From Myxococcota bacterium (GTDB lineage Bacteria; Myxococcota_A; Polyangia; Nannocystales; Nannocystaceae), in assembly GCA_039028615.1 (NCBI GenBank), contig JBCCHT010000009.1, positions 192,001 through 256,000 of the forward strand: a stretch of 64,000 nt of DNA, written 5' to 3'. Every line of letters begins with the position of its first letter. Positions within the stretch are counted from its first letter, which is position 1. Under the pieces are notes generated by a model. It was given only the letters and a program-made list of their open reading frames with translations, was not told the DNA's origin and searched no databases. Below, one piece after another: positions 1 through 64,000 of the stretch. A program made the translations under genes and the position numbers.

Positions 1-400
1 GATCGCGGACCCGCTTGCACTGGGCCGCCCACTTCACGTGCGGCTCGATCAGCGACATCTGATCGATGTCTTGCAGCGCGCCGCGACCCTTGAGGACGGT
101 GGCCGTGGCTCCGCCCAGCAGGATGACCGGCGACTGGGCCATCTGGGCGTTTTTGATCGCCGTGATCGTGTTCGTCACGCCCGGCCCCGCCGTCACCGCG
201 GCCACACCGGGGATGCCCGTCATGCGAGCCACCGCGTCCGCGGCGAACACCGCGTTCACCTCGTGGCGCACGTCGATGATCCGAATGTCGCGTCGCTTCG
301 CGCCGACCAGGATCGGCGAGATGTGCCCGCCGCACAGCGTGAACAAAAAGCGCACCCCTTGGCGGCGCAGGACCTCCGCGATTTGATCTCCACCGTTCAT
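1..400 (-). CDS. Thiamine pyrophosphate-binding enzyme (acetolactate synthase-like / 2-hydroxyacyl-CoA lyase-like), N-terminal part; runs off the window edge
   Basis: Read manually: [31 protein letters not shown]...[35 protein letters not shown]...[10 protein letters not shown], typical of the TPP N-terminal domain. ATG at 400 overlaps the TGA of the upstream thioesterase (ATGA). Confidence 0.9.
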
Positions 401-798
401 GACGTCTCCTCCTTGGGGGCCAGCACGTGTCGCGGCGGCACGAAGCAGGTGAGGACCCCGGTGAGCACCACCGTCTCGTCCGCTCGCACCTCCACCTCGA
501 CGATGTGCTTTTTGCCCTTCGTCTCCGTCACCCGTGCCGTCGCCACCACCGCTTGGCCCACCGTCACGGGGGCGACGAAGCGAAGGTCCGCCGCTCCCAG
601 CACCACCGTCGGTTCGTTCACCGCCAGCATCGCCGCGTGGTCGGCCAGCCCGAACACGAATCCACCGTGCACCAGGTCGTGCTCGTCCGCTCGCATGCGC
701 GGACCGGGAACCATGCGGACCGACGCCGTGCCGTCGCCCACCGCCTCGGGCGTGCCGCATAGCTCGGAATCGAGGGAGTGATGGGTACGAATGTCCAC
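397..798 (-). CDS. PaaI-family hotdog-fold thioesterase
   Basis: [16 protein letters not shown] motif; 133 aa; coupled to the TPP gene. Confidence 0.85.
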
Positions 799-958
799 GG
801 GGAGCAGGAGGATACGATCGTTCCCCCGGGGGTGCTCGGTCCAGAGTGCTCTGTGTATCTGTTTGATATTGCTCGGCTAAATCTACGGTTGAGATTGAGA
901 AGACAATCGTGCTTGACGGGGTAGGGGCGGCGCAGGTACCTAAGCGCCCGCGACAAAT

Positions 959-1031
959 TCCGGAGTAGCTCAGTTGGTAGAGCAGGCGGCTGTTAACCGC
1001 CGGGTCAGGGGTTCGAGTCCCTTCTCCGGAG
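959..1031 (+). tRNA. tRNA-Asn (GTT), CCA not encoded
   Basis: Acceptor stem TCCGGAG/CTCCGGA, D-arm AGCTCAGTTGGTAGAGC, anticodon arm GGCGG-CTGTTAA-CCGCC, T-loop GGTTCGAGTCC; 73 nt. Confidence 0.97.
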
Positions 1032-1077
1032 CAACGAAAAAGGCGACCCACTGGGTCGCCTTTTTTCGTTGCTCCGG
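1026..1077 (+). terminator. Intrinsic terminator downstream of tRNA-Asn
   Basis: GGCGACCCA-C-TGGGTCGCC stem flanked by A5 and T6; the inverted repeat extends to CCGGAGCAACG/CGTTGCTCCGG. Confidence 0.85.
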
Positions 1078-1153
1078 CGAAGGGCCTCAGCCAAAGCGGG
1101 CCCGTCTTCGACGGGTCCGCTTTTGGTCGAGCCCCTCTGGGTAGGAGCGGGAG

Positions 1154-1184
1154 AAGAAGGCGGCCCCTTGGGGGCGCCTTCTTT
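1154..1184. terminator. Second hairpin, possible bidirectional terminator
   Basis: AAGAAGGCGGCCCC-TTG-GGGGCGCCTTCTT(T), with one bulge; lies between the tRNA and the convergent 1250..1657 gene. Confidence 0.55.
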
Positions 1185-1249
1185 GGTGTTGGGCGAAGGA
1201 CCTCCGGCTCGGTTTTCGAGAACGCGATGGACCTGCGTCTCGGGTGGGG

Positions 1250-1657
1250 TCATCCATCGGGTTTCTGAGCCCAGAGGCTGTCGTCGTTCCATGTCGCCCA
1301 GACGAACCAGGCGAGGTTGCCGGTGTCGAGGGATACGAAGAGCAGGACCAGTGCGCTGGTGAGGGTGCTTGGGGGGCAGAGGTACAGGCCGGGGAGGACG
1401 AGCATCCCGAGCATGGGGATGCCGGAGATGTGGCGCTGTGCTTCCTCGGTTTGGTGGAGGCGTCGTAGCAGCCATGGGCGGAGGAACCATAGGTAGAGGT
1501 TCAGCAGGCTGATCAGGCCGCCCAAGGCAATGAGTCCGTAGCCGGCGAGTGCGAAGGTTCCCGAGCCCAGTCTCCAGTCGGAGGCGAAGCTGGCGATCGG
1601 GATCGCGAACACGGCCAGCGCGGTGGCGACTCCGGCGGCTCGCGTCGCGTTGCGCAT
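1250..1657 (-). CDS. Small membrane protein, hypothetical
   Basis: 135 aa with 3-4 hydrophobic segments. Confidence 0.6.
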   Translation of the reverse strand: MRNATRAAGVATALAVFAIPIASFASDWRLGSGTFALAGYGLIALGGLISLLNLYLWFLRPWLLRRLHQTEEAQRHISGIPMLGMLVLPGLYLCPPSTLTSALVLLFVSLDTGNLAWFVWATWNDDSLWAQKPDG

Positions 1658-1814
1658 GTCACCAGTCTACGGCGGCGATGATGCGAACGCTCGTGGTCGA
1701 AGGCGATTGACGCGATGGCAGCGAAGAGGGCGAGCGTGGACGAGCCGTCTCGTAGCGAGGCCTGGTTTGCCTCATCGCAGCATGAGGAAGCGAGAAGAGT
1801 GGTGGGGCTCGTGG

Positions 1815-3353
1815 CTACCGGTGGGGGCGTTCGATGCCCAGCTTGTTCATACGAAAGCGGAGGGTGCTGGGGTTCATCCCGAGGGCTTCGGCCGCGCCGC
1901 CTCGCCCGGCGACCTGCCAGTCGTAGCGTTCGAGGGTGTCGCGGAGGTGAGCCGCGACGGCTTCGTCGAGGGTGAGGACCCGGCCGTCGGCTCGCTTGGG
2001 GCTCGGCCGACGCGAGATGGCGGTCGCGCCGAAGCTCGGGAACTCGAGTCGGCCACCGCGGCTCAGGATCAGCGCTCGTTCGACGATGTTCTGGAGCTCG
2101 CGGACGTTGCCGGGCCAGTCGTAGCGCTCGAGGCGAGCCAGATCGCGGCCCTGGACTCCAGGCACGTGCGGGAGGTTCATCTCCTGGGCCTTGCGCTCGA
2201 CGAAGTAACGGACGAGCGAGGGGATGTCTTCGCGTCGGAGCCGGAGGGGTGGGATGCGGATGGGGAAGACGTTGAGGCGATACCAAAGGTCCTCGCGGAA
2301 GGTGCCGTCGCGGACCATCTGCTCGAGGTCCCGATGCGTGGCCGCGATGACGCGGACGTCGGTGTCCACGGTCTCGATGCCCCCCACGCGTTCGAAGCGA
2401 TGTTCCTGGAGGATACGGAGCAGCTTGACCTGCGCTTCGGGGCTGAGCTCGCCGATCTCGTCGAGGAAGAGCGTGCCGCCGTGTGCTCGTTCGAAGCGTC
2501 CTCGCTTGCGGGCCACGGCTCCGGTGAACGCTCCCTTTTCGTGGCCGAACAGCTCGCTGTCGAGGAGCGTGTCGGGAATGGCTCCGCACTGCATGGAGAT
2601 CATCGGCCCGCTGCCGCGCGGCGAGGCGGTGTGGATGGCATTGGCGATGACCTCCTTGCCCGTCCCGGTCTCCCCCAGCAGCAGGGTGGGGCTGTTGGAG
2701 ACCGCGACTTGTCGCACCTGGTCCATCACGCCGCGAAGTCCGAAGTCGGCCCCCACCACCTGAATCCCGACTTTGCGCTTGATGTCGGCCGCGAGCGCGG
2801 CGTTGTCCTCCGCCAGGCGGTCCTTGAGGGCAGACAGCTCTTCGTAGCGTCGCGCGTTCATCATCGCGATTGCGAAGGGGTCGCGGACGGAGTGGAGCAG
2901 GCGGCCATGTGCGGCGGTGAAGCGGCCGAGCCCTCGGCCGGACACCAACAATGCCCCGACGTTTACGCCGCCCGAGTCCAGGTTGACGAAGATCGCGGAA
3001 TCGGTGTGCAACCCGGGAAATGCCTCGAGCAGGGCCCCGACGTTGCCCTCGGGCCCGTTCGAGATGGTGGCCGGTTGATTGGGAGGCAGCGAGCGCGAGT
3101 GCTCGAGCAGGCCTGGTGTCATGTCGATGGCAGGTGCACCCGCCGTCCACACGTAGCGCGCCCCGGGGTGGGAGACCTTCGCGATCACCTTGATCTGCAT
3201 CGCGTCGAAGTCGTTGAACCCCAACCCCATCGTCTCGATGGGGATGTGCCGTCGGACATACGCGAACGCGTTCCGCAGGGCTTCGTCGATGTCGAGCGTG
3301 CCGCAGATGTGCCGGGTCGTCTCGCGGAAGAAGGCCGTCTCTGGGGTCGACAT
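1815..3353 (-). CDS. Sigma-54-dependent enhancer-binding protein (GAF-like + AAA+ + Fis HTH; FhlA/NifA-like)
   Basis: Walker A GETGTGKE, SELFGHEKGAFTGA, Walker B LFLDEIGE, WPGNVRELQN, C-terminal HTH AAEALGMNPSTLRFRM. Confidence 0.95.
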   Translation of the reverse strand: MSTPETAFFRETTRHICGTLDIDEALRNAFAYVRRHIPIETMGLGFNDFDAMQIKVIAKVSHPGARYVWTAGAPAIDMTPGLLEHSRSLPPNQPATISNGPEGNVGALLEAFPGLHTDSAIFVNLDSGGVNVGALLVSGRGLGRFTAAHGRLLHSVRDPFAIAMMNARRYEELSALKDRLAEDNAALAADIKRKVGIQVVGADFGLRGVMDQVRQVAVSNSPTLLLGETGTGKEVIANAIHTASPRGSGPMISMQCGAIPDTLLDSELFGHEKGAFTGAVARKRGRFERAHGGTLFLDEIGELSPEAQVKLLRILQEHRFERVGGIETVDTDVRVIAATHRDLEQMVRDGTFREDLWYRLNVFPIRIPPLRLRREDIPSLVRYFVERKAQEMNLPHVPGVQGRDLARLERYDWPGNVRELQNIVERALILSRGGRLEFPSFGATAISRRPSPKRADGRVLTLDEAVAAHLRDTLERYDWQVAGRGGAAEALGMNPSTLRFRMNKLGIERPHR

Positions 3354-3359
3354 TGCTGG

Positions 3360-3413
3360 CGCAATATACTGCGCTAACGCAATATGTTGCTCTCCACGGC
3401 GCAGTATATTGCG
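3360..3413. promoter_or_regulatory. Probable enhancer (UAS) sites for the adjacent sigma54 activator
   Basis: Perfect 15-bp inverted repeat CGCAATATACTGCGC (3360-3374) / GCGCAGTATATTGCG (3399-3413), with a third degenerate copy CGCAATATGTTGC (3378-3390). Confidence 0.7.
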
Positions 3414-3466
3414 TAATGGCGATGCCGGAAATCCAACTAGTCTATTGTTTTTAGGTGTTTATGAGA

Positions 3467-3481
3467 TGTCACGGGGCGTGC
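3467..3481 (+). promoter_or_regulatory. Possible degenerate sigma54 -24/-12 promoter
   Basis: TGTCACGGGGCGTGC versus consensus TGGCACGNNNNTTGC (2 mismatches, one in the GG); preceded by an AT-rich tract; 28 bp before the ATG at 3510. Confidence 0.4.
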
Positions 3482-3509
3482 TTTGAAAGGCGTCGAGGAG
3501 CACGATCAG

Positions 3510-4424
3510 ATGGACGCAGCTCAGACCACCGCGTTTTTGGAGGGCCTGGCCCACACCTTGGCCAAGCCCGTACGAACCCCGATTCTTCGCAAGCCCGACG
3601 AGTACGGACTGGCCTACGAGGAGGTCACCTTCACCGCCGATGACGGCGTCGAACTGCACGGGTGGTTCATCCCGGGAAGCTCGAACGAGCTGATCATCCA
3701 CAACCACTTTTCTCCCGCGACTCGCTACGGCTTTCCGGGGCACTTGGAGGGCTTCGAGGCGTCCGGCGGCTTCGAGGTGAACTTCCTGCCGAAGTACAAG
3801 GCGCTCCACGACGCGGGCTACAACATCCTGACCTACGACATGCGCAACCACGGGCAGAGCAGCGCCTCGCCCAACGAGCTGTGCGGCGTGGGTTATTGGG
3901 AGTGGCAGGACGTGGTGGGCTCGCTGCAGTTCGCCAGGACCTGGGACCGCACGGCGGGCATGCGCATCAGCCTACAGAGCATGTGTATGGGGGCGAACTC
4001 CACCCTCCGCGCCATGCAGAAGCGCCCGGAGGCGTTCGCCGACATCCGCAGCTGGATCCTCATCCAACCCCTCCACGGACAGACCTGTATCGAGCGTAGC
4101 TGCGAAGCGATGGGGATCGACGTGGGCAGCGGGCTGAAGGAGTTCGCACCGATCAACGAGGCGCTCACCGGGCTGACCTTCGCCGACCACGACATGCGTC
4201 CTCTGATCCGACACGTGAAGATCCCGACGCTCATGCTGCAAGTCCGTCAGGACATGGTCTCGCGCGAGTCCGACATCCAAGAGCTCTTCGAGATGCTGGA
4301 GGTCGAGGACAAAGACATCATCTGGGTCGAAGACACGCCGTGGCGCTTCCACGGGTACACGTACTTCTCCGAGCACCCCGAGCGCATGGTGCAGTGGTAC
4401 GATGCCCACTCGGGTCGGGGCTGA
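3510..4424 (+). CDS. Alpha/beta hydrolase with Cys at the nucleophile elbow
   Basis: GVELHGWFIPG, YDMRNHGQS, SMCMGA; RBS GAGGAG before ATG 3510 (the track's TTG start at 3483 is less likely). Confidence 0.85.
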   Translation: MDAAQTTAFLEGLAHTLAKPVRTPILRKPDEYGLAYEEVTFTADDGVELHGWFIPGSSNELIIHNHFSPATRYGFPGHLEGFEASGGFEVNFLPKYKALHDAGYNILTYDMRNHGQSSASPNELCGVGYWEWQDVVGSLQFARTWDRTAGMRISLQSMCMGANSTLRAMQKRPEAFADIRSWILIQPLHGQTCIERSCEAMGIDVGSGLKEFAPINEALTGLTFADHDMRPLIRHVKIPTLMLQVRQDMVSRESDIQELFEMLEVEDKDIIWVEDTPWRFHGYTYFSEHPERMVQWYDAHSGRG

Positions 4425-4430
4425 GCCCCC

Positions 4431-4733
4431 ATGAAGTGGATTGAGCTCATTCGGGTGCGGTCCTCGGAGGCGACCCTCCGCGCGGCCCTCCCGACGCTGG
4501 CGGAGCAGATCCGTGAACTCGAATCGTCGAGACCGGATGTCGAGACCCTGTTCCTGCAGCATGCCCTGTACGACGGGGACCTCGCCGTCGTGGCGATCTG
4601 GCAGACGGACTCGCCAGCCGCGAAGACCCGCGAGGGCCTCCTGGTCGCGGAGAGCCTGGCCGGGCTGGGCACCGTGGACCATGCCGTCTGGATTCCCACC
4701 TCTGAACTCTCGAACACACCAAGAAGGATTTGA
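4431..4733 (+). CDS. Hypothetical 100-aa protein
   Basis: Tightly packed between the two hydrolases; plausible composition. Confidence 0.7.
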   Translation: MKWIELIRVRSSEATLRAALPTLAEQIRELESSRPDVETLFLQHALYDGDLAVVAIWQTDSPAAKTREGLLVAESLAGLGTVDHAVWIPTSELSNTPRRI

Positions 4734-4736
4734 ACC

Positions 4737-5612
4737 ATGTTCGCCGAACGCATTTCAGACATGATGATCAAGCCGGGAAGCTCTCCCGTCTTCGGCACCC
4801 CGGCCGACTACGGCCTCGACTACGAAGACGTGGCGTTCGACGCCAGTGACGGCGTCACCCTTCGTGGCTGGCTCGTCAAGGGAGGCACCGACAAGGTCAT
4901 CGTGCAGTCGCACTTCGGAGTGCAGAGCAGCCGGGCGGGCTTTACCCCCGAAGGCAAAGGCATGATCAAGCTATGGAAGGCGGACATCCCTTTCCTGCGT
5001 CATGTGAAGGCCCTCGTGGACGCGGGCTACTCCGTGCTGATGTATGACTTTCGTAACCACGGGGACAGCGATGCCGGCACGTGTCCGTGGGTGTCGTGGG
5101 GCCCCGAGGAACACAAGGACGTGCTGGCCGCGGTGAAGTTCGTCAGCGAGCATCCCGAGTACGGGTCTGCGGACATCGGGCTGCTCAGCATCTGCATGGG
5201 CGCGGCGTCGACCACCTACGCATACGGCAAGGAAGACGGGCTCGCAGCGTTCCCCAAGATCAAGGCGTTGCTGGCGGTGCAGCCTCTGCTCTATCCCGAC
5301 TTCGTGCACGGGCTCGGGATCCCCGGCTTTCTCAGTCGGGGCGCGAGCAAGGTGAACCTGGAGCGCACGGGAATCGACCTGGACACGACCTCGTTCCTAC
5401 CCCACGTCAAGGACATCCCCGTGCCCACGCTCGTCGTCCAGAACAAGAACGACCCGTGGGCGAATGCCGAGCGAGTGCAGCAGTATCACGATGAGCTGAA
5501 GGTCGAAAAAGACCTCCTGTGGCTGGACCTGTCCAAGGACCGCGCCGCGGCGTACCACCACCTGGGCGAGCACCCGGAAATCGTCGTCGACTTCTTCGGC
5601 AAGCACATGTAA
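4737..5612 (+). CDS. Alpha/beta hydrolase, paralog of 3510..4424
   Basis: DGVTLRGWLV, YDFRNHGDS, GLLSICMGA. Confidence 0.88.
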   Translation: MFAERISDMMIKPGSSPVFGTPADYGLDYEDVAFDASDGVTLRGWLVKGGTDKVIVQSHFGVQSSRAGFTPEGKGMIKLWKADIPFLRHVKALVDAGYSVLMYDFRNHGDSDAGTCPWVSWGPEEHKDVLAAVKFVSEHPEYGSADIGLLSICMGAASTTYAYGKEDGLAAFPKIKALLAVQPLLYPDFVHGLGIPGFLSRGASKVNLERTGIDLDTTSFLPHVKDIPVPTLVVQNKNDPWANAERVQQYHDELKVEKDLLWLDLSKDRAAAYHHLGEHPEIVVDFFGKHM

Positions 5613-5631
5613 GCCGCGCGGGAGTTTTACG

Positions 5632-5672
5632 CACCGCCGTCACCACGAGCGAAGCGCGTGGTGGGGGCGGTG
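5632..5672. terminator. Imperfect hairpin between convergent genes
   Basis: CACCGCC..CACCACG...CGTGGTG..GGCGGTG. Confidence 0.4.
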
Positions 5673-5706
5673 GGCGTTTGCGACTTTGCGACCGCGGACG
5701 GCGACA

Positions 5707-6516
5707 CTAGGCCGGCGGCTTGGTCACGATCGCGAACTGCCCCGCGTTGCGTGCGATCTCGGCGTCAATCTGTGCCTGAGTTGCGTGCGGGGGCCCAAAG
5801 AACGCAGGGCGAGAAAAGGGGATCGTCAGGCCCGTACGAAAACTCGGCCGCTCGTGCAGCATGTCGATCCACGCCCGGAGATGGGGCTTGTCCGAGACGT
5901 CGGCGTTGGCCCAGTACGCGCTCGCGCAGTAGGCAAAGCACGCCACGTCGACGAGCGTGCATTGCTCTCCGAGAACGAAGGGGCCGCCGGAGCTTCGGAG
6001 CCGGTCGTCGAGCATGCCCAGGCAGCGCTCGGCCTCTGCGATGAACCGACCGATGGCGAACGGGTCGTCGTGGCCTTGCACCTTGGCGAGTCGCTGGAAG
6101 TACATCGCTTGGCCCATCGCGGGGCCGAGACCGCTCACCTGCCAGTAGAGCCATTGCTTGACCTGAAGGTGGAGCCGTCGGTCGTCGTCGGCCGAGGGAA
6201 GGAGCGAGCTTCCGAAGCGCGTGGCTGCGTACTCGAGGATGGCCCCGGATTCGGCCACGGTCACGCCGTGCGTGCGATCGATGAGCGCCGGGATGCGGCC
6301 GTTGGGGTTGACGGCCAAAAATCGCTCGCTGCGTTGCTCGCCCTCGGCGAAGTCGACCAGCGCCCAATCGTAGGGGACGCCCATCTCCTCGAAGAGGATG
6401 GGGAGCTTCCAGCCGTTTTGGGTCGCGTAGATGAGACAGCAGACTTCGCTATGCGAGCTGCTGTTCCATGCGTCGTCGAGGGCGACTTGGCGGGCGAGGG
6501 GGGAGGGGCTCGTCAT
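5707..6516 (-). CDS. Glutathione S-transferase (Ure2/YfcG-like)
   Basis: TQNGWK, FLAVNPNGRIPAL, ESGAILEY, WLYWQVSGLGPAMGQ, TLVDVA. Confidence 0.92.
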   Translation of the reverse strand: MTSPSPLARQVALDDAWNSSSHSEVCCLIYATQNGWKLPILFEEMGVPYDWALVDFAEGEQRSERFLAVNPNGRIPALIDRTHGVTVAESGAILEYAATRFGSSLLPSADDDRRLHLQVKQWLYWQVSGLGPAMGQAMYFQRLAKVQGHDDPFAIGRFIAEAERCLGMLDDRLRSSGGPFVLGEQCTLVDVACFAYCASAYWANADVSDKPHLRAWIDMLHERPSFRTGLTIPFSRPAFFGPPHATQAQIDAEIARNAGQFAIVTKPPA

Positions 6517-6876
6517 AGTGGTCCTGCTAGGGGGTGTGCGGAGTATGTACCGCGTCGGGACGGACTAGATCCGTAGGGCGGTCGGGGGAACCCGTGCTCA
6601 CGACTCTTGCCATCGCGGTCGCGCTTTGCAGGCGAGGACCGGCCAGCCGGGGCTCGCATCATGCTCGTCGCCAGGGTGTCCGCCCTCGGGACGGACGAAA
6701 AAAGTGCGAGCGGTGGAAATGATTCTGTTAGATGCCCGCGGCAGACGACCTACAGATTCTCGAAGTGTCGGTGCTGCCTTCCCCCTGGTAGCGCCGCCGC
6801 TCGTGCGCCGTCGTTCGTTCGCCGATCTCCCGGTGCGTGTACGCCCTCGTATTGAACCCCGACCCGATTCGACCCC

Positions 6877-9800
6877 ATGCCCGCGATCTATCCGCAGACC
6901 CTATCCGGTGGTTCCGTCGTTGCGCTCGCTCCGGCCACGGTGGCCAGCAACTGGGCGGACACGCTCGTCGTCAACGACCCGGACTTCGCGTTCAGCGACG
7001 AGCCTCCGGGGGGGCTTCCCGCCGATCGATTCATCTTCATCAGCGTTGCGTTTCGGCTGTTCCAGCCGGGCACCAACATCGAAGTGGCGGACAATATCGC
7101 TCATAACCTGCGGTTCAGCGCCGTACCGGCGCATTGGTTCGAGTCCGAGAATTTCGACCCCGCACTCACGGATCGAATCGTCAGTGGGGTTCTGCCGGAG
7201 CCGAGCGACCCGGTCGCGGGCGGAGGCACGGCCCAAACCATCGCGGCTCAGGGACTGGTCACGGTACTCGGAGAAGAGGTCTTTCCCATCTACGCGACGA
7301 TCTCGGCGACCAAGCCGGCCGACAACATTCGTCGGCTGGAGATCATGCTCGACGACGACAACGACGAGTACAACACGACGCACCAGTGGGTGCTGATCGT
7401 GCGCTCCGAGTACGACGTTCGGGAGCTGACGTGGGCGGTCGCCCCGGCGAGCGCGGCTCCCTCTGCGCCGTGGAGCGACTCGGAGCAGCCGTGGATTCAC
7501 ATTCCGAGCAACACGGTCGACGTCAACGGCGGGTTGGCGGTCCCACCGAATAGCGAGACGGATGTCGCGGTGCCGGTCACCAACTATGGCCCCGGCTCGC
7601 TGGAGATCCCGAGCGGAAACCTCGGTGCTGGTTCGTTGGGGTTCTCGATCGCGGCTCCGGTCACCATCCCGCCCGCGAGCACGGGCTCGATCGTCGTGCG
7701 GTTCTCGGCACCGGCCGCGGCCAGCGTTGTGGAGCTGAACGCGAGCGTTTCTGGAGATCCGGCCGCGATCGCGTTGTCGACCAACGCGGCCTCCGAGCAC
7801 AATTCCGAGCTCTCCATGTCGGCTACGGTCGGTGCCGTAGACCTGGCCCTGGTGCTCGACACCTCGGGCAGCATGAGATGGTCGCGCGACGGCCTCGTCA
7901 AGAACCCGGCGATCGGGGAACGTCGATGGGACGATTTCACCGAAGCCGCGGCCTCGCTGGCGAACGACTACGTCAACTTTCTCGGCGACGGGGTGGGGTC
8001 GCTCGACGCGGGTCGGCTCTCGGTCGCGTTGTTCCCCGGCGGAGCCCCCGACGGCATATTGCCCGGGTTCGACGGCTCTGCGCCGCTGACGAGCAGCACG
8101 GCGTCGAACCTGCGAAGTGCACTCGAGGCGATCACTCCCACCGGGAACACCCCGATGGGCGTGGGCATCGGCCGGGCCATGGGCATCGGCAACGACCTGG
8201 GGCTGTTCGAGGATTCGTCGAGCAGTCGGTGGATGGTGCTCATGTCCGACGGTGAGCACAACACGGGCCAGGACCCCGAGGAGTACGCCGACGGCAACGA
8301 CAACCCGCCGGATTTCTTCGACAAGAACGTCCGTCTGATCACGGTCGCGTACGGCCTCGCCGGAGAAACCGAGGTCGACCACGCGCGGCTCGAGGGGTTG
8401 GTGACCAGCACTGCCGCCGAAGAGGTGGCCGCCGAGATCCCCGACGGCGAGCGCTCGTCGGCAGTCGTTCACGGAACCGGCGATGTCGTGTCCAAGTTCC
8501 GAACACTGCTGACCAAGGTGCTCGGGGTCTCCGAGCTCGTGGACCCGTGGGCCTCGTTGAGCCCAGGTGCCTCCAATACGCACGAATTCACCGTGTCCAA
8601 GCTCGACGATGGGCTGAGCGCGATGGTGAACTGGCCGGGGGCGGCGGGGGGGAAACTCCTCCAGGTCTCGCTCGCCTCGCCGCTATGCGAGGTCTTCGAC
8701 GAAGGGGCGCTGTCCCGACACGAAGTGCTGCGCCTACACGGCTCGCGGCATCTCAAGAGCGTGTTCGTGCCCAAGGCCTTCGTCCATGGCGCCATCGATG
8801 GTCGCACCCGATACGGGACCTGGAAGCTCATCGTGCGCCACCTGGATGCGGGCAACGAGGGGGAAGCTCCGTCGCTCGACTACAACTACTCCATCCTCTG
8901 CGCATCGCGGCTGAGGCTCGGGCTCTCGCTCGCCGAGACGTCGCACGAGACCGGGCAACCGCTGCAGTTTTCGGCGAAGCTGCGACTATCGGGAGGCCTG
9001 CCGGTGGAGGGCGCAACGGTCAAGCTCGCGCTCACGCGGCCGACGAGCAGCTACAACAATGCGCTCGCGGGCACTTCGGTGGGGCCCAAGCAGCTCGAGC
9101 CGGTGTCGGAGCTCATGGCCGAAGTGGACCCGCTCGCGGGATGGGCCGTGAAGGCGCACGCCATCAAGCTGATGCTCGGCCAGGACTTGGTGATGCCGAC
9201 ACTGACCACCGAGGTCCCCATGGTCGAGACGGAGCCCGGGGTCTATCGATTCGAGTTCGAGCAGACGTTCTTGCCCGGGACCTATCAGGCCTTGATCGTA
9301 GCCACGGGGACCGCAGACGGAGAATCGTTCCGGCGAGAGGCGACCGTCCAGGCTCAGGTCGTGGCTCGACCGGAGCCCGAAGCCACGGAGATCGACTACC
9401 AGTTCGGTCTCGATGGGCAGCTGATCGCGCACGTGCGTCTCCAAGATGCGTACGGGAACACGGTGCTGGCCGAACTCGGTGATCGACCCGAGGTCAGCGT
9501 GGAGGCGCGGGGACTACCACCGTCCGGTGAGATCCAGACCAACTACGACGGCTGGTACACGCAGGCCTTTCCCGCCGCGACGGAGCCGACGCAGTTGGTC
9601 GTGCGCTACGACGATGAAATCGTCAGTGAGCCCGAGGTCATTCCAGTCCTCGAGCACATGCGGTGGATGGAAGAGGTGCTCTTCTACCGGAGCGCACCGA
9701 AAGAAGACGATGCGCACTCGGACCCGAAGGTGGCGCTGGGACCCGTCCGGGGCCCGACCGACCCGTTCGTTGCCCTCGGTGGTGCGGGGATGATCATGCT

Positions 9801-10191
9801 GAGCAACGAGTGCCGTCGCATCCGCGCGGAGCGAATCACCGTGTTCACGCGCCCCGAGAACAGGCGTTCCTATCTGGTCGAAGGGCTCTTGCCTGGCCGC
9901 AGGAATTGCCCGCGGTGGGTCACCCTCGGTCGCTCTTCAGGCGCCATCTCGTCGTTCGATGTTGCCGGGCTGGGAGTGCGTTGTCTTCAGGCGATTCGAA
10001 TCGTCGATACGACTGGAATCCTGCCGCACGACGAGTCCGATGCGGCCGGCGTGATGCTGCTGGGCGTTGGCTATACGCCGTCCCGCGGTCGCGATCGCAG
10101 ACGTCGGCGTCGGCGTCGCAGACGACGGTGGCTTCGTCGCCTCAACGAGTTCGTGGCCGACGCCGTCGATCGAACACGACGCGACGACTGA
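6877..10191 (+). CDS. Large VWA-domain protein with Ig-like regions, at the head of the eCIS locus
   Basis: MIDAS motif LVLDTSGSM, TPM, LMSDGEHN; Ig-like region VPVTNYGPGSLEI; ends 40 bp before the DUF4255 gene on the same strand. Confidence 0.85.
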   Translation: MPAIYPQTLSGGSVVALAPATVASNWADTLVVNDPDFAFSDEPPGGLPADRFIFISVAFRLFQPGTNIEVADNIAHNLRFSAVPAHWFESENFDPALTDRIVSGVLPEPSDPVAGGGTAQTIAAQGLVTVLGEEVFPIYATISATKPADNIRRLEIMLDDDNDEYNTTHQWVLIVRSEYDVRELTWAVAPASAAPSAPWSDSEQPWIHIPSNTVDVNGGLAVPPNSETDVAVPVTNYGPGSLEIPSGNLGAGSLGFSIAAPVTIPPASTGSIVVRFSAPAAASVVELNASVSGDPAAIALSTNAASEHNSELSMSATVGAVDLALVLDTSGSMRWSRDGLVKNPAIGERRWDDFTEAAASLANDYVNFLGDGVGSLDAGRLSVALFPGGAPDGILPGFDGSAPLTSSTASNLRSALEAITPTGNTPMGVGIGRAMGIGNDLGLFEDSSSSRWMVLMSDGEHNTGQDPEEYADGNDNPPDFFDKNVRLITVAYGLAGETEVDHARLEGLVTSTAAEEVAAEIPDGERSSAVVHGTGDVVSKFRTLLTKVLGVSELVDPWASLSPGASNTHEFTVSKLDDGLSAMVNWPGAAGGKLLQVSLASPLCEVFDEGALSRHEVLRLHGSRHLKSVFVPKAFVHGAIDGRTRYGTWKLIVRHLDAGNEGEAPSLDYNYSILCASRLRLGLSLAETSHETGQPLQFSAKLRLSGGLPVEGATVKLALTRPTSSYNNALAGTSVGPKQLEPVSELMAEVDPLAGWAVKAHAIKLMLGQDLVMPTLTTEVPMVETEPGVYRFEFEQTFLPGTYQALIVATGTADGESFRREATVQAQVVARPEPEATEIDYQFGLDGQLIAHVRLQDAYGNTVLAELGDRPEVSVEARGLPPSGEIQTNYDGWYTQAFPAATEPTQLVVRYDDEIVSEPEVIPVLEHMRWMEEVLFYRSAPKEDDAHSDPKVALGPVRGPTDPFVALGGAGMIMLSNECRRIRAERITVFTRPENRRSYLVEGLLPGRRNCPRWVTLGRSSGAISSFDVAGLGVRCLQAIRIVDTTGILPHDESDAAGVMLLGVGYTPSRGRDRRRRRRRRRRRWLRRLNEFVADAVDRTRRDD

Positions 10192-10231
10192 ACTCGATAG
10201 CCGAGCCCAACCCTTCTCCTCACCGACTCTC

Positions 10232-10843
10232 ATGGCCGCATTTACTGCCGTACGCGCCGTCAGTGACTCCATCGTGGGGTTTCTGAACGCACGCCACCAG
10301 ACGGAGGGCATGCCCGGCGAGGAGGGCGTGCGCTTCGCCGAGCGCTATCCCGCCACGATTCGGTTGGTCTCCAGCGGTGAGCTGGCCGACGACAACGCGA
10401 CACAGTCGTTCGAGCCTGCGCTGCTGCTGTACTTGTATCGCATCGGAGTCAACGAACAGCTGCGCACTGCGAACCGACTCGGCGACCAACGGCGCGGACC
10501 GATGCATCTCGATCTGCACTACATGCTCAGCGTCTGGTCGTCGTCGGCCGACACCGAGCACACCCTGATGACCTGGGCACTCCGCACCATTCAGGACAAC
10601 CCGGTCCTCGACTCGTCGTTCCTGAGCCCGGAAGGTATGTGGGAGCGACACGATGCGATCCAGCTGACGCCCGAGGAACTCACCAACGAAGACCTCCTGC
10701 GGCTGTGGGACGGGTTGGTGCCCTCGTATCGCATGAGCTACACGTACGTCGCTCGCGTGGTGACCATCGATCCCGCGGACCCCGAGACCTACGGCAACGT
10801 CATCGTTCGCGACATCACGGTGCGCGACGAGGAGAGAGACTGA
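10232..10843 (+). CDS. DUF4255 / Pvc16-Afp16-like tail terminator (cap)
   Basis: LLYLYRIGVN, LDLHYMLSVW, EHTLMTWALRTIQDNPVL, LWDGLVPSYRMSYTYVARVV; ATG 10232 is preferred to the track start. Confidence 0.9.
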   Translation: MAAFTAVRAVSDSIVGFLNARHQTEGMPGEEGVRFAERYPATIRLVSSGELADDNATQSFEPALLLYLYRIGVNEQLRTANRLGDQRRGPMHLDLHYMLSVWSSSADTEHTLMTWALRTIQDNPVLDSSFLSPEGMWERHDAIQLTPEELTNEDLLRLWDGLVPSYRMSYTYVARVVTIDPADPETYGNVIVRDITVRDEERD

Positions 10844-11677
10844 ATGCCCGCGGTGATCGAAATAGCCGATCGCGCGCTCGCGGGGATTCGTTTCGAGGAT
10901 GCCGCGACGCGGACCCCCGTCAGCGAGCCCTTGCACGTCAGCGCGCAGGGACTGTCGCTCTATCGGAATCATCGACACATCTACGTCGTACGCGAGGCGG
11001 CGGGGCTGGAGGCCCATGTTCATGCCGTGGGGGCCGCCCCCGCCCTTCCCGTGCCCGGCTTGCTGCCCTTCGAGGTCGAGGTACGCGACCCAACCGGCCT
11101 GTACCTCCCTCGTCGCTTCACCCTGGACCTTCCCCGGGTCGACCACGCGGACGACGACGACGCCGCGCATCGCCTGGTGAACGTGACGCTCTATCGCTCG
11201 CCGCTGGCCCCGAGCTCTCTGCATTGGGCGTTGGTGCGGGTGCGCCTGGAAGACGCGGCCGGAAACCCGGTGCCGGGGCTGGTGCGGGTGGTGTTCGAGC
11301 CCGCGGCGCCCGACGAGCCAGAAGTGCTGGGCATGGGGATGAGCGTGGTCGCCGATCCGCTCGCTGCGGAACTCGCCCGGCGTGCTCCCCCCGGCGGGCG
11401 CTGGGTGCACTTCGATGCGCGTCAGCACGGGGAGGTCTGTGTCCCCGTGGTCGGTCTATCGAGCACGGTGTGGAGCGATGGCTCCGGGACCGACCCGGAC
11501 ACGGTGACACTCGATGCGGTTCCCGTGGTGCTCGAGGTCATTCCGATGGCGACGGCCGGGGGCCTCCCCAATCCCGATCTCAGCGTCGATGCCGTCGCGG
11601 ACGACGACAATCGACACGATCTTCAACTACGCGTGGGCCAAGAGTTCGTCGTCGGCCCTCTCGAAGTAACCCTTTGA
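10844..11677 (+). CDS. eCIS-associated hypothetical protein (carboxypeptidase-regulatory-like/Ig-like)
   Basis: Abuts the DUF4255 gene and precedes the sheath; DPTGLYLPRRF, VRVRLEDAAGNPVPG. Confidence 0.7.
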   Translation: MPAVIEIADRALAGIRFEDAATRTPVSEPLHVSAQGLSLYRNHRHIYVVREAAGLEAHVHAVGAAPALPVPGLLPFEVEVRDPTGLYLPRRFTLDLPRVDHADDDDAAHRLVNVTLYRSPLAPSSLHWALVRVRLEDAAGNPVPGLVRVVFEPAAPDEPEVLGMGMSVVADPLAAELARRAPPGGRWVHFDARQHGEVCVPVVGLSSTVWSDGSGTDPDTVTLDAVPVVLEVIPMATAGGLPNPDLSVDAVADDDNRHDLQLRVGQEFVVGPLEVTL

Positions 11678-11719
11678 TGCGACCCGTTTTCGTTCCGTAA
11701 CGGAAGAGGAAGAACACCG

Positions 11720-14161
11720 ATGCCCGAATACCTGGCGCCAGCCGTATACGTCGAAGAGACCAGTTTTCGGTCCAAGCCGCTCGAAGGGGTGAGTACGAGC
11801 ACGACTGCATTCGTCGGCCTCACCCGCCGTGGGCCCGTGACCACCGAGGTCGAGAACCTGTCCGATGAGGAGCGTGAACTCATCACGCCCGAGTTGGTGA
11901 CCAGCGTCCCCGACTTCGAGCGCCTGTATGGAGGGACGACTCCGCTCCAGCATGTCGGCGCAGACGAGCGCACCAACTACCTGGCACAGGCGGTGCGGGG
12001 CTTCTTTGCCAACGGCGGCCGTCGGCTCTACGTCGCGCGGGTGTTTCGACGCTCTGTGGGCACCCATGGGCGTGCCGCGAGTCGGTTCATCGTGGGGGCC
12101 GACGGGGACCCGGTTCGGGCGCGATTCGAGGCACGAACTCCCGGAGCGGCCGGCAACGGCCGGATCACCGTCACGCAGCTGACCGCGCCGGCGACCCCCA
12201 ACTCTCTGAACAACGCGCTCGAGGGGACGATGATCCGCACGGGCGCGCAAGACCCCCGCACGCCCAGCACGGGCCAAGGAGGTGTGCCCGACTTCCGGGT
12301 GGGCGCAGGGGCGGAGTTCGCTCTCGACGTCGATGGCAACCCGTTCTCGATCACGTTCGAAGGGCGTCGCGCGCAGGTCTCTACTCCCGCGGGGTTGCCC
12401 GAGCCGGTGGTGATCGCGGCGGGGGAGGCCGACCTCGAAGTCACCGTCAACGGCCTCACGCAGACCGTCTCGTTGCCCGTGGGGAACATCCCGCGCACGG
12501 AGCTGGCGCTGCGACTCAACGAAGCGCTGCAAGGCGGGGCGTTCGCGACCCTGACCGCCGGCGACGAGCTGGTGATCGGTAGCGAGATCGAAGGGGCGGA
12601 CTCGCGGGTGGCGGTGGCTGCCAATCCTTCCTTCGGGTTCCCAGCCGATGCTGCCGATGATGCGAGCGTCGACAGCAACGTCGCGAACCTCAACGCGGTC
12701 ACGGCCAACGAGATCAACGGATTACTCGCCGCCGCGGCCGCGCCGGTCGATGTCTCTCTAGATCCGGCCACGCTGCGGCTGGTGCTCACGACGCAATCGG
12801 TCGGCGCGGGCTCGCTCATCACGGTGGTGGACCCGGGGGCAGGCAACTCGGCCCATGCTGCCCTCGGTTTCACGCTCGGCGCCCAGACTCCGGGGCAAGA
12901 CGGGCAAGTGGTGCAGTACTACGTCAAGACCGGGTCGGCGTGGCTGGATGCGGGTGATAACCCCGGGGTCTTCGATCCCATGCCGGACGGTGGGGTCGAG
13001 TTCGTCTCGATCAACGTGGAGGCTCGAGACGCCGATGGCTTCCGGCAGAACTTCGAGGATCTGGCCCTATCTCCCGCTCACCCGAGCTACATCGGTGCCG
13101 TGATCGCGCCGATGCCCGCGCGACGACGGAGCCAGCTCGAGAACCTGGTCGCGCTGGTGGTCGAGGGCAACGTGACGCCGTTCCAGCTGCGAGAGGGGCT
13201 CCTCGGCGCGGCGGGGGTCGGTGGGGCCAATCCAGAGCAACGCGTGGCCGTCGCGCTGCCCATGACGGGCGGCAACGACGGTGACGAACCCTCGGCCGAG
13301 GAGTTCCGAGAGGCACTGAACGCCCTCGATGCCCTCGAGGGGGTCTCGATCGTTGCGGCTCCGGGCTCCAGCGCCAACCCGGCCCATGCGGCGATTCGCA
13401 ACCACGTCATCACCCACGTCGAGCAGCGCCGCGCCTACAAGATCGCCGTGCTCGATCCTCCCGAGGGGCAAACCCTCGGTGAAGTGCGGGGCGTTCGGGC
13501 GTCCTTCGATAGTCGCTACGCCGCGCTCTACTACCCGTGGCTCGTGGTACCCAACCCGGACTCCGCCCCGGGGAATCGCTCGCGTCCGGCCGAGATTCGC
13601 GTGCCGCCGTCGGGTCATATCTGTGGGGTCTATGCGCGGTCCGACGCCGAGCGAGGAGTGCACAAGGCTCCCGCCAACGAGGTCCTTCGCGGGGTCACGC
13701 GCTTCGAGACCAACATCAACATGCGTCAGCAAGAGGCGCTGAACCCCGAAGGCATCAACGCGCTGCGGTCTTTCCCCGGACGCGGCAACCGGATCTGGGG
13801 GGCTCGGCTCGCGTCTTCCGACCCCGAACTCAAGTACGTCAACGTGCGGCGCTACCTCAACTACATCGCCGCGACGCTCGACCGAGGCACGCAGTGGGTC
13901 GTGTTCGAGCCTAACGGTGAGCTGCTGTGGGCTCGCGTACGCTCGACGGTGAGAGACTTTCTGTACAACGAGTGGGTCGGGGGCGCGCTGCTGGGGAGCA
14001 CCCAGGACGAGGCCTTCTCGGCGCGGTGTGATCGCTCGATCATGACGCAGAACGACTTGGACAACGGTCGGCTCGTCTGCGAGGTCGGGATGGCGATCGT
14101 CAAGCCGGCGGAATTCGTAATTTTCCGAATTGGCCAGAAAACGGCCAACGCGAACGGATGA
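11720..14161 (+). CDS. Contractile tail sheath protein 1 with a large central insertion
   Basis: MPEYLAPAVYVEE, FFANGGRRLYVARV, YAALYYPWL, PPSGHICG, GVHKAPANE, LNPEGINALR, YVNVRR, WVVFEPN, KPAEFVIFRI. Confidence 0.97.
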   Translation: MPEYLAPAVYVEETSFRSKPLEGVSTSTTAFVGLTRRGPVTTEVENLSDEERELITPELVTSVPDFERLYGGTTPLQHVGADERTNYLAQAVRGFFANGGRRLYVARVFRRSVGTHGRAASRFIVGADGDPVRARFEARTPGAAGNGRITVTQLTAPATPNSLNNALEGTMIRTGAQDPRTPSTGQGGVPDFRVGAGAEFALDVDGNPFSITFEGRRAQVSTPAGLPEPVVIAAGEADLEVTVNGLTQTVSLPVGNIPRTELALRLNEALQGGAFATLTAGDELVIGSEIEGADSRVAVAANPSFGFPADAADDASVDSNVANLNAVTANEINGLLAAAAAPVDVSLDPATLRLVLTTQSVGAGSLITVVDPGAGNSAHAALGFTLGAQTPGQDGQVVQYYVKTGSAWLDAGDNPGVFDPMPDGGVEFVSINVEARDADGFRQNFEDLALSPAHPSYIGAVIAPMPARRRSQLENLVALVVEGNVTPFQLREGLLGAAGVGGANPEQRVAVALPMTGGNDGDEPSAEEFREALNALDALEGVSIVAAPGSSANPAHAAIRNHVITHVEQRRAYKIAVLDPPEGQTLGEVRGVRASFDSRYAALYYPWLVVPNPDSAPGNRSRPAEIRVPPSGHICGVYARSDAERGVHKAPANEVLRGVTRFETNINMRQQEALNPEGINALRSFPGRGNRIWGARLASSDPELKYVNVRRYLNYIAATLDRGTQWVVFEPNGELLWARVRSTVRDFLYNEWVGGALLGSTQDEAFSARCDRSIMTQNDLDNGRLVCEVGMAIVKPAEFVIFRIGQKTANANG

Positions 14162-14169
14162 GGTGAATC

Positions 14170-14643
14170 ATGAAGCGCACATCGCCCTACGGAAACTACA
14201 ACTTCACCGTCGACCTGAAGAGCGAGGGCGTCGACATCAGCAGTGCGTTCGGAGGGTTTTCGGACGTGTCGGGCCTGGGGACGGAGCTCACCGTCGCCGA
14301 GTACCGCAACGGTAACGACGACGAGATGCACGTGCGGAAGATTCCCGGCTTGCACTCGACGCCCGACGTGACCTGCAAACGCGGCGTACTCAACTCGAAG
14401 GATCTGTGGGAGTGGATCGAGAACACGCGGCTGCAGAGCGTCGGGCAGCAACGCAACGTCGTCATCACCATGAACGACGAAGCGGGCAAGGCGGTTCAGT
14501 CGTGGACTTTGTTCAACTGCATCCCGCTCAAGTACACGGGGCCGACCTTTGCCGGCAAAGGTGGTGGTGACGTGGCGATGGAGGAGCTGGTGTTGTCCTG
14601 CGAGGGGATTCGCCTCGACGGAGTAGGGCCGACCCGGAACTAG
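14170..14643 (+). CDS. Tail tube protein (T4 gp19-like; Afp1/5)
   Basis: PYGNYNFTV, FSDVSGL, EYRNG, KIPGL, KRGV, LWEWI, VAMEELVL. Confidence 0.95.
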   Translation: MKRTSPYGNYNFTVDLKSEGVDISSAFGGFSDVSGLGTELTVAEYRNGNDDEMHVRKIPGLHSTPDVTCKRGVLNSKDLWEWIENTRLQSVGQQRNVVITMNDEAGKAVQSWTLFNCIPLKYTGPTFAGKGGGDVAMEELVLSCEGIRLDGVGPTRN

Positions 14644-14652
14644 CGAACTACG

Positions 14653-16224
14653 ATGCTACGCGGACTCGAATTCGAGACCTGGACCGCGCCGGTCGATCGC
14701 GCGCGGAACCGAGTGGATGTGGCGTGTTTCGTCGGGCTCGCCCGACGAAGCGAACGCGCTCTGCCTCCCTTGGTCCTCGCGTGGTTGGCTCGCGAGGGAT
14801 GGGTCGATGCCCCCGGCCAGCCGAAGTCCGAGGACGTTCGGTTCGGCGATACGTGGGCCCTCGATGACTCGCCACACCTGCCGATCCCCATCGACGATTG
14901 GTCCGCGTTCAAGCAGCTGTTCAGGGGGCGGTCCACTGCGGCCGATGGTGCGTCGGAGGTCGACTACCTGGCCGCCGCCGTTCGTTCGTTCTTCGTCCAG
15001 GGCGGGCGTCGCTGCTACGTGGTCGCGGTCGGGGCTCCGATGGCGTGGGATACCGAGCGTGTGCAGCGGCTGGAGGCTCTGCCTTCGATCCTGCCGCAGC
15101 TGTCGGGCAACGTCTCTGCGATCTCGGCCACCGAGCGGAGGGACTGGCGCGGCGTCGGCGTGCTGCACGGGGTGGAAGAAGCGTCGTGGTTGGCCTTGCC
15201 GGACCTCCCGTTCCTGGCCGCGGCCGACATCGTCGAACTCGAGCCCTTCGAGCCCGAGGAGCAGCCCTTCGATGCATTCGAGGAGTGCAGCGAACACCTG
15301 CCCGAGGTGCCTGAAACGGTGCGGTCCCGGGTCGCCGCTCCGCGCTGCGATTCCGAAGAGTACCGAGAGTGGGCGACGTGGATCGCCACCGCACGGCGCT
15401 TCCTCCAGTCGTTTCGACGCGACATGCAGCTGGTGGCGGCGGTTCCTCTGCCGCAACGGGGCTCCTGGGCAGCGCGAGATCTGCTCGGGGCCCTGGCCGA
15501 GTGGCGGATCTGGGGAGGCTCGGTGGTGGAGCCCGAGCACGCGTTCGCCAGTCGCTTCGTGCAGCTGGTCTACCCATGGCTGAGATGGAGCGGTTCGGCC
15601 GGGCTGCCCGAGGACATCGAGCCTCCCGACGGCACGTTCCTCGGCGTCTTGGCCCGAGCCACGCTCCAGCAGGGGGCGTATCGCAGCGCCGTCGGGCAGC
15701 CCATCCGAGAGCTGCGATCGGTCGTGCCGCCGCTTTCTCGCGCGCAGCAAGAGCAAGAAGGCCCCGATGGACGGGTGTTGCTGGAACGCATCTCGTTGTT
15801 GGGACCCTCGGTCGAGGGGCCCACGCTTCTTTCGGATGTCACCAGCGCCGAGGAGGAGGTCTGGCGAACGGCCAACATCGTGCGACTGCATGCCGTGTGG
15901 ATCCGTGCCCTGCGGCAGGCGGGGGAGACGATGGTGTTCGAGCCTTCGTCCGAGACGGTGTGGGCGGCGGTTCGTGATCGAGTGGACCAGGTCGGCCGTA
16001 TTCTGTTTCGAGACGGAGCATTGCGAGGGCGAAGCGCGGACGAGTCGTTCTCGGTGCGTTGCGATCGCAACACGATGTCGCAGGCCGACATCGATGCTGG
16101 TCGGCTGGTGGCCGAGGTCGGCTACCTTCCCGCGGCCCCGGTCGAGCGGATCTTCATCGCACTCGCGCTCTCCGAGGACCAGCGGGTCGACGTCGTTCGA
16201 GAACTCGCGGAGGGGCAATCATGA
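14653..16224 (+). CDS. Divergent tail sheath protein 2
   Basis: DVACFVG, AVRSFFVQGGRRCYVV, YPWL, PPDG, VFEP, FSVRCD, GRLVAEVGYLPAAPVERI. Confidence 0.88.
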   Translation: MLRGLEFETWTAPVDRARNRVDVACFVGLARRSERALPPLVLAWLAREGWVDAPGQPKSEDVRFGDTWALDDSPHLPIPIDDWSAFKQLFRGRSTAADGASEVDYLAAAVRSFFVQGGRRCYVVAVGAPMAWDTERVQRLEALPSILPQLSGNVSAISATERRDWRGVGVLHGVEEASWLALPDLPFLAAADIVELEPFEPEEQPFDAFEECSEHLPEVPETVRSRVAAPRCDSEEYREWATWIATARRFLQSFRRDMQLVAAVPLPQRGSWAARDLLGALAEWRIWGGSVVEPEHAFASRFVQLVYPWLRWSGSAGLPEDIEPPDGTFLGVLARATLQQGAYRSAVGQPIRELRSVVPPLSRAQQEQEGPDGRVLLERISLLGPSVEGPTLLSDVTSAEEEVWRTANIVRLHAVWIRALRQAGETMVFEPSSETVWAAVRDRVDQVGRILFRDGALRGRSADESFSVRCDRNTMSQADIDAGRLVAEVGYLPAAPVERIFIALALSEDQRVDVVRELAEGQS

Positions 16225-16745
16225 CGGGCTTCGTGGCCGAGGCGATGTCGCCGTTTCCCGCCTTTCGGTTCCAGGTGGACTTCCGCGAGCATCGACTCAC
16301 TCGCGGCGAACAGCCCGGGGACCTCGTACGCCTATGTCGGGGGTCGTTTTCCGAGTGCACCGGGCTCGAGGCGACCATGGAACCCAAGGTGATCAAGGAA
16401 GGCGGGCGCAACTATGGCGCGGCCCAGCGCGTGGGTGCAGTCACCTTCGGTAGCGTCGTGCTCAAGCGGGGCATGACCTCCAATGAAGATCTGTGGCGAT
16501 GGTTCAAGCTGGTCGCCAGAGGGGGCTACGCCTATCGGCTGACGGCGGACATCACCGTGCTCGGACCTTCGACGAGCGGTGGTGAGCCCGTCGCTCGTTG
16601 GGTCTGGCGCCTGCGGCACTGCTTGCCGACCAAGTTCAAGGCGCCGGACCTCGATGCCAAGGGCGACCAGGTCGCGATCGAGGAACTCCAGCTCGCCCAC
16701 GAAGGGCTCGACTTGTTGCAGGCACCGAGGGGAGGCTCGACGTGA
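16221..16745 (+). CDS. Tail tube protein 2 (gp19-like)
   Basis: PAFRFQVDF, FSECTGL, KEGGRN, LKRGM, LWRWF, PTKFKAPDLDA, VAIEELQLAHEG; ATG 16221 overlaps the sheath 2 stop. Confidence 0.93.
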   Translation: MTGFVAEAMSPFPAFRFQVDFREHRLTRGEQPGDLVRLCRGSFSECTGLEATMEPKVIKEGGRNYGAAQRVGAVTFGSVVLKRGMTSNEDLWRWFKLVARGGYAYRLTADITVLGPSTSGGEPVARWVWRLRHCLPTKFKAPDLDAKGDQVAIEELQLAHEGLDLLQAPRGGST

Positions 16746-18085
16746 CACAACAAGGGCGCGAAGACCCGAGTGAGCGCATCACCCGGGCCAAGTTTCGGAT
16801 CGTGCAAGGGCCGGGGCGAGGGCAGACGATCGACGTCAGCTTCAACCCCGAGAGCCTGGAATACACCGTCACCAACAACATCCAACAGCGCGGCAACTCG
16901 GACTCAAACAAGCAGTACGTCAGCAAGTCCTCGGGCAAGCTGTCGATGGACCTGGTGTTCGATACGACGGACACCGGGACCGACGTCCGTACGCATACCG
17001 AGCAGATGCAGAAGCTGATGCGGCCCGGCGAGGAAGGCCGCCGCAAGGTTGCCAGCATCGTCGAGTTTCGCTGGGGCGTTTACAAGATCAAGGGGGTCCT
17101 CGAGAACTACAAGGAGACCCTCGACTTCTTCTCGCCGACCGGCGTGCCCCTGCGTGCGAGCGTCAGCGTCACGATCTCACAGCAAGACGGGCTCTTCGAG
17201 ACTACCGATCGCGGAAGCTCGGGGCTTCCCAACGACTCGCTCGAGTTGTCGGTCACTCCGGGCCAGTCGCCGACGGGTGACCCTCAGGAGGACCGCAAGG
17301 TCAACAACGCCAGCGGGCAGGAGAAGCCGCGGTTCCCCGAGCGAGAGACGGTGGCGGTCCCACGAGAGCCGGAGCTGCAGCCGCCCTCCAGCTTCGCCCC
17401 TTCCGGCCCCGCGGGCATCGAGCTCGGCGCGGGTCTCGATGTCGATGTCGATCTGAGTCTCGAGGCGCAGCTGGATGTTGGCCTGGGCCTGGATCTGGAA
17501 GTCGGGCTCGATGTCGGGCTCGGATTGGATGTCGGGCTCGATGTGAGCCTCGGTCTCGACGCCAGCCTCGGATTGGACCTGGGCCTCGACATCGGTCTCG
17601 AGCTGCTCACGGACGGTGGAACCGGAGTAGCCTCAGGTGGGCGCCCGGGGCCTGTCTCGGGCAGAAGTGGCTCCCCTCGACCGGGAGCGTCGAGCGGTCG
17701 GGCAGCGGGCGCTCGCTCCCCCCGGGGTAGGCCCGGGTCTACTGCGGCTGACGCTGGTCCGCCGTCGGTCTTCGGCCCCCGATCCAGCCAACCATCGGGT
17801 CGGGTCGAGGGTCCGGAGTTCGGTGGGCGAAGCTCGGCTGGGGTGCCCGCGATCCGAGGTGCGTTCGCAGGCCTTCGCACCGACAATCGCCCTCGCCCCC
17901 GCCGACCATTTCGACCGGTCGAGGTGCAGGCGATCGCCGCCGAACGAACCCCGCGGGCCGACCCCACGTCCCGCTTCGAGGTCGGTGGCCGTGCGATCGG
18001 CTCCGGCAACGCGGGCATGGCTGCGGACGTAGGGGCCAAGGCCACGCTGGCGAGCCGGATTCGTTTCGATGAGGAGGAACTGTGA
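16742..18085 (+). CDS. Afp7-like CIS tube initiator with a long low-complexity C-terminal extension
   Basis: FNPESLEY, LSMDLVFDT, FRWG, FFSPTGVPLRASVSVTI; GTG 16742 overlaps the tube 2 stop. Confidence 0.85.
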   Translation: MTQQGREDPSERITRAKFRIVQGPGRGQTIDVSFNPESLEYTVTNNIQQRGNSDSNKQYVSKSSGKLSMDLVFDTTDTGTDVRTHTEQMQKLMRPGEEGRRKVASIVEFRWGVYKIKGVLENYKETLDFFSPTGVPLRASVSVTISQQDGLFETTDRGSSGLPNDSLELSVTPGQSPTGDPQEDRKVNNASGQEKPRFPERETVAVPREPELQPPSSFAPSGPAGIELGAGLDVDVDLSLEAQLDVGLGLDLEVGLDVGLGLDVGLDVSLGLDASLGLDLGLDIGLELLTDGGTGVASGGRPGPVSGRSGSPRPGASSGRAAGARSPRGRPGSTAADAGPPSVFGPRSSQPSGRVEGPEFGGRSSAGVPAIRGAFAGLRTDNRPRPRRPFRPVEVQAIAAERTPRADPTSRFEVGGRAIGSGNAGMAADVGAKATLASRIRFDEEEL

Positions 18086-18255
18086 TGGATGTCGATATCG
18101 GTGAAGTGCAAGCACAAGTCGAGGCCCCTTCGGCCGAGCCCTCCGCGAGCTCGAGCCCGTCGTCTCGCGGCAAAGGGCTCACCGAGCTCGCCCACGACCA
18201 AGAACTCGCCGAGCGCCGAGCACAGCGGCTTCGCGATCGGCTACGGGCCGACTGA
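18085..18255 (+). CDS. Small 56-aa eCIS protein (Afp6-like position), absent from the ORF track
   Basis: MDVDIGEVQAQVEAPS...ERRAQRLRDRLRAD; TGATG coupling, RBS GAGGAGG; fills the gap before the hub gene. Confidence 0.75.
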   Translation: MDVDIGEVQAQVEAPSAEPSASSSPSSRGKGLTELAHDQELAERRAQRLRDRLRAD

Positions 18256-18267
18256 GAGGTTGACCGA

Positions 18268-19365
18268 ATGAACGCCCCCGCCGAAACCCCGCAGAGCGAT
18301 CGTCGGCTCTATGCCGCGCGACCGACGATCGTCGTCGGCGGGCGGCGGTTTCAGCGGTCCTCCGAGATGCTGCAGGCGATGCGCATGCGGGAGAACGAGG
18401 GCGGGATGTCGTCGCTGGAGCTGCGCTATAGCAACCTGGCCAGCCACCCCGACGGCAAGGCCTCGCTTGCCTTCGAGGACGAGCGGCAGCTCGAGCTCGG
18501 GGCGGAGGTCTCGGTTTACGGCGGCGACGAGGATCGGCCGACGGAGGTGTTTCGCGGCAAGATCACGGCCATCGAGGTCGAGTTCTCGCAGAGCAATCCC
18601 CCGGAGCTGGTCGTGTTGGCCGAGGACCAGCTGTTGGCCTCGCGGATGGAACGCCGCACCCACCTGCACGAGGGGACGACCCTGCGATCGGTCGCCCAGA
18701 CGGTGGCCACCCGCGCGGGCCTGCAGCTCCGAGTCTCGGGGTTCACGGAGTCGATCGGGACCTACCTGCAGCTCAACGAGAGCGACCTGGCGTTCTTGCG
18801 TCGGCTGCTGCGGGACTACGACGGCGACATGCAGGTGGTCGGTGACACGCTGCACGTCGCGACCAAGAACAGCGTCCAGCGGGAGTCCGTCACCTTGCGA
18901 TTGTTCAGTCAGCTGCTGAGCGCTCGGCTCACGGCCGACCTCGCGCATCAAGTCACCGAGGTCACGGTTGCGGGCTGGGACCCGGAGCTCGCCCAACGGG
19001 TCAGTCATGTCAGTCAGGGGCGTGCCCTGGGACCAGGGGCGGGTCGGACGGGCGCGCAGGTCCTCCAGGAGGCTTTTGGTCGTCGCTCTGAACACCTGGG
19101 GTGCACGCCCGTGCTCGATGCGGGCGAGGCCGAGGCCCGGGCGCATACGTCTTTCGACCAACGTGCTCGTCGGTTCGTCGTCGCCGAGTGCACGGCGAAC
19201 GGGAACCCCTCGATCCGCGTGGGAGCCCACGTGACGCTGGCGGGTGTCAGCCCACGCTTCGACAACACCTACTACGTATTCGACGTTTGCCATCGCTTCG
19301 ACCTTCGCGCTGGCTACTTCACCGACTTCCAAGCGGAGTGCGCCTACTTCGGAGCACCGAGATGA
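18268..19365 (+). CDS. Baseplate hub (phage late control D / gp27-like, N-terminal half of VgrG/Afp8)
   Basis: FRGKITAIE, QLNESDLAFLRRL, VTEVTVAGWDP, GNPSIRVG, GVSPRFDNTYYV. Confidence 0.92.
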   Translation: MNAPAETPQSDRRLYAARPTIVVGGRRFQRSSEMLQAMRMRENEGGMSSLELRYSNLASHPDGKASLAFEDERQLELGAEVSVYGGDEDRPTEVFRGKITAIEVEFSQSNPPELVVLAEDQLLASRMERRTHLHEGTTLRSVAQTVATRAGLQLRVSGFTESIGTYLQLNESDLAFLRRLLRDYDGDMQVVGDTLHVATKNSVQRESVTLRLFSQLLSARLTADLAHQVTEVTVAGWDPELAQRVSHVSQGRALGPGAGRTGAQVLQEAFGRRSEHLGCTPVLDAGEAEARAHTSFDQRARRFVVAECTANGNPSIRVGAHVTLAGVSPRFDNTYYVFDVCHRFDLRAGYFTDFQAECAYFGAPR

Positions 19366-20042
19366 AGACCACGCAGCCCACCTCCGCTTCCCATCACCAC
19401 TTGGCCGAAGTCGTCTCGGTCGGCGACGTGTCGTCCAAGGGGAAGATTCGCGTGCGCTTGCTGACCCACGACGGCTCCGCCACGCAGAACGCTCCGATCG
19501 ATGCACGGCTGTGCGTGCCCTTTGCGGGAGGGGATCGAGGCGCATTCATGGTGCCCGACGTGGGCGACGAGGTCTTGGTGGCGTTCGTCGGAGGAGACCC
19601 GCGGCAGGCGGTGGTCGTCGGTGGGATGTGGAATGGGCAGAACACTCCCGGCGAGGACATTCAGGGAGATCGGGTCGATCGTTGGAGCTTCATCGGCAAA
19701 AAAGGCACTCGCATCGCGATCGTGGAAGAAGGCGGTGGGGCTCGCATCGAGCTACAGGCTCGCTCCGGCCGGAGTTCGAAGGCTTCGTGCGTCATCGATC
19801 GCAACGGCTCCATTCGGCTCTACGCGGGAGGCACGACCCTGGTCCTCGACGGCGCTGGGATGCGGCTCGAGACCTCGGGCGCCTGTGACCTGCAGTCTAC
19901 GGCCATGACGGTGACGGCGGCGACCATGACCGTCGATACCGCATTCACCAGCTTCTCCGGCTTCGTCGATGTCAGCGGCCCGGTGCAGTCGCCCGCCATC
20001 TTGGGCCAGAGCTACACACCCGGAGCGGGCAACGTATGGTAG
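19362..20042 (+). CDS. Spike protein (gpV / gp5 OB-fold plus short beta-helix)
   Basis: AGGDRGAFMVPDVGDEVLVAFVGGDP..VVVGGMWNG; ATG 19362 overlaps the hub stop; ends ...SYTPGAGNVW. Confidence 0.92.
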   Translation: MKTTQPTSASHHHLAEVVSVGDVSSKGKIRVRLLTHDGSATQNAPIDARLCVPFAGGDRGAFMVPDVGDEVLVAFVGGDPRQAVVVGGMWNGQNTPGEDIQGDRVDRWSFIGKKGTRIAIVEEGGGARIELQARSGRSSKASCVIDRNGSIRLYAGGTTLVLDGAGMRLETSGACDLQSTAMTVTAATMTVDTAFTSFSGFVDVSGPVQSPAILGQSYTPGAGNVW

Positions 20043-21565
20043 CGCACCGCATCGCGCTGGGAGGCCCCCGTCTATTCGGTGGGGCAGATCGCCCGGTCTT
20101 GCTCGAGCGGTCCGACGCTCGCTTCATCGCGAACCTTCGCGAAGAGCTGGCCGATCGCAAGCGGCACCGAGAGGTTCGCTCGACGCGGGTTCGACCTCGG
20201 GACTCGGGAGAGCTGCGCCTCTACCAGCCGATGCATCGCGTGTTCCATCTCGCGTTGGTCGCGGCGACTTGCGACGAGCCCACTCGGCCGCGCTTGGATC
20301 CGCTGAAGGTCGACAGTGCGGGATTGGTGATCCGACGCCTCGCACGAGGTTCCGATGGCCAGATGCGGGAGCAGGCCTGGCTGACGACCGATGATCGTTC
20401 TCATTGGGGGCCGCCCGAACTCTGGGATCCGCAGCGGCGAGAGGAACGAAGCCATCCCGGCCCCGGCTTGGTTCATGCCGACCCCGATCCCGATCGCCGC
20501 CCGCGTTGGAGTGCGGGGCGACCCGAGCTCGATGCGCTGCTGTCCACCATGCGCCGTACCGGGTCATCACGTCGCGAGTCGGTGACCCCGTTGTTTCCGT
20601 TGTCGCCGACCGAGGCCGCCGGGGCCAACGAGACGTTGCTGTTCGGCTTGGTCAACACCGCGTCCTCGGAGACCGAGAGCACGTCTTCACTGCCGACGCC
20701 GAGCCTGCAGGAACTCGAGGACGCGGGCTTCTTTCCCCGGGCGTTCACGGAGACCGAGTCGTGGGAGCCGCCGAGCCCAGGTCTGGCCATCGACGACCCG
20801 CGCGCCGTAGGGCTGGATGCCTACCGGGCCATGATCCAGACCATCGTCGTCACTTTCGATCTGGAGGGTGAAGGCCAAGCGTCACTGCGGCTGCAGGGGC
20901 TGCTGGAGGCCTTGGAGGTCGAGCTCGAGGACGGTCGCCGAGTCACGGTCCTCGAACATGTACGCAGCGCGGCGAAGGTCCTGGTCCACGGGAACACGGC
21001 CGAGAGCTTCGAGATGCCGCACCGTTGGCCTGCCATCTCCAAGCGAACCCGCCGAGCACTGCTCGATGCTGCATGGGAGGCTACGCAGGCACGGTTCGCG
21101 AGCGCTCGAGCGGGCCGGTCGCGCTATGGCGATCGCGATGCCCAGTACGTGGTGCGGACCTTCGTTCGGGTTCGCCGCGAGGACGGATGCCCGCCGGACC
21201 TCGTGTGGTCCGAACCTTCGGCTCCCTTCGAGATCGCGGCTTGGTTCGAGGGATCCCCTGCGCCGAAGCGCATCATCGAGCTCCCCGATCCTCTGAACGG
21301 AGGCTTGGCGGCGATCAAGCCGAGTGTTGCGTTCTCCGTGCCGTCGTCGTTCTCCAACTTTCTCGGTGGCAACTCCGAAGAGGACATCCTGACCGGCAAC
21401 GCCAGCGAAGGTTCGGGCCCCGGCTTCGGGTTCTTGTGTGCATGGAGCATTCCCATCGTGACGCTGTGCGCGTTCGCGATGCTCACCATCATCGTCAATC
21501 TCCTCAACTGGGTGTTCTGGTGGCTGCCGTTCGTGAAGATCTGCATCCCCATCAAGACCAAGTGA
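20036..21565 (+). CDS. Hypothetical protein with a C-terminal hydrophobic (membrane) tail, between spike and gp25
   Basis: 509 aa; overlaps the spike stop; ends GFGFLCAWSIPIVTLCAFAMLTIIVNLLNWVFWWLPFVKICIPIKTK. Confidence 0.8.
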   Translation: MVAHRIALGGPRLFGGADRPVLLERSDARFIANLREELADRKRHREVRSTRVRPRDSGELRLYQPMHRVFHLALVAATCDEPTRPRLDPLKVDSAGLVIRRLARGSDGQMREQAWLTTDDRSHWGPPELWDPQRREERSHPGPGLVHADPDPDRRPRWSAGRPELDALLSTMRRTGSSRRESVTPLFPLSPTEAAGANETLLFGLVNTASSETESTSSLPTPSLQELEDAGFFPRAFTETESWEPPSPGLAIDDPRAVGLDAYRAMIQTIVVTFDLEGEGQASLRLQGLLEALEVELEDGRRVTVLEHVRSAAKVLVHGNTAESFEMPHRWPAISKRTRRALLDAAWEATQARFASARAGRSRYGDRDAQYVVRTFVRVRREDGCPPDLVWSEPSAPFEIAAWFEGSPAPKRIIELPDPLNGGLAAIKPSVAFSVPSSFSNFLGGNSEEDILTGNASEGSGPGFGFLCAWSIPIVTLCAFAMLTIIVNLLNWVFWWLPFVKICIPIKTK

Positions 21566-21572
21566 ACGCATC

Positions 21573-21962
21573 GTGAATCGTCGAGCACCACTCAGCTGGC
21601 CGTTGCTGCCCAGGCCCGATGCCGCGGGGCGGCTGCAGTTCCCCGCTTCGCTGGATGTCAGCGTGCAGGAGCGCATTCGTGTGTTGTTGAGCGTGCGGCC
21701 AGGGGAGCTGATGTTCCATCCCGAGTTCGGGGCGGGGCTGGACGAGCTGCTGGCCGAGCCCAATACGCTGGAGCTGCGCCGCGAGGTTCACGACCGCATC
21801 ACGGAGAGCCTGCGTCGCTGGGAGCCGCGGATCGATGTCGAGCGCGTCGATGTCGAGGAGATCGTCGGTCGCCCTACGCAGATTCGTGTGCGTATTTCGT
21901 ACCGCCTGCGGCGAACCGGTGCCCTCGCGAGCCTCGGGCTGACTCTGGAGACTGGGAGCTGA
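21573..21962 (+). CDS. GPW/gp25 family baseplate wedge protein (Afp9)
   Basis: IRVLLSVRPGELMFHPEFGAGL, LRRWEPRIDV. Confidence 0.95.
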   Translation: MNRRAPLSWPLLPRPDAAGRLQFPASLDVSVQERIRVLLSVRPGELMFHPEFGAGLDELLAEPNTLELRREVHDRITESLRRWEPRIDVERVDVEEIVGRPTQIRVRISYRLRRTGALASLGLTLETGS

Positions 21963-21965
21963 CCA

Positions 21966-24200
21966 ATGCCGATCAATCCGCCACGTCTCGATGATCGAGG
22001 GTTCGACGACCTCGTCGCGGAACTCGTTGCACGCGTCCCCGCTCACACTCCGGAGTGGGCGCCCCAGGTGGGTGATCCGGGACGAACCCTGATCGACCTG
22101 TTCGCGTGGCTCGGCGACACGATCTTGTATCGAGCCAACCTGATCCCGGAGCGCCAGCGGCTCGTGTTCCTCAAGCTGCTCGGGATGCAGCTGCGTCCGG
22201 CCGTTCCTGCTCGGGGGATCGTGGCCCTGGGCCTCAATCCCGATGACACGGAAACGGTGACGGTGGTGCCCGGAGCGACGGTGACGGGTCCTCCCGACTT
22301 CGAGACCCACCGAGAGGTCACCGTCCTGCCCTTCGAGACGAGGGTCTACGCCAAGCGCAGAGTGGACGCTCTGCAGAACGAGAGGATGGAAGACGTCCTG
22401 CGGGGGATGATGGCCGTCTATCGGGCGGTCAACCCCGACGGCGACGCCGACTCGAAGCCGGTTGGCTACCACACGACCGAGGTCTTCCCCGAAGGCGCGG
22501 CCGCGATCGAGAGCTTCGATGTCGTCCGCGACACGGTGGATAACGCGCTGTGGATCGCATTGCTGGCGCCGTCACCCGAGGACGTCGTGCCCGTTCGCGC
22601 GAGTCTCATCGACGGCATCGATGGTCGGCCCTTCACGCTCAATATGGGAGTGGTGCCCGAGGTCGCCCCGGTCGATCGTCTCGAGGACCTTCGCGAGCGA
22701 CGACCACGGCGGACGGTGTTCGAACTGCTCACCACCGAGACGATCGGTGGTCGCAGCGTGTTCACGGTGCTGGACACTCGCTCGGATACCACCCGAGGCC
22801 TGCGGCGCGACGGGGTCATGGAACTCACGTTCTCGGTGCCGAGCTTCGGTGTGCCGAGCAACGACGTCGCGTCGACACCCTGGGCGGGGATGGGCGATCT
22901 GCCGCCGCGCATCGATGTCCCCGAGGACGCCGCCCGAGTGGTCGGCTGGCTTCGCTTTCGACCGACCGAGCCGCTCAACGAGCTGGCGGTGCAATGGATG
23001 GGGGGGCACGCGGTGGAAGTCGAGCAGACGCGCTCGGTGATCAACCTGGTGGTGGGCACGAGCAACGGGGCTGCCGATCAAGTCGTGTCTCTCGGGGCCA
23101 CTTCGGTCGATCCGCTCACCTTCGATCTCCAGATCCGGGACGAAGACGGCCGCTACGTGTCGTGGCGACGGGTCGACGATCTGCTCGCGGCCGGGCGAGA
23201 CGACCAGGTGTTCGTGCTCGACTCCGAGGCGGGCGCGGTCCGCTTTGGCGACGACGTCCGCGGCAAGATCCCGCCGGTCGGAGCTCGTGTTCGGGTCGGG
23301 ACGATGAAGGCCGGGGGCGGGAAGGCGGGCAACGTGCCAGCCAACACCTTGCGTGAGCTCCACGGCAAGGACCCCACGGGAGCCAACGTCAAGTCGCTGC
23401 GGGTCCTACAACCTCTGCCTGCGCGCGGTGGCGTCGAGGCGGAGACCTTGGTGCAGGCCGAGCGAAGGATCCCCGCGACGTTGCGCCATCGCAATCGGGC
23501 GGTGACGGAAAACGACTACCGGGCTCTCGCGGCGACGGTGCCGGGAGTGAAGGTGGGGCGCGTCGAGATCCTGCCTCGCTTCAAGCCGCACCAGCGTCGA
23601 CACAACGTGCCCGGGGTCGTGACGGTGATGGCCATCCCCTCGGTGGCTCGTGGTGATCTTCGAGCCCCGACTCCCCGGGGTGATCGGCACTTCATCGAGA
23701 GCGTGCACGCGTGGCTCGACGAGCGGCGCGCAGTGGGGACCGAGCTTTATGTCATCAACCCCGAATACGTTCCGATCGCGATCAGCGTAGGCGTCGAGCT
23801 GCGGCACGGGTTCGCGGTCGAGCAGACGCTGGCGGCGGTTCGGCTGTCGTTGCGATCGTTCTTCTGGCCACTGCCACCGCGGGGCCCGGGTCGGCGTGGC
23901 TGGCCCCTGGGCACGACGGTCTCTGCGGCCCAAGCCGAAGTGGCGGTGGCACGTACACCCGGTGTCTCGCTCATCCGCGGGCTGCGGCTGTTCTCACGTG
24001 ACGAGCAGTGGGAGGCGGTCGATCGAGGCGAGCTTCGGCTACAGCCCTGGCAGCTCCCCGAGCTGATGCATGTGGTGGCGGTGAGCAGCGCCGAAGCACC
24101 TGCGGATCCCCGCGCCATTCCCGATGCGTTCGCCGGCTCGACGACAGGTGCGGGCACGCGACCGTCGATCTTCGTTCCTCTCGTCCCGGAGGTGTGCTGA
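21966..24200 (+). CDS. Baseplate J-like assembly protein (Afp11)
   Basis: PRLDDRGFDDLV, PEW..GDPGRTLIDLFAW, FGDDVRGKIPP, GGGKAGNV, RAVTENDY, GWPLG. Confidence 0.95.
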   Translation: MPINPPRLDDRGFDDLVAELVARVPAHTPEWAPQVGDPGRTLIDLFAWLGDTILYRANLIPERQRLVFLKLLGMQLRPAVPARGIVALGLNPDDTETVTVVPGATVTGPPDFETHREVTVLPFETRVYAKRRVDALQNERMEDVLRGMMAVYRAVNPDGDADSKPVGYHTTEVFPEGAAAIESFDVVRDTVDNALWIALLAPSPEDVVPVRASLIDGIDGRPFTLNMGVVPEVAPVDRLEDLRERRPRRTVFELLTTETIGGRSVFTVLDTRSDTTRGLRRDGVMELTFSVPSFGVPSNDVASTPWAGMGDLPPRIDVPEDAARVVGWLRFRPTEPLNELAVQWMGGHAVEVEQTRSVINLVVGTSNGAADQVVSLGATSVDPLTFDLQIRDEDGRYVSWRRVDDLLAAGRDDQVFVLDSEAGAVRFGDDVRGKIPPVGARVRVGTMKAGGGKAGNVPANTLRELHGKDPTGANVKSLRVLQPLPARGGVEAETLVQAERRIPATLRHRNRAVTENDYRALAATVPGVKVGRVEILPRFKPHQRRHNVPGVVTVMAIPSVARGDLRAPTPRGDRHFIESVHAWLDERRAVGTELYVINPEYVPIAISVGVELRHGFAVEQTLAAVRLSLRSFFWPLPPRGPGRRGWPLGTTVSAAQAEVAVARTPGVSLIRGLRLFSRDEQWEAVDRGELRLQPWQLPELMHVVAVSSAEAPADPRAIPDAFAGSTTGAGTRPSIFVPLVPEVC

Positions 24201-24201
24201 G

Positions 24202-26607
24202 GTGGATGCGAACGGGCAGCGCTTCTGGTCGTTGGCGGGCGAGCAGGCGTGGGTGCGACAGGGGGCTCCGCCTCCGGTCCACGACAGCGAGCGCCGGACC
24301 TTTCGACTGGGCAGCCATCGCGAGCTTGGTTTTACCGAGTCGCCCGACGAAGCCGAGGAGCGTCGGGGGCGGCCGCGTATGACCCACGACCGGCATGGCA
24401 CCCATGCGTTCGTCGACCCCGTTACCAACGAGATCCATGGGGCGGGAGCGCTGTCCGGGAGCGTCGTGCTCCACGCGCCGGACGATCCGGTGATCGACGT
24501 CGCCGTCGGCTACGACGAAGTCCTCTATTTCATCGAGGAGGCCGAGGTCTGGCTCGTGGACTTGCGGGGTCGCTGGGACGCCGTCGCCGTGTCGCTGCCC
24601 GACTTTGCACCGAGCCGCTTGGCGGCTCGCCCCGAGGGCGGCGTCTGGGTCCTCGACCGTAATGACCAGCAGCTCGCTCGGGTGACCGGTGTTCCCCTGC
24701 CTCGCGAAGGAGCCCGAGAGCGCTCGGACCTGCTCTTCGATCCAAAAGAGGAGAACCCCCGTCCTCCTCGGATGGTCCGGGTCGATCTCGGGTCGACAGA
24801 TGCGGAAGAAGCCATCGACATTGCGACGAACTCGCGGGGGCGTACGGTGTTGTTGTCGTGGGAAGCGGATGCGTCGTCCGTGCGCTTTGTCGCCTCGGAC
24901 GGTTCGTTGGGGCCACGCCAATTGCTCGACGGCATCGAGCGGCCATTTTCCATCGGGTTCGTGGATGTCGACACCTTGGCCGTGCTGGTGGCGGCGTTGC
25001 ATACCGAAGCCGAGGGCGGGCCGCTCGTCCCGGGCGGGACGCAAGTCGTGACCTACGACGGAGGCCCGAGCGACGAGGCGGGGTCGCGACTCCCTCTGGG
25101 AGGCACCTATCCCTTGCTCGGCCACGATGGTGGTCCGTTCGCCCGTGGCCTCGACGAGCCCGTACGCTACGGCGTGACGGGCAGTGAGCCGGTCGCTCCC
25201 GCGCCGCGGCGCTTGATTCAGATCGCCGCCCCGCGACACGCGATGACGGGCAACCTGGTGACCCCACCAGGGGCTCCGCTCGATGGGGGCCGCGAGGGGT
25301 TCGAGTGGCATCGCGCCTACGTCGAGGCTCACTTTCCTCCCGGCTGTGGCCTGCGGCTGTACGTGCGGGCAAGCGACGAGCCGGTCGAACCCGCCGAGGA
25401 GCACGAGCATGTGTTCGGTGACGTCGAGCCTGCTCCTGGCCTGCCCCACGGCATCTGGTCGACGATGGCCTCGGAACTGCCCTTTCACGATGGGGTCTTG
25501 CCTTGTCCGCTCGAGCCGCACCGAGCGGGCTTGTTCACGGTGCTGCTGCAACGAACGGGGCGAGCGGTCACGGCCATTCGCGGTCGGTACCTATGGGTGA
25601 GGGTGGAACTCGTCGGAGATGGGCGGCTCGGACCCGAGCTGGCGGCGGTCCGGATCTACGGCTCCCGATTCTCCCACGTGGAGAACTATCTGCCGCGCAT
25701 CTACCACGACAACCGCTTCGGAACCGATGCCGACGCGCCTGGGGCCGCGTCCCCGGCCGACTTTCTCGAGCGCTTCGTCGGCAACTTCGAGGGGGTGCTG
25801 ACCACCCTCGAAGATCGAATCGCCAACGCTCATCTGCTCACCGACCCGCAGACGTGCCCCGAGGACGCCCTGGGGTGGCTGAGTTCCTGGGTCGGTCTGG
25901 TCTTCGACGCCGCGTACCCGGCCGAGCGACGACGAGTGGCTATCGAGCACGCCATGGCGCTGCATCGCTGGAGGGGGACTGCCCGTGGTCTCCGCATGGC
26001 GATCGACTTGCTCACCGGCGGTGCGGTCGAGCGCGGGAAGGTCGTCATCTTGGAGGGGTGGAGGTTGAGACGGACCTTCGCGACGATCCTCGGAGCCGAC
26101 CTCGCCGATGAGGACGACCCGCTATTGGGGGGCGTCGTTCAGAGCGGAAACTCGGTCGTCGGAGACAGCCTCATCCTGGGTGACGACTTCCGCCGGGAGT
26201 TCGTCGCGCTGTTTCGCGAGAACCTGCCCGAGCGGCCGAGTGGTTCGACCCTCGACGAGTGGATTCAGTGGATGGTCGAGCGCTACATCGATCCACATGT
26301 GGTCGACGCGTTCTTCGATCGACTCGCCCACCGCCTGACGATCCTGGTCCACGCCGAGGACACCGAGCTGCTGACGTCGTTGCGAAAAATCGTCGAGCTG
26401 GAGACTCCGGCTCACCTCGAGACGGAAGTCGTCTCGGCCCCCTATCCCTTTCTCGTGGGGATGGCGTCGTTGGTGGGCGTCGACACGTTCCTGCGAGGCC
26501 CCGAGGAGCCGCCCGGCATCGTCGTCGGCGAGTCCCGAATCGGTGGCACCGGATTCCTCTCGAGGCCGGCGGCCCTCGACTCTCGCCTGGAAGGAGGCAC
26601 CACATGA
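24202..26607 (+). CDS. Phage tail protein (P2 gpI-like C-terminus) with a propeller-like N-terminus
   Basis: YLPRIYH, FLERFVGNFEG, DPQTCPEDALGWLSSWVG, RWRGTARGL, ETPAH; GTG at 24202. Confidence 0.85.
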   Translation: MDANGQRFWSLAGEQAWVRQGAPPPVHDSERRTFRLGSHRELGFTESPDEAEERRGRPRMTHDRHGTHAFVDPVTNEIHGAGALSGSVVLHAPDDPVIDVAVGYDEVLYFIEEAEVWLVDLRGRWDAVAVSLPDFAPSRLAARPEGGVWVLDRNDQQLARVTGVPLPREGARERSDLLFDPKEENPRPPRMVRVDLGSTDAEEAIDIATNSRGRTVLLSWEADASSVRFVASDGSLGPRQLLDGIERPFSIGFVDVDTLAVLVAALHTEAEGGPLVPGGTQVVTYDGGPSDEAGSRLPLGGTYPLLGHDGGPFARGLDEPVRYGVTGSEPVAPAPRRLIQIAAPRHAMTGNLVTPPGAPLDGGREGFEWHRAYVEAHFPPGCGLRLYVRASDEPVEPAEEHEHVFGDVEPAPGLPHGIWSTMASELPFHDGVLPCPLEPHRAGLFTVLLQRTGRAVTAIRGRYLWVRVELVGDGRLGPELAAVRIYGSRFSHVENYLPRIYHDNRFGTDADAPGAASPADFLERFVGNFEGVLTTLEDRIANAHLLTDPQTCPEDALGWLSSWVGLVFDAAYPAERRRVAIEHAMALHRWRGTARGLRMAIDLLTGGAVERGKVVILEGWRLRRTFATILGADLADEDDPLLGGVVQSGNSVVGDSLILGDDFRREFVALFRENLPERPSGSTLDEWIQWMVERYIDPHVVDAFFDRLAHRLTILVHAEDTELLTSLRKIVELETPAHLETEVVSAPYPFLVGMASLVGVDTFLRGPEEPPGIVVGESRIGGTGFLSRPAALDSRLEGGTT

Positions 26608-27512
26608 GCACACGCAAGGACCGCATCGCCGATCCCGAGTACGACCGACGCGATCGCGTCAACTATGCGGAAGGGGTCTTGCTCGACGCCCGCGACTTCG
26701 AAGACGAGCAGCTTTACCACCGGGCGACGTCCGCCCGGGCGTTGCAGTACCTGTTCGGTACCGGGACGGTCGCCGGTTTGGAGGTGACCTACAACCCGGC
26801 GACGGGGGAGATCGAGGTGGCACCGGGCCTTGCGATCGACCCTCTGGGTCGCTTGATCGAGCTGCCTCGCACCTGGTGCCTGGTGGTCGAGGACTGGTTC
26901 GACGCGCAACGAGACGAGGACCTGGCGCGATCGTGGATCGACGAAGGCGCTGGACCGGTCTTGGTCGCGGATGTCTTCATTCGATTCGTCGCGTGCGGTC
27001 GCGGAAAAACGCCGTCGTTTGCCACGGGGCCCTTCGATGCGCTCGATGCCGTCACGCCCTCCCGCGTCCGCGATGGGTTCGAACTCGCGTTGGTGGTGCG
27101 CCCCGAGACGGAGCGACGCAGAGAAGATCTGGCGGCCGGAGCCGACCCTCGAGAGATTCCACTGCCGAGCACCGAGGCGGAAGCGGCGGCCTTGGTCGAC
27201 CTCCCGGGCGCCGCCTTCGTGACGCAGATGCGACAACGAATCCTGTCCGCGTGGCGGGAAGGAACTCAGCACTGGACCGACGATCGCCCCCCGGCCCTGG
27301 TCGAACACCTCGAGTGGCGCACGCTCGTCGACGAAGTCGATCCCACGGCGGTGGGCCAGGATCCGACGTCCGTGCTCCTCGCTCGAACCACCATCCCCGT
27401 GACGGCGCCGGCGGCAGGTGGACCTCCCGGGTTCGTGTCTGCGGCCTTTGCCCCCGCAAACTTCGTGCGCCGCTTCGTCTATTGCCCGGGAGTCCTGACC
27501 CGAATCCCGTAG
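26604..27512 (+). CDS. Baseplate-anchor/tail-fibre N-terminal-domain protein 1
   Basis: RVNYAEGVLLDARDFEDEQLYHR...GTVAGLEV...VAPGLAIDPLGRLIEL; ATG 26604 after GGAGG. Confidence 0.8.
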   Translation: MSTRKDRIADPEYDRRDRVNYAEGVLLDARDFEDEQLYHRATSARALQYLFGTGTVAGLEVTYNPATGEIEVAPGLAIDPLGRLIELPRTWCLVVEDWFDAQRDEDLARSWIDEGAGPVLVADVFIRFVACGRGKTPSFATGPFDALDAVTPSRVRDGFELALVVRPETERRREDLAAGADPREIPLPSTEAEAAALVDLPGAAFVTQMRQRILSAWREGTQHWTDDRPPALVEHLEWRTLVDEVDPTAVGQDPTSVLLARTTIPVTAPAAGGPPGFVSAAFAPANFVRRFVYCPGVLTRIP

Positions 27513-27525
27513 GGAGACGCGTGCT

Positions 27526-30084
27526 ATGGCCGTATTTGATCCCGTAAAGGGCCCAGATCGTGAACGGATCGATCGCGAGGAGCTCGACGATGCGACCGAC
27601 TTGCCCGCGATCCTCCGCGATCGCCGTCGTCGTCGCCCGCGTTACTTCGACCGGCGCTTCCTGACCGCCCGCGACCTCACTCGCGATCAGCAGTACGTCG
27701 CGCTTCGACAGGCCGACCTCGGGCAGATCGGGGGCTCGGGGGTACTCTCGGGGCTCGACGTTCACTCGGACGCTCGCGGAGCGCAGCTGTTCCTCGAGCC
27801 AGGGGTCGGGGTCGCGCGCTCGGGCGAGGTCGTGGCGGTTCGGGAGCGGGTTCGTGCCCGTGTTGCCCACTTGCCCATCACGCACTTTAGCGGCCGCGCC
27901 GTCGACTCGTTGAGCAATCGGAGACCGTGGCGCCGTCGGCATGGGCTGTTCGTCCTCGTGGCGAGGCCGGTCGAGTACGCTCGCGAACCCACGACCGCAT
28001 TCCCGACCGGAGTCTCGGGTGAGCGCAGCCTGGAAGATGGTGAGATCGCTGAAGCCACTTGGCTCACGCTGATGCCGGTGCCGAGCCTCGCACCGCGCGA
28101 GGTCCTACGGCGCGGACGTGCGCGGCTGGCTCGGGAGGTGTTCTTGGAGGGGTTCGACCTCTCCGAGGGGAGCGATGGCCTCGCGCTCGCGGTGGTGGGC
28201 CTCGTCGGCAATCGAATCAACTGGATCGACACCCACATGGTGCGTCGAGACGTCGGTGGCGACGGCCTGCTCGGGCTCGGCATCGAACGCCGCAAGAATC
28301 GGCTGGCCTTCCAGCGCCACTACGTCGACCGCATTCGAGATGTGGTGGCCGAGCGCGGAGATCGTGGCTTGGGCGAGAACATCGCGGCCGCCGACGAGTT
28401 CGACGTCTTGCCGCCCGTCGGCCCGCTACCTCGGGCGGCACTCCAGGCGGAAAACGGCGATCTGTTCCAGAGCTTCTTTCCCGCCTCCATCTACACCGAA
28501 GTCACGGTGGTCCCGGAGGACGAGCTGTCGAGTTTCGTCTCTGAGGGGCTGGTGCGTGCGCCCATCGATCTGACGGTGGAGCCCGAGACTCTCGAGGCGG
28601 TGCCGGTCCTGCTGATCGTTCCAGTTCCCCGGAAGGGCTTGCTCGATCGCATTCGTCGGTTGCAGAGCGGGGTGTTGCGGTCGTCGCTCTCTGCCGCCGG
28701 CCGACCCCTGGCACGAGTGCGGCCGTTCGACGGGCTGTCGGCCCTGAGACGCAAGCTGATGCCCGAAGTCGCAGATCCGAAGCCGTTGGACATGAAGGCG
28801 TGGCGGAGTGCGCTCGAGTCCGCCACCGAGCTGTGGTACATGCGCCGCCCTCAATTCGCGCCCGTGTCTGCCGTCGTGCCTCGGATCCCCGAAGGTAGCC
28901 TCGACAGCGAGCCCATCGAGATGCTCGATGGGCCGGCTCGCGATCACATCGAGGGAGCGGGCGAGGTCGAGCGGTTCAATAATCTGTTGTCGACAGTGGG
29001 AGAGGAGGTCATCGCCGCCCTCGGTGAGACTCTCGCAGACTCCGTGTTTGCGACACCGGTCTTCGTCACCGGGTTGCTCGCCGAGCTGGCCTACGTGGCT
29101 CGCCGCCCTCGCGCGACGGGGTTGCTCCCCGAGCCTCCCGATGCTCCGCGAGCTCCGTTCTTCGTCGAGTCTCCCCCGCTCGACCGAGTCGTGCTCCGGC
29201 CGATCGAACTCGGCGATGTCCAGCGCGTGACCTTGCGGTATCGGGCCCAGGGGGCCGTGGGCGGGATCGCGTTGCTCGGCGCGCTCGGTGACTTCGAACG
29301 GGCCGTGCTCGGCCAGAGCGTGGTGTTGCCGGAGATCGGCGCGTGGCTCAGTCAGCCTCTGGGAGGCTTCGTGACCGTCGGGGTCGTTCAGCAGATGCTA
29401 GCGAATGCCGACGTCGACGGCCTGCGCGGGCTGGCCGAAGGTATGGACCTGAGGATCGCTCGGCTGTTCGACGAATCGCGCTCTGCTCCTCGGCTGGCCA
29501 CCTTTGGTGCGGAGCCCCTGCTGCGTCTGGTCTGGGACGTCAGTGCGGCCAGCTTCCGGGAGAGCATCGACGATGCGCTCGCGGACCTGCCCTTGGGTGA
29601 GTCCGCGGTGTTCACCACGATCTTCCTGGTCAAGCTGATCGAGATCGGGTGGGGGCTGGATATCGACACCGCGGACGAGGGGCGGGCGTTCCTCGACGCG
29701 TTGGCGGCATGGGTGCCCGGGACCGCCTTCGCCGTGCCCGGCGTACCCACGCTGCACCCCAATGGCGAGGTCTTGGCAGATGTCTCCCATGTCAGTCGCG
29801 ACTTGCTCGTCGAAGGAGCCTTGAACACGGCACCGGAGACGGTGAGCCAAGCCAGCGAGCGGTTGGTCGACGTGGGTTTCCCCCGACCGGTGGTCCCGAC
29901 TTCCGAGGATGCCGAGGCGCTCCAGTTGCTGGCCTTGGCCGCGCCGGGGGTCACGTTCTTGAACGAGATCGCAACCGCGACCGATGCTGCGCTGGGCTCG
30001 TTCGCAACGCAGGCCGGTCAGGCAGTGACGCTGCGGCACATGCTGCTGATGCGCGTTGCCGTAGTCCAGCTGTCGAACTCGTGA
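27526..30084 (+). CDS. Baseplate-anchor-domain protein 2 (852 aa)
   Basis: RPRYFDRRFLTARDLTRDQQY...GVLSGLDV...LEPGVGVARSGEVV. Confidence 0.8.
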   Translation: MAVFDPVKGPDRERIDREELDDATDLPAILRDRRRRRPRYFDRRFLTARDLTRDQQYVALRQADLGQIGGSGVLSGLDVHSDARGAQLFLEPGVGVARSGEVVAVRERVRARVAHLPITHFSGRAVDSLSNRRPWRRRHGLFVLVARPVEYAREPTTAFPTGVSGERSLEDGEIAEATWLTLMPVPSLAPREVLRRGRARLAREVFLEGFDLSEGSDGLALAVVGLVGNRINWIDTHMVRRDVGGDGLLGLGIERRKNRLAFQRHYVDRIRDVVAERGDRGLGENIAAADEFDVLPPVGPLPRAALQAENGDLFQSFFPASIYTEVTVVPEDELSSFVSEGLVRAPIDLTVEPETLEAVPVLLIVPVPRKGLLDRIRRLQSGVLRSSLSAAGRPLARVRPFDGLSALRRKLMPEVADPKPLDMKAWRSALESATELWYMRRPQFAPVSAVVPRIPEGSLDSEPIEMLDGPARDHIEGAGEVERFNNLLSTVGEEVIAALGETLADSVFATPVFVTGLLAELAYVARRPRATGLLPEPPDAPRAPFFVESPPLDRVVLRPIELGDVQRVTLRYRAQGAVGGIALLGALGDFERAVLGQSVVLPEIGAWLSQPLGGFVTVGVVQQMLANADVDGLRGLAEGMDLRIARLFDESRSAPRLATFGAEPLLRLVWDVSAASFRESIDDALADLPLGESAVFTTIFLVKLIEIGWGLDIDTADEGRAFLDALAAWVPGTAFAVPGVPTLHPNGEVLADVSHVSRDLLVEGALNTAPETVSQASERLVDVGFPRPVVPTSEDAEALQLLALAAPGVTFLNEIATATDAALGSFATQAGQAVTLRHMLLMRVAVVQLSNS

Positions 30085-30094
30085 TGAGGAGAAG

Positions 30095-32764
30095 ATGATG
30101 GAAGACCTCGACAGCTTTGCTCCTCGACGCCGTTCGACCCGTCGGCGCCTGCCTCCCGACGACATTCGTCGCGCGGAACGGATTGGCGCGCTGGCCAACG
30201 ACGCCGAGCGAGTTCGGCCCCGCTATTTCGATGGTCGTCGTTTGAGTGCGACAGACCTGTCCGCCGACTTCGACTACTTCGATCGGCGGCAGCGTGACCT
30301 GGCCAGCACGGTCGACGGCGGCGTGGTCGAGGGGCTTGGGATCGAGTGGCCACCCCCTGGTGAAGGCGGCGGCCCACTGCGGCTGAGGGTGGGCTCGGGC
30401 CACGGTTTGACGCGCGCGGGTGAGCTGGTCCTGGTGCGCGAGGCCATCGTGCTGGACCTGGCCGACCTTCCCACCTCGTCCCAGCTCGACGCGGTCTTCG
30501 ATCTCGACGAACGACCTCGGCCCCCGGCGCGCACGCAGAGCGGAATCTTCGCGCTGACGCTTCGCCCGGTGGAGTTCCAGGCCAACCCGGTCGCACCCTA
30601 TCCCAAGAACATCACGGGCGAGCGCGTCCTCGAGGATGGCGAGGTCATCGAGGCTACGCTGTTCACGTTGGTCCCGCTCGCATCCGAGTCGGGTCTGGAT
30701 GCGGTCCGCGAGGGCAGAGCCGGCCTCGCCCGGCGAATCTTCGTCGAAGGGCTCGACCCGGCGCGTTCGATTCACGGCTTGCCGATTGCGGTGGTGGCCA
30801 TCGAACGAGGTCAGATTTCGTGGGTCGATGTACACCTGGCACGGCGTCGCGCGATGGCCGATCCCACCAGAGGGTTCGGGGCAGGGGCACGGCCGCGGTT
30901 GGAAGCGAGCCTGCAGCACTACGACGACGCGCTGAAGCGCATCATCGCGGAGCGCCTGGCCGTTCCACTCGGCCTGCGTTTCGGCGCGAGTGAGTATTTC
31001 GAGGTCTTGCCCCCGGCGGGGGTGCTGCCGGCCGCCGCGGTCGAGGTGCAGTTCGATCGCGTGTTCCAGTACTTCTTCCCGCCCGGGGTGGATGCCGAGA
31101 TCGCGCTGGTTCCCGAAGACGAGATTCCGGGCCTCATCGAGGAAGCCATCGACCTGGGGCCGATCGATCTCGCGGCGGGGGCGGCTTCGCTGGAGTCGAC
31201 ACCGGTATTGATCACCATTCCCGTCCCGCGGGAGGAGTTTCCCGAGTGGGTTCGCCAAACGGGCGGAGTGCCGCGCCGACCGGTCGCGCAGCGACTCGCG
31301 CGTTCGTTGGCCCATCGACGTCCAGTCGACGCGTTCCTTCGCCGCGCACTGCGGCGATCGGCGGCCGAGGGAGCTCCTGCGGTGCCGTTGCTCGAACCCT
31401 GGCAGAACGCGCTGGCCAACGCGGAGACGCTGTTGTTCGTGCGGCAGCGCCAGCGGGCCCAGACCTCGTTCGCTCAGGCACGCTATGGCCCCATCCCCGC
31501 GGAGCAACGGCCGTCGGGGACGATCGCGGAGCTGGTACGCAACCGCCTCGAGCTGGCCGGCGAGCTCGGGCGTTTCGATCGGCTCTTGGTCACCGCGGGC
31601 CCCGACGCGCTCGAACGCCTCGAGACGCTGCTCTCGAACGACGCATTCGAGCATCTTCTCTTCGTCAACGGGCTCGTCGCCGAGCTGTCGTACCGAGCAC
31701 GTCGCAAGCTCCTCGGGGCCGGCGAGAGCGTCGGTGATGGAAGCACCTTCCTCACGGTGGGGAGCGTTCCACCCGGAGCACCGCTGCCGCTCCGTGTTCG
31801 CCCGCTCCGGCCCGAAGATGTAGACGCGGTCGCAGATCGCTACGCGAACGTCGCCGTGCCGCAGGGATTGGTCGAATTGGCGACACGGCATAGCGCGCTC
31901 TTCGATGAGCTGGACGTTCGTATCGTGCTCGCGCAGACGTTGCGCGTCCCCGAGCTCGATCAGCAAGTCGCGAACGTTCGGGAGGCTGAGCGTGACGATC
32001 TGGCGGCTCGCCTGCTCGACTTGGCTCGGGATCGCGACGTCAGCGAGATTCGTGACTTCATCGGCTACCTCCGCCCACAACCGCCTCGCTTCGAGCCTCC
32101 GGCAGGGGCGACCGGGTATGCCAATGTGGAAGCCGTCGGGGCGGCGGACCTCTTTCGGTTGCTGTGGGACCACAGCCCCGATCTCTTCGATGCCACCGCG
32201 GCGACCGACGTGCGAGGAAAGCTCGATGCCTTCGTCGCCGACCTTCGCAATGCGGAGCCCTTGTTCACCACCGTCCTGCTGACCTCGGCGGTCGTCGGAG
32301 GTTGGCGGCTCGATGTCGATACCAGCTCGGATGCCAAGCTGGTCCTGCAGAGCCTCTACTGGCGCTCATTTGGCACAGGCCCTCTGTTCGTCGCCACCAA
32401 GAGCCCTCGCCTGGGTGAAGGAGAGGAGCTGCAGCTCTCCGGTGAGGGCAGCCAGCTGGGTGGCATCGAGTCCGAGCTCCAGAGATTGGCCCAGCTCTCC
32501 GCCCTTCATGACGCCGACCCCGGCCTGGCGGGGCTTGGTGCCCGATTCGAGGAGGCGGGTTTCCCTGGGCCCACCATGGAACCCGGCGACGCCTATCGGA
32601 TGATGGGGATGGTCGAGGACGCGTGGGCATGGATTACCGAGCTACGCGATCTCGAGGTTGGCGGTCACGACCTCGGCGCGCTGGCCCAGGAGCTCATTGC
32701 GGAGCTCGAGGTGGGGTCGTTCGCGCGCTTGGAAGCACTACTCCACGACTGGCGACTCAGGTAG
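30095..32764 (+). CDS. Baseplate-anchor-domain protein 3 (889 aa), paralog of protein 2
   Basis: RPRYFDGRRLSATDL...GVVEGLGI...VGSGHGLTRAGELV; extended similarity to 27526..30084. Confidence 0.8.
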   Translation: MMEDLDSFAPRRRSTRRRLPPDDIRRAERIGALANDAERVRPRYFDGRRLSATDLSADFDYFDRRQRDLASTVDGGVVEGLGIEWPPPGEGGGPLRLRVGSGHGLTRAGELVLVREAIVLDLADLPTSSQLDAVFDLDERPRPPARTQSGIFALTLRPVEFQANPVAPYPKNITGERVLEDGEVIEATLFTLVPLASESGLDAVREGRAGLARRIFVEGLDPARSIHGLPIAVVAIERGQISWVDVHLARRRAMADPTRGFGAGARPRLEASLQHYDDALKRIIAERLAVPLGLRFGASEYFEVLPPAGVLPAAAVEVQFDRVFQYFFPPGVDAEIALVPEDEIPGLIEEAIDLGPIDLAAGAASLESTPVLITIPVPREEFPEWVRQTGGVPRRPVAQRLARSLAHRRPVDAFLRRALRRSAAEGAPAVPLLEPWQNALANAETLLFVRQRQRAQTSFAQARYGPIPAEQRPSGTIAELVRNRLELAGELGRFDRLLVTAGPDALERLETLLSNDAFEHLLFVNGLVAELSYRARRKLLGAGESVGDGSTFLTVGSVPPGAPLPLRVRPLRPEDVDAVADRYANVAVPQGLVELATRHSALFDELDVRIVLAQTLRVPELDQQVANVREAERDDLAARLLDLARDRDVSEIRDFIGYLRPQPPRFEPPAGATGYANVEAVGAADLFRLLWDHSPDLFDATAATDVRGKLDAFVADLRNAEPLFTTVLLTSAVVGGWRLDVDTSSDAKLVLQSLYWRSFGTGPLFVATKSPRLGEGEELQLSGEGSQLGGIESELQRLAQLSALHDADPGLAGLGARFEEAGFPGPTMEPGDAYRMMGMVEDAWAWITELRDLEVGGHDLGALAQELIAELEVGSFARLEALLHDWRLR

Positions 32765-32771
32765 GCGCACC

Positions 32772-35700
32772 ATGACAGTGATCACCAAAGGAATCCCGAC
32801 TTCGACGTTCGGTGAGCGTGCCCTGGAGATTCAGCCTCCACTGACCACGGGCGCCGATGCGGCGGACCGTGAAGCGCAAGGGTGGGCTCGACGTACGCGG
32901 TACTTCGCGGGTCGTTCGGTCACGGACCTGGCTCTGAAAGGGGGTCAGCGTCACTATGGAGGGCATCTGGCGACGGCCGGGCAGAAACTCGCGCCCGGAG
33001 TCGTGGTGGGCTTGGAGGCGATGGCCGAGGGGCCACGGAACGCGCCGATCCTTCACATTGCGCCGGGCATCGGCCTATGCGTGAGCGGTGAGGACGTGAG
33101 GGTGCCGGAGGCGGTGGCACTCGACGCGCTCTCGCTCATGGTGATCGCGAACGAGGTGCCGGACGACGACGCCGAAGACGACGAAGCGTCGTTGCCTACG
33201 CTGGAAGCAACGCTCGGCCAGCTTCGGGGGGCGGCGTTCGTGATCCTGCTGCGGCCCGTGGAAATCGAGGTGACGGAGAACGTCGACCCGGACGACCCTT
33301 GCGAACTCGACCCCGGGGACATTTCATTCCGAGACGAGCTGTTGGTCGACGGGTGTCGCGTCGTCTTGTACCGACTCGACTCGCTGCCCGACCCTTCGGT
33401 TCGATGGCGTAACGAGCTAGCGTACATGGTCTTCGATGCCGAGGCCGCTCTTGGCACAGGCGAGGTGCACCCGTGGGAGCCGTTCGGGGTCCCCATCGGA
33501 GTGCTCGCATTTCCTCCCGACGGCGGCCCACCCTTTGTCGATATTCATGCCGTTGCTCGAGCGGGAGGTTCACCTGCCGAGCAGCTGCGCTTGCTCGACG
33601 GCCCGGGAACTCCGCGACTTTGGCAGGCTCGACTCGAGCAGATGACGACCGAGCTGCGCGAGTCGGACATCGACGCCCTGCAGGTGGCCGGGTTGGATTC
33701 GCAGTTCCGTTGGCTGCCGCCCGTGGGCCTGCTGCCGCCAGGGACCGTCGCGGTTCGTGGCGACCACGGGGAGCCCGACTACCCTCTGCCTGCGCCTTCG
33801 CTCTTTCCCGAGGACTACGTAGTCGAGGTCGTTCCCGTCGAACTCGAGGCCGTCGACGAATATCTACACGCCGGGGCGTTCCAAGCTCCGCTCGATACGG
33901 AAGCACAGGAGCAAGTGCAGATCCTCGTGCCCGTGCCTCAGCAGCACTTCGATCCCGATCTGCTGGTGGTGGAGGACGAGACGCCGGACGAGTTCCGAGA
34001 GACGATCGAGATGCTGCTCCTGCGGCTCAATCACCGACTGGGCCGTCGCTACCTCGTTCGGGTCTACGACACCTCGTTGACGAGGCATCTCGACAGTCGT
34101 GTCCAGCAGTACCCCGACGAGCCGCGTGCCGTCGACGGGGAGGTCGATGGGTTCTTTCCTCCCGACGAGGTCCTTCCCGAGGTGGATGTACCCCCTCCCG
34201 AAGAACCCTACGGGCATGATCTCGACGACCGTATGTACGCGCTCATCCAACGCGTCGCGGACACGGTGGGAGTCGAGGAAAACCCTGCCCGCAACCCGCT
34301 GGCGATCATGCTCTACGGGATTGCCGACGGCGTCACGGTTCCCGCGATGAACATCGCGCCCCTTTCGTATCCTTTGAACATCACGAGGGCCGCTCTGCCG
34401 ACGTTCTTCGTCAATAGCCGTTTCCGTGGGAAGGGGTTCGTCGGGTTCGCCAAGGGGCTGACTGAGCGCCTCGTGGAGGCCGCCGAGCGCCTCGACCTCG
34501 CCTTTGCCGGGGTCGAAGCCGAACTCCACCAGCTGCGCTCCTACGTGTCCGACGAGGGGGCGTCCGATCACATGGCCAGTTCCCCCGTGGTCTCGGCCAT
34601 TACCTCGCACTCACTCGCCCCTGCACCCCCCATCCAGCTCCGAGCTTTTCGGTCGTTCATGCTCGATCGGCTCAACCAGGTGGCCACGATCACTGAAGTC
34701 GATCCGAGCGTCACCATCCCGACTCGTCGGATCCCGACCGGGGAACGCAAGGTCCAACCTTCGTTGTTGTTCGGCCGGAACTTGGTCGATCGGATGCGGG
34801 CCTCGGTGGCCGCGACCGCAGCCGAGAATGCCCGGCACGCCAAGATCTCGGCGCTTCGGTCGCTGCTGTACATCAACGACCGCCTCGCGCTGTCGTTGGA
34901 CGGCATCGAGTTCCCTGTCCTGCGAGAGGCTGCCTTGGAGGCCCCGTTGGGGCCAGGGGAGTTCATCAGCATCTCGACGATTCGGACGGAACTCGCCCGG
35001 GCCGAGACGGACTGGCCGCATGATGACGTCGAGACTTGGCCTGGTGGTGGGGCGGCCGATTCGGAAGCGACGTTCTTCGCCCAATCCGTCCGCTCGCTCG
35101 AGGAGCTGATCGCGGCGTTGCGGATCGCCGAGGCCAGACTCACCGCCTACGAGGCCGGGCTCGAGGTGCTGCGGGACGAACTCCAGAGCCTCCGGCAGCT
35201 GCGGCAGAGAATCCGTGAACGCCTCGATGCACTGCAGGACGAAATCCAGGAGGTTCGGCACGACGTTCGCGTTGCGCGGGCCCTGGAGCGGGAGGAGGTC
35301 GTGCGAGCCACCCGGCTCAACCGATTGCGCGAGCAAGTGATCGAAGAGCACGTACCGTTCCTGCTTTTTCGCCGACCTCGTACGGTGGACGCGGTGCAGT
35401 CGCCCCCGACCTTGCAGGTCTCGTCCTCGCAGGCCTCCGATGTCGTGCCCGAGTGTCTGGACGCGGATTTCGAGGCCCCCGAGCAACTGCGGGCAATGAT
35501 CGACCTGGTTCGCGATGCACCCCTGAAGTGGCTGAAGATAGGTCCCGCGGTGGTCCGCAGGGTGAATCGAATCGCGGCGTTGCGGCAGGCCGCCGAGGTC
35601 GCGTGGCATCGCTCGCGCAACCCGGAGCCTTTCGGATACCGGCCCTTCGACGGTGCCTCGTTCGAGACTCCCGCAGGACTGCGGATGCGGGGCCTCTTCT

Positions 35701-36497
35701 CCGCGCATCGTTCCGCGTTTCAGAACATACGTCTGGCGGCCGGAGGGTGGCTGAGCGGCTCGGCCTATCTGAGCTACCCCTGGCATCAGCTGGCCACGCT
35801 CGTCGAAGGCAATGCCACGGTCAACGACTTTCTGCTCAGTCCACACGGACGACAGGATGCAGCGCAGCGGCTGACCGAGGAACTGACGAACATCTTCCGC
35901 GTAGCAGCATGCCTCTACGAGCACTTCGGCCAGGTCCTGCCGTCGCTGCGCTTGCGGTGGGTGCAGCAGGTGAGCGAAGAGGACGAAGACCCGCTCGATC
36001 TCGACGACCTGTCGAAGCTGCCCGGCTGGGAGGACGTGGACCGAGTCGATCGACGCGACATTCAGACTCTCGTCGATTGGTTGTTCGACCGCTTCCGAAC
36101 CGAGGAGGACGGGGCGCTGCAGTTCGTCCGCGACATCATTCGGGTGACGCTCCTGCTCAGTGGCCATGCTCCGGTTCGGCAGGTCATCGAGGCTACGGTG
36201 GTGGAGACGCGTCCCGTGCAAGCGGGAGGGCGAGTGAGCGTGGCGCTCGACCCCGAGCGGGTGCGCGTGGGTATGCACGTGCAGCTCTACGCGAGCGAGG
36301 TTCGGACGCGGGTGATCGCCCGCGGGATCATCGATGACCTGGCCTCGGGGGTGGCGGCGGTTCGCGTCGTCACCACCGATGGCAACAAGGCGGTCTCGCC
36401 CACCCGGGCCGAGATCAGTGAACCCTCCCAGTCGCCGAGGATCGAGATGCGTGACGGCAGCTCGTTCCACCTCGGTGTGGCCGCGACCCTCTCGTGA
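32772..36497 (+). CDS. Baseplate-anchor-domain protein 4 with a coiled coil (~1240 aa)
   Basis: RTRYFAGRSVTD...GVVVGLEA...IAPGIGLCVSGEDV; WLPPVGLLP; heptad region LEELIAALRIAE...EVRHDVRVARALE; ATG 32772. Confidence 0.8.
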   Translation: MTVITKGIPTSTFGERALEIQPPLTTGADAADREAQGWARRTRYFAGRSVTDLALKGGQRHYGGHLATAGQKLAPGVVVGLEAMAEGPRNAPILHIAPGIGLCVSGEDVRVPEAVALDALSLMVIANEVPDDDAEDDEASLPTLEATLGQLRGAAFVILLRPVEIEVTENVDPDDPCELDPGDISFRDELLVDGCRVVLYRLDSLPDPSVRWRNELAYMVFDAEAALGTGEVHPWEPFGVPIGVLAFPPDGGPPFVDIHAVARAGGSPAEQLRLLDGPGTPRLWQARLEQMTTELRESDIDALQVAGLDSQFRWLPPVGLLPPGTVAVRGDHGEPDYPLPAPSLFPEDYVVEVVPVELEAVDEYLHAGAFQAPLDTEAQEQVQILVPVPQQHFDPDLLVVEDETPDEFRETIEMLLLRLNHRLGRRYLVRVYDTSLTRHLDSRVQQYPDEPRAVDGEVDGFFPPDEVLPEVDVPPPEEPYGHDLDDRMYALIQRVADTVGVEENPARNPLAIMLYGIADGVTVPAMNIAPLSYPLNITRAALPTFFVNSRFRGKGFVGFAKGLTERLVEAAERLDLAFAGVEAELHQLRSYVSDEGASDHMASSPVVSAITSHSLAPAPPIQLRAFRSFMLDRLNQVATITEVDPSVTIPTRRIPTGERKVQPSLLFGRNLVDRMRASVAATAAENARHAKISALRSLLYINDRLALSLDGIEFPVLREAALEAPLGPGEFISISTIRTELARAETDWPHDDVETWPGGGAADSEATFFAQSVRSLEELIAALRIAEARLTAYEAGLEVLRDELQSLRQLRQRIRERLDALQDEIQEVRHDVRVARALEREEVVRATRLNRLREQVIEEHVPFLLFRRPRTVDAVQSPPTLQVSSSQASDVVPECLDADFEAPEQLRAMIDLVRDAPLKWLKIGPAVVRRVNRIAALRQAAEVAWHRSRNPEPFGYRPFDGASFETPAGLRMRGLFSAHRSAFQNIRLAAGGWLSGSAYLSYPWHQLATLVEGNATVNDFLLSPHGRQDAAQRLTEELTNIFRVAACLYEHFGQVLPSLRLRWVQQVSEEDEDPLDLDDLSKLPGWEDVDRVDRRDIQTLVDWLFDRFRTEEDGALQFVRDIIRVTLLLSGHAPVRQVIEATVVETRPVQAGGRVSVALDPERVRVGMHVQLYASEVRTRVIARGIIDDLASGVAAVRVVTTDGNKAVSPTRAEISEPSQSPRIEMRDGSSFHLGVAATLS

Positions 36498-38275
36498 TCG
36501 TCGACCGTAGACGCGTAGGGCGGCTGAAGCTCCAGGCTTCCCGGTCCGAGCATGTGCCCTCCGCGGTAGCGGTGGTGCGCGAGGCCTTGAGGATCGCAAC
36601 GATGCCGGGCGACGGACAGTCGGGGCGCTTGTTCGTCCGTCGCGTGGACCTGGGCCGCATCGACTTGCGTCGCGGTGCACAAAGCGTCGCAAAGGCGCTG
36701 TCCGAGCAGATGCAGGCGTTGCGGGCTTCGGCGGTTCCGATCGCCTCGGCGCGCGCGAAAGAGGCCGAGGCTGTGTTTGTGCGGGACTCTTTCGAGGCGA
36801 CCGCGCTTGCGCTCTATCGCGCTTCGGCAGGGTGCTCGCTCGATGGGTGGGTTTGGTCGCGGATCGAACCCTCGTGGTCTGGATGCTCGCCCCGGCAGAT
36901 CGTCGCTCGAGCGTGGCAGAAGCTGGCCACCGAGCTCCAGGCCCCCGCTGCGATGGCGGGAGCCGTGGGCGCACTCCTCGATGGACGGCGTCTCGAGGCC
37001 GCGTGTGATGAACTCGATGCTCGAGATGGCCGGGTCCTGTGGACAGCGTCGCAGGCTAGCGGGCATCGCTCCGAGCCCACGAGCAATGGTGGTGATACGG
37101 CCGAGGTATTCGATCCGTTGCCGCCGGTCTGGCGTGATTCCATTCGTGGGCTGGTGCGCTCGTGGGGAGAATCGGACGCTCGGTCGCATTGGGTGATGCT
37201 GGCCGCACTCCGGGCCGCTCACCTGGGTTCGACTCATGGGCGCGTCGAACGAGTCGAAGCCCTGGTTCGGGCCTATGCCGACCCCGAGATCGATTGGGAT
37301 GCGCATCGGCCCTGGTACGCGGCTGGGCCGGGGGATGAAGAGCACCTCGGTCGATCGAAGCGAGAAGGAACGATGGTTGAGTCCGAACTCCCCGAGATTC
37401 GCCGGGTCTCGGACGAGGAGGCGCCCAATGCCGATTCGAGGCAGGTCCGAGCGAAGCTCGAGGTGTCGGAGCGAGAAAACACGGGGGGGTCTACGCGCAC
37501 CGAGAGTTCTTCGGGCGGGGATTACGAGGCCGCGAGGGGTGTCGAGCACGACTCAGTACCGGTCGAGGCCGAGCGAGGGCAACCGGAACGAGAGCGGTTC
37601 GCGTGGGGAGCTGGCGCGCACCCGGTGCCGACCGCTTGCGGGGGTCTCTGGTTCATTCTCGCCATCCTCGAGCGGTTGGGCATCGAAGCCTTCATCGATG
37701 TCCATCCCCATCTCGACGGGACGGCACTGGCCGCCAGGGTACTGCGGCGGGTCGCCGATGAACTCGAGGTGCCCGGTGATGACCCGGCTCGGGTAGTTCT
37801 CGGCATACCACCCGCGAGCGATCGGCCGACCCCATTCGTCGTCCCTCCCGCATGGCTGAGCGGCGTCGAGACGATACATGCCAGATGGTCCGCTGCGGCT
37901 CATCGAGTGGTGTTGGTGGACTCCGACGAGCGTCCCTTGGCGATGTTGACGGCACCCGGGAGCGCCATGGTGTCGCAGTTCGAGGATCTGCCTCTCTACG
38001 GCCTCGACCACCCCATCGATGCCCTCGTGGAGGCGTGGTTCGCCGCCGTTTGCCGATGGCTCGAGCGTCACACCGAGATGAGCCTCGCCGAGCTCGTACT
38101 CCGGTCGGGAGCCGTCGCCTGGACACGGACCCACATCGACCTCGTCTTCGATCTTCAGCACACCGACATCCGCGTTCGCCTGGCGATGCTCGATCTGGAT
38201 CCGGGTTGGGTCCCGTGGCTCGGGCGCGTCGTGGCTTTTCACTACGTTCATCGAGGAGTGTTGGGCGATGGTTGA
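36494..38275 (+). CDS. CIS tape-measure-like protein (Afp14)
   Basis: Sits just before the ATPase; GGLWFIL and C-terminal LRSGAV..TRTHIDLVFDL...LDLDPGWVPWLGRVVAFHY. Confidence 0.78.
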   Translation: MIVDRRRVGRLKLQASRSEHVPSAVAVVREALRIATMPGDGQSGRLFVRRVDLGRIDLRRGAQSVAKALSEQMQALRASAVPIASARAKEAEAVFVRDSFEATALALYRASAGCSLDGWVWSRIEPSWSGCSPRQIVARAWQKLATELQAPAAMAGAVGALLDGRRLEAACDELDARDGRVLWTASQASGHRSEPTSNGGDTAEVFDPLPPVWRDSIRGLVRSWGESDARSHWVMLAALRAAHLGSTHGRVERVEALVRAYADPEIDWDAHRPWYAAGPGDEEHLGRSKREGTMVESELPEIRRVSDEEAPNADSRQVRAKLEVSERENTGGSTRTESSSGGDYEAARGVEHDSVPVEAERGQPERERFAWGAGAHPVPTACGGLWFILAILERLGIEAFIDVHPHLDGTALAARVLRRVADELEVPGDDPARVVLGIPPASDRPTPFVVPPAWLSGVETIHARWSAAAHRVVLVDSDERPLAMLTAPGSAMVSQFEDLPLYGLDHPIDALVEAWFAAVCRWLERHTEMSLAELVLRSGAVAWTRTHIDLVFDLQHTDIRVRLAMLDLDPGWVPWLGRVVAFHYVHRGVLGDG

Positions 38276-40310
38276 GCGAACGACAGTGGCGAGCCTGGCC
38301 CTGGCTGCGATTGCAATGAGGGTCCCCGAATCCCTGGGCGCCGAGTTTCAGGGGATGGTGTCGAAACTCGACCCGGCGGTGTCCCGAAGTTCGCACGCGT
38401 TGGCCGATGCCCTGGCCCGCTTGCTCGAGCAGCCAAGTCCAGCCGACGAGCGGCTCGTGCGGGTGGGTGACGCGTTGGGCCTGCGGGAACTCGAGATCCT
38501 GACCGTTGCGCTGATCGTCGAGGGAGAGCGTGAGCCGATGGTCGGTCGGCTGCTCTCCCGTCTGCAGGACCCGGTCGGTGGCAGTCGGCCGACGCTCGGA
38601 CTGCTTCGCACCATGTTCGAGTGGGCGACCCCCGGAGACGTGATCGATGAGCTCCTGACCGGCGTCGCAGTGCAGACGGGTCTGCTGGAAGTCGTACCCC
38701 CAGGACCTCCGATGCCCGAGCGCGCGCTGCAGGTCCCGCCTCACTTGGTAATGGCTGTGCGGGGCCAAGCCGCGTCGGTCCCCGGAGCCACCGTTGGCCC
38801 CGATCCACGCTCGCCCCCGCTGACGCCGTCGTTGCTCGCGGATGCGCGGAGGTACGCCCATGGCCTCGAGCATCGCCCTCGCGCCGCCTTGACGATTCGG
38901 GCGGGATGCGACGCCGAACGGCGGGCCGCGGCCGAGGCGGTGGCTGCTGCACTCGGGCTCGCGCCGGTTTTCTTGCGAGATTGTCCCCTCGACGGGCTAG
39001 TCCCATGGCTGCTGCTCGAAGGCCTCGTCCCCGTATTCGAACGTGAACTCGCTCCCTCAGAGCGATGCGTCCTACCCGAGCTCGTCGGCTACTCGGGGCC
39101 GGTCTTGGCGACCTTGGGCCCGGACGGGGGCATCGTGGTCACCGGGAGCACCCCGATGTCGTGGTCCGTGCCCGTGCCGTCCGCAGCGGAGCGCAGAGAG
39201 TTGTGGGAGCGAGCGGTCGGAGATTCGGCCATGGCCGAGCGCCTCTCGCGAGGGCATCGACATGGGTGTGCTCGCATCGCGGAACTCGGTCGTCTCGCCC
39301 GGCAGCGCGCCGCCATGGATGCGCGCTCGGTCGCGAGAATCTCCGATGTGCTCGAAGCGTCGTGGTCGAGCGACGCCGGGGGGCTGGATGCGTTGGCGGA
39401 GCCCATGCGAGCCCGGATTGACGGCGACAGCTTGGTCTTGCCCGACCGGATTCAGCAGAGCCTCGACCTGTTTGTGCTTCGCTGTCGCGCGCGGGAAGGA
39501 CTCACCGATGGTCTGGGGAGTGCGTCCTCCACCCGCTACCGACCTGGGGTTCGGGGACTGCTGGTAGGGCCCTCGGGGACGGGCAAGACCCTGGCCGCCG
39601 GGTGGCTGGCGACCCAGCTGGACCTGCCCCTGTATCGAGTCGATGCCGCTTCGGTGGTGTCCAAGTACATCGGCGAGACCGAAAAAAACCTGGCGCAGCT
39701 GCTCGCGCGGGCAGAGGACGCGGAGGTCGTGCTGCTATTCGACGAAGCCGATTCACTGTTCGGCAAACGTACCGAGGTCAAGCAGAGCAACGACCGGTTT
39801 GCCAATGCTCAGACCAACTACTTGCTCCAGCGGATCGAGTCCTACGACGGCATCGTCGTACTCACGAGCAACAGCCGCTCGCGGTTCGACTCTGCGTTCA
39901 CTCGACGGCTGGACTTCGTGATCGACTTTCCCGCGCCGGAGCCCGAACAGCGTCGAGACTTGTGGGAACGGCATCTCGGCGAGGAGCACGACATCGATCG
40001 CTCCGAGCTCAACCGGCTGGCCGCGACCATCGATCTGTGCGGCGGTCACATACGCAACGTGGTGCTCTGTGCCGCGGTGCTGGCCAAGTCCGAGTCGCGC
40101 CGGGTCGGTTTTCGCGACCTCATTCGCGGGTTGGAGCTGGAGATGCTCAAGCTCAACCGCCAGGTGCCAGCCTCGATGTACGGCCAGCGCAGCGGAAGCC
40201 GAGTGCTTCGCAAGGGGCGTCGAGCACGGGCAGGTTCGGTCTCGGCTCGGGCCAACGGTGACGGCACAGAGCCCGTCGTCGTGTTGCAGGGGGGTGACGT
40301 GAGAGGCTGA
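38268..40310 (+). CDS. eCIS AAA+ ATPase (Afp15/Pvc15)
   Basis: GPSGTGKT, VVSKYIGETEKNL, LLFDEADSLFGKR, DRFAN, YLLQRIE, AFTRR; the first AAA module is degenerate. Confidence 0.95.
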   Translation: MVERTTVASLALAAIAMRVPESLGAEFQGMVSKLDPAVSRSSHALADALARLLEQPSPADERLVRVGDALGLRELEILTVALIVEGEREPMVGRLLSRLQDPVGGSRPTLGLLRTMFEWATPGDVIDELLTGVAVQTGLLEVVPPGPPMPERALQVPPHLVMAVRGQAASVPGATVGPDPRSPPLTPSLLADARRYAHGLEHRPRAALTIRAGCDAERRAAAEAVAAALGLAPVFLRDCPLDGLVPWLLLEGLVPVFERELAPSERCVLPELVGYSGPVLATLGPDGGIVVTGSTPMSWSVPVPSAAERRELWERAVGDSAMAERLSRGHRHGCARIAELGRLARQRAAMDARSVARISDVLEASWSSDAGGLDALAEPMRARIDGDSLVLPDRIQQSLDLFVLRCRAREGLTDGLGSASSTRYRPGVRGLLVGPSGTGKTLAAGWLATQLDLPLYRVDAASVVSKYIGETEKNLAQLLARAEDAEVVLLFDEADSLFGKRTEVKQSNDRFANAQTNYLLQRIESYDGIVVLTSNSRSRFDSAFTRRLDFVIDFPAPEPEQRRDLWERHLGEEHDIDRSELNRLAATIDLCGGHIRNVVLCAAVLAKSESRRVGFRDLIRGLELEMLKLNRQVPASMYGQRSGSRVLRKGRRARAGSVSARANGDGTEPVVVLQGGDVRG

Positions 40311-43300
40311 TGGCGGATGGCGCTCACATTGCGGGGAAGCGACGGAACGATGCGGCGAAGCCCTCGTCCTCGTCGAAACCTTCGTCTGTAGATCCCGTCG
40401 GGTCCAAGTCGGGGATGCCTGCGTTCTTGCAGGTTCCCAAGCAGGATCGGCAGGGAGCCTCCGCGTTCGATCACCATCGGGTCGACGACGCTGGGCCTCC
40501 CGTGCAGCGCGAGTGTTCTGATTGTGCGTCCGAAGGAAGCGTCGACGCGCCGGCCGTGCAGATGTGGAACTGCCGGGGTTATCGCAAACCGTCGTGTGTC
40601 CAGGCCAAAGAGGCGGGAGGCGCGGATGAACCGGTGCAGCAGGAGGCCGCGGAGGAGTCGGTGCAGCGAGACACCGTCTCCGCGGACGACACCGCCGTGC
40701 AGATGTGGAACTGCCGGGGCTATCGAAAACCGTCGTGTGTACAAGCGCAGCTGAGCGATGAGGTTCAGGCAAAGTGTGATGGTTGTGCGGCCGAGCAAGG
40801 AGTTCAGCAGGCCTCGGCCGACGCTCCGGCCCAAACATCCGGGCCCAGGGCGATCCGCAGCGCGGCGAGAAAGGGGCTGGCGAACGTCTCGAGTTCTCTT
40901 CCTCACCAGCGAGCGATTCAGGCCTCGTTCGGCCGACACGAGGTCGGGCACGTGCGTGCGGGAGTCGGGGGAGATGCGGGGGCTGCGGCACGAAGCATGG
41001 GCGCAGAGGCCTTCACGTCGGGCGATCGGATCGGGTTTCGAGAGTCGCCAAGCCTGCGGTTGGCGGCGCACGAGAGCGCTCACGTCATTCAGCAGCGCGA
41101 AGGGCTGAGCCTGCCGCAGCAGGTCGGAACACCCGGAGACCAGTGGGAGCAGCACGCCGATCGGGTCGCCGATGCCGTGGTCCGGGGGGACTCGGCCGAA
41201 CCCCTGCTCGACGAGGTCGCGCCCGGGGGGAGCGGCGAAACGACGCCGCCCGTTCAGCGTCAGATCACCAGCCTGGCGTCGCGGAAGTCGGAGCCGGCGC
41301 CTGCACGCGAAGAAGGAGAGGAACAACCGGAGCCCGAGCCGGAGCCCGAACCGGAGGTCGAGCCGGAGCCCGATGCCGAAGCGCCCAAAGAGGGCGCGCT
41401 CGAGACCGCGAACGCGATGGAGAGCGAGACGAAACCTCCGACGCCGCGCAAAGGGCCGCCTCCGAGCGGGTGCGAGAAGGCCTCGGGGCGAGAGGGGACG
41501 ATTCACGCTCCCAAGTACAGGGGCAGCAAGCAGGCGCGCCCCGACGGTGTCGACGAGCCGGAAGCGGACCGACCGTCCTCGAAGAAGAAGGGCGACTCGA
41601 GCATCGAGTTCGAGGAATGGAAAGACGAGCCGGATGTGTGCCCGGCCGAAAAGGAGGTCAACCAGCGGGCGGAGACGTTGCCTCCGCAGGTCAAGCCTGG
41701 CGAGGGCGCGGAGATCGAGCGGGTAGGGGAGACGGAACCGAAGCGAGATGGCTCGGGCGAGGAGACCGGGACCACGGACGACGAAGGGGTCGTTTCCGCG
41801 GCGGCCAACGATGCCGCACAGAAAGAGGCGATCGGAGCGGAGTTCGAGGCTCGGGTCGGAACGGCGGAATCCGAACGAGCCCAGTCGATCGGAAACTACG
41901 AGGCCTCGGTCGCGGGGCTCGAAGGGGTTCGTACACGGGCCGCCCAGCTCGAGCAGGGCTTCGGTTTCGAGCCGGGCGCGGACGAGGACGCCTACGCGGT
42001 CGAGCGACGGGACGCCGCGGAGGGCCAAGTGCGCGATTTCATGCGCCGGGCAGGCACGCAGCTCATCAGGGCTGTGGACTACGTGCAGCACGAGGTTCCC
42101 GGGTTGCTGAGCGAGAGCGCCGAGTCGGCCAAGGCCGCGATCGAAGCGCGCATGCAGGCGGAGAAGGACGCCATCTCGGCCCGGATCGCGCAGACCCGGA
42201 GCCTCGCGATTGCGGAGTCCATCGCCGCTCAGGCGCAGCTGCTGAGCGAGCACGCCAACGCGATCTCGATGGTGAACACCGAGACAGATGCCGCGATCGA
42301 AGCGCTCGACGAGCAGTACGAGACCTCGCGTGACACCGTCGACGAAACGGAAGACGGCGGCCTGGACGAGGTCAACCGACTCTTCGCTCGGGGGAGGAAA
42401 GACCACGAGGCCAGAGGCCCACACTGGGCTGCCAAAGCCGTCCAGCGAGGCCAGGACCACGCGGACGCGTACGAAGACCACAAGGAAAACGAGAAAGGAA
42501 AGGACTGGGAGGACGACGGTTTCTGGGACGGGTGTCTGTGGGTGCGACGGGCCCATGCACAGCAAGAGACCGCCTGTAAGACGGCCAAGGGGTACCGCGA
42601 CAAGTTCCTGCTCGCCGCAAATCGAAAGGCCTTCAACCTCAGGGACCAACGCAAGTCGATGCGTTGTGCGGTCATTGCCGGGGCGCGCCGCGTACGGGCC
42701 ACGCTCGACCAAACCCACGCCGATCTGGTGAACGGGCTGAAGACCGGGCGCGAGAAGACCCTCGACCAGTTGCAGCAAGCCTTCGACAAGAGCTCGGCAT
42801 CGATCTCCGATGGGCTCGACGCGACGATCGAGGCTCTGGCGTCACAGGAACGCGCTCAGCGGCAGGCCATCAACGACAACGGGTACCTCAAGCAGCTCGC
42901 CATCGAACGTGTGGCCCACACGGTCGCGGCCGGGCTGGCCGAGTCGATCCACTCGGCATTGGTCTCCGTGGACGGCACGCTCTCTGATCTACGAGCTCAA
43001 TTCGAGTCGGGTGAGGCGCCCGAGGCCGATGTCTTGGCCGAGCGGCTCGCTGCCGCTGACGAGGGCCTCAGCAGCGGGATGGGGACGTTGCTCGGAAAGA
43101 TGGAGGAAGGCGCCGGCGATGCCTTGATGCGCATCGACGGCACGCGAGATGCCGCGTTCGAAGCGCTCGCGAGGATTCGGGAGGGGAACGACTCGCAGTG
43201 TGTGCAAGTGGAGGCTCAGTTCTCCACCACGATGGCCACGATCATGGCGGGAGCCACGACCTCGATCGGCAGCGCGCGCGACACGATGGTCGAGCAGGCG

Positions 43301-45406
43301 CAGAAGGGAGCGACCTCGGGCGTCGAGTCGATGCAGAAGATCGTGACGGGCTATCAGCAGGCGGTCGAGGGCATCTACGGCAAGATCGACGAGGTCCTCA
43401 CCGAGTCGGAGGCCGAACTCGACGCGGAGCTTAAGAAGACCCACGACCAGCTCGACAACGTCATTCCCTGCGAGGCCTGGAAAGCGGCCGAGAAGGAGCA
43501 ACCCGCGTGGAAGAGCGTGGTCGCGATCCTGTTGATCATCGCGATCATCGTCATCGTCGCCGTCGTGGCCGGTCCCGCCGTGCTCGCTTTGGCGAAATCG
43601 GTAGGCACGTTCTTGGCGAGCGTGATCGTGGGGGCAATCTCGGGCGCGGTTTCGGGCGGATTGATGACGCTCGTCAACAACTGGGCCTCGGGGCGCGCAT
43701 GGGACGAAGGCCTCGTCGACGCGATCTTGATGGGAGCGATCGGCGGGGCCCTCGGCGGCGGACTCGGTTTCCTGGGCGGGGCCATGAGCGCCGGAGTGGG
43801 CACCGTGGCGAGGATCGGGATCAACCTCGGGGCCGACCTCGTGGCGGATGCACTCACCCAGGTGATCGGGATCCTCGGGTTCGGCCAGAGCTTCAGCCTC
43901 GAGAGCCTCCTGATGGCCGGCGTCATGTCGGGGGTGGGCTCGTTGAGCAGCGGCGCTCGGCCACGAGCAGGCGGACGCACACCGAGCGGTGGCGTCGATG
44001 TGCCGAGCGGGGGAGCCCGGACTCCGAGGGCCCAACGCGGTGCCAGTCGAGGTCGAAACGGCGGGGTTGAAGCCCCCAGTGCGCCTCGGGGGCGTACGAC
44101 CGGGCCCGATACACCGGGGGGACTCACGCCCGCACAGGTCGCCCGGCGGACGGTCGTGGGGGGAGTGCTCAAAGATCTCGGAGTCGGCGTCGGGTTTGGT
44201 CTTGGTGCCGAACTCGTCGGAATGCTCTTCGGCCGCGAGTTCGATGCGACCCGGATGTCGACCAACCTCGCGTCGGTCATGAGCACGCGGTTGGGTGGTC
44301 GCCTCGGTCGGACCGGGACGAGCGATCGGCCCTCGACGCCACCTCCCAAGCCACGCGGGCGACTGGGTCGGACCGCTGCGCGGATCCGCGGCCTCGACCA
44401 GCGGCTATCCCAGCGGTTGGATGGTGTCGGGCGTCGGGTCGAGGCGGGTGGAAAGCGGTTGGGCGATCGACTGCGGACGCGACCGGGGGCGCCCGATGTC
44501 GACCCCAACTCGCCGCGGCGTCGCGCGACGGATGAGCCGGAGCAGGTTCCGCCGCGTCGACTCGATGATCCGGATCCCAGGGTGCGGGAACCCGTGCCGG
44601 ATACCGACAACGGTGTCGTCGCTCGGGTGCCGGCTTCCGACGGGCACCACGTCAAGGTCCTGGATGACGGCCGGATCGTCCGCTGCAGCCCCACGTGCAC
44701 GACGCTGCAGATGCGCTACGGGCCGGAACTCGAGAGCAATCCGAGGCTGCGGCAAGAGCTGGAGGACATCCAGCGGATCCCGGACCCCCAGCGGCGAGCA
44801 GAACGGGCCGCCGATCTCGAGATTCGCTTGTCGCTCGAGATGAAGCGCCGGCCTTCTGCCGAGCGCGGGGATAACGATCCGGACGGACCGCAGCGGCACC
44901 CTCCGTCTGGTGAGCGTAGGATCGATCCCGAGCGATTCCAGTCGCTCGTGGACGACTTTGCCGCCAACGTGACGTCTTCCAATTTCACGGTTTGGAAACG
45001 ACGACAACTCGCGGCGGGCTACTCACCAGTCACGATTCAAGATGTCGTTCACCACGGAGCTCTGAAGATTGGGCGCAACCCCTGGAAAGATGACTGGTCG
45101 AGGTACTTGGCCGAGACTACGGGGCGGCCAATCCCTCGCGGCGAAATGGAGCGGCCTCATGCTCACCATATGGCCCAAAAGAAGGGGGGAGGGGGCCCTG
45201 GGAGGCTGAATCGCGAGATTCTCGCAGATGTCGGCATTGATCCTCTGCTATCGCGACACAACCTCGAGTGGGCGCCGAACGTGAAGGGACAACACGGGCG
45301 AGGACCTCAGGCAGAGCTGCTGCGCCGTTTGTTGCCAGCCCGGGGAGATCGGGCCAAGATCATCGAGGTTCTAAACGAATGGCGTGCGGTCACGGTGCAG
45401 AGATGA
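40310..45406 (+). CDS. DUF4157 (eCIS-core) polymorphic toxin with hydrophobic region and C-terminal AHH-family HNH nuclease
   Basis: GAEAFTSGDRIGF...LAAHESAHVIQQ...EQHADRVAD; Gly-rich hydrophobic stretch; C-terminal PHAHHMAQK...GIDP..SRHNLEWAPN..GQH. Confidence 0.88.
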   Translation: MADGAHIAGKRRNDAAKPSSSSKPSSVDPVGSKSGMPAFLQVPKQDRQGASAFDHHRVDDAGPPVQRECSDCASEGSVDAPAVQMWNCRGYRKPSCVQAKEAGGADEPVQQEAAEESVQRDTVSADDTAVQMWNCRGYRKPSCVQAQLSDEVQAKCDGCAAEQGVQQASADAPAQTSGPRAIRSAARKGLANVSSSLPHQRAIQASFGRHEVGHVRAGVGGDAGAAARSMGAEAFTSGDRIGFRESPSLRLAAHESAHVIQQREGLSLPQQVGTPGDQWEQHADRVADAVVRGDSAEPLLDEVAPGGSGETTPPVQRQITSLASRKSEPAPAREEGEEQPEPEPEPEPEVEPEPDAEAPKEGALETANAMESETKPPTPRKGPPPSGCEKASGREGTIHAPKYRGSKQARPDGVDEPEADRPSSKKKGDSSIEFEEWKDEPDVCPAEKEVNQRAETLPPQVKPGEGAEIERVGETEPKRDGSGEETGTTDDEGVVSAAANDAAQKEAIGAEFEARVGTAESERAQSIGNYEASVAGLEGVRTRAAQLEQGFGFEPGADEDAYAVERRDAAEGQVRDFMRRAGTQLIRAVDYVQHEVPGLLSESAESAKAAIEARMQAEKDAISARIAQTRSLAIAESIAAQAQLLSEHANAISMVNTETDAAIEALDEQYETSRDTVDETEDGGLDEVNRLFARGRKDHEARGPHWAAKAVQRGQDHADAYEDHKENEKGKDWEDDGFWDGCLWVRRAHAQQETACKTAKGYRDKFLLAANRKAFNLRDQRKSMRCAVIAGARRVRATLDQTHADLVNGLKTGREKTLDQLQQAFDKSSASISDGLDATIEALASQERAQRQAINDNGYLKQLAIERVAHTVAAGLAESIHSALVSVDGTLSDLRAQFESGEAPEADVLAERLAAADEGLSSGMGTLLGKMEEGAGDALMRIDGTRDAAFEALARIREGNDSQCVQVEAQFSTTMATIMAGATTSIGSARDTMVEQAQKGATSGVESMQKIVTGYQQAVEGIYGKIDEVLTESEAELDAELKKTHDQLDNVIPCEAWKAAEKEQPAWKSVVAILLIIAIIVIVAVVAGPAVLALAKSVGTFLASVIVGAISGAVSGGLMTLVNNWASGRAWDEGLVDAILMGAIGGALGGGLGFLGGAMSAGVGTVARIGINLGADLVADALTQVIGILGFGQSFSLESLLMAGVMSGVGSLSSGARPRAGGRTPSGGVDVPSGGARTPRAQRGASRGRNGGVEAPSAPRGRTTGPDTPGGLTPAQVARRTVVGGVLKDLGVGVGFGLGAELVGMLFGREFDATRMSTNLASVMSTRLGGRLGRTGTSDRPSTPPPKPRGRLGRTAARIRGLDQRLSQRLDGVGRRVEAGGKRLGDRLRTRPGAPDVDPNSPRRRATDEPEQVPPRRLDDPDPRVREPVPDTDNGVVARVPASDGHHVKVLDDGRIVRCSPTCTTLQMRYGPELESNPRLRQELEDIQRIPDPQRRAERAADLEIRLSLEMKRRPSAERGDNDPDGPQRHPPSGERRIDPERFQSLVDDFAANVTSSNFTVWKRRQLAAGYSPVTIQDVVHHGALKIGRNPWKDDWSRYLAETTGRPIPRGEMERPHAHHMAQKKGGGGPGRLNREILADVGIDPLLSRHNLEWAPNVKGQHGRGPQAELLRRLLPARGDRAKIIEVLNEWRAVTVQR
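40553..40747 (+). repeat. Intragenic direct repeat, 2 x 54 bp with 141-bp period, encoding AVQMWNCRGYRKPSCVQA
   Basis: Copies start at 40553 and 40694; identical peptide with several synonymous differences. Confidence 0.9.
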
Positions 45407-46032
45407 CAATGAACACGATTGATGAACTACGTCAGGCCCTTGCTGCATTGCTGCCCGGAGCGCTTCGGAAGCTCGTCGCCAGGATTCGAGAAGGAGAAGC
45501 GCGCGGCATCTATTCGTTCGTGCTCTATCCGTCGTCAGGGTTTCGTGACATCGGTACGGCTTTCTCTTCCAGACGGACGCTCGCGGAGGCCTACGAAAAA
45601 GGTCAGGCTCTCAACGCCGAGTTGGAGGCGATGATGAAGGAACATCCCGATCTCCAGCTGAACGATCTCTCCTACACGAGTTCGGAGGCCTACTACGAGG
45701 TCAACGCCTGCGAATGGCACTTCATCAGTCTCTTCCAGGAGGAGTTGGCTGAAGTGAATCGGACTATCGACCGCGTCTATTCGCTGCTACAGGATCAGGG
45801 CGTCGACTCCGCGACCATCAACTCGACTTTCGAGGAGTTGTCGGTGGAAGCCATCAAACGACTCAAGAGCGAGGGGGCCTTCTCAGCGCCCACGTTTGAG
45901 GACGATGTCTTGCTGGGAGTTCAGTTCCCGGATTCGAGCGATCAGGAACTCGTGGTTCGAGTTTCAGCGATTCTAAACTCGCCAGCTTGGCATACGAAGA
46001 TCATCCAGAACAGCAAGGAAGTCGACGAGTGA
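45403..46032 (+). CDS. Probable immunity protein (DUF4303-like)
   Basis: ATGA overlap with the toxin stop; acidic, ~209 aa; IYSFVLY..., NACEWHF. Confidence 0.7.
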   Translation: MTMNTIDELRQALAALLPGALRKLVARIREGEARGIYSFVLYPSSGFRDIGTAFSSRRTLAEAYEKGQALNAELEAMMKEHPDLQLNDLSYTSSEAYYEVNACEWHFISLFQEELAEVNRTIDRVYSLLQDQGVDSATINSTFEELSVEAIKRLKSEGAFSAPTFEDDVLLGVQFPDSSDQELVVRVSAILNSPAWHTKIIQNSKEVDE

Positions 46033-47102
46033 CGAGTCCGTCCGTAGCAAAACCTCATTCGATGGATGGCCGTGAGCCGCTGGCTATGTTGAGTTCGCTT
46101 CGTGACGGCCGTCGCACGGCGCGGGAGCTGCAGCTGCCGGGAGCCGACCTGCGGGGCGCCGACCTCACCAAGCTCCGCGCCGACGGTCTCGACCTCACGG
46201 GCGCCAATCTTCGCGGTACCACGCTGTCCCGTGTCCGCTGGGTCGGTTGTCGCTTACTCGACGCCGATCTTTCCAACGCTGACCTCGACCGCGCGGTCCT
46301 ACGAACGTGCGAACTCTCTGGCGCGCGCGCGAGCGGAGCCCGGCTGACCCACGCCCGGATCGAGAACGACAACGCTCAGGGAGCCGACTTCGGAGGAGCC
46401 GACTTCACCGACGCCTCGCTCGTCGATACCAATCTATCTCGAGCCCGGCTACGCAAGGCGCAACTTCGGCGGGCCAATGCGTCGGGAGTCATCCTCCGAG
46501 GAGCCGACCTCCGAGGAGCATGCTTGGCCGACGCGGACCTCAGCGATGCCGACCTCCGAGGCGCCGATCTGACGGATGCGGATCTTCGTGGGGCCGACCT
46601 CCGCGGCGCGGACCTGCGAGGGGCCATCATGGCCGACGCATGTCTCGACGGCGCTGAACTTTCGGGGACCCGGCGCGACGATGCCCCACCCCAAATGCCG
46701 CAGGAGCTGCAGCCACTCAGCACGGCGGTCAGCCCCCTCATCGTCGAGGTCCTGACCCAGCTACGGCAACACGGGCACGTCCCCAAGAACGCCGGCGACC
46801 GGTTACTACAGAGCATCCAGGATAGCCCGCTGGTACGCCAAACGGTCGCCGCCTCACCGGAACAGACAGATTCGTCCGGATTTCATCGAACGGTGTCTGC
46901 GGTAATGCGGGCCTTGGGAGGTGCGCAGGAGGACGTGCTCGAGCAAGCGGCCGAGTCCCTTCGCGGAGATTCGCGCGAACCGTCGCCCGGCGTGGCCGAC
47001 TTGATCCGTCGGGTCGCGGTCGAAATGGGGATGGACGCCGATACCAATCCCGAGGACCTACTGTCGAAGCTCACCGGGCAGCCACGGTCCGACGCGGAGT
47101 AG
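46029..47102 (+). CDS. Pentapeptide repeat protein with a helical C-terminal domain
   Basis: Many A(D/N)LxG/x repeats (ADLRG ADLTD ADLRG); GTGA overlap with the immunity gene stop. Confidence 0.88.
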   Translation: MTSPSVAKPHSMDGREPLAMLSSLRDGRRTARELQLPGADLRGADLTKLRADGLDLTGANLRGTTLSRVRWVGCRLLDADLSNADLDRAVLRTCELSGARASGARLTHARIENDNAQGADFGGADFTDASLVDTNLSRARLRKAQLRRANASGVILRGADLRGACLADADLSDADLRGADLTDADLRGADLRGADLRGAIMADACLDGAELSGTRRDDAPPQMPQELQPLSTAVSPLIVEVLTQLRQHGHVPKNAGDRLLQSIQDSPLVRQTVAASPEQTDSSGFHRTVSAVMRALGGAQEDVLEQAAESLRGDSREPSPGVADLIRRVAVEMGMDADTNPEDLLSKLTGQPRSDAE

Positions 47103-47111
47103 TTCGATCGC

Positions 47112-48047
47112 TCAACCCCACTCGGGTGTCAGCACTTCGACGGCCTCGGTCGCCCAGGCGACGATTCGCGGAAACCGGGGAGCATCGGGGTCCACCCATC
47201 CCAGGTGCTGGAATGCACTGCGAACATGCATGCGCCGAACCATGTCGCGATCGACATCGACCCCGGACTCCCGTTCGTACGCAGCCATCGCGAACTCGGC
47301 GAAACGCGGCCCCTGAGACTGCAGGTACATCAGGTCTTCGTGTCGATCGCCGACGCAGGCCTCGTCGAAGTCGATGAGCGCAGTGACGCGCCCCGCTTCG
47401 TCGGCAAACACGTTGTGCAGGTGGGGATCGCCGTGCAGTACGGTCGCGCCCCGATCTCGCGCCTCATCCCACGCCTTCACCCGGCCGCACGCACGAAGGA
47501 GCAGCGCACTGTCGGTATGTCGCTGCACGGTCGATGCGATCGGCTCCCAGTCGATCGCTTGCGGAGGCACCCGCGAGAGCAGGCCTTCGGTGGTCGTGCC
47601 TCGATGGAGTCGCGCCAAGACCTGACCGAGCTCGGCGGCGAACACCTCACCCCACTCGGTGAGCGGGCAATCCATCGAGTAGCGCGGCAGTGACAGCGGT
47701 GGGGGCTCGGCCTTCACCCCGAAGATGCGGTCTTCGATCTCCCACCCGTGCACGCCCGTCTTCCAGTCTCGAACCTGGACGCGCGCGGCGGGGTCGTGCG
47801 CAACGACGAGGGGAACGCGGGAGCCTAGAGTACGCCCGGCGGCATCGAGGAGGTCAGCCTCCAGCTCGAGCTTGGCCCACGCGGCGGCCGAGTCGGCGAG
47901 GAAGAGCTGGTACGGCGGCACACGGGCCATCCATCTCCACTCGCGCCACTCCGCTTCGATGCATGCGGGGTCGACCTCGGCTCCCACCAGCCGCGACAGC
48001 GCTGCACTCAACGCTTCGCCGCTCGGGGGTAAGCCCGCTTCCACCAC
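47112..48047 (-). CDS. Aminoglycoside phosphotransferase / choline kinase-like family protein
   Basis: LARLH, LHGDPHLHNV, LIDFDEACVGD. Confidence 0.88.
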   Translation of the reverse strand: MVEAGLPPSGEALSAALSRLVGAEVDPACIEAEWREWRWMARVPPYQLFLADSAAAWAKLELEADLLDAAGRTLGSRVPLVVAHDPAARVQVRDWKTGVHGWEIEDRIFGVKAEPPPLSLPRYSMDCPLTEWGEVFAAELGQVLARLHRGTTTEGLLSRVPPQAIDWEPIASTVQRHTDSALLLRACGRVKAWDEARDRGATVLHGDPHLHNVFADEAGRVTALIDFDEACVGDRHEDLMYLQSQGPRFAEFAMAAYERESGVDVDRDMVRRMHVRSAFQHLGWVDPDAPRFPRIVAWATEAVEVLTPEWG

Positions 48048-48208
48048 GAATGACTCACTGTATCAGTGAGAGGACGGAGATCGATCATCTTCGACAAACG
48101 GTGTTCGAGGGCCTAGGATCAGCATCGAGGCTGCTTCTCACTGGAACGATGCGACGGGGTCGAGGATGACTGCGTTCGGCATCGGGGAGGAGCGGCCGAG
48201 CCTTCGTC

Positions 48209-48712
48209 ATGACACCACGTGGAACCATCCATCTGTTGGTCGGCCCGGTCGGGGCAGGAAAATCAACCTACGCACGGGCACGCATCGCTCGGTCGCCCGG
48301 GGTGTTCTTCAACCTGGACACGTGGATGACCCGGCTGTTCGGGGCGGACGAGCGCCCCGCGGAGGGAGTGGTGGGGTGGTACCTGGCCCGCCGCGAGCGG
48401 TGCCGGGCGCTCGTCTGGGACATGAGCATGGAGGTGCTGGCATGCGGGATCGATGCGTACCTGGAGACGGGACTGCTGGCGGCGGCGGAACGGCAGGCGT
48501 TCTACGAGCAGGTGCACGCCGAGGGCATCGCGCTCGAGGTCTATTGCGTCGATGCACCCCGCGATGTTCGGCGGCGCAGAGTCCTGGCGCGCAACGAGTC
48601 GGCGGGGCCCGAGGTCCAGGTGGTGCCGCTGCCGTTCTTCGAGAAGGCATCGGACGCATGGGAGCCTCCCTCGGAGCAAGAGCGAGGACGCTGGCGCATC
48701 GTCGACGTGTGA
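48209..48712 (+). CDS. Small P-loop kinase (AAA_33-like)
   Basis: GPVGAGKSTYA, RRRRVLARN, WEPPS. Confidence 0.85.
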   Translation: MTPRGTIHLLVGPVGAGKSTYARARIARSPGVFFNLDTWMTRLFGADERPAEGVVGWYLARRERCRALVWDMSMEVLACGIDAYLETGLLAAAERQAFYEQVHAEGIALEVYCVDAPRDVRRRRVLARNESAGPEVQVVPLPFFEKASDAWEPPSEQERGRWRIVDV

Positions 48713-48719
48713 GGCGGGC

Positions 48720-49385
48720 TCAACGATAGGGCGAGGCATGCCCGCTGCGGCGCAGCAACATGGCGATGGCGACGTCGAGGTACAGGTCGGGGGGACGCAG
48801 CATGGGCCCGAGCAGCCGCGACTTGTACATGCGGCGGCAGAGCCGTTGGTCGTAGGTCGCCAGGGGGCAGGCCTGGCGCAGGGTCTTGACCACGTGCTTG
48901 AAGTGGGCGACGCGGGTGGGGTCGACGTTGGGATCGCCGATGGTGGCGTAGCGCAGGATGCCGCCCTGAAACGAGAGGAGGGGCAAGTCGGAGCCGTATG
49001 CGAGCAGGAAGTGGCCGTCGAAGCGAGTGCCGTGCAGGAGCCCACGGATGTTCTCGACAGGCACCTCGAGCCGGCCACGGTGCGCGAGCTCCAGCTTCAG
49101 CAGGCCGCCCTCGGCGATGAAGCTCAGTACGTAGAGCCCGGGAGTCTCGGTGAAGTGCGGGGTGACCCAGGCGGAGAGGCCACACGCGCGCAGGGCATCG
49201 GCCATCGTCCCGGCCGAAGCTTCACTGGCCCGGGTCGCGAGCACGCCAGGCCAGCCATCGAGGACCCGAAGGCGTGTGCGTAGCTCGTACTCGGCTAGGC
49301 CGCTGCGCCGCGACACCATGCGGATCCAGTCGCCGTCGGCAGGCGCGCCCGCGACGGCATCAGCCTGGACGGTGACGGCGTACAC
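48720..49385 (-). CDS. Hypothetical protein
   Basis: 221-aa ORF with normal composition filling the gap; TATCAT hexamer 5 nt before the GTG. Confidence 0.6.
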   Translation of the reverse strand: MYAVTVQADAVAGAPADGDWIRMVSRRSGLAEYELRTRLRVLDGWPGVLATRASEASAGTMADALRACGLSAWVTPHFTETPGLYVLSFIAEGGLLKLELAHRGRLEVPVENIRGLLHGTRFDGHFLLAYGSDLPLLSFQGGILRYATIGDPNVDPTRVAHFKHVVKTLRQACPLATYDQRLCRRMYKSRLLGPMLRPPDLYLDVAIAMLLRRSGHASPYR

Positions 49386-49403
49386 CTTCCATGATAGCGC
49401 CGT

Positions 49404-51839
49404 TTAGATCGGAAGCGCGCCTGAACTCAGGCGGGCCTCGATGATGTCGGCGGCGCGCAGGGCCATGGCCATGATCGTCATCTGGGGGTTCACCCCGAGC
49501 GAGGTGGGGACGGTGGAGCCGTCGACGATGTGGAGGTTGTCGGTGCCGAAGACCCGATGGTCGAAGTCGACGACGCCGCGGTCGGGGGAGTCGGCCATCG
49601 CACACGTACCCAGAGGGTGGGCGCCGAGGAGACGGAAGTCGATGGGTCGCGGGGCGGCGTGCACGAGGGCTTCGGCCTCGGCCATGGTGCGCACGAGAGG
49701 GAGCCGCGCGATGCCGGGGTAGACCTCGGTGGCTCCCGCGGCGACAAAGATCTGCGCGACGCGGGAGACGGCGCGGAGCAGCTTGTGCTGGCTGGCCTTG
49801 GACAAGCGATAGCCGACGAGGGGGCGACCGTCGTGGCCACGTCGCACCCAGCCGTCGCCGCGGTCGCGCACCATGAGGCCGAACTGACCGAGGCGATCGA
49901 AGTCGTCCATCCAGCGGGTGAGCTCGTGACCCACCCACGGCAACAGGGCGGCGAGGATTTGCGGGGGCAGGTAGAACCCTTCGAGCTGGATGCCCTCGTC
50001 TTCGAGGCCGTGCACGGAGTAGCCCTGAGGGATGGCCGCCCAGGGGGACAGCGATTCGGGGCAGCGGGCGACCAGGCCCATGGCGGGGTGTACGGAGAGG
50101 TTGCGGCCGACCCGAGCCGAGCCCAGGCCGTTCTCGAACAGCACGACGGGCGTCTGGAGCGAGCCGCAGGAGAGCACGAAGCGCTCGGCGAACACCCGGA
50201 CGACCTTGCGGGCACCGTTTTCGTCGGTGCCGCGGGCCTCGAGGGCGACGACGCGGCGACCTCGCTTGAGGATGCGGGTCATGGGCAAGCCGACGTACAG
50301 CTCGGCGCCGGCTTTGAGGGCGGCGGGGATGTACGAGACGTCGGTCGAGCGCTTGGCGCCCTCGGGGCAGCCCAAGATGCACTCGCCTGCACCCGGGCAG
50401 CCGGGCGCGTTGCGAGGCAGGGGGCCGTGGCTGAAACCCAGCGCATCGGAGCCACGTGCGATGACCCCCGCGATCTTGCCCAGGGCCTTGGTGTCGCCGG
50501 GCTGGACGTCGAGTGTGCGGGCGACCCGAGCCGAGTAGCGATGGTAGGCCTCGGGATTGAAGTCGGAGGGAAAGCCGAGCTCGGCCTGCCACTCGCGGAG
50601 CACGGCGTCGGGCGTGGTGAAGCAGGTGCCGGAGTTGATGGTGGTGGTGCCGCCGACGACCTTGCCTTGGGGCAGGGCCAAGGGGGGCCCGAGCGCGAAG
50701 TTGGTGCCCGCGCCTCGCCACAAGGACTGAACTCGCTGGGCCGGGCTCCCGCTGAACTCGTGGCGACGGCGATAGCGGCCCTCTTCGAGGATGGCGACGG
50801 CGATGCCCTTTTCGGCGAGGGCAGCCGCGACTGCGGCCCCGCCGGCCCCCGTTCCCACCACGGCGACTTCGGCGTGGACCTCGGTGACTTCGTCGAGCTG
50901 CTCGGGGCGCTTGACCCGGGCGAAGTGCCGCGCCTGGGGCTCGGCGGCGACCTTCAGCGGGGTGGGGTGACCGATGGAGCCCAGGTAGCCGGGCCGCTGG
51001 AAGTGGGCGGCGCGAATGGGGATGGTGAGCACCGCGAGCAGTAGGTCGACCGGGATCGATCCGCGATAACGACGAAGCCGGGCGACGGCCTCGGCCTTGG
51101 CCAGCGAGTCGAGGAAGGCGGCGCGGGCGGGGAGATCGAGGGCCGTGAGGGCGTGGCCGGTCCGCACGCGCGCGGTGGCGTCGAGCCAGCGCAGCCCCGC
51201 CCGGAACCCGAGCCGGGCCGAGGCGGGGGCGGTTTGCAGGTGGGCGAGGGCATCCTCGAGCGTGTGCTCGTCGGGCTTCGGCACGCGGGACCCCGGGGCG
51301 ATGGTGCCCTCGACCAGCGCGGCAAAAATAGCGCGTTCCTTGTCGTCGAGCAGCTCGGGGACGGGCTGCACGGCGGGGGCGGTGACGTGCCGAGGGGCGC
51401 GGATGCTGGACGAGGGCCACCACGAGCCGAAGAAGCTCAGCACGGTGTTGAGGTCGAAGTGCAGGTGCCCTTGCGCGATGGTCTGCTGGTCGCGGTGCAG
51501 GGTGGCGCGCATACGGGTGAGCGAGTCGACGGGGCGACGCAGGCGAAAGTCCTTGCGCCCACGCAGCTCGAAGGCCTCGTCGTCCTCGTTGCGGAAGGCG
51601 AAGCGATACTCGATGGCCCGGCGGCGGAGCAGCGAGATTTCGATCTCACCTTGGAGCGGGGCGTGGGTCACCCAGGCGGGTGCATGCACGACCCCGGTGA
51701 TGCGGGCCCGGCCGGCCCGAGCGAAGCGCCGCGCCGACGGGGCCTCGGCCTTGATCTCGAAGTCGGCGGCATGACGCCGACCCCAGCGGTCGACCAAGTC
51801 GCCGCGCATGACCTCGAAGAATGAAACGCCCTTGGCCAT
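49404..51839 (-). CDS. GMC family oxidoreductase (long-chain alcohol oxidase-like) with N-terminal accessory domains
   Basis: VVGTGAGG, GKVVGGTTTINSG, CxGxGxCxxGC, VGRNLSVHP, AHPLGTC, VDGS..PTSLGVNPQMTI. Confidence 0.92.
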   Translation of the reverse strand: MAKGVSFFEVMRGDLVDRWGRRHAADFEIKAEAPSARRFARAGRARITGVVHAPAWVTHAPLQGEIEISLLRRRAIEYRFAFRNEDDEAFELRGRKDFRLRRPVDSLTRMRATLHRDQQTIAQGHLHFDLNTVLSFFGSWWPSSSIRAPRHVTAPAVQPVPELLDDKERAIFAALVEGTIAPGSRVPKPDEHTLEDALAHLQTAPASARLGFRAGLRWLDATARVRTGHALTALDLPARAAFLDSLAKAEAVARLRRYRGSIPVDLLLAVLTIPIRAAHFQRPGYLGSIGHPTPLKVAAEPQARHFARVKRPEQLDEVTEVHAEVAVVGTGAGGAAVAAALAEKGIAVAILEEGRYRRRHEFSGSPAQRVQSLWRGAGTNFALGPPLALPQGKVVGGTTTINSGTCFTTPDAVLREWQAELGFPSDFNPEAYHRYSARVARTLDVQPGDTKALGKIAGVIARGSDALGFSHGPLPRNAPGCPGAGECILGCPEGAKRSTDVSYIPAALKAGAELYVGLPMTRILKRGRRVVALEARGTDENGARKVVRVFAERFVLSCGSLQTPVVLFENGLGSARVGRNLSVHPAMGLVARCPESLSPWAAIPQGYSVHGLEDEGIQLEGFYLPPQILAALLPWVGHELTRWMDDFDRLGQFGLMVRDRGDGWVRRGHDGRPLVGYRLSKASQHKLLRAVSRVAQIFVAAGATEVYPGIARLPLVRTMAEAEALVHAAPRPIDFRLLGAHPLGTCAMADSPDRGVVDFDHRVFGTDNLHIVDGSTVPTSLGVNPQMTIMAMALRAADIIEARLSSGALPI

Positions 51840-51857
51840 CGTGTGCTCGACCGTCGG

Positions 51858-53381
51858 CTAGAGCCGGGGGCTCCGCAGGAACATGCGCAGGGCTTGCTGG
51901 CCCATCTTGGTGGCGGCGCGGGCCTTGGCTCGGAGGCCGCGCGCGCCGACCAGCTCGGTGTAGTGGGACATGACTTCGCGTTGGGTCTCGTCGTAGGGGA
52001 ACCACCAGGGGCGCTTGAAGTCGAGTCCCGGGACGCGCGGGCGATCGACGACCTTGGTGAAGGTGTGCTCGTGCAGCCCTCCGAGGCCGTGGCTGCGGCC
52101 GAAGCCCGAGCTACCCACGCCTCCCCAGGGCAGCTGAGGCACCGCGTGCAAGGTAGCGGCGACGTCGTTGATGGCGACCAAACCGGCGCGCAGGCGCTGG
52201 GCCAGGGCGGCGCCCCGGGCTTCGTCGCGGGAGAACACCGAGGCGGTCAGGCCTCCCCACAGCTCGTCGTGCATGGCGACGGCCTCGTCCTCGCGACGGA
52301 AGGTACGCACGGCCACCATCGGGCCGAAGCTCTCTTCGCGGTAGACGGCCGAGTCCTCGATGCCGGGGCCTTCGACGACGGTGGGGCGCAGGGTCTGTTC
52401 GGACAGGTACTCGCCGCCGCAGCGCAGCTCGAGCCCGCGGGCGTGGGCATCGGCGAGGTGGCGATCGTAGACCTCGGACTGGCGAGACGCGGTGATGCGC
52501 CCCAGGTCGGTGGCGGGCTCGAGGGCCCGGGCCTTGTCGAGGACGCGCTGCACGAAGGGCTCGCGGATCGACTCGTGGACCAGCACGCGCTCGACGGACG
52601 CGCAGACCTGCCCGCCGTTGAAGAAACCACCCCACGCCGCGGCCGACGAGGCGAGCTCGAGGTCGGCGTCGGGGAGCACGATGAGCGCATCGACGCCGCC
52701 CAGCTCCATGGAGACGGGAATGGGGAACTGAGCCGCCGCCTTCATGACGGCGCGCCCGGTGGGCAGCGACCCGGTGAAGAACACCTTGTCGGGGCGGGCG
52801 GCGACCAGCTCGGCGCCGACTTGGCCATCGCCCTGGACCACCGACAACAGACCCGGGGGAAGGTCGCAGTTGGACATGATGTCCTCGATGACGGCGCCGA
52901 TGCGGGGGGTGACCTCGCTGGGCTTGAGGATGACGGCGTTGCCCGCCAAAAGCCCGGCCGCGACCTGGCCCAGAGGGATGGACAGCGGGAAGTTCCACGG
53001 CGAGATGACCAGCTCCACGCCCCAGGGCTCGCGATGCAGCTGGGCCCGGCGGTGGGGCATGAGCGGCATGGAGACCGAACGCGGGGCGAGGGAGCGCCAG
53101 GCGTCTTCGCACAGCCAGCGCACGTTGGCGATGGATGCGGCCAGCTCGTGGCCGAGGGCTTCGACCTCGCGCTTGCCGTTTTCCTCGGTGATGAGGGCGA
53201 GCAGCGAGTCTCGGTGCTGGACCATCCAGTCGGCGGCTCGCGACAGTCGCCGGGCGCGGGTGCGGGGCTCGAGCGCGGCCCAGCTTCGTTGGGCTTGGCG
53301 AGCCGCGTTCATGCGCAGGGTGACCAGGTCCTCGCTGGCCATCAGCCACTGCGGGCCGCGGGAAGGAGGTGTGCCGTCCAT
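51858..53381 (-). CDS. Aldehyde dehydrogenase
   Basis: ISPWNFP, LKPSE, FTGS, MELGG, GQVCAS, EESFGP. Confidence 0.95.
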   Translation of the reverse strand: MDGTPPSRGPQWLMASEDLVTLRMNAARQAQRSWAALEPRTRARRLSRAADWMVQHRDSLLALITEENGKREVEALGHELAASIANVRWLCEDAWRSLAPRSVSMPLMPHRRAQLHREPWGVELVISPWNFPLSIPLGQVAAGLLAGNAVILKPSEVTPRIGAVIEDIMSNCDLPPGLLSVVQGDGQVGAELVAARPDKVFFTGSLPTGRAVMKAAAQFPIPVSMELGGVDALIVLPDADLELASSAAAWGGFFNGGQVCASVERVLVHESIREPFVQRVLDKARALEPATDLGRITASRQSEVYDRHLADAHARGLELRCGGEYLSEQTLRPTVVEGPGIEDSAVYREESFGPMVAVRTFRREDEAVAMHDELWGGLTASVFSRDEARGAALAQRLRAGLVAINDVAATLHAVPQLPWGGVGSSGFGRSHGLGGLHEHTFTKVVDRPRVPGLDFKRPWWFPYDETQREVMSHYTELVGARGLRAKARAATKMGQQALRMFLRSPRL

Positions 53382-54470
53382 TTAGCTGGCCTTTCGGAAG
53401 AGGTCGGGGTGCTCGATGGCGAAGCGCACGAGCGTGGGCCAGTACTCCTGCACCCGCGGGCACTGCAGCGCGTCGCCGAGCAGCCGCGCCGTGTTCGAAA
53501 CGTCGAACTCGACGTGGTGATCGAGGTAGTCGAGCGACTGCACGGGAATGGGCAGGGCGCGCTGGAACGCCGCGCTGCGCAGCACGGAGCTGGCCAGAGC
53601 GAGCGGAACCCGGCCTCGAGCGGGCGGGCGACCCATGGCCTCGAGGGTCAGCTGCATGAGAGCCCGGGCGGTGAGCGGTGAAGGGTCGGCGAGGGCGAAG
53701 GTCTGCCCCGCCGCATCGGCGTGGGCACCGAGGCGCACCATGGCCTCGACCACGAAATCGACGGGCACCACGTTGAAGGGAGCCGCGGCCGCGCCGAGGT
53801 TCACCGCGGGGAACCACCGGGGCAGCGCATGCAGCAGCTGGACCATGAAGTAGGGACCGTCGGCCTTGGCGGTGACGCCACTACGCGAGTCGCCGACGAC
53901 GATGGCGGGGCGCACGATGGTGGTGGGCACCCGATCGAGGCGCTCGCGGACCTCGAGCTCGGCCCAGTACTTGGTCGACTCGTAGTGGTTTTTGAAATCT
54001 TGCCCGCAGTCGAGCTCGTCCTCGTAGACCAAGCCGTGGCGTAGCCCGGCGACGTAGCAGGTGCTCACGTAGATCAGGCGCTCGAGGGCATCGAGCGACT
54101 CGCACAGGTCGAGCACGCGGCGAGTGCCACCGACGTTGACCGAGTGCGCAAACGCCTGGGTGACCGCGAGGTCGTAGACGGCCGCCAGGTGCCACACCTG
54201 GGCGACATTGCGTTGGAGCACCCGCAGGCTCTGCGGATCGATGCCCAGCCCCGGCTTGCGCAGATCGCCGACCACCAGGCGCCAGCGGCCGGCCAACGCC
54301 GGTTCCGCTTGCTCGAGCTGCCGACAGCGACGCTCGGCCTCGAAGAGCAGACGCGGCTCGACCAACAGATAGAAGGTTGCCTCGGGGCTTTCGCTGGCCA
54401 GCCGCTCGACCAAGCGTTGCCCGATGAAGCCGGGGAACCCGGTGATGAAAATACCGCGTTCACTCGCCAT
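53382..54470 (-). CDS. Extended SDR oxidoreductase (fatty acyl-CoA reductase/thioester reductase-like NAD-binding domain)
   Basis: ITGFPGFIG, HLAAVYD, VSTCYVAG, YESTK, RPAIVVGDS; ATG 54470. Confidence 0.9.
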   Translation of the reverse strand: MASERGIFITGFPGFIGQRLVERLASESPEATFYLLVEPRLLFEAERRCRQLEQAEPALAGRWRLVVGDLRKPGLGIDPQSLRVLQRNVAQVWHLAAVYDLAVTQAFAHSVNVGGTRRVLDLCESLDALERLIYVSTCYVAGLRHGLVYEDELDCGQDFKNHYESTKYWAELEVRERLDRVPTTIVRPAIVVGDSRSGVTAKADGPYFMVQLLHALPRWFPAVNLGAAAAPFNVVPVDFVVEAMVRLGAHADAAGQTFALADPSPLTARALMQLTLEAMGRPPARGRVPLALASSVLRSAAFQRALPIPVQSLDYLDHHVEFDVSNTARLLGDALQCPRVQEYWPTLVRFAIEHPDLFRKAS

Positions 54471-55176
54471 GGGACCGATGCGCCTTTTGTCCGCGCTCTC
54501 CGTAGGCGCGCATGGCCGCGGCCGCACCTGCGGAGTCGCCGGCCGCAATCGCGGCGACAGCCTGCTCGTGCGCAGACAGATCGAAGGGGACCTGCGTGTA
54601 CAAGAACAGCAGGTGCGCGCCGTTGTTGCCGTAGATCTCGCGCAGGACGTTGGTGAACAGGGTCAGCACGCGGTTGCGCCCGACGGCGACGAGGCGTTCG
54701 AAGAACTCGAAGTCGATGGTCTGGATCCGCTCGGCATCCGATGCGCGGCGCATGGACTCGAGCAACTCTTCGAGCGCAGCCACGTCTTCGGGGGTCGCGG
54801 TGGCGGCGGCTCGCTCGGCCGTCCAGGCCAGGAACATCACCCGAATGGAGAGGATGTCGTCGAGTAGGCCGGTATCGAGGCGGTCGCCCGGGGCGACGAG
54901 ATAGGGCAGCACGTGCAGCCCCGCGCCCTGCAGGGCGTCGCGCACTCGGGTGGCGCCGCCCTGCCGGATGTGGACCAGGCCCCAGGTCTCGAGCCGGAGC
55001 ATCGCCTCGCGGATCGACGAGCGATTGACCCCGAACTGGGTGGCCAACTCGCGCTCGGAGGGTAGGGGATCGCCCTCTTTGTAGTGGCCTCGGATGATGG
55101 CATCGCGGATCGCGCCGACGACCTGCTCCGCCACCTTCAGCTTTCGTACCCGCTCAAACACCACGTCAAGCCTCAA
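54460..55176 (-). CDS. GntR/FadR family transcriptional regulator
   Basis: LPSERELATQFGVNRSSIREA, FCD-like C-terminus; the start is uncertain (TTG 55176 or a nearby GTG). Confidence 0.92.
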   Translation of the reverse strand: MRLDVVFERVRKLKVAEQVVGAIRDAIIRGHYKEGDPLPSERELATQFGVNRSSIREAMLRLETWGLVHIRQGGATRVRDALQGAGLHVLPYLVAPGDRLDTGLLDDILSIRVMFLAWTAERAAATATPEDVAALEELLESMRRASDAERIQTIDFEFFERLVAVGRNRVLTLFTNVLREIYGNNGAHLLFLYTQVPFDLSAHEQAVAAIAAGDSAGAAAAMRAYGERGQKAHRSHGE

Positions 55177-55193
55177 TTCTCAGCCTTGTCGGG

Positions 55194-55207
55194 TGGTCCG
55201 ACCAGTT
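55194..55207. promoter_or_regulatory. FadR-type operator
   Basis: TGGTCCGACCAGTT (minus strand AACTGGTCGGACCA), matching the TGGTCnGACCA palindrome, just upstream of the regulator gene. Confidence 0.8.
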
Positions 55208-55325
55208 GAGGATAGAGTCCGCGGCAACGAGCGTCAAGGCGCCGTCGGATGCGCCACGAGCGGCCAACGGGTCGATCCGTGGGCCGCTCGTGGAGTGGGC
55301 GGGTTCGTCCGGGAGGGCCCCCGGA

Positions 55326-55961
55326 TCAGCTCGGGCGTTCGAGGTCGAACACGGCGTGGTCGTTGCCCAGCACCGACACGTCCATCTCGAAGTTCTGGTC
55401 GTCGACGTCGATCTCCACCACGAGGTACCCGGGCATGGGCAGGGTGACGAAGCGAACGCGCGAGCCCTCTTGCCAGACCGGATGCAGGGTGTGGGCCTGC
55501 ACCAGTCCGCCGGGCAGCGTGCCCTCTTCGAAGAACACCCACTGCCCGTCTTCTTGGAGGAAGCGGAAGTCGAAGCTCGAGCCCTTCCCGTCGTCGACGA
55601 AGGCGTGGAGGCTGCCGTCGGCCTCCCACGCGAACTCGAGGAAGAACTGCGGAATCAGGCCGATGGGGGTGTCCTCGACGGGTCCGAGCCAGGCTCCGGC
55701 GACCTGGTCGAGCCACTCGGTGCTGAGCTCGATGGGTTCGTTGTCGTTGTTGCCACCGGTGGAGTCGGCGCCCGCGGTCGCGTCTGCGCTGGGGTCGGCG
55801 TCGCTGGTCGAGCCGGGCTCGACGTCGCCGCTCGACGCGGGGGGCTGCGCGGCCGTATCGCCGCTGGCGTCGACGGAGTTTTCGGGGGCGGGGTCGTCGG
55901 CGCAGCCCAGGGGCAGGAGCAGGCCGGAGATCACGGCGGCGCGCAAGAGCGTCGAATGCAT
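55326..55961 (-). CDS. Lipoprotein, hypothetical
   Basis: Lipobox-like LLLPLGC, acidic Ser/Thr/Gly linker, beta-rich domain. Confidence 0.75.
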   Translation of the reverse strand: MHSTLLRAAVISGLLLPLGCADDPAPENSVDASGDTAAQPPASSGDVEPGSTSDADPSADATAGADSTGGNNDNEPIELSTEWLDQVAGAWLGPVEDTPIGLIPQFFLEFAWEADGSLHAFVDDGKGSSFDFRFLQEDGQWVFFEEGTLPGGLVQAHTLHPVWQEGSRVRFVTLPMPGYLVVEIDVDDQNFEMDVSVLGNDHAVFDLERPS

Positions 55962-56135
55962 GCGAGCACCATGGAGGGCGGCTGCGCCGATGTCCGATCG
56001 CGTCCGACCGGCGGTCGTGGCGACCCGACGAACGGTCGGTCCCGCCGGACCAACGACACGCCGACGAAGAGTTGCTCCGCGCCCGCGCTTCGATCGCAGA
56101 TCGAGCGGGCACGGCCGTGCTACCGTGCCTGCGGG

Positions 56136-57713
56136 GTGACAAGACCGTGCTGGCGACCGGTGTTGGGGGCGTTACCGCTGTGGGGGGTGCTCGTGGGCAC
56201 AGCCATGGCGGCGCCGCGCGTCAGTCATCACGGTGACGCCCTGCTGCAGGTCGAGGCCACCCCCGCGCAGCTGCACGAGCTCGGGTTCGACGTCTGGACC
56301 CATCGCGCGACCGAGCCGAACGTCTTGGTGCGAGTGACCCCGCAGCAGCGCGCGCAGCTCGATGCCACGGGCTGGCCCTATGCCGTGGTCGAGCCGGATC
56401 TGGGCCCGGCGCTCGACCACGGTGCGGAGTGTCGACCGACCGCTTCGGGACCGCTGGGTCTCGATGGGCTCGATCCCGCGTACCACGATTCTTTTCGGGA
56501 TCTCGATGCCATCTACGACCGGCTGGAGACGCTGGCCGAGGAGGTGCCGGAGCGGGTGCGGCTGGTCGAGATCGGCCTGTCGCTCGAGGGGCGGCCGATT
56601 CGTGGCATTCGGGTGAGCAATCGAGACCTCGATCTCGAGGAAGGCTCCGACCAGGGCAGCGCGGTCGACCGCCCCGCGGTGTTGGTGCAGTCGTGCCAGC
56701 ACGCGCGGGAGTGGATCGCGGCGGCAGCCACGATGTGGGCGATGGAGCAGTTCGTCATCGCGCCCGAGGGCAGCGAGCTCGACTCGTTGCTCGATCAGGC
56801 CGAGCTCATCGTGGTCCCGGTGGCGAACCCCGACGGCTTCGTGCACTCGTGCGAGGTCGAGCGTCTGTGGCGAAAGAACCGACGCGATGGTCACGGGGTC
56901 GACCTCAACCGCAATTGGTCGACCGCGTGGGGCGGAGATGGATCGAGCGGCTTGCCCGACGCGGGCAACTACCGCGGGACGGGGCCGTTTTCCGAACCCG
57001 AGGCCGCGGCGATGCGTGACTTCATGGTCGCCGAGTCCGACTTGGTGGCGGCGCTCGACGTGCACACCTACGGGCAGCTGTTCTTGTACCCGTGGGGGTT
57101 CGAGGTCACCGATGCGCCCGATGACGCGCTGTTCGTGCAGCTCGCCGACCAGGTCGTCGACGCGATGGGGCAGCCGCACGACACGACGTATGTGCCGCTG
57201 CAGGCCGCGGCGTTTTACCCGGCGGCGGGCAATGCCATGGACTGGGCCTACGGGGCGCGGGGGCTGTACTCGGTCGCGATGGAGCTACGCCCGGCGATGG
57301 GCAAGGAGCCGGGGTTCTTGCTCGGTCCCGAGTTCATCGTGCCGACCGGGGAGGAGCTGCTCGAGGGGATCGAGGTGCTCGTGGAGTCCTCGGTGGCGCT
57401 CGGTCCGGGGGCGCCGGGCGACAGCGGAGGGCCGGTCGATCCCGAGCCCGAGTCCACGGGGGACGACGACGGGTTCGATGACGACGATGGCGACGGAGCC
57501 GGCAGCACCGAGTCTTCGGGGGGCACGACCGGCGCGCCCGATGATGAGCCGCCGCAGGGCACGACGGGTCCGGCTCCGGCGGCTGGAGACGAGTCGGGAT
57601 GTGGCTGCCGCAGCACCGATGCTCCCGGCGGAGCATGGTGGCTTCTGTGGGGCGGGGTTTGGCTCGTGCGGCCCCGCCGACGCGCTAGTCGCCAAAGACC
57701 TCGTCGAGCGTAG
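56136..57713 (+). CDS. M14 zinc carboxypeptidase with signal peptide and MYXO-CTERM-like tail
   Basis: HAREW, NPDG, WRKN, DLNRNW, HTYGQ, MELRP; C-terminal GCGCR...WWLLWGGVWLVRPRRR; GTG 56136 is the likely start. Confidence 0.92.
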   Translation: MTRPCWRPVLGALPLWGVLVGTAMAAPRVSHHGDALLQVEATPAQLHELGFDVWTHRATEPNVLVRVTPQQRAQLDATGWPYAVVEPDLGPALDHGAECRPTASGPLGLDGLDPAYHDSFRDLDAIYDRLETLAEEVPERVRLVEIGLSLEGRPIRGIRVSNRDLDLEEGSDQGSAVDRPAVLVQSCQHAREWIAAAATMWAMEQFVIAPEGSELDSLLDQAELIVVPVANPDGFVHSCEVERLWRKNRRDGHGVDLNRNWSTAWGGDGSSGLPDAGNYRGTGPFSEPEAAAMRDFMVAESDLVAALDVHTYGQLFLYPWGFEVTDAPDDALFVQLADQVVDAMGQPHDTTYVPLQAAAFYPAAGNAMDWAYGARGLYSVAMELRPAMGKEPGFLLGPEFIVPTGEELLEGIEVLVESSVALGPGAPGDSGGPVDPEPESTGDDDGFDDDDGDGAGSTESSGGTTGAPDDEPPQGTTGPAPAAGDESGCGCRSTDAPGGAWWLLWGGVWLVRPRRRASRQRPRRA

Positions 57714-58713
57714 CCGCCGTGACGGCGCGGTCGAACCAGCGCTGTAGTAGCGCTTGGTCTTCGCAGTCCGCCAATCGTGCGCGGAGTTCCTCGGTGAGCG
57801 CGAGGCCACGGTTGTCCAACAGGCGCTCCACCATCTCGGCGATGCCCTTCGCCCGACCTTTGATCCGGCCCTTCGCCTCACCCTTGGCGAGGAGTTCGTC
57901 TAGCATGGTGGTGTACATCTGACGTGTCTCCTTCCGGGCGGACTCGGCGAGTATACCCCGCAGCGGGGTCTCGGGCTCGAACGCCGACAGGACGTAGGTG
58001 GCAATGGCGAGCAACTCCTCGTTACCCCAGGTGTCTCCGACGATGTCGAAATAGAGTTCGAGCTGCCCGGCGCGGTCTCCGGCGACGCGTTCGCCGTGGT
58101 GGACGAGCCATAGCAATGTGCGCGCCGCTTCGGCGAGAGCGAGGCCCCGGTCTCGGGCGAGTTGCTCTCGCGTGACGTGCTCGCCGATCACGGACTGGCC
58201 CAGGTCGTCGACGCCGAACACCAGCTCGATGGGTGGGCGAAAGGCCCCACGGAGGTCCGTGGGCACATCCAACAAGTCGGACAACCGGCGCGGCATGGTC
58301 CAGCCGTTCGGGCCCTGGAACAGCAGTAGGGGCACGACCAGCGGAATCGTCTCGGCCCCCTTGTTTTCCGCGAGAAACCGCTCGTAGATGCGATTGGCGT
58401 AACCCAGAAACCGCACCGCCATCATGCGGTCGGGGGTCGACTGATGCTCCATCAGTACGAACACGAAGGCTCGATGGGTCGTGCCTTCCAGATCGACGGA
58501 GTAGAGGATGTCGCTGTGCTTCGGCTTGAGTTCGCCATCGACGAACGTGCCGGGCTCGACGCGCAGCGTCGACCAATCCAAGCGGGTGGTCAGTGCGGGC
58601 GACAGCGCCTGGCGAAGCTCCGCCGCGGCCGCCTCGGGCCTGGTGAAGATACGCTTGACCAATCCGTCGTGAGGATGGCGTGCGACCTCCTCGTCGTACC
58701 CGGGCTTCGTCAT
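57685..58713 (-). CDS. Rpn/YhgA-like recombination-promoting nuclease (PD-(D/E)XK, 'putative transposase')
   Basis: HDGLVKRIF, FVDGELK..SDILYSV, LMEHQSTPD..MAVR, VVPLLLFQG...W; C-terminal KGEAKG repeats and TLDEVF. Confidence 0.92.
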   Translation of the reverse strand: MTKPGYDEEVARHPHDGLVKRIFTRPEAAAAELRQALSPALTTRLDWSTLRVEPGTFVDGELKPKHSDILYSVDLEGTTHRAFVFVLMEHQSTPDRMMAVRFLGYANRIYERFLAENKGAETIPLVVPLLLFQGPNGWTMPRRLSDLLDVPTDLRGAFRPPIELVFGVDDLGQSVIGEHVTREQLARDRGLALAEAARTLLWLVHHGERVAGDRAGQLELYFDIVGDTWGNEELLAIATYVLSAFEPETPLRGILAESARKETRQMYTTMLDELLAKGEAKGRIKGRAKGIAEMVERLLDNRGLALTEELRARLADCEDQALLQRWFDRAVTAATLDEVFGD

Positions 58714-58821
58714 CGAGCTACGGGCAAACCGTAGCGCTGTGACGTTGGGCCGACCATTGGTCGAAAATTCCCATGGGGGCTAATGAACCACGTGCCCCTC
58801 GAGGGGCACGGCCGGACGCGG

Positions 58822-59697
58822 TCAGCCGCAGCGTTGCGCACAGGCTCGCATGGCCTGATCGCACTGCTGCCGACACGTCTCCGTGTTCGAGCCTTGGCCC
58901 GAGCAGCCCGCTCGACACGGCCCGTTGTCGGCCCGACATTGCATCCGACACTGCTCGGCAGCGGGGCCCTTGGCCCGCGTGTTCTTCTCTTGCTCGGCGG
59001 CCCGAACCTTGCGGTCTTGCTCGTGCTCGCACATCTGCGCGCACGTCATGCGGTCGTCGTCCGTCGGCTCCCCCGCGCACTGCTGCGTGCAATCGACCGT
59101 GGGAACGGCCGGCGTGGAGACTGCGGCCGGAGCAGCAACCGGCTGCGGCTGAGCCACCGCTGGGGTGGGGGCTGCCGCGGGGGCTGCCTTCCCCACCGGG
59201 CTCGTCCGCGGAGGCGGAGGCCCGGGCCTTCGTCGTACGCAGGTGAGCTTGCAGCGCGCTCGATCGATGTCCGTGCTCCGCCCGTTGCAGCTGTCCTGGC
59301 ACCCGCACACAGCGCGGTAGAACTTCTGTCGGGCGGTGAGCGGCGGCGGCTTCGGCTGGCTCGCGACGGGCTTGGCGGGCGCATTGCTGCGAGTCGTCGC
59401 TCCCCGCGGCGTCACCTCGGTCACGGTGGTCACGGGGGCCGCGACCTCGGTCTGCCCCGGCGCCGGGCCGCCCACCTGGCGCTCCTCTTTCCACCGAATG
59501 ATGTGGACGCGGTCCTTGCTCTCGGTCGCCTGACGGCAGTTCAGCTCGCAGGTCGCTCGATCGCTCTCGTCGGCGATGGAGGTGCAACCCTGCTGGCACT
59601 TCCGAATCTCGGCCTCGGGATCCGCGGCCGGCGTGCTCGGGGCGGCCGCGAGGGCCCCGAGCACGACTCCCAACATGACGACGAACAACGAGTGCAT
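58822..59697 (-). CDS. Secreted Cys-rich protein with CX3C hairpin repeats
   Basis: Signal peptide; repeated C-x3-C...DR-x2-C-x3-C units separated by Pro/Ala/Thr linkers. Confidence 0.8.
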   Translation of the reverse strand: MHSLFVVMLGVVLGALAAAPSTPAADPEAEIRKCQQGCTSIADESDRATCELNCRQATESKDRVHIIRWKEERQVGGPAPGQTEVAAPVTTVTEVTPRGATTRSNAPAKPVASQPKPPPLTARQKFYRAVCGCQDSCNGRSTDIDRARCKLTCVRRRPGPPPPRTSPVGKAAPAAAPTPAVAQPQPVAAPAAVSTPAVPTVDCTQQCAGEPTDDDRMTCAQMCEHEQDRKVRAAEQEKNTRAKGPAAEQCRMQCRADNGPCRAGCSGQGSNTETCRQQCDQAMRACAQRCG

Positions 59698-59748
59698 GGC
59701 CGAACTCGTGACGATCGTATCAGCACTCGGCCCTGCGGCGCTGGCGAA

Positions 59749-60540
59749 TCACTTGCCGGAGAACGCGGGCGGGCGCTTTTCGATGTAAGCGGCCAGACCC
59801 TCTCGCGCGTCGTCGCCCTCGAAGAGCCGCTGCTGCAATTCTCGCTCGAGCGCGAGGCCGTCGGTGAGCCCGACTTCGGCTCCAGTTTGGCAGGCGCGCT
59901 TGATGAGCCCGACGGCGCGCGAGGCCTGGGCGGGCGGCACGAAGCCGCGGGCGTACTCCTCGACTTGCCCCATGAAGGCGTCGTGATCGTCGGCCTCGAG
60001 CAGTCGGTTGATCAACCCGAGCTCGGCGGCACGATCGAAGCCGAAGACCTCGCCGCTGGCCATCAGCTCGATGGCGCGGGACTTGCCGAGCATGCGGACC
60101 ATGCGTTGGGTGCCGCCGGTTCCGGGCAGCACACCGAGCTTGACCTCGGGCAGCCCGCACTTGCCAGAGCCGCTCCGCGCGATGCGAATGTCGGCCGCCA
60201 TGGCGACCTCGAGACCTCCGCCGACACAGTGGCCATCGATGGCCGCGATGACGAGCTTGGGCGTCTGCTCGAGGCGCAGCAGGGTCTCGTTGGCATGCAG
60301 GCAGAAGTTGTACTTGAAGTAGGGGTCCGCGCCCTTGAGCATGCTGATGTCGGCGCCAGCGCAGAAGAACTTCTCGCCCGCTCCCGAGAGCACCAACACG
60401 TGCACGTCGGGATCGAAGCGGGCCTCCAAGATGGCCGCATCGAGCTCCTTCATCATCTCGAACGAGTAGCAGTTGGCAGGCGGCACGTTCAGCACGAGGT
60501 GCGCCAGACCTTCGCGAGCGGTGTACTCGACCAGTGGCAT
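59749..60540 (-). CDS. Enoyl-CoA hydratase/isomerase family protein
   Basis: FFCAGADI, IAAIDGHCVGGGLEVAMAADIR, GLPEVKLGVLPGTGGTQR; ATG 60540. Confidence 0.93.
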   Translation of the reverse strand: MPLVEYTAREGLAHLVLNVPPANCYSFEMMKELDAAILEARFDPDVHVLVLSGAGEKFFCAGADISMLKGADPYFKYNFCLHANETLLRLEQTPKLVIAAIDGHCVGGGLEVAMAADIRIARSGSGKCGLPEVKLGVLPGTGGTQRMVRMLGKSRAIELMASGEVFGFDRAAELGLINRLLEADDHDAFMGQVEEYARGFVPPAQASRAVGLIKRACQTGAEVGLTDGLALERELQQRLFEGDDAREGLAAYIEKRPPAFSGK

Positions 60541-60563
60541 CGGCGGAGCATACACTCCTCGAC

Positions 60564-61031
60564 GTGGCCGAGCCGACCCAGACCCCGACGGGGGTGTATC
60601 GCCTGCGGCAGCAGGTATCGTGGGGAGATTGTGACCCCGCGGGGTTCGTGTACTTCCCGCGCTTCTTCGACAAGTTCCACCTGGCCATGGAGCGTTGGTT
60701 CGGCGACGGCTTGGGCGAGTCCTACGAGCGGCTCATCATGGGGCGCAAGCTTGGGCTGCCCTCGGCGCATACCGAGGCGGATTTCCGCCGACCGTGTCGC
60801 TTCGGGGACTGGCTCGAGATCGAGATGCGAATCACGAAGCTTGGACGCACCTCGATCGAGCTGAGCTACGTGGGTCGGGTCGATGGCGACACCGAGCCAC
60901 GCCTGACGGGCAGGACCATCTGCGTGTTGATGGACCTCGACCCGACGCACGAGGGCTACGAGCGCGCCACGCCGTGGCCCGAGGACCTGCGGGCACGGAT
61001 CGAGGCTTTCGGCGTGGGAGCAGCCCCGTGA
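60564..61031 (+). CDS. Acyl-CoA thioesterase (4-hydroxybenzoyl-CoA thioesterase family)
   Basis: VSWGDCDPAGFVYFPRFF, ADFRRPCRFGD, KLGRTSI; start 60564 inferred. Confidence 0.88.
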   Translation: MAEPTQTPTGVYRLRQQVSWGDCDPAGFVYFPRFFDKFHLAMERWFGDGLGESYERLIMGRKLGLPSAHTEADFRRPCRFGDWLEIEMRITKLGRTSIELSYVGRVDGDTEPRLTGRTICVLMDLDPTHEGYERATPWPEDLRARIEAFGVGAAP

Positions 61032-62395
61032 GCGGCCTGGCCCGCCTGGGGCTGTCGGCGCGGCGGGGCTTCGGCCGTATCGTGCCCGACCCCTTCGCCA
61101 TCGCGGTGCTGCTGACCTTGCTGGTGATGGTGTTCGCGCTGTTCGCCGGGCGGCCGCCGCTCGACCTCATGCGCGACTGGACCGGGGGCGGTGGCCTGTG
61201 GAAGCTGCTGACCTTCACCATGCAGATGTGCACGATGCTGGTGTTGGGCTCCGCGTTGGCGGCGGCCCCCGCCGTGCGCCGAGGCTTGGCTGCGATCGCA
61301 GCCCGTGCCCCCTCTCCCCGCACCCTGGTCGCGCTGGTCGCCTTCGTCTCGATCGCGCTGTCGCTGCTCAACTGGAGCCTCGCCCTGGTCGGCGGGGCAC
61401 TGCTCGCGCGCGAGGCGGGGCAGCTGGCGCGGCGTCGCCGATGGTCGCTGCACTACCCGCTGGTGTGTGCGGCCGGCTACTCCGGGTTGATGACCTGGCA
61501 CGGTGGCTTCTCGGGCAGCGCCCCGCTCAAAGCCGCCACCATGGCGGGCATGGAAGAGGTACTCGGCCCCGAGCTGGCCGCGCGGGCCGGCGCCATCCCG
61601 CTGAGCGAGTCGATCTTGGGGCCGCTGAACCTGCTGGTCAGCGGTGGCTTGCTGGTGCTCGGCCCGCTGCTCTTTTGGCTGCTGACGCCCGCGCCCGACC
61701 AAGACCCCGACCCGGCCGAAGCTCCCGCGCTCGATGGCGACGACTCGCCGCGCGCCGAGCCCGAGCCCAGCTCCACCATCGAGAAGCTCGAGCGCTCGTC
61801 GATCATCGTGTGGCTGCTGGCGCTGCCCATGGCCGCCGCGCTGGGGCTGTACCTGGCCGACGAGGGCATCGGCCGCCTCGACTTCAACACCGTCAACCTG
61901 GTGCTGTGGTGCACCGCGCTGGTCCTGCACGGTCGCCCCGATCGCTTCGTGGCCGCGTGCGAGCAGGGCGTCCGCAGCTGCACCGGGATCATCATCCAGT
62001 TTCCGCTCTACGGCGGCATCATGGGCATGATGGCGGGCGCCGGCCTGTCCTCGGCGCTGTCGACCTGGTTCGCCGAGGCGGGGGCCCAAGCTTTCAGCGT
62101 GGTGGGCTTTTTGGCGGCAGGGGTGCTCAACCTGTTCGTGCCCTCGGGCGGCGGGCAGTGGGCGGTGCAGGGGCCGATCCTGGTCGAAGGTGCGCTCGAG
62201 CTCGGCCTCCCCGTGAGCGACGTGCTCATGGCCATGGCCTACGGTGACCAGTGGACCAACATGCTGCAGCCCTTCTGGGCGCTGCCGCTGCTGGCGATCA
62301 CCCGGGTGCGAGCGCGCGACATCATCGGCTACACGGCGATCTGGATGGCCGCAGGTGGTGTGTGGATCGTGGGCTGCCTGCTCTGGTGGGCCTGA
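61028..62395 (+). CDS. atoE: Short-chain fatty acid transporter (AtoE family)
   Basis: PDPFAIA, LLTFTMQM, WHGGFSGSAPL, IIIQFPLYGGIMG, NLFVPSGGGQWAVQGP, AYGDQWTNMLQPFWALP; GTG 61028. Confidence 0.92.
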   Translation: MSGLARLGLSARRGFGRIVPDPFAIAVLLTLLVMVFALFAGRPPLDLMRDWTGGGGLWKLLTFTMQMCTMLVLGSALAAAPAVRRGLAAIAARAPSPRTLVALVAFVSIALSLLNWSLALVGGALLAREAGQLARRRRWSLHYPLVCAAGYSGLMTWHGGFSGSAPLKAATMAGMEEVLGPELAARAGAIPLSESILGPLNLLVSGGLLVLGPLLFWLLTPAPDQDPDPAEAPALDGDDSPRAEPEPSSTIEKLERSSIIVWLLALPMAAALGLYLADEGIGRLDFNTVNLVLWCTALVLHGRPDRFVAACEQGVRSCTGIIIQFPLYGGIMGMMAGAGLSSALSTWFAEAGAQAFSVVGFLAAGVLNLFVPSGGGQWAVQGPILVEGALELGLPVSDVLMAMAYGDQWTNMLQPFWALPLLAITRVRARDIIGYTAIWMAAGGVWIVGCLLWWA

Positions 62396-62669
62396 CCCCG
62401 ACCGGGGCCCCAGGGCCTCGAGCCGGGTGAGCGCGAAATTCCACAACCTCGACGACGACGTGGCCACGCGGGCAATCGTGGAGTCGGGCCAGGCGGCGAG
62501 CGACGCACGGCGACGCGGGTACCTTGGACCTCCCGTCGTCCGTTGAGGTCCAGGGGCCCCGGGATGCCCCCACGGAGGCGAAATTCGTGAGATCGCAGGA
62601 GCCGAGGCAGGGCCGGCTGGGCTCCGTCGGCGGGACAATGGGCCGAGCTTCATGCTAACTAGCCAGGCC

Positions 62670-63434
62670 ATGATCAAGCCCTCTTTGGCGCTGTGCTGCG
62701 CGACGTTGGTGCTGGCCTGTTCCAAGAACGCTCCGGACACGTCCGTGCCCGAGCCCGCCCCGGCCCCCGAGGTCGAGGCTCCCGCCGAGGAGCCCGCCGA
62801 AGAGCCCGAGCCCGAGCCGGAGCCCGAGGACCAGCGCACGCTCCAGACCCGTGCCTGCGACGAAGAAGGAGACGCGGCCGTCTGCACCGCGCTGGCCATC
62901 AAGTGGGAGACCGGCGAGGAAGGCCCGGCCGACGCGGCCAAGGCTCGCGAGTACTACCAAAAGGGCTGCGAGGGCGGCCACGCGCTCGGTTGCTACAACT
63001 ACGCCGTCTTCCTCGAGAAGGGGCAGGGCGGCGACGCCGACGTGGCCAAGGCGCTCGAGCTGCACATGCAGGTCTGCGAAGGCGAGCTGCCCGACAAGGG
63101 CTGCCTGAACGCGGCCATCCTGCTCGAGGGCGGAGCCGGGGGCGAGCCCGACCCGGCCAAGGCGCGCGAGCTTTATCAGAAGATCTGCGACGGCGGGAAC
63201 CAGATCGGCTGCGTGTCGGTGGGTCGCATGGCCATGCTGGGCGACGGCGGCAAGAAGGACGCCAAGCAGGCCCGCACGCTCTTCGACGCCGCCTGCGAGG
63301 CGGGCGAGGCGACCGGCTGCTACTTCATGGCGCTGGCCTGGGAGAAGGGCGTCGGCGGCAAGCGCAGCAAGAAGAAGGGCGCCGAGTATCGCACCCGCGC
63401 CTGCGAGGGCGGTTTTCAGCAAGCCTGCGGCTGA
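62670..63434 (+). CDS. Sel1-repeat (HcpA-like, Cys-containing) lipoprotein
   Basis: Lipobox LVLAC; repeats such as AREYYQKGCEGGHALGCYNYA. Confidence 0.9.
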   Translation: MIKPSLALCCATLVLACSKNAPDTSVPEPAPAPEVEAPAEEPAEEPEPEPEPEDQRTLQTRACDEEGDAAVCTALAIKWETGEEGPADAAKAREYYQKGCEGGHALGCYNYAVFLEKGQGGDADVAKALELHMQVCEGELPDKGCLNAAILLEGGAGGEPDPAKARELYQKICDGGNQIGCVSVGRMAMLGDGGKKDAKQARTLFDAACEAGEATGCYFMALAWEKGVGGKRSKKKGAEYRTRACEGGFQQACG

Positions 63435-63598
63435 GCCGTCGCGCTCGGGCACCTCGCCCGGCACTCACCGATCACCCTGCGAGCCTCGTGCTCGGAGGGT
63501 GATTGTCGTTGGGTTCCGCGTCGGCTGACGGTCTCCCGATTGGGGCCACTGAAAAATTGAGCCGCTGGGCATCGGTCGACGCGTCATGCTGATCGACC

Positions 63599-64000
63599 AT
63601 GGCTTGCACTGCGTTGTCGAGGGGACTGGGCGTACTGGCACTGAGCGCGGCCGTTGTCGTGGCTGCGCCCGGGGAGCGGGTGGCTTCGGCGTGCGGTGGC
63701 ACCTTCTGCGACGCCGGCCCCACCGCGATGCCCGTCGAGCAGACGGGCGAGACCATCGTGTTCGCGGTCGACGACACGCACGTCGAGGCGCACATCCAGA
63801 TCGCCTACGACCCGGAGACGGAGGCCTCGCAGTTCGCCTGGGTCGTGCCCGTGACGGCGTTGCCCGAGTTTTCCGTCGGCTCGCAGGACTTCATCGCCCG
63901 CCTGCTGGACGCCAGCGTGCCCTCGTACGGTCGCAGCAACTGGAACGAGCCCTGCGGCAGCGCCGATGACGGTGACTTCGACGACAGCTGTGACGGCGGG
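63599..64000 (+). CDS. DUF2330-like secreted protein, partial (runs off the window)
   Basis: Read manually: signal peptide, then ACGGTFCD..MPVEQTGETIVF...AHIQIAYD...FAWVVPV; open to the window end. Confidence 0.8.
   Translation, partial: MACTALSRGLGVLALSAAVVVAAPGERVASACGGTFCDAGPTAMPVEQTGETIVFAVDDTHVEAHIQIAYDPETEASQFAWVVPVTALPEFSVGSQDFIARLLDASVPSYGRSNWNEPCGSADDGDFDDSCDGG

What the first reader, a model, noticed from the sequence alone, without database searches (positions are those of the whole stretch)
6877..47102. Complete atypical eCIS operon in a probable myxobacterium, with no lysis genes visible
Seen: about 24 co-oriented genes with ATGA/GTGA/TGATG overlaps or gaps of 42 bp or less, covering all core contractile-tail parts plus ATPase, tape measure and toxin-immunity. 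No holin, endolysin, capsid or TssJLM gene is recognisable. Known: this gene set defines Afp/PVC/MAC-type eCIS, and some CIS (Anabaena tCIS, Streptomyces CIS) act while membrane-anchored. Inference: this could be a poorly characterised cell-retained or membrane-tethered subtype used in predation, kin competition or programmed death.
Basis: partly seen in the sequence, partly recalled or inferred. Interest (0 to 1): 0.8.

Follow-up and report, generated by a model that had tools for sequence, protein, structure and literature searches.

The report
PAAR-less injection system with membrane-hairpin tip
This is an intact 24-gene phage-tail-like injection machine of a widespread but apparently untested type in a myxobacterium; where related machines encode their spike tip, it encodes an unknown protein with a greasy end that likely docks the needle on a membrane, and a predicted nuclease toxin lies near the end of the cluster.

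Summary
The operon is real: 24 intact co-oriented genes, gaps of 42 bp or less, in a myxobacterium. It is a lineage II contractile injection system (CIS) whose gene content fits subtype IIb, catalogued in silico in 2019 and listed for Myxococcus xanthus DK1622. I found no experimental study of IIb. The missing lysis genes say little: two other lineage II loci I fetched have none annotated either. The tape measure is unconfirmed. The useful result is g12 (20036-21565), a 509-aa protein with no family or fold match. It sits in the slot PAAR fills elsewhere: spike upstream in 69 of 69 loci, gp25 downstream in 83 of 83. It has no signal peptide and carries a Cys-bracketed hydrophobic segment (222 of 222 close homologues; 7 of 8 slot proteins from other genomes). 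The spike ends in an invariant YTPGxGNxW. A complex prediction gives only weak support for g12 binding the spike (0.40, best control 0.00). Best reading: g12 replaces PAAR and docks the particle spike-first on the producer's inner membrane, delivering a DUF4157 nuclease (about 40%). Rival: release by lysis, with the hairpin entering the target (about 30%).

The parts
6877..10191 (+). g1, 1104 aa, vWA domain (MIDAS-like DTSGSM) with beta-rich regions; accessory, possible adhesin
   Evidence: Weak VWA hit, E 4e-4, below cut-off; homologue (36%) in the same position in G477 only
10232..10843 (+). g2, Pvc16/Afp16 cap (tail terminator)
   Evidence: PF14065 E 1e-32
10844..11677 (+). g3, conserved, no family
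   Evidence: Follows Pvc16 in most related loci; no Pfam hit
11720..14161 (+). g4, main sheath, 813 aa
   Evidence: PF04984/PF17482; best PDB matches 9EZM, 8BKY, 8BL4 at E<1e-85, against <=1e-45 for Afp3, All3325 and Pvc2
14170..14643 (+). g5, tube 1
   Evidence: PF06841, TIGR02241
14653..16224 (+). g6, divergent second sheath
   Evidence: PF17482 weak, PHROG sheath; 32% to g4
16221..16745 (+). g7, tube 2
   Evidence: PF06841
16742..18085 (+). g8, Afp7-type tube initiator with low-complexity tail
   Evidence: PF19266 E 3e-22
18085..18255 (+). g9, conserved 56-aa protein
   Evidence: Homologues in L016, L019, L143; similar-sized ORFs in this slot elsewhere; not DUF6760
18268..19365 (+). g10, gp27-like hub (N-half of the split VgrG)
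   Evidence: PF05954, NF033848
19362..20042 (+). g11, gp5/gpV spike (C-half of the split VgrG), ending in YTPGAGNVW
   Evidence: PF04717; Y,T,P,G,G,N,W invariant in 63 of 63 aligned spikes
20036..21565 (+). g12, 509 aa, family-less protein in the PAAR slot; Ig-like core and a Cys-bracketed hydrophobic segment (about aa 466-505); proposed spike-tip and membrane-docking protein
21573..21962 (+). g13, gp25 baseplate wedge
   Evidence: PF04965
21966..24200 (+). g14, the single baseplate J (Afp11)
   Evidence: PF04865, TIGR02243; best PDB match 9GTP
24202..26607 (+). g15, Afp12/gpI-type wedge with a long N-terminal extension
   Evidence: PF09684, TIGR02242, NF053768
26604..27512 (+). g16, Cis13-like baseplate-binding protein
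   Evidence: NF053767 E 6e-10; hhalign to the g18 family 95.6%
27526..30084 (+). g17, Cis13/Cis19-like, duplicate of g18
   Evidence: NF053767; 31% to g18 over 701 aa
30095..32764 (+). g18, Cis19/TssK/phage-RBP shoulder-fold protein
   Evidence: All3314 (Cis19) E 0.004; Foldseek top hit 7B5H, E 4e-3; VIA 4L92 Z 8.9, rmsd 4.4, 128 aligned
32778..36497 (+). g19, 1239 aa, similar N-terminal motif seen by eye, coiled-coil region; conserved
   Evidence: No family hit; conserved in order
36494..38275 (+). g20, conserved gene upstream of the ATPase; tape-measure role unconfirmed
   Evidence: C-terminal DxxPxWVPxL motif in 9 of 9 aligned; no PF19268 and no PDB hit
38268..40310 (+). g21, Afp15-type AAA+ ATPase
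   Evidence: PF00004
40310..45406 (+). g22, 1698 aa putative effector: DUF4157 (HExxH), long helical region, TM segment (about aa 1070-1110), Ntox1, C-terminal AHH...N...H motif (predicted nuclease)
   Evidence: PF13699, PF15500; TM scan; motif invariant in 4 of 4 aligned tips; no Pfam AHH hit
45409..46032 (+). g23, 207 aa, putative immunity protein
   Evidence: Adjacent to g22; DUF4303 23.5 bits against cut-off 23
46062..47102 (+). g24, pentapeptide-repeat protein; link to the CIS uncertain
   Evidence: PF00805; only related hit lies on the opposite strand upstream of the G206 locus

Best explanation
The operon encodes a lineage II contractile injection system without PAAR, likely of subtype IIb, in which g12 likely caps the spike in place of PAAR and is predicted to dock the particle spike-first on the producer's inner membrane through a hydrophobic hairpin, so that firing would deliver a predicted DUF4157 nuclease toxin into a touching cell without lysis of the producer. 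Shown: gene identities and order; no PAAR match; g12 fixed between spike and gp25; its conserved hydrophobic segment and lack of a signal peptide; the invariant spike end. Inferred: g12-spike binding (weak prediction), hairpin topology, which membrane it enters, toxin loading and activity, immunity by g23. Component odds: a CIS 0.97; subtype IIb 0.85; g12 spike-associated 0.6; whole mechanism as stated 0.4.
For: Gene content fits IIb: split afp8, one afp11, no afp10, afp12/13-like genes. In a IIa locus and a Streptomyces locus the order is spike-PAAR-gp25. Here it is spike-g12-gp25 in 69 of 69 loci with room upstream and 83 of 83 with room downstream, out of 90 loci that include duplicates; 60 of 62 leave no gap for another gene. 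The spike end varies with the slot: YTPGxGNxW in 63 of 63 aligned, against ...VKIN and ...IRIN in the two PAAR loci. Complex prediction of spike trimer (aa 100-226) with g12: weak support, score 0.40, best of 3 controls 0.00, runs 0.36/0.40/0.72, contacts agreeing by at least 14%, partner pLDDT at least 70. The mark was reached by 116 of 157 solved and 2 of 215 mismatched pairs, but at 0.60 or under by only 18 of the 157 and by both mismatches. 222 of 222 close homologues have a 19-residue KD window >=2.0 (221 within the last 60 aa); none has an N-terminal signal-like stretch; 194 of 222 are net positive after the segment. Under the positive-inside rule (textbook knowledge) that fits both ends staying cytoplasmic. 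Distant homologues keep the Cys...CIP bracket, some with over 100 residues after it. Precedent for membrane-bound CIS with DUF4157 toxin-immunity pairs: Halogeometricum (PMC11566945). DUF4157-TM-nuclease cargo: Tme (PMC11126660).
Against: The complex pass is weak and in the band where passes are more often wrong unless likely beforehand. The model shows one helix (472-493) at pLDDT 63-79, not a clear hairpin. The hydrophobicity count is partly circular, because that motif is in the search profile. G467 has an otherwise collinear locus whose slot protein lacks the segment (1 of 8). No trans-envelope or peptidoglycan-hydrolase gene is in the locus, so it is unexplained how the needle would cross wall and outer membrane. 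The genome already has a canonical T6SS for contact killing. A 500-aa globular cap is a blunt tip. No named IIb sequence could be fetched, and the quick J tree does not show the g12 loci as one clade. Afp6, said to be present in IIb, was not found by DUF6760.
Confidence: 0.4

Rival explanations
1. A free eCIS released by lysis (toxin-driven, stress-driven or by unlinked genes). g12 caps the spike, and its hydrophobic segment is shielded until it inserts into the target membrane, doing PAAR's piercing job and helping the TM-bearing toxin across. g16-19 recognise the target.
For: Same slot and spike evidence as the best explanation. Four peripheral genes, of which g18 has a phage receptor-binding shoulder fold, suit target recognition. 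Lysis genes are also unannotated in other lineage II loci. Release by lysis is the canonical route (PMC10598620). Geller et al. suggest that the toxins may contribute to lysis. The other eCIS in this genome has an Rv2525c-like glycoside hydrolase beside it.
Against: No phage lysozyme (PF00959) in the genome. The one PF04020 hit lies among purine-synthesis and housekeeping genes. No chaperone for the hydrophobic segment was recognised.
Confidence: 0.3
2. g12 is a membrane adaptor that recruits cytoplasmic particles through the baseplate rather than the spike, as CisA does in Streptomyces, and the system acts on the producer (regulated death or development). The spike's conserved end would close the tip by itself.
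For: Cytoplasmic, CisA-dependent firing in S. coelicolor (PMC12237407). The best sheath and baseplate PDB matches are lineage II systems (assignment of 8BKY and 9GTP to Streptomyces recalled). The complex support for spike binding is weak.
Against: CisA is bitopic with an extracytoplasmic domain and sits in the fibre slot. g12 has about 16 residues after its segment and sits in the PAAR slot. A putative immunity gene argues against a self-directed toxin.
Confidence: 0.2
3. A cryptic or decaying locus, or a prophage tail remnant.
For: Patchy distribution: no g12 match in 5 of 5 same-genus genomes, 7 of 72 in the family.
Against: All 24 ORFs are intact and tightly coupled. No capsid or terminase hits. 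The gene order is conserved across phyla.
Confidence: 0.05

Closest known systems
eCIS subtype IIb (Chen et al. 2019, PMC6899500; in silico only)
   Same: Split afp8, single afp11, no afp10, divergent afp12/afp13, no detectable afp14. Listed for M. xanthus DK1622, M. fulvus, Sorangium, Corallococcus, Archangium and Minicystis. g12 homologues occur in Sorangium and Archangium.
   Different: Afp6 not detected here. This locus adds a vWA gene and a duplicated Cis19-like gene. The paper's section 10 finds no domains in the subtype-specific genes and proposes no role for the gene in the PAAR slot. Its figures could not be seen.
Halogeometricum borinquense CIS / archaeal T6SS (PMC11566945)
   Same: Best sheath match in PDB is 9EZM, an identifier that occurs in that paper. 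DUF4157 toxin-immunity pairs. No TssJLM.
   Different: Two cis11 genes and a six-TM candidate anchor; an archaeal envelope. No g12 relative among solved structures.
Streptomyces coelicolor CIS with CisA (subtype IId; PMC12237407, PMC10020575)
   Same: Lineage II; membrane recruitment through an accessory hydrophobic protein.
   Different: IId has a fused VgrG and PAAR. CisA is bitopic and lies in the fibre slot.
Anabaena tCIS (PMC8894136)
   Same: g18 resembles the crown protein Cis19/All3314 at its N-terminus.
   Different: tCIS anchors through a Cis13 TM helix. g16-19 have no window above KD 1.73.
S. davawensis CIS effector Tme (PMC11126660)
   Same: DUF4157, coiled-coil and TM regions, C-terminal nuclease; an architecture like g22.
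   Different: Tme has an EndA-type nuclease, and that CIS has a PAAR tip.
SalCIS (clade Ib; PMC13266070)
   Same: A CIS proposed to be associated with the inner membrane, with no particle release detected.
   Different: Clade Ib, with a Sec-exported 3-TM hydrolase (SalCis20); nothing similar is recognised here.

Membership tests
eCIS superfamily (Afp/PVC/MAC-like) | Core set: tube, sheath, Afp7, Afp8, Afp9, Afp11, Afp15, Afp16 in one locus | tested here: met
eCIS superfamily (Afp/PVC/MAC-like) | DUF4157 cargo at the 3' end | tested here: met
   g22 PF13699; Geller 2021
eCIS superfamily (Afp/PVC/MAC-like) | Particles act outside the cell after lysis | not testable with these tools
   Needs imaging
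eCIS subtype IIb | afp8 split into gp27 and gp5 ORFs | tested here: met
   g10 + g11
eCIS subtype IIb | Single afp11 | tested here: met
   g14 only; the IIa reference pWB1 has two
eCIS subtype IIb | afp10 (PAAR) absent | tested here: met
   No hit in the locus; PF05488 0 matches in the 96.7% complete genome, control rang in 3 of 14; no room between spike and gp25
eCIS subtype IIb | Divergent afp12 and afp13 present | tested here: met
   NF053768 on g15; NF053767 on g16-18, all below cut-off
eCIS subtype IIb | afp6 present | tested here: inconclusive
   g9 and four same-slot ORFs miss DUF6760, which hits the pWB1 control. Equating DUF6760 with Chen's Afp6 profile is my assumption.
eCIS subtype IIb | afp14 generally undetected | tested here: met
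   PF19268 0 matches
eCIS subtype IIb | Groups with named IIb loci in phylogeny | tested here: inconclusive
   Named IIb plasmid not held. The quick J tree puts four non-g12 J proteins together (97), but monophyly of the g12 loci is neither shown nor excluded; the clade test did not finish.
T6SS i-iii | TssJLM, TssB/C, Hcp and ClpV in the locus | tested here: not met
   a separate T6SS lies on contig C34
Anabaena-type tCIS | Cis13 with a transmembrane anchor | tested here: not met
   Hydropathy scan: best window 1.73 in g17, none in g16, g18, g19
Streptomyces IId CIS | Fused VgrG, PAAR, bitopic CisA in the fibre slot | tested here: not met
R-type tailocin / prophage | Lysis cassette and/or capsid genes | tested here: not met
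   No such Pfam or PHROG hits among the 24 genes

The most novel reading that the evidence does not exclude
A whole CIS lineage spread over several phyla has replaced PAAR with a 500-residue spike cap of a new family. Its Cys-bracketed hydrophobic hairpin plugs the needle tip directly into the producer's inner membrane without Sec or a membrane complex. This would be a new, independently evolved anchoring mode that turns an eCIS into a contact-dependent weapon, and it should be testable in M. xanthus DK1622.
Probability: 0.3. Interest if true: 0.8.

Novelty: new member of a known kind. Interest (0 to 1): 0.5.

Why it matters
PAAR tips are near-universal on CIS spikes (established knowledge). 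Chen et al. noted in 2019 that subtype IIb lacks one and left the reason open. This work names the gene that takes the slot, a large family with no Pfam model (703 50%-identity clusters at E<=1e-30), and ties it to a conserved spike end and a hydrophobic segment. That makes the question testable with single deletions, and IIb is listed in a model myxobacterium. The locus itself is one more member of a catalogued class, and the lack of lysis genes is unremarkable.

Tried and rejected
Absence of lysis genes as evidence of retention: rejected, because comparison loci lack annotated ones too. The genome-wide lysis search covered only three families: PF00959 0 matches; PF05838 0 matches with a silent control, so uninformative; PF04020 1 weak match in a housekeeping context. 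DUF4280 gave 0 matches with a silent control. g12 against PDB sequences, Foldseek PDB and viral and the ESM Atlas: no named match. VIA gave only Ig-like hits at background level: top Z 7.5, rmsd 3.5, 120 aligned; the T6SS cargo domain BtaeB-NTD Z 7.1, rmsd 3.4, 121 aligned, treated as a lead only. These blanks do not show a new fold. The GTDB pattern scan with g12 alone gave one weak hit that was not followed up. The second homologue search returned nearly the same set. g19 in the Atlas and the g16 profile against PDB: nothing named. The toxin tip against Pfam and PDB: nothing; the AHH/HNH reading is recalled from the motif. No sigma-70 promoter or terminator at 6400-7000. No RNA holder listed. 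A taxon look-up gave no names. Earlier findings: none in three look-ups. The careful tree and the clade test timed out.


Full report
Observation. The window is G000:C9:192001-256000 of a 12.27 Mb, 94-contig genome, 96.7% complete. It is a myxobacterium by 65 MYXO-CTERM matches against 0 of 14 controls. Family scans give cap (g2), two sheaths (g4, g6), two tubes (g5, g7), tube initiator (g8), a VgrG split into hub and spike (g10, g11), gp25 (g13), one baseplate J (g14), an Afp12-type wedge (g15), CIS13-like N-termini (g16-18), an AAA ATPase (g21) and a DUF4157 protein (g22). No lysis, capsid or TssJLM family was hit.

Class. Chen et al. 2019 (PMC6899500; passages, section 10, Table S3 and supplement searches read; Figs 4B and S4 not visible, and they may bear on the gene-order comparison) define subtype IIb by a split afp8, one afp11, divergent afp12/13 and sole absence of afp10. 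They list IIb loci in M. xanthus DK1622, M. fulvus HW-1, Minicystis, Sorangium So0157-2, Corallococcus and Archangium. The window meets these features. Afp6, said to be in IIb, was not found with DUF6760, and no named IIb sequence could be fetched, so I put IIb at 0.85. The gene order recurs in the 52 metagenome and viral loci of 8 kb or more, as far as each reaches (52 of 90 fetched, some duplicates, all found through g12). It also recurs in full in G152, from vWA to ATPase in G477, and with the ATPase block moved in a Rhodococcus opacus plasmid. Distribution is patchy: g12 in 0 of 5 same-genus genomes, 7 of 72 in the family (2 close, 5 distant) and 5 of 400 in the phylum, while Pvc16_N is in 37 of 73 family genomes. 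Searches found no experimental study of a IIb system or of this gene. The library lacks most subscription papers.

Lysis genes. Their absence is real but uninformative. The IIa locus on pWB1 and a PAAR-bearing Streptomyces plasmid locus have none annotated in the stretches fetched. Three lysis families were searched genome-wide: no phage lysozyme, an uninformative GH108 blank and one holin-like hit in a housekeeping region. An unlinked lysis route is therefore not excluded.

The informative gene is g12. In the two PAAR-bearing loci the order is spike, PAAR, gp25. In g12 loci the spike is upstream in 69 of 69 with room and gp25 downstream in 83 of 83, and 60 of 62 leave no gap for another ORF. 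The family is large (703 representatives at E<=1e-30, 1590 at 1e-3), with named members in Sorangium, Archangium, Vitiosangium, Thauera and Leptolyngbya. The model is confident (pLDDT 88, pTM 0.82) and has an Ig-like core, but no match above background. Among 222 close homologues (450-700 aa; P0086-88 and out-of-range lengths dropped), all have a strongly hydrophobic 19-mer, 221 within the last 60 residues; none has a signal-like N-terminus; 194 are net positive after the segment. This count is partly circular. Conserved Cys468 and Cys503 bracket the segment. Seven of 8 slot proteins from other genomes keep it, three with over 100 residues behind it, which fits a hairpin better than a tail anchor; G467 lacks it. 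The spike ends in YTPGxGNxW in 63 of 63 aligned sequences, with variants such as YSPGVGNLL in the distant subclade, whereas the two PAAR-partnered spikes end in ...VKIN and ...IRIN. A prediction of the spike C-terminal trimer with g12 gave weak support: 0.40, best control 0.00, runs 0.36/0.40/0.72, at least 14% of contacts shared, partner pLDDT at least 70. The mark was reached by 116 of 157 solved and 2 of 215 mismatched pairs, but at 0.60 or under by only 18 of 157 and by both mismatches.

Periphery and cargo. g16 and the g17/g18 family share an N-terminal domain (hhalign 95.6%). The g18 profile hits All3314 at E 0.004, which is the tCIS crown protein Cis19 (PMC8894136, passages). The g18 model matches 7B5H first in Foldseek and phage receptor-binding and TssK shoulder folds in VIA (Z 8.9, rmsd 4.4, 128 aligned). 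None of g16-19 has a clear TM helix, so the tCIS anchor is absent. g17/g18 is a local duplication shared with G477, G474 and L019. g22 has DUF4157 with HExxH, a long helical region, a TM segment, Ntox1 and a tip with AHH...N...H invariant in 4 of 4 aligned. The nuclease reading is recalled from the motif, with no Pfam hit. The layout resembles Tme of S. davawensis (PMC11126660, passages and section 10) and the long-linker DUF4157 toxins of Geller et al. (PMC8213781, passages). g23 is a plausible immunity gene.

Mechanism. I commit to g12 as the PAAR replacement that docks the particle spike-first on the producer's inner membrane, followed by contact-dependent delivery (0.4). Precedents for membrane-bound CIS without TssJLM are Halogeometricum (PMC11566945, passages), SalCIS (PMC13266070, abstract and passages), tCIS and CisA (PMC12237407 and PMC10020575, passages). 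None uses a gene in the PAAR slot in the passages read. Against: weak complex support, an unresolved hairpin, one locus without it, no envelope-crossing gene, and a separate canonical T6SS on C34. The main rival is lytic release with insertion into the target (0.3; canonical route in PMC10598620, passages). A CisA-like adaptor with self-directed firing gets 0.2. The quick J tree (29 rows) clusters labels non-randomly but does not establish one origin. PMC12210884 (passages) did not mention IIb. The BtaeB search was seen as a listing only.

Verdict. A real, intact operon and a new member of a catalogued but apparently untested subtype. Interest 0.5.

Noticed in passing
G000:C15:144500-175500 (L011-L013): A second eCIS of different layout: sheath, tube, T4_baseplate, Pvc16, ATPase, split spike, gp25, two large baseplate genes, DUF4157 with a YbjN neighbour. 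It is followed by weak GH75, glycosyltransferase-methyltransferase and Rv2525c-like glycoside hydrolase genes, the last a candidate wall hydrolase.
   Followed up: partly
G000:C34:2195-21000 (L014-L015): A third, divergent contractile-tail cluster (sheath, base_V, gp25, baseplate J) with no Pvc16 match; most genes have no family.
   Followed up: partly
G000:C19:147573-149120: An orphan 515-aa sheath gene beside metK with no other tail genes nearby.
   Followed up: partly
G000:C34:119700-144943 (L127-L128): A canonical T6SS (TssM by PF14331; ClpV-, TssF/G-, Hcp-, TssL-, TssB-like genes judged by eye) running off the contig end. No PF05488 PAAR match anywhere in the assembly.
   Followed up: partly
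G000:C23:59746-59964 and C2:187074-187271: Two orphan DUF4157 genes away from any CIS locus; possible trans-loaded cargo.
   Followed up: no
L034:17309-17635, L065:17048-17356 and others: 24 of 33 related loci have a gap over 450 bp between the Afp12-type gene and g16, in most holding a conserved 100-150 aa beta-rich ORF that this window lacks.
   Followed up: no
G467:C1 (L149-L150): A collinear locus whose slot protein is 311 aa and lacks the hydrophobic segment; a natural variant or a decayed copy.
   Followed up: partly
L116:17587 onward and L117:1692-9869 (G152): Two large TM-bearing helical proteins follow the ATPase, each followed by an LRR-containing gene; likely cargo-immunity pairs. 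No DUF4157 hit in the parts scanned.
   Followed up: partly
L105-L114: Ten IMG/VR 'viral' contigs carry this CIS gene order, probably eCIS filed as viruses.
   Followed up: no
window 10130-10191: g1 ends in a run of about ten arginines just before its last helix.
   Followed up: no
window 57685-58713 (-): YhgA-like transposase about 10 kb downstream. GC is about 0.66 over the operon and 0.68-0.71 beyond 48 kb.
   Followed up: no
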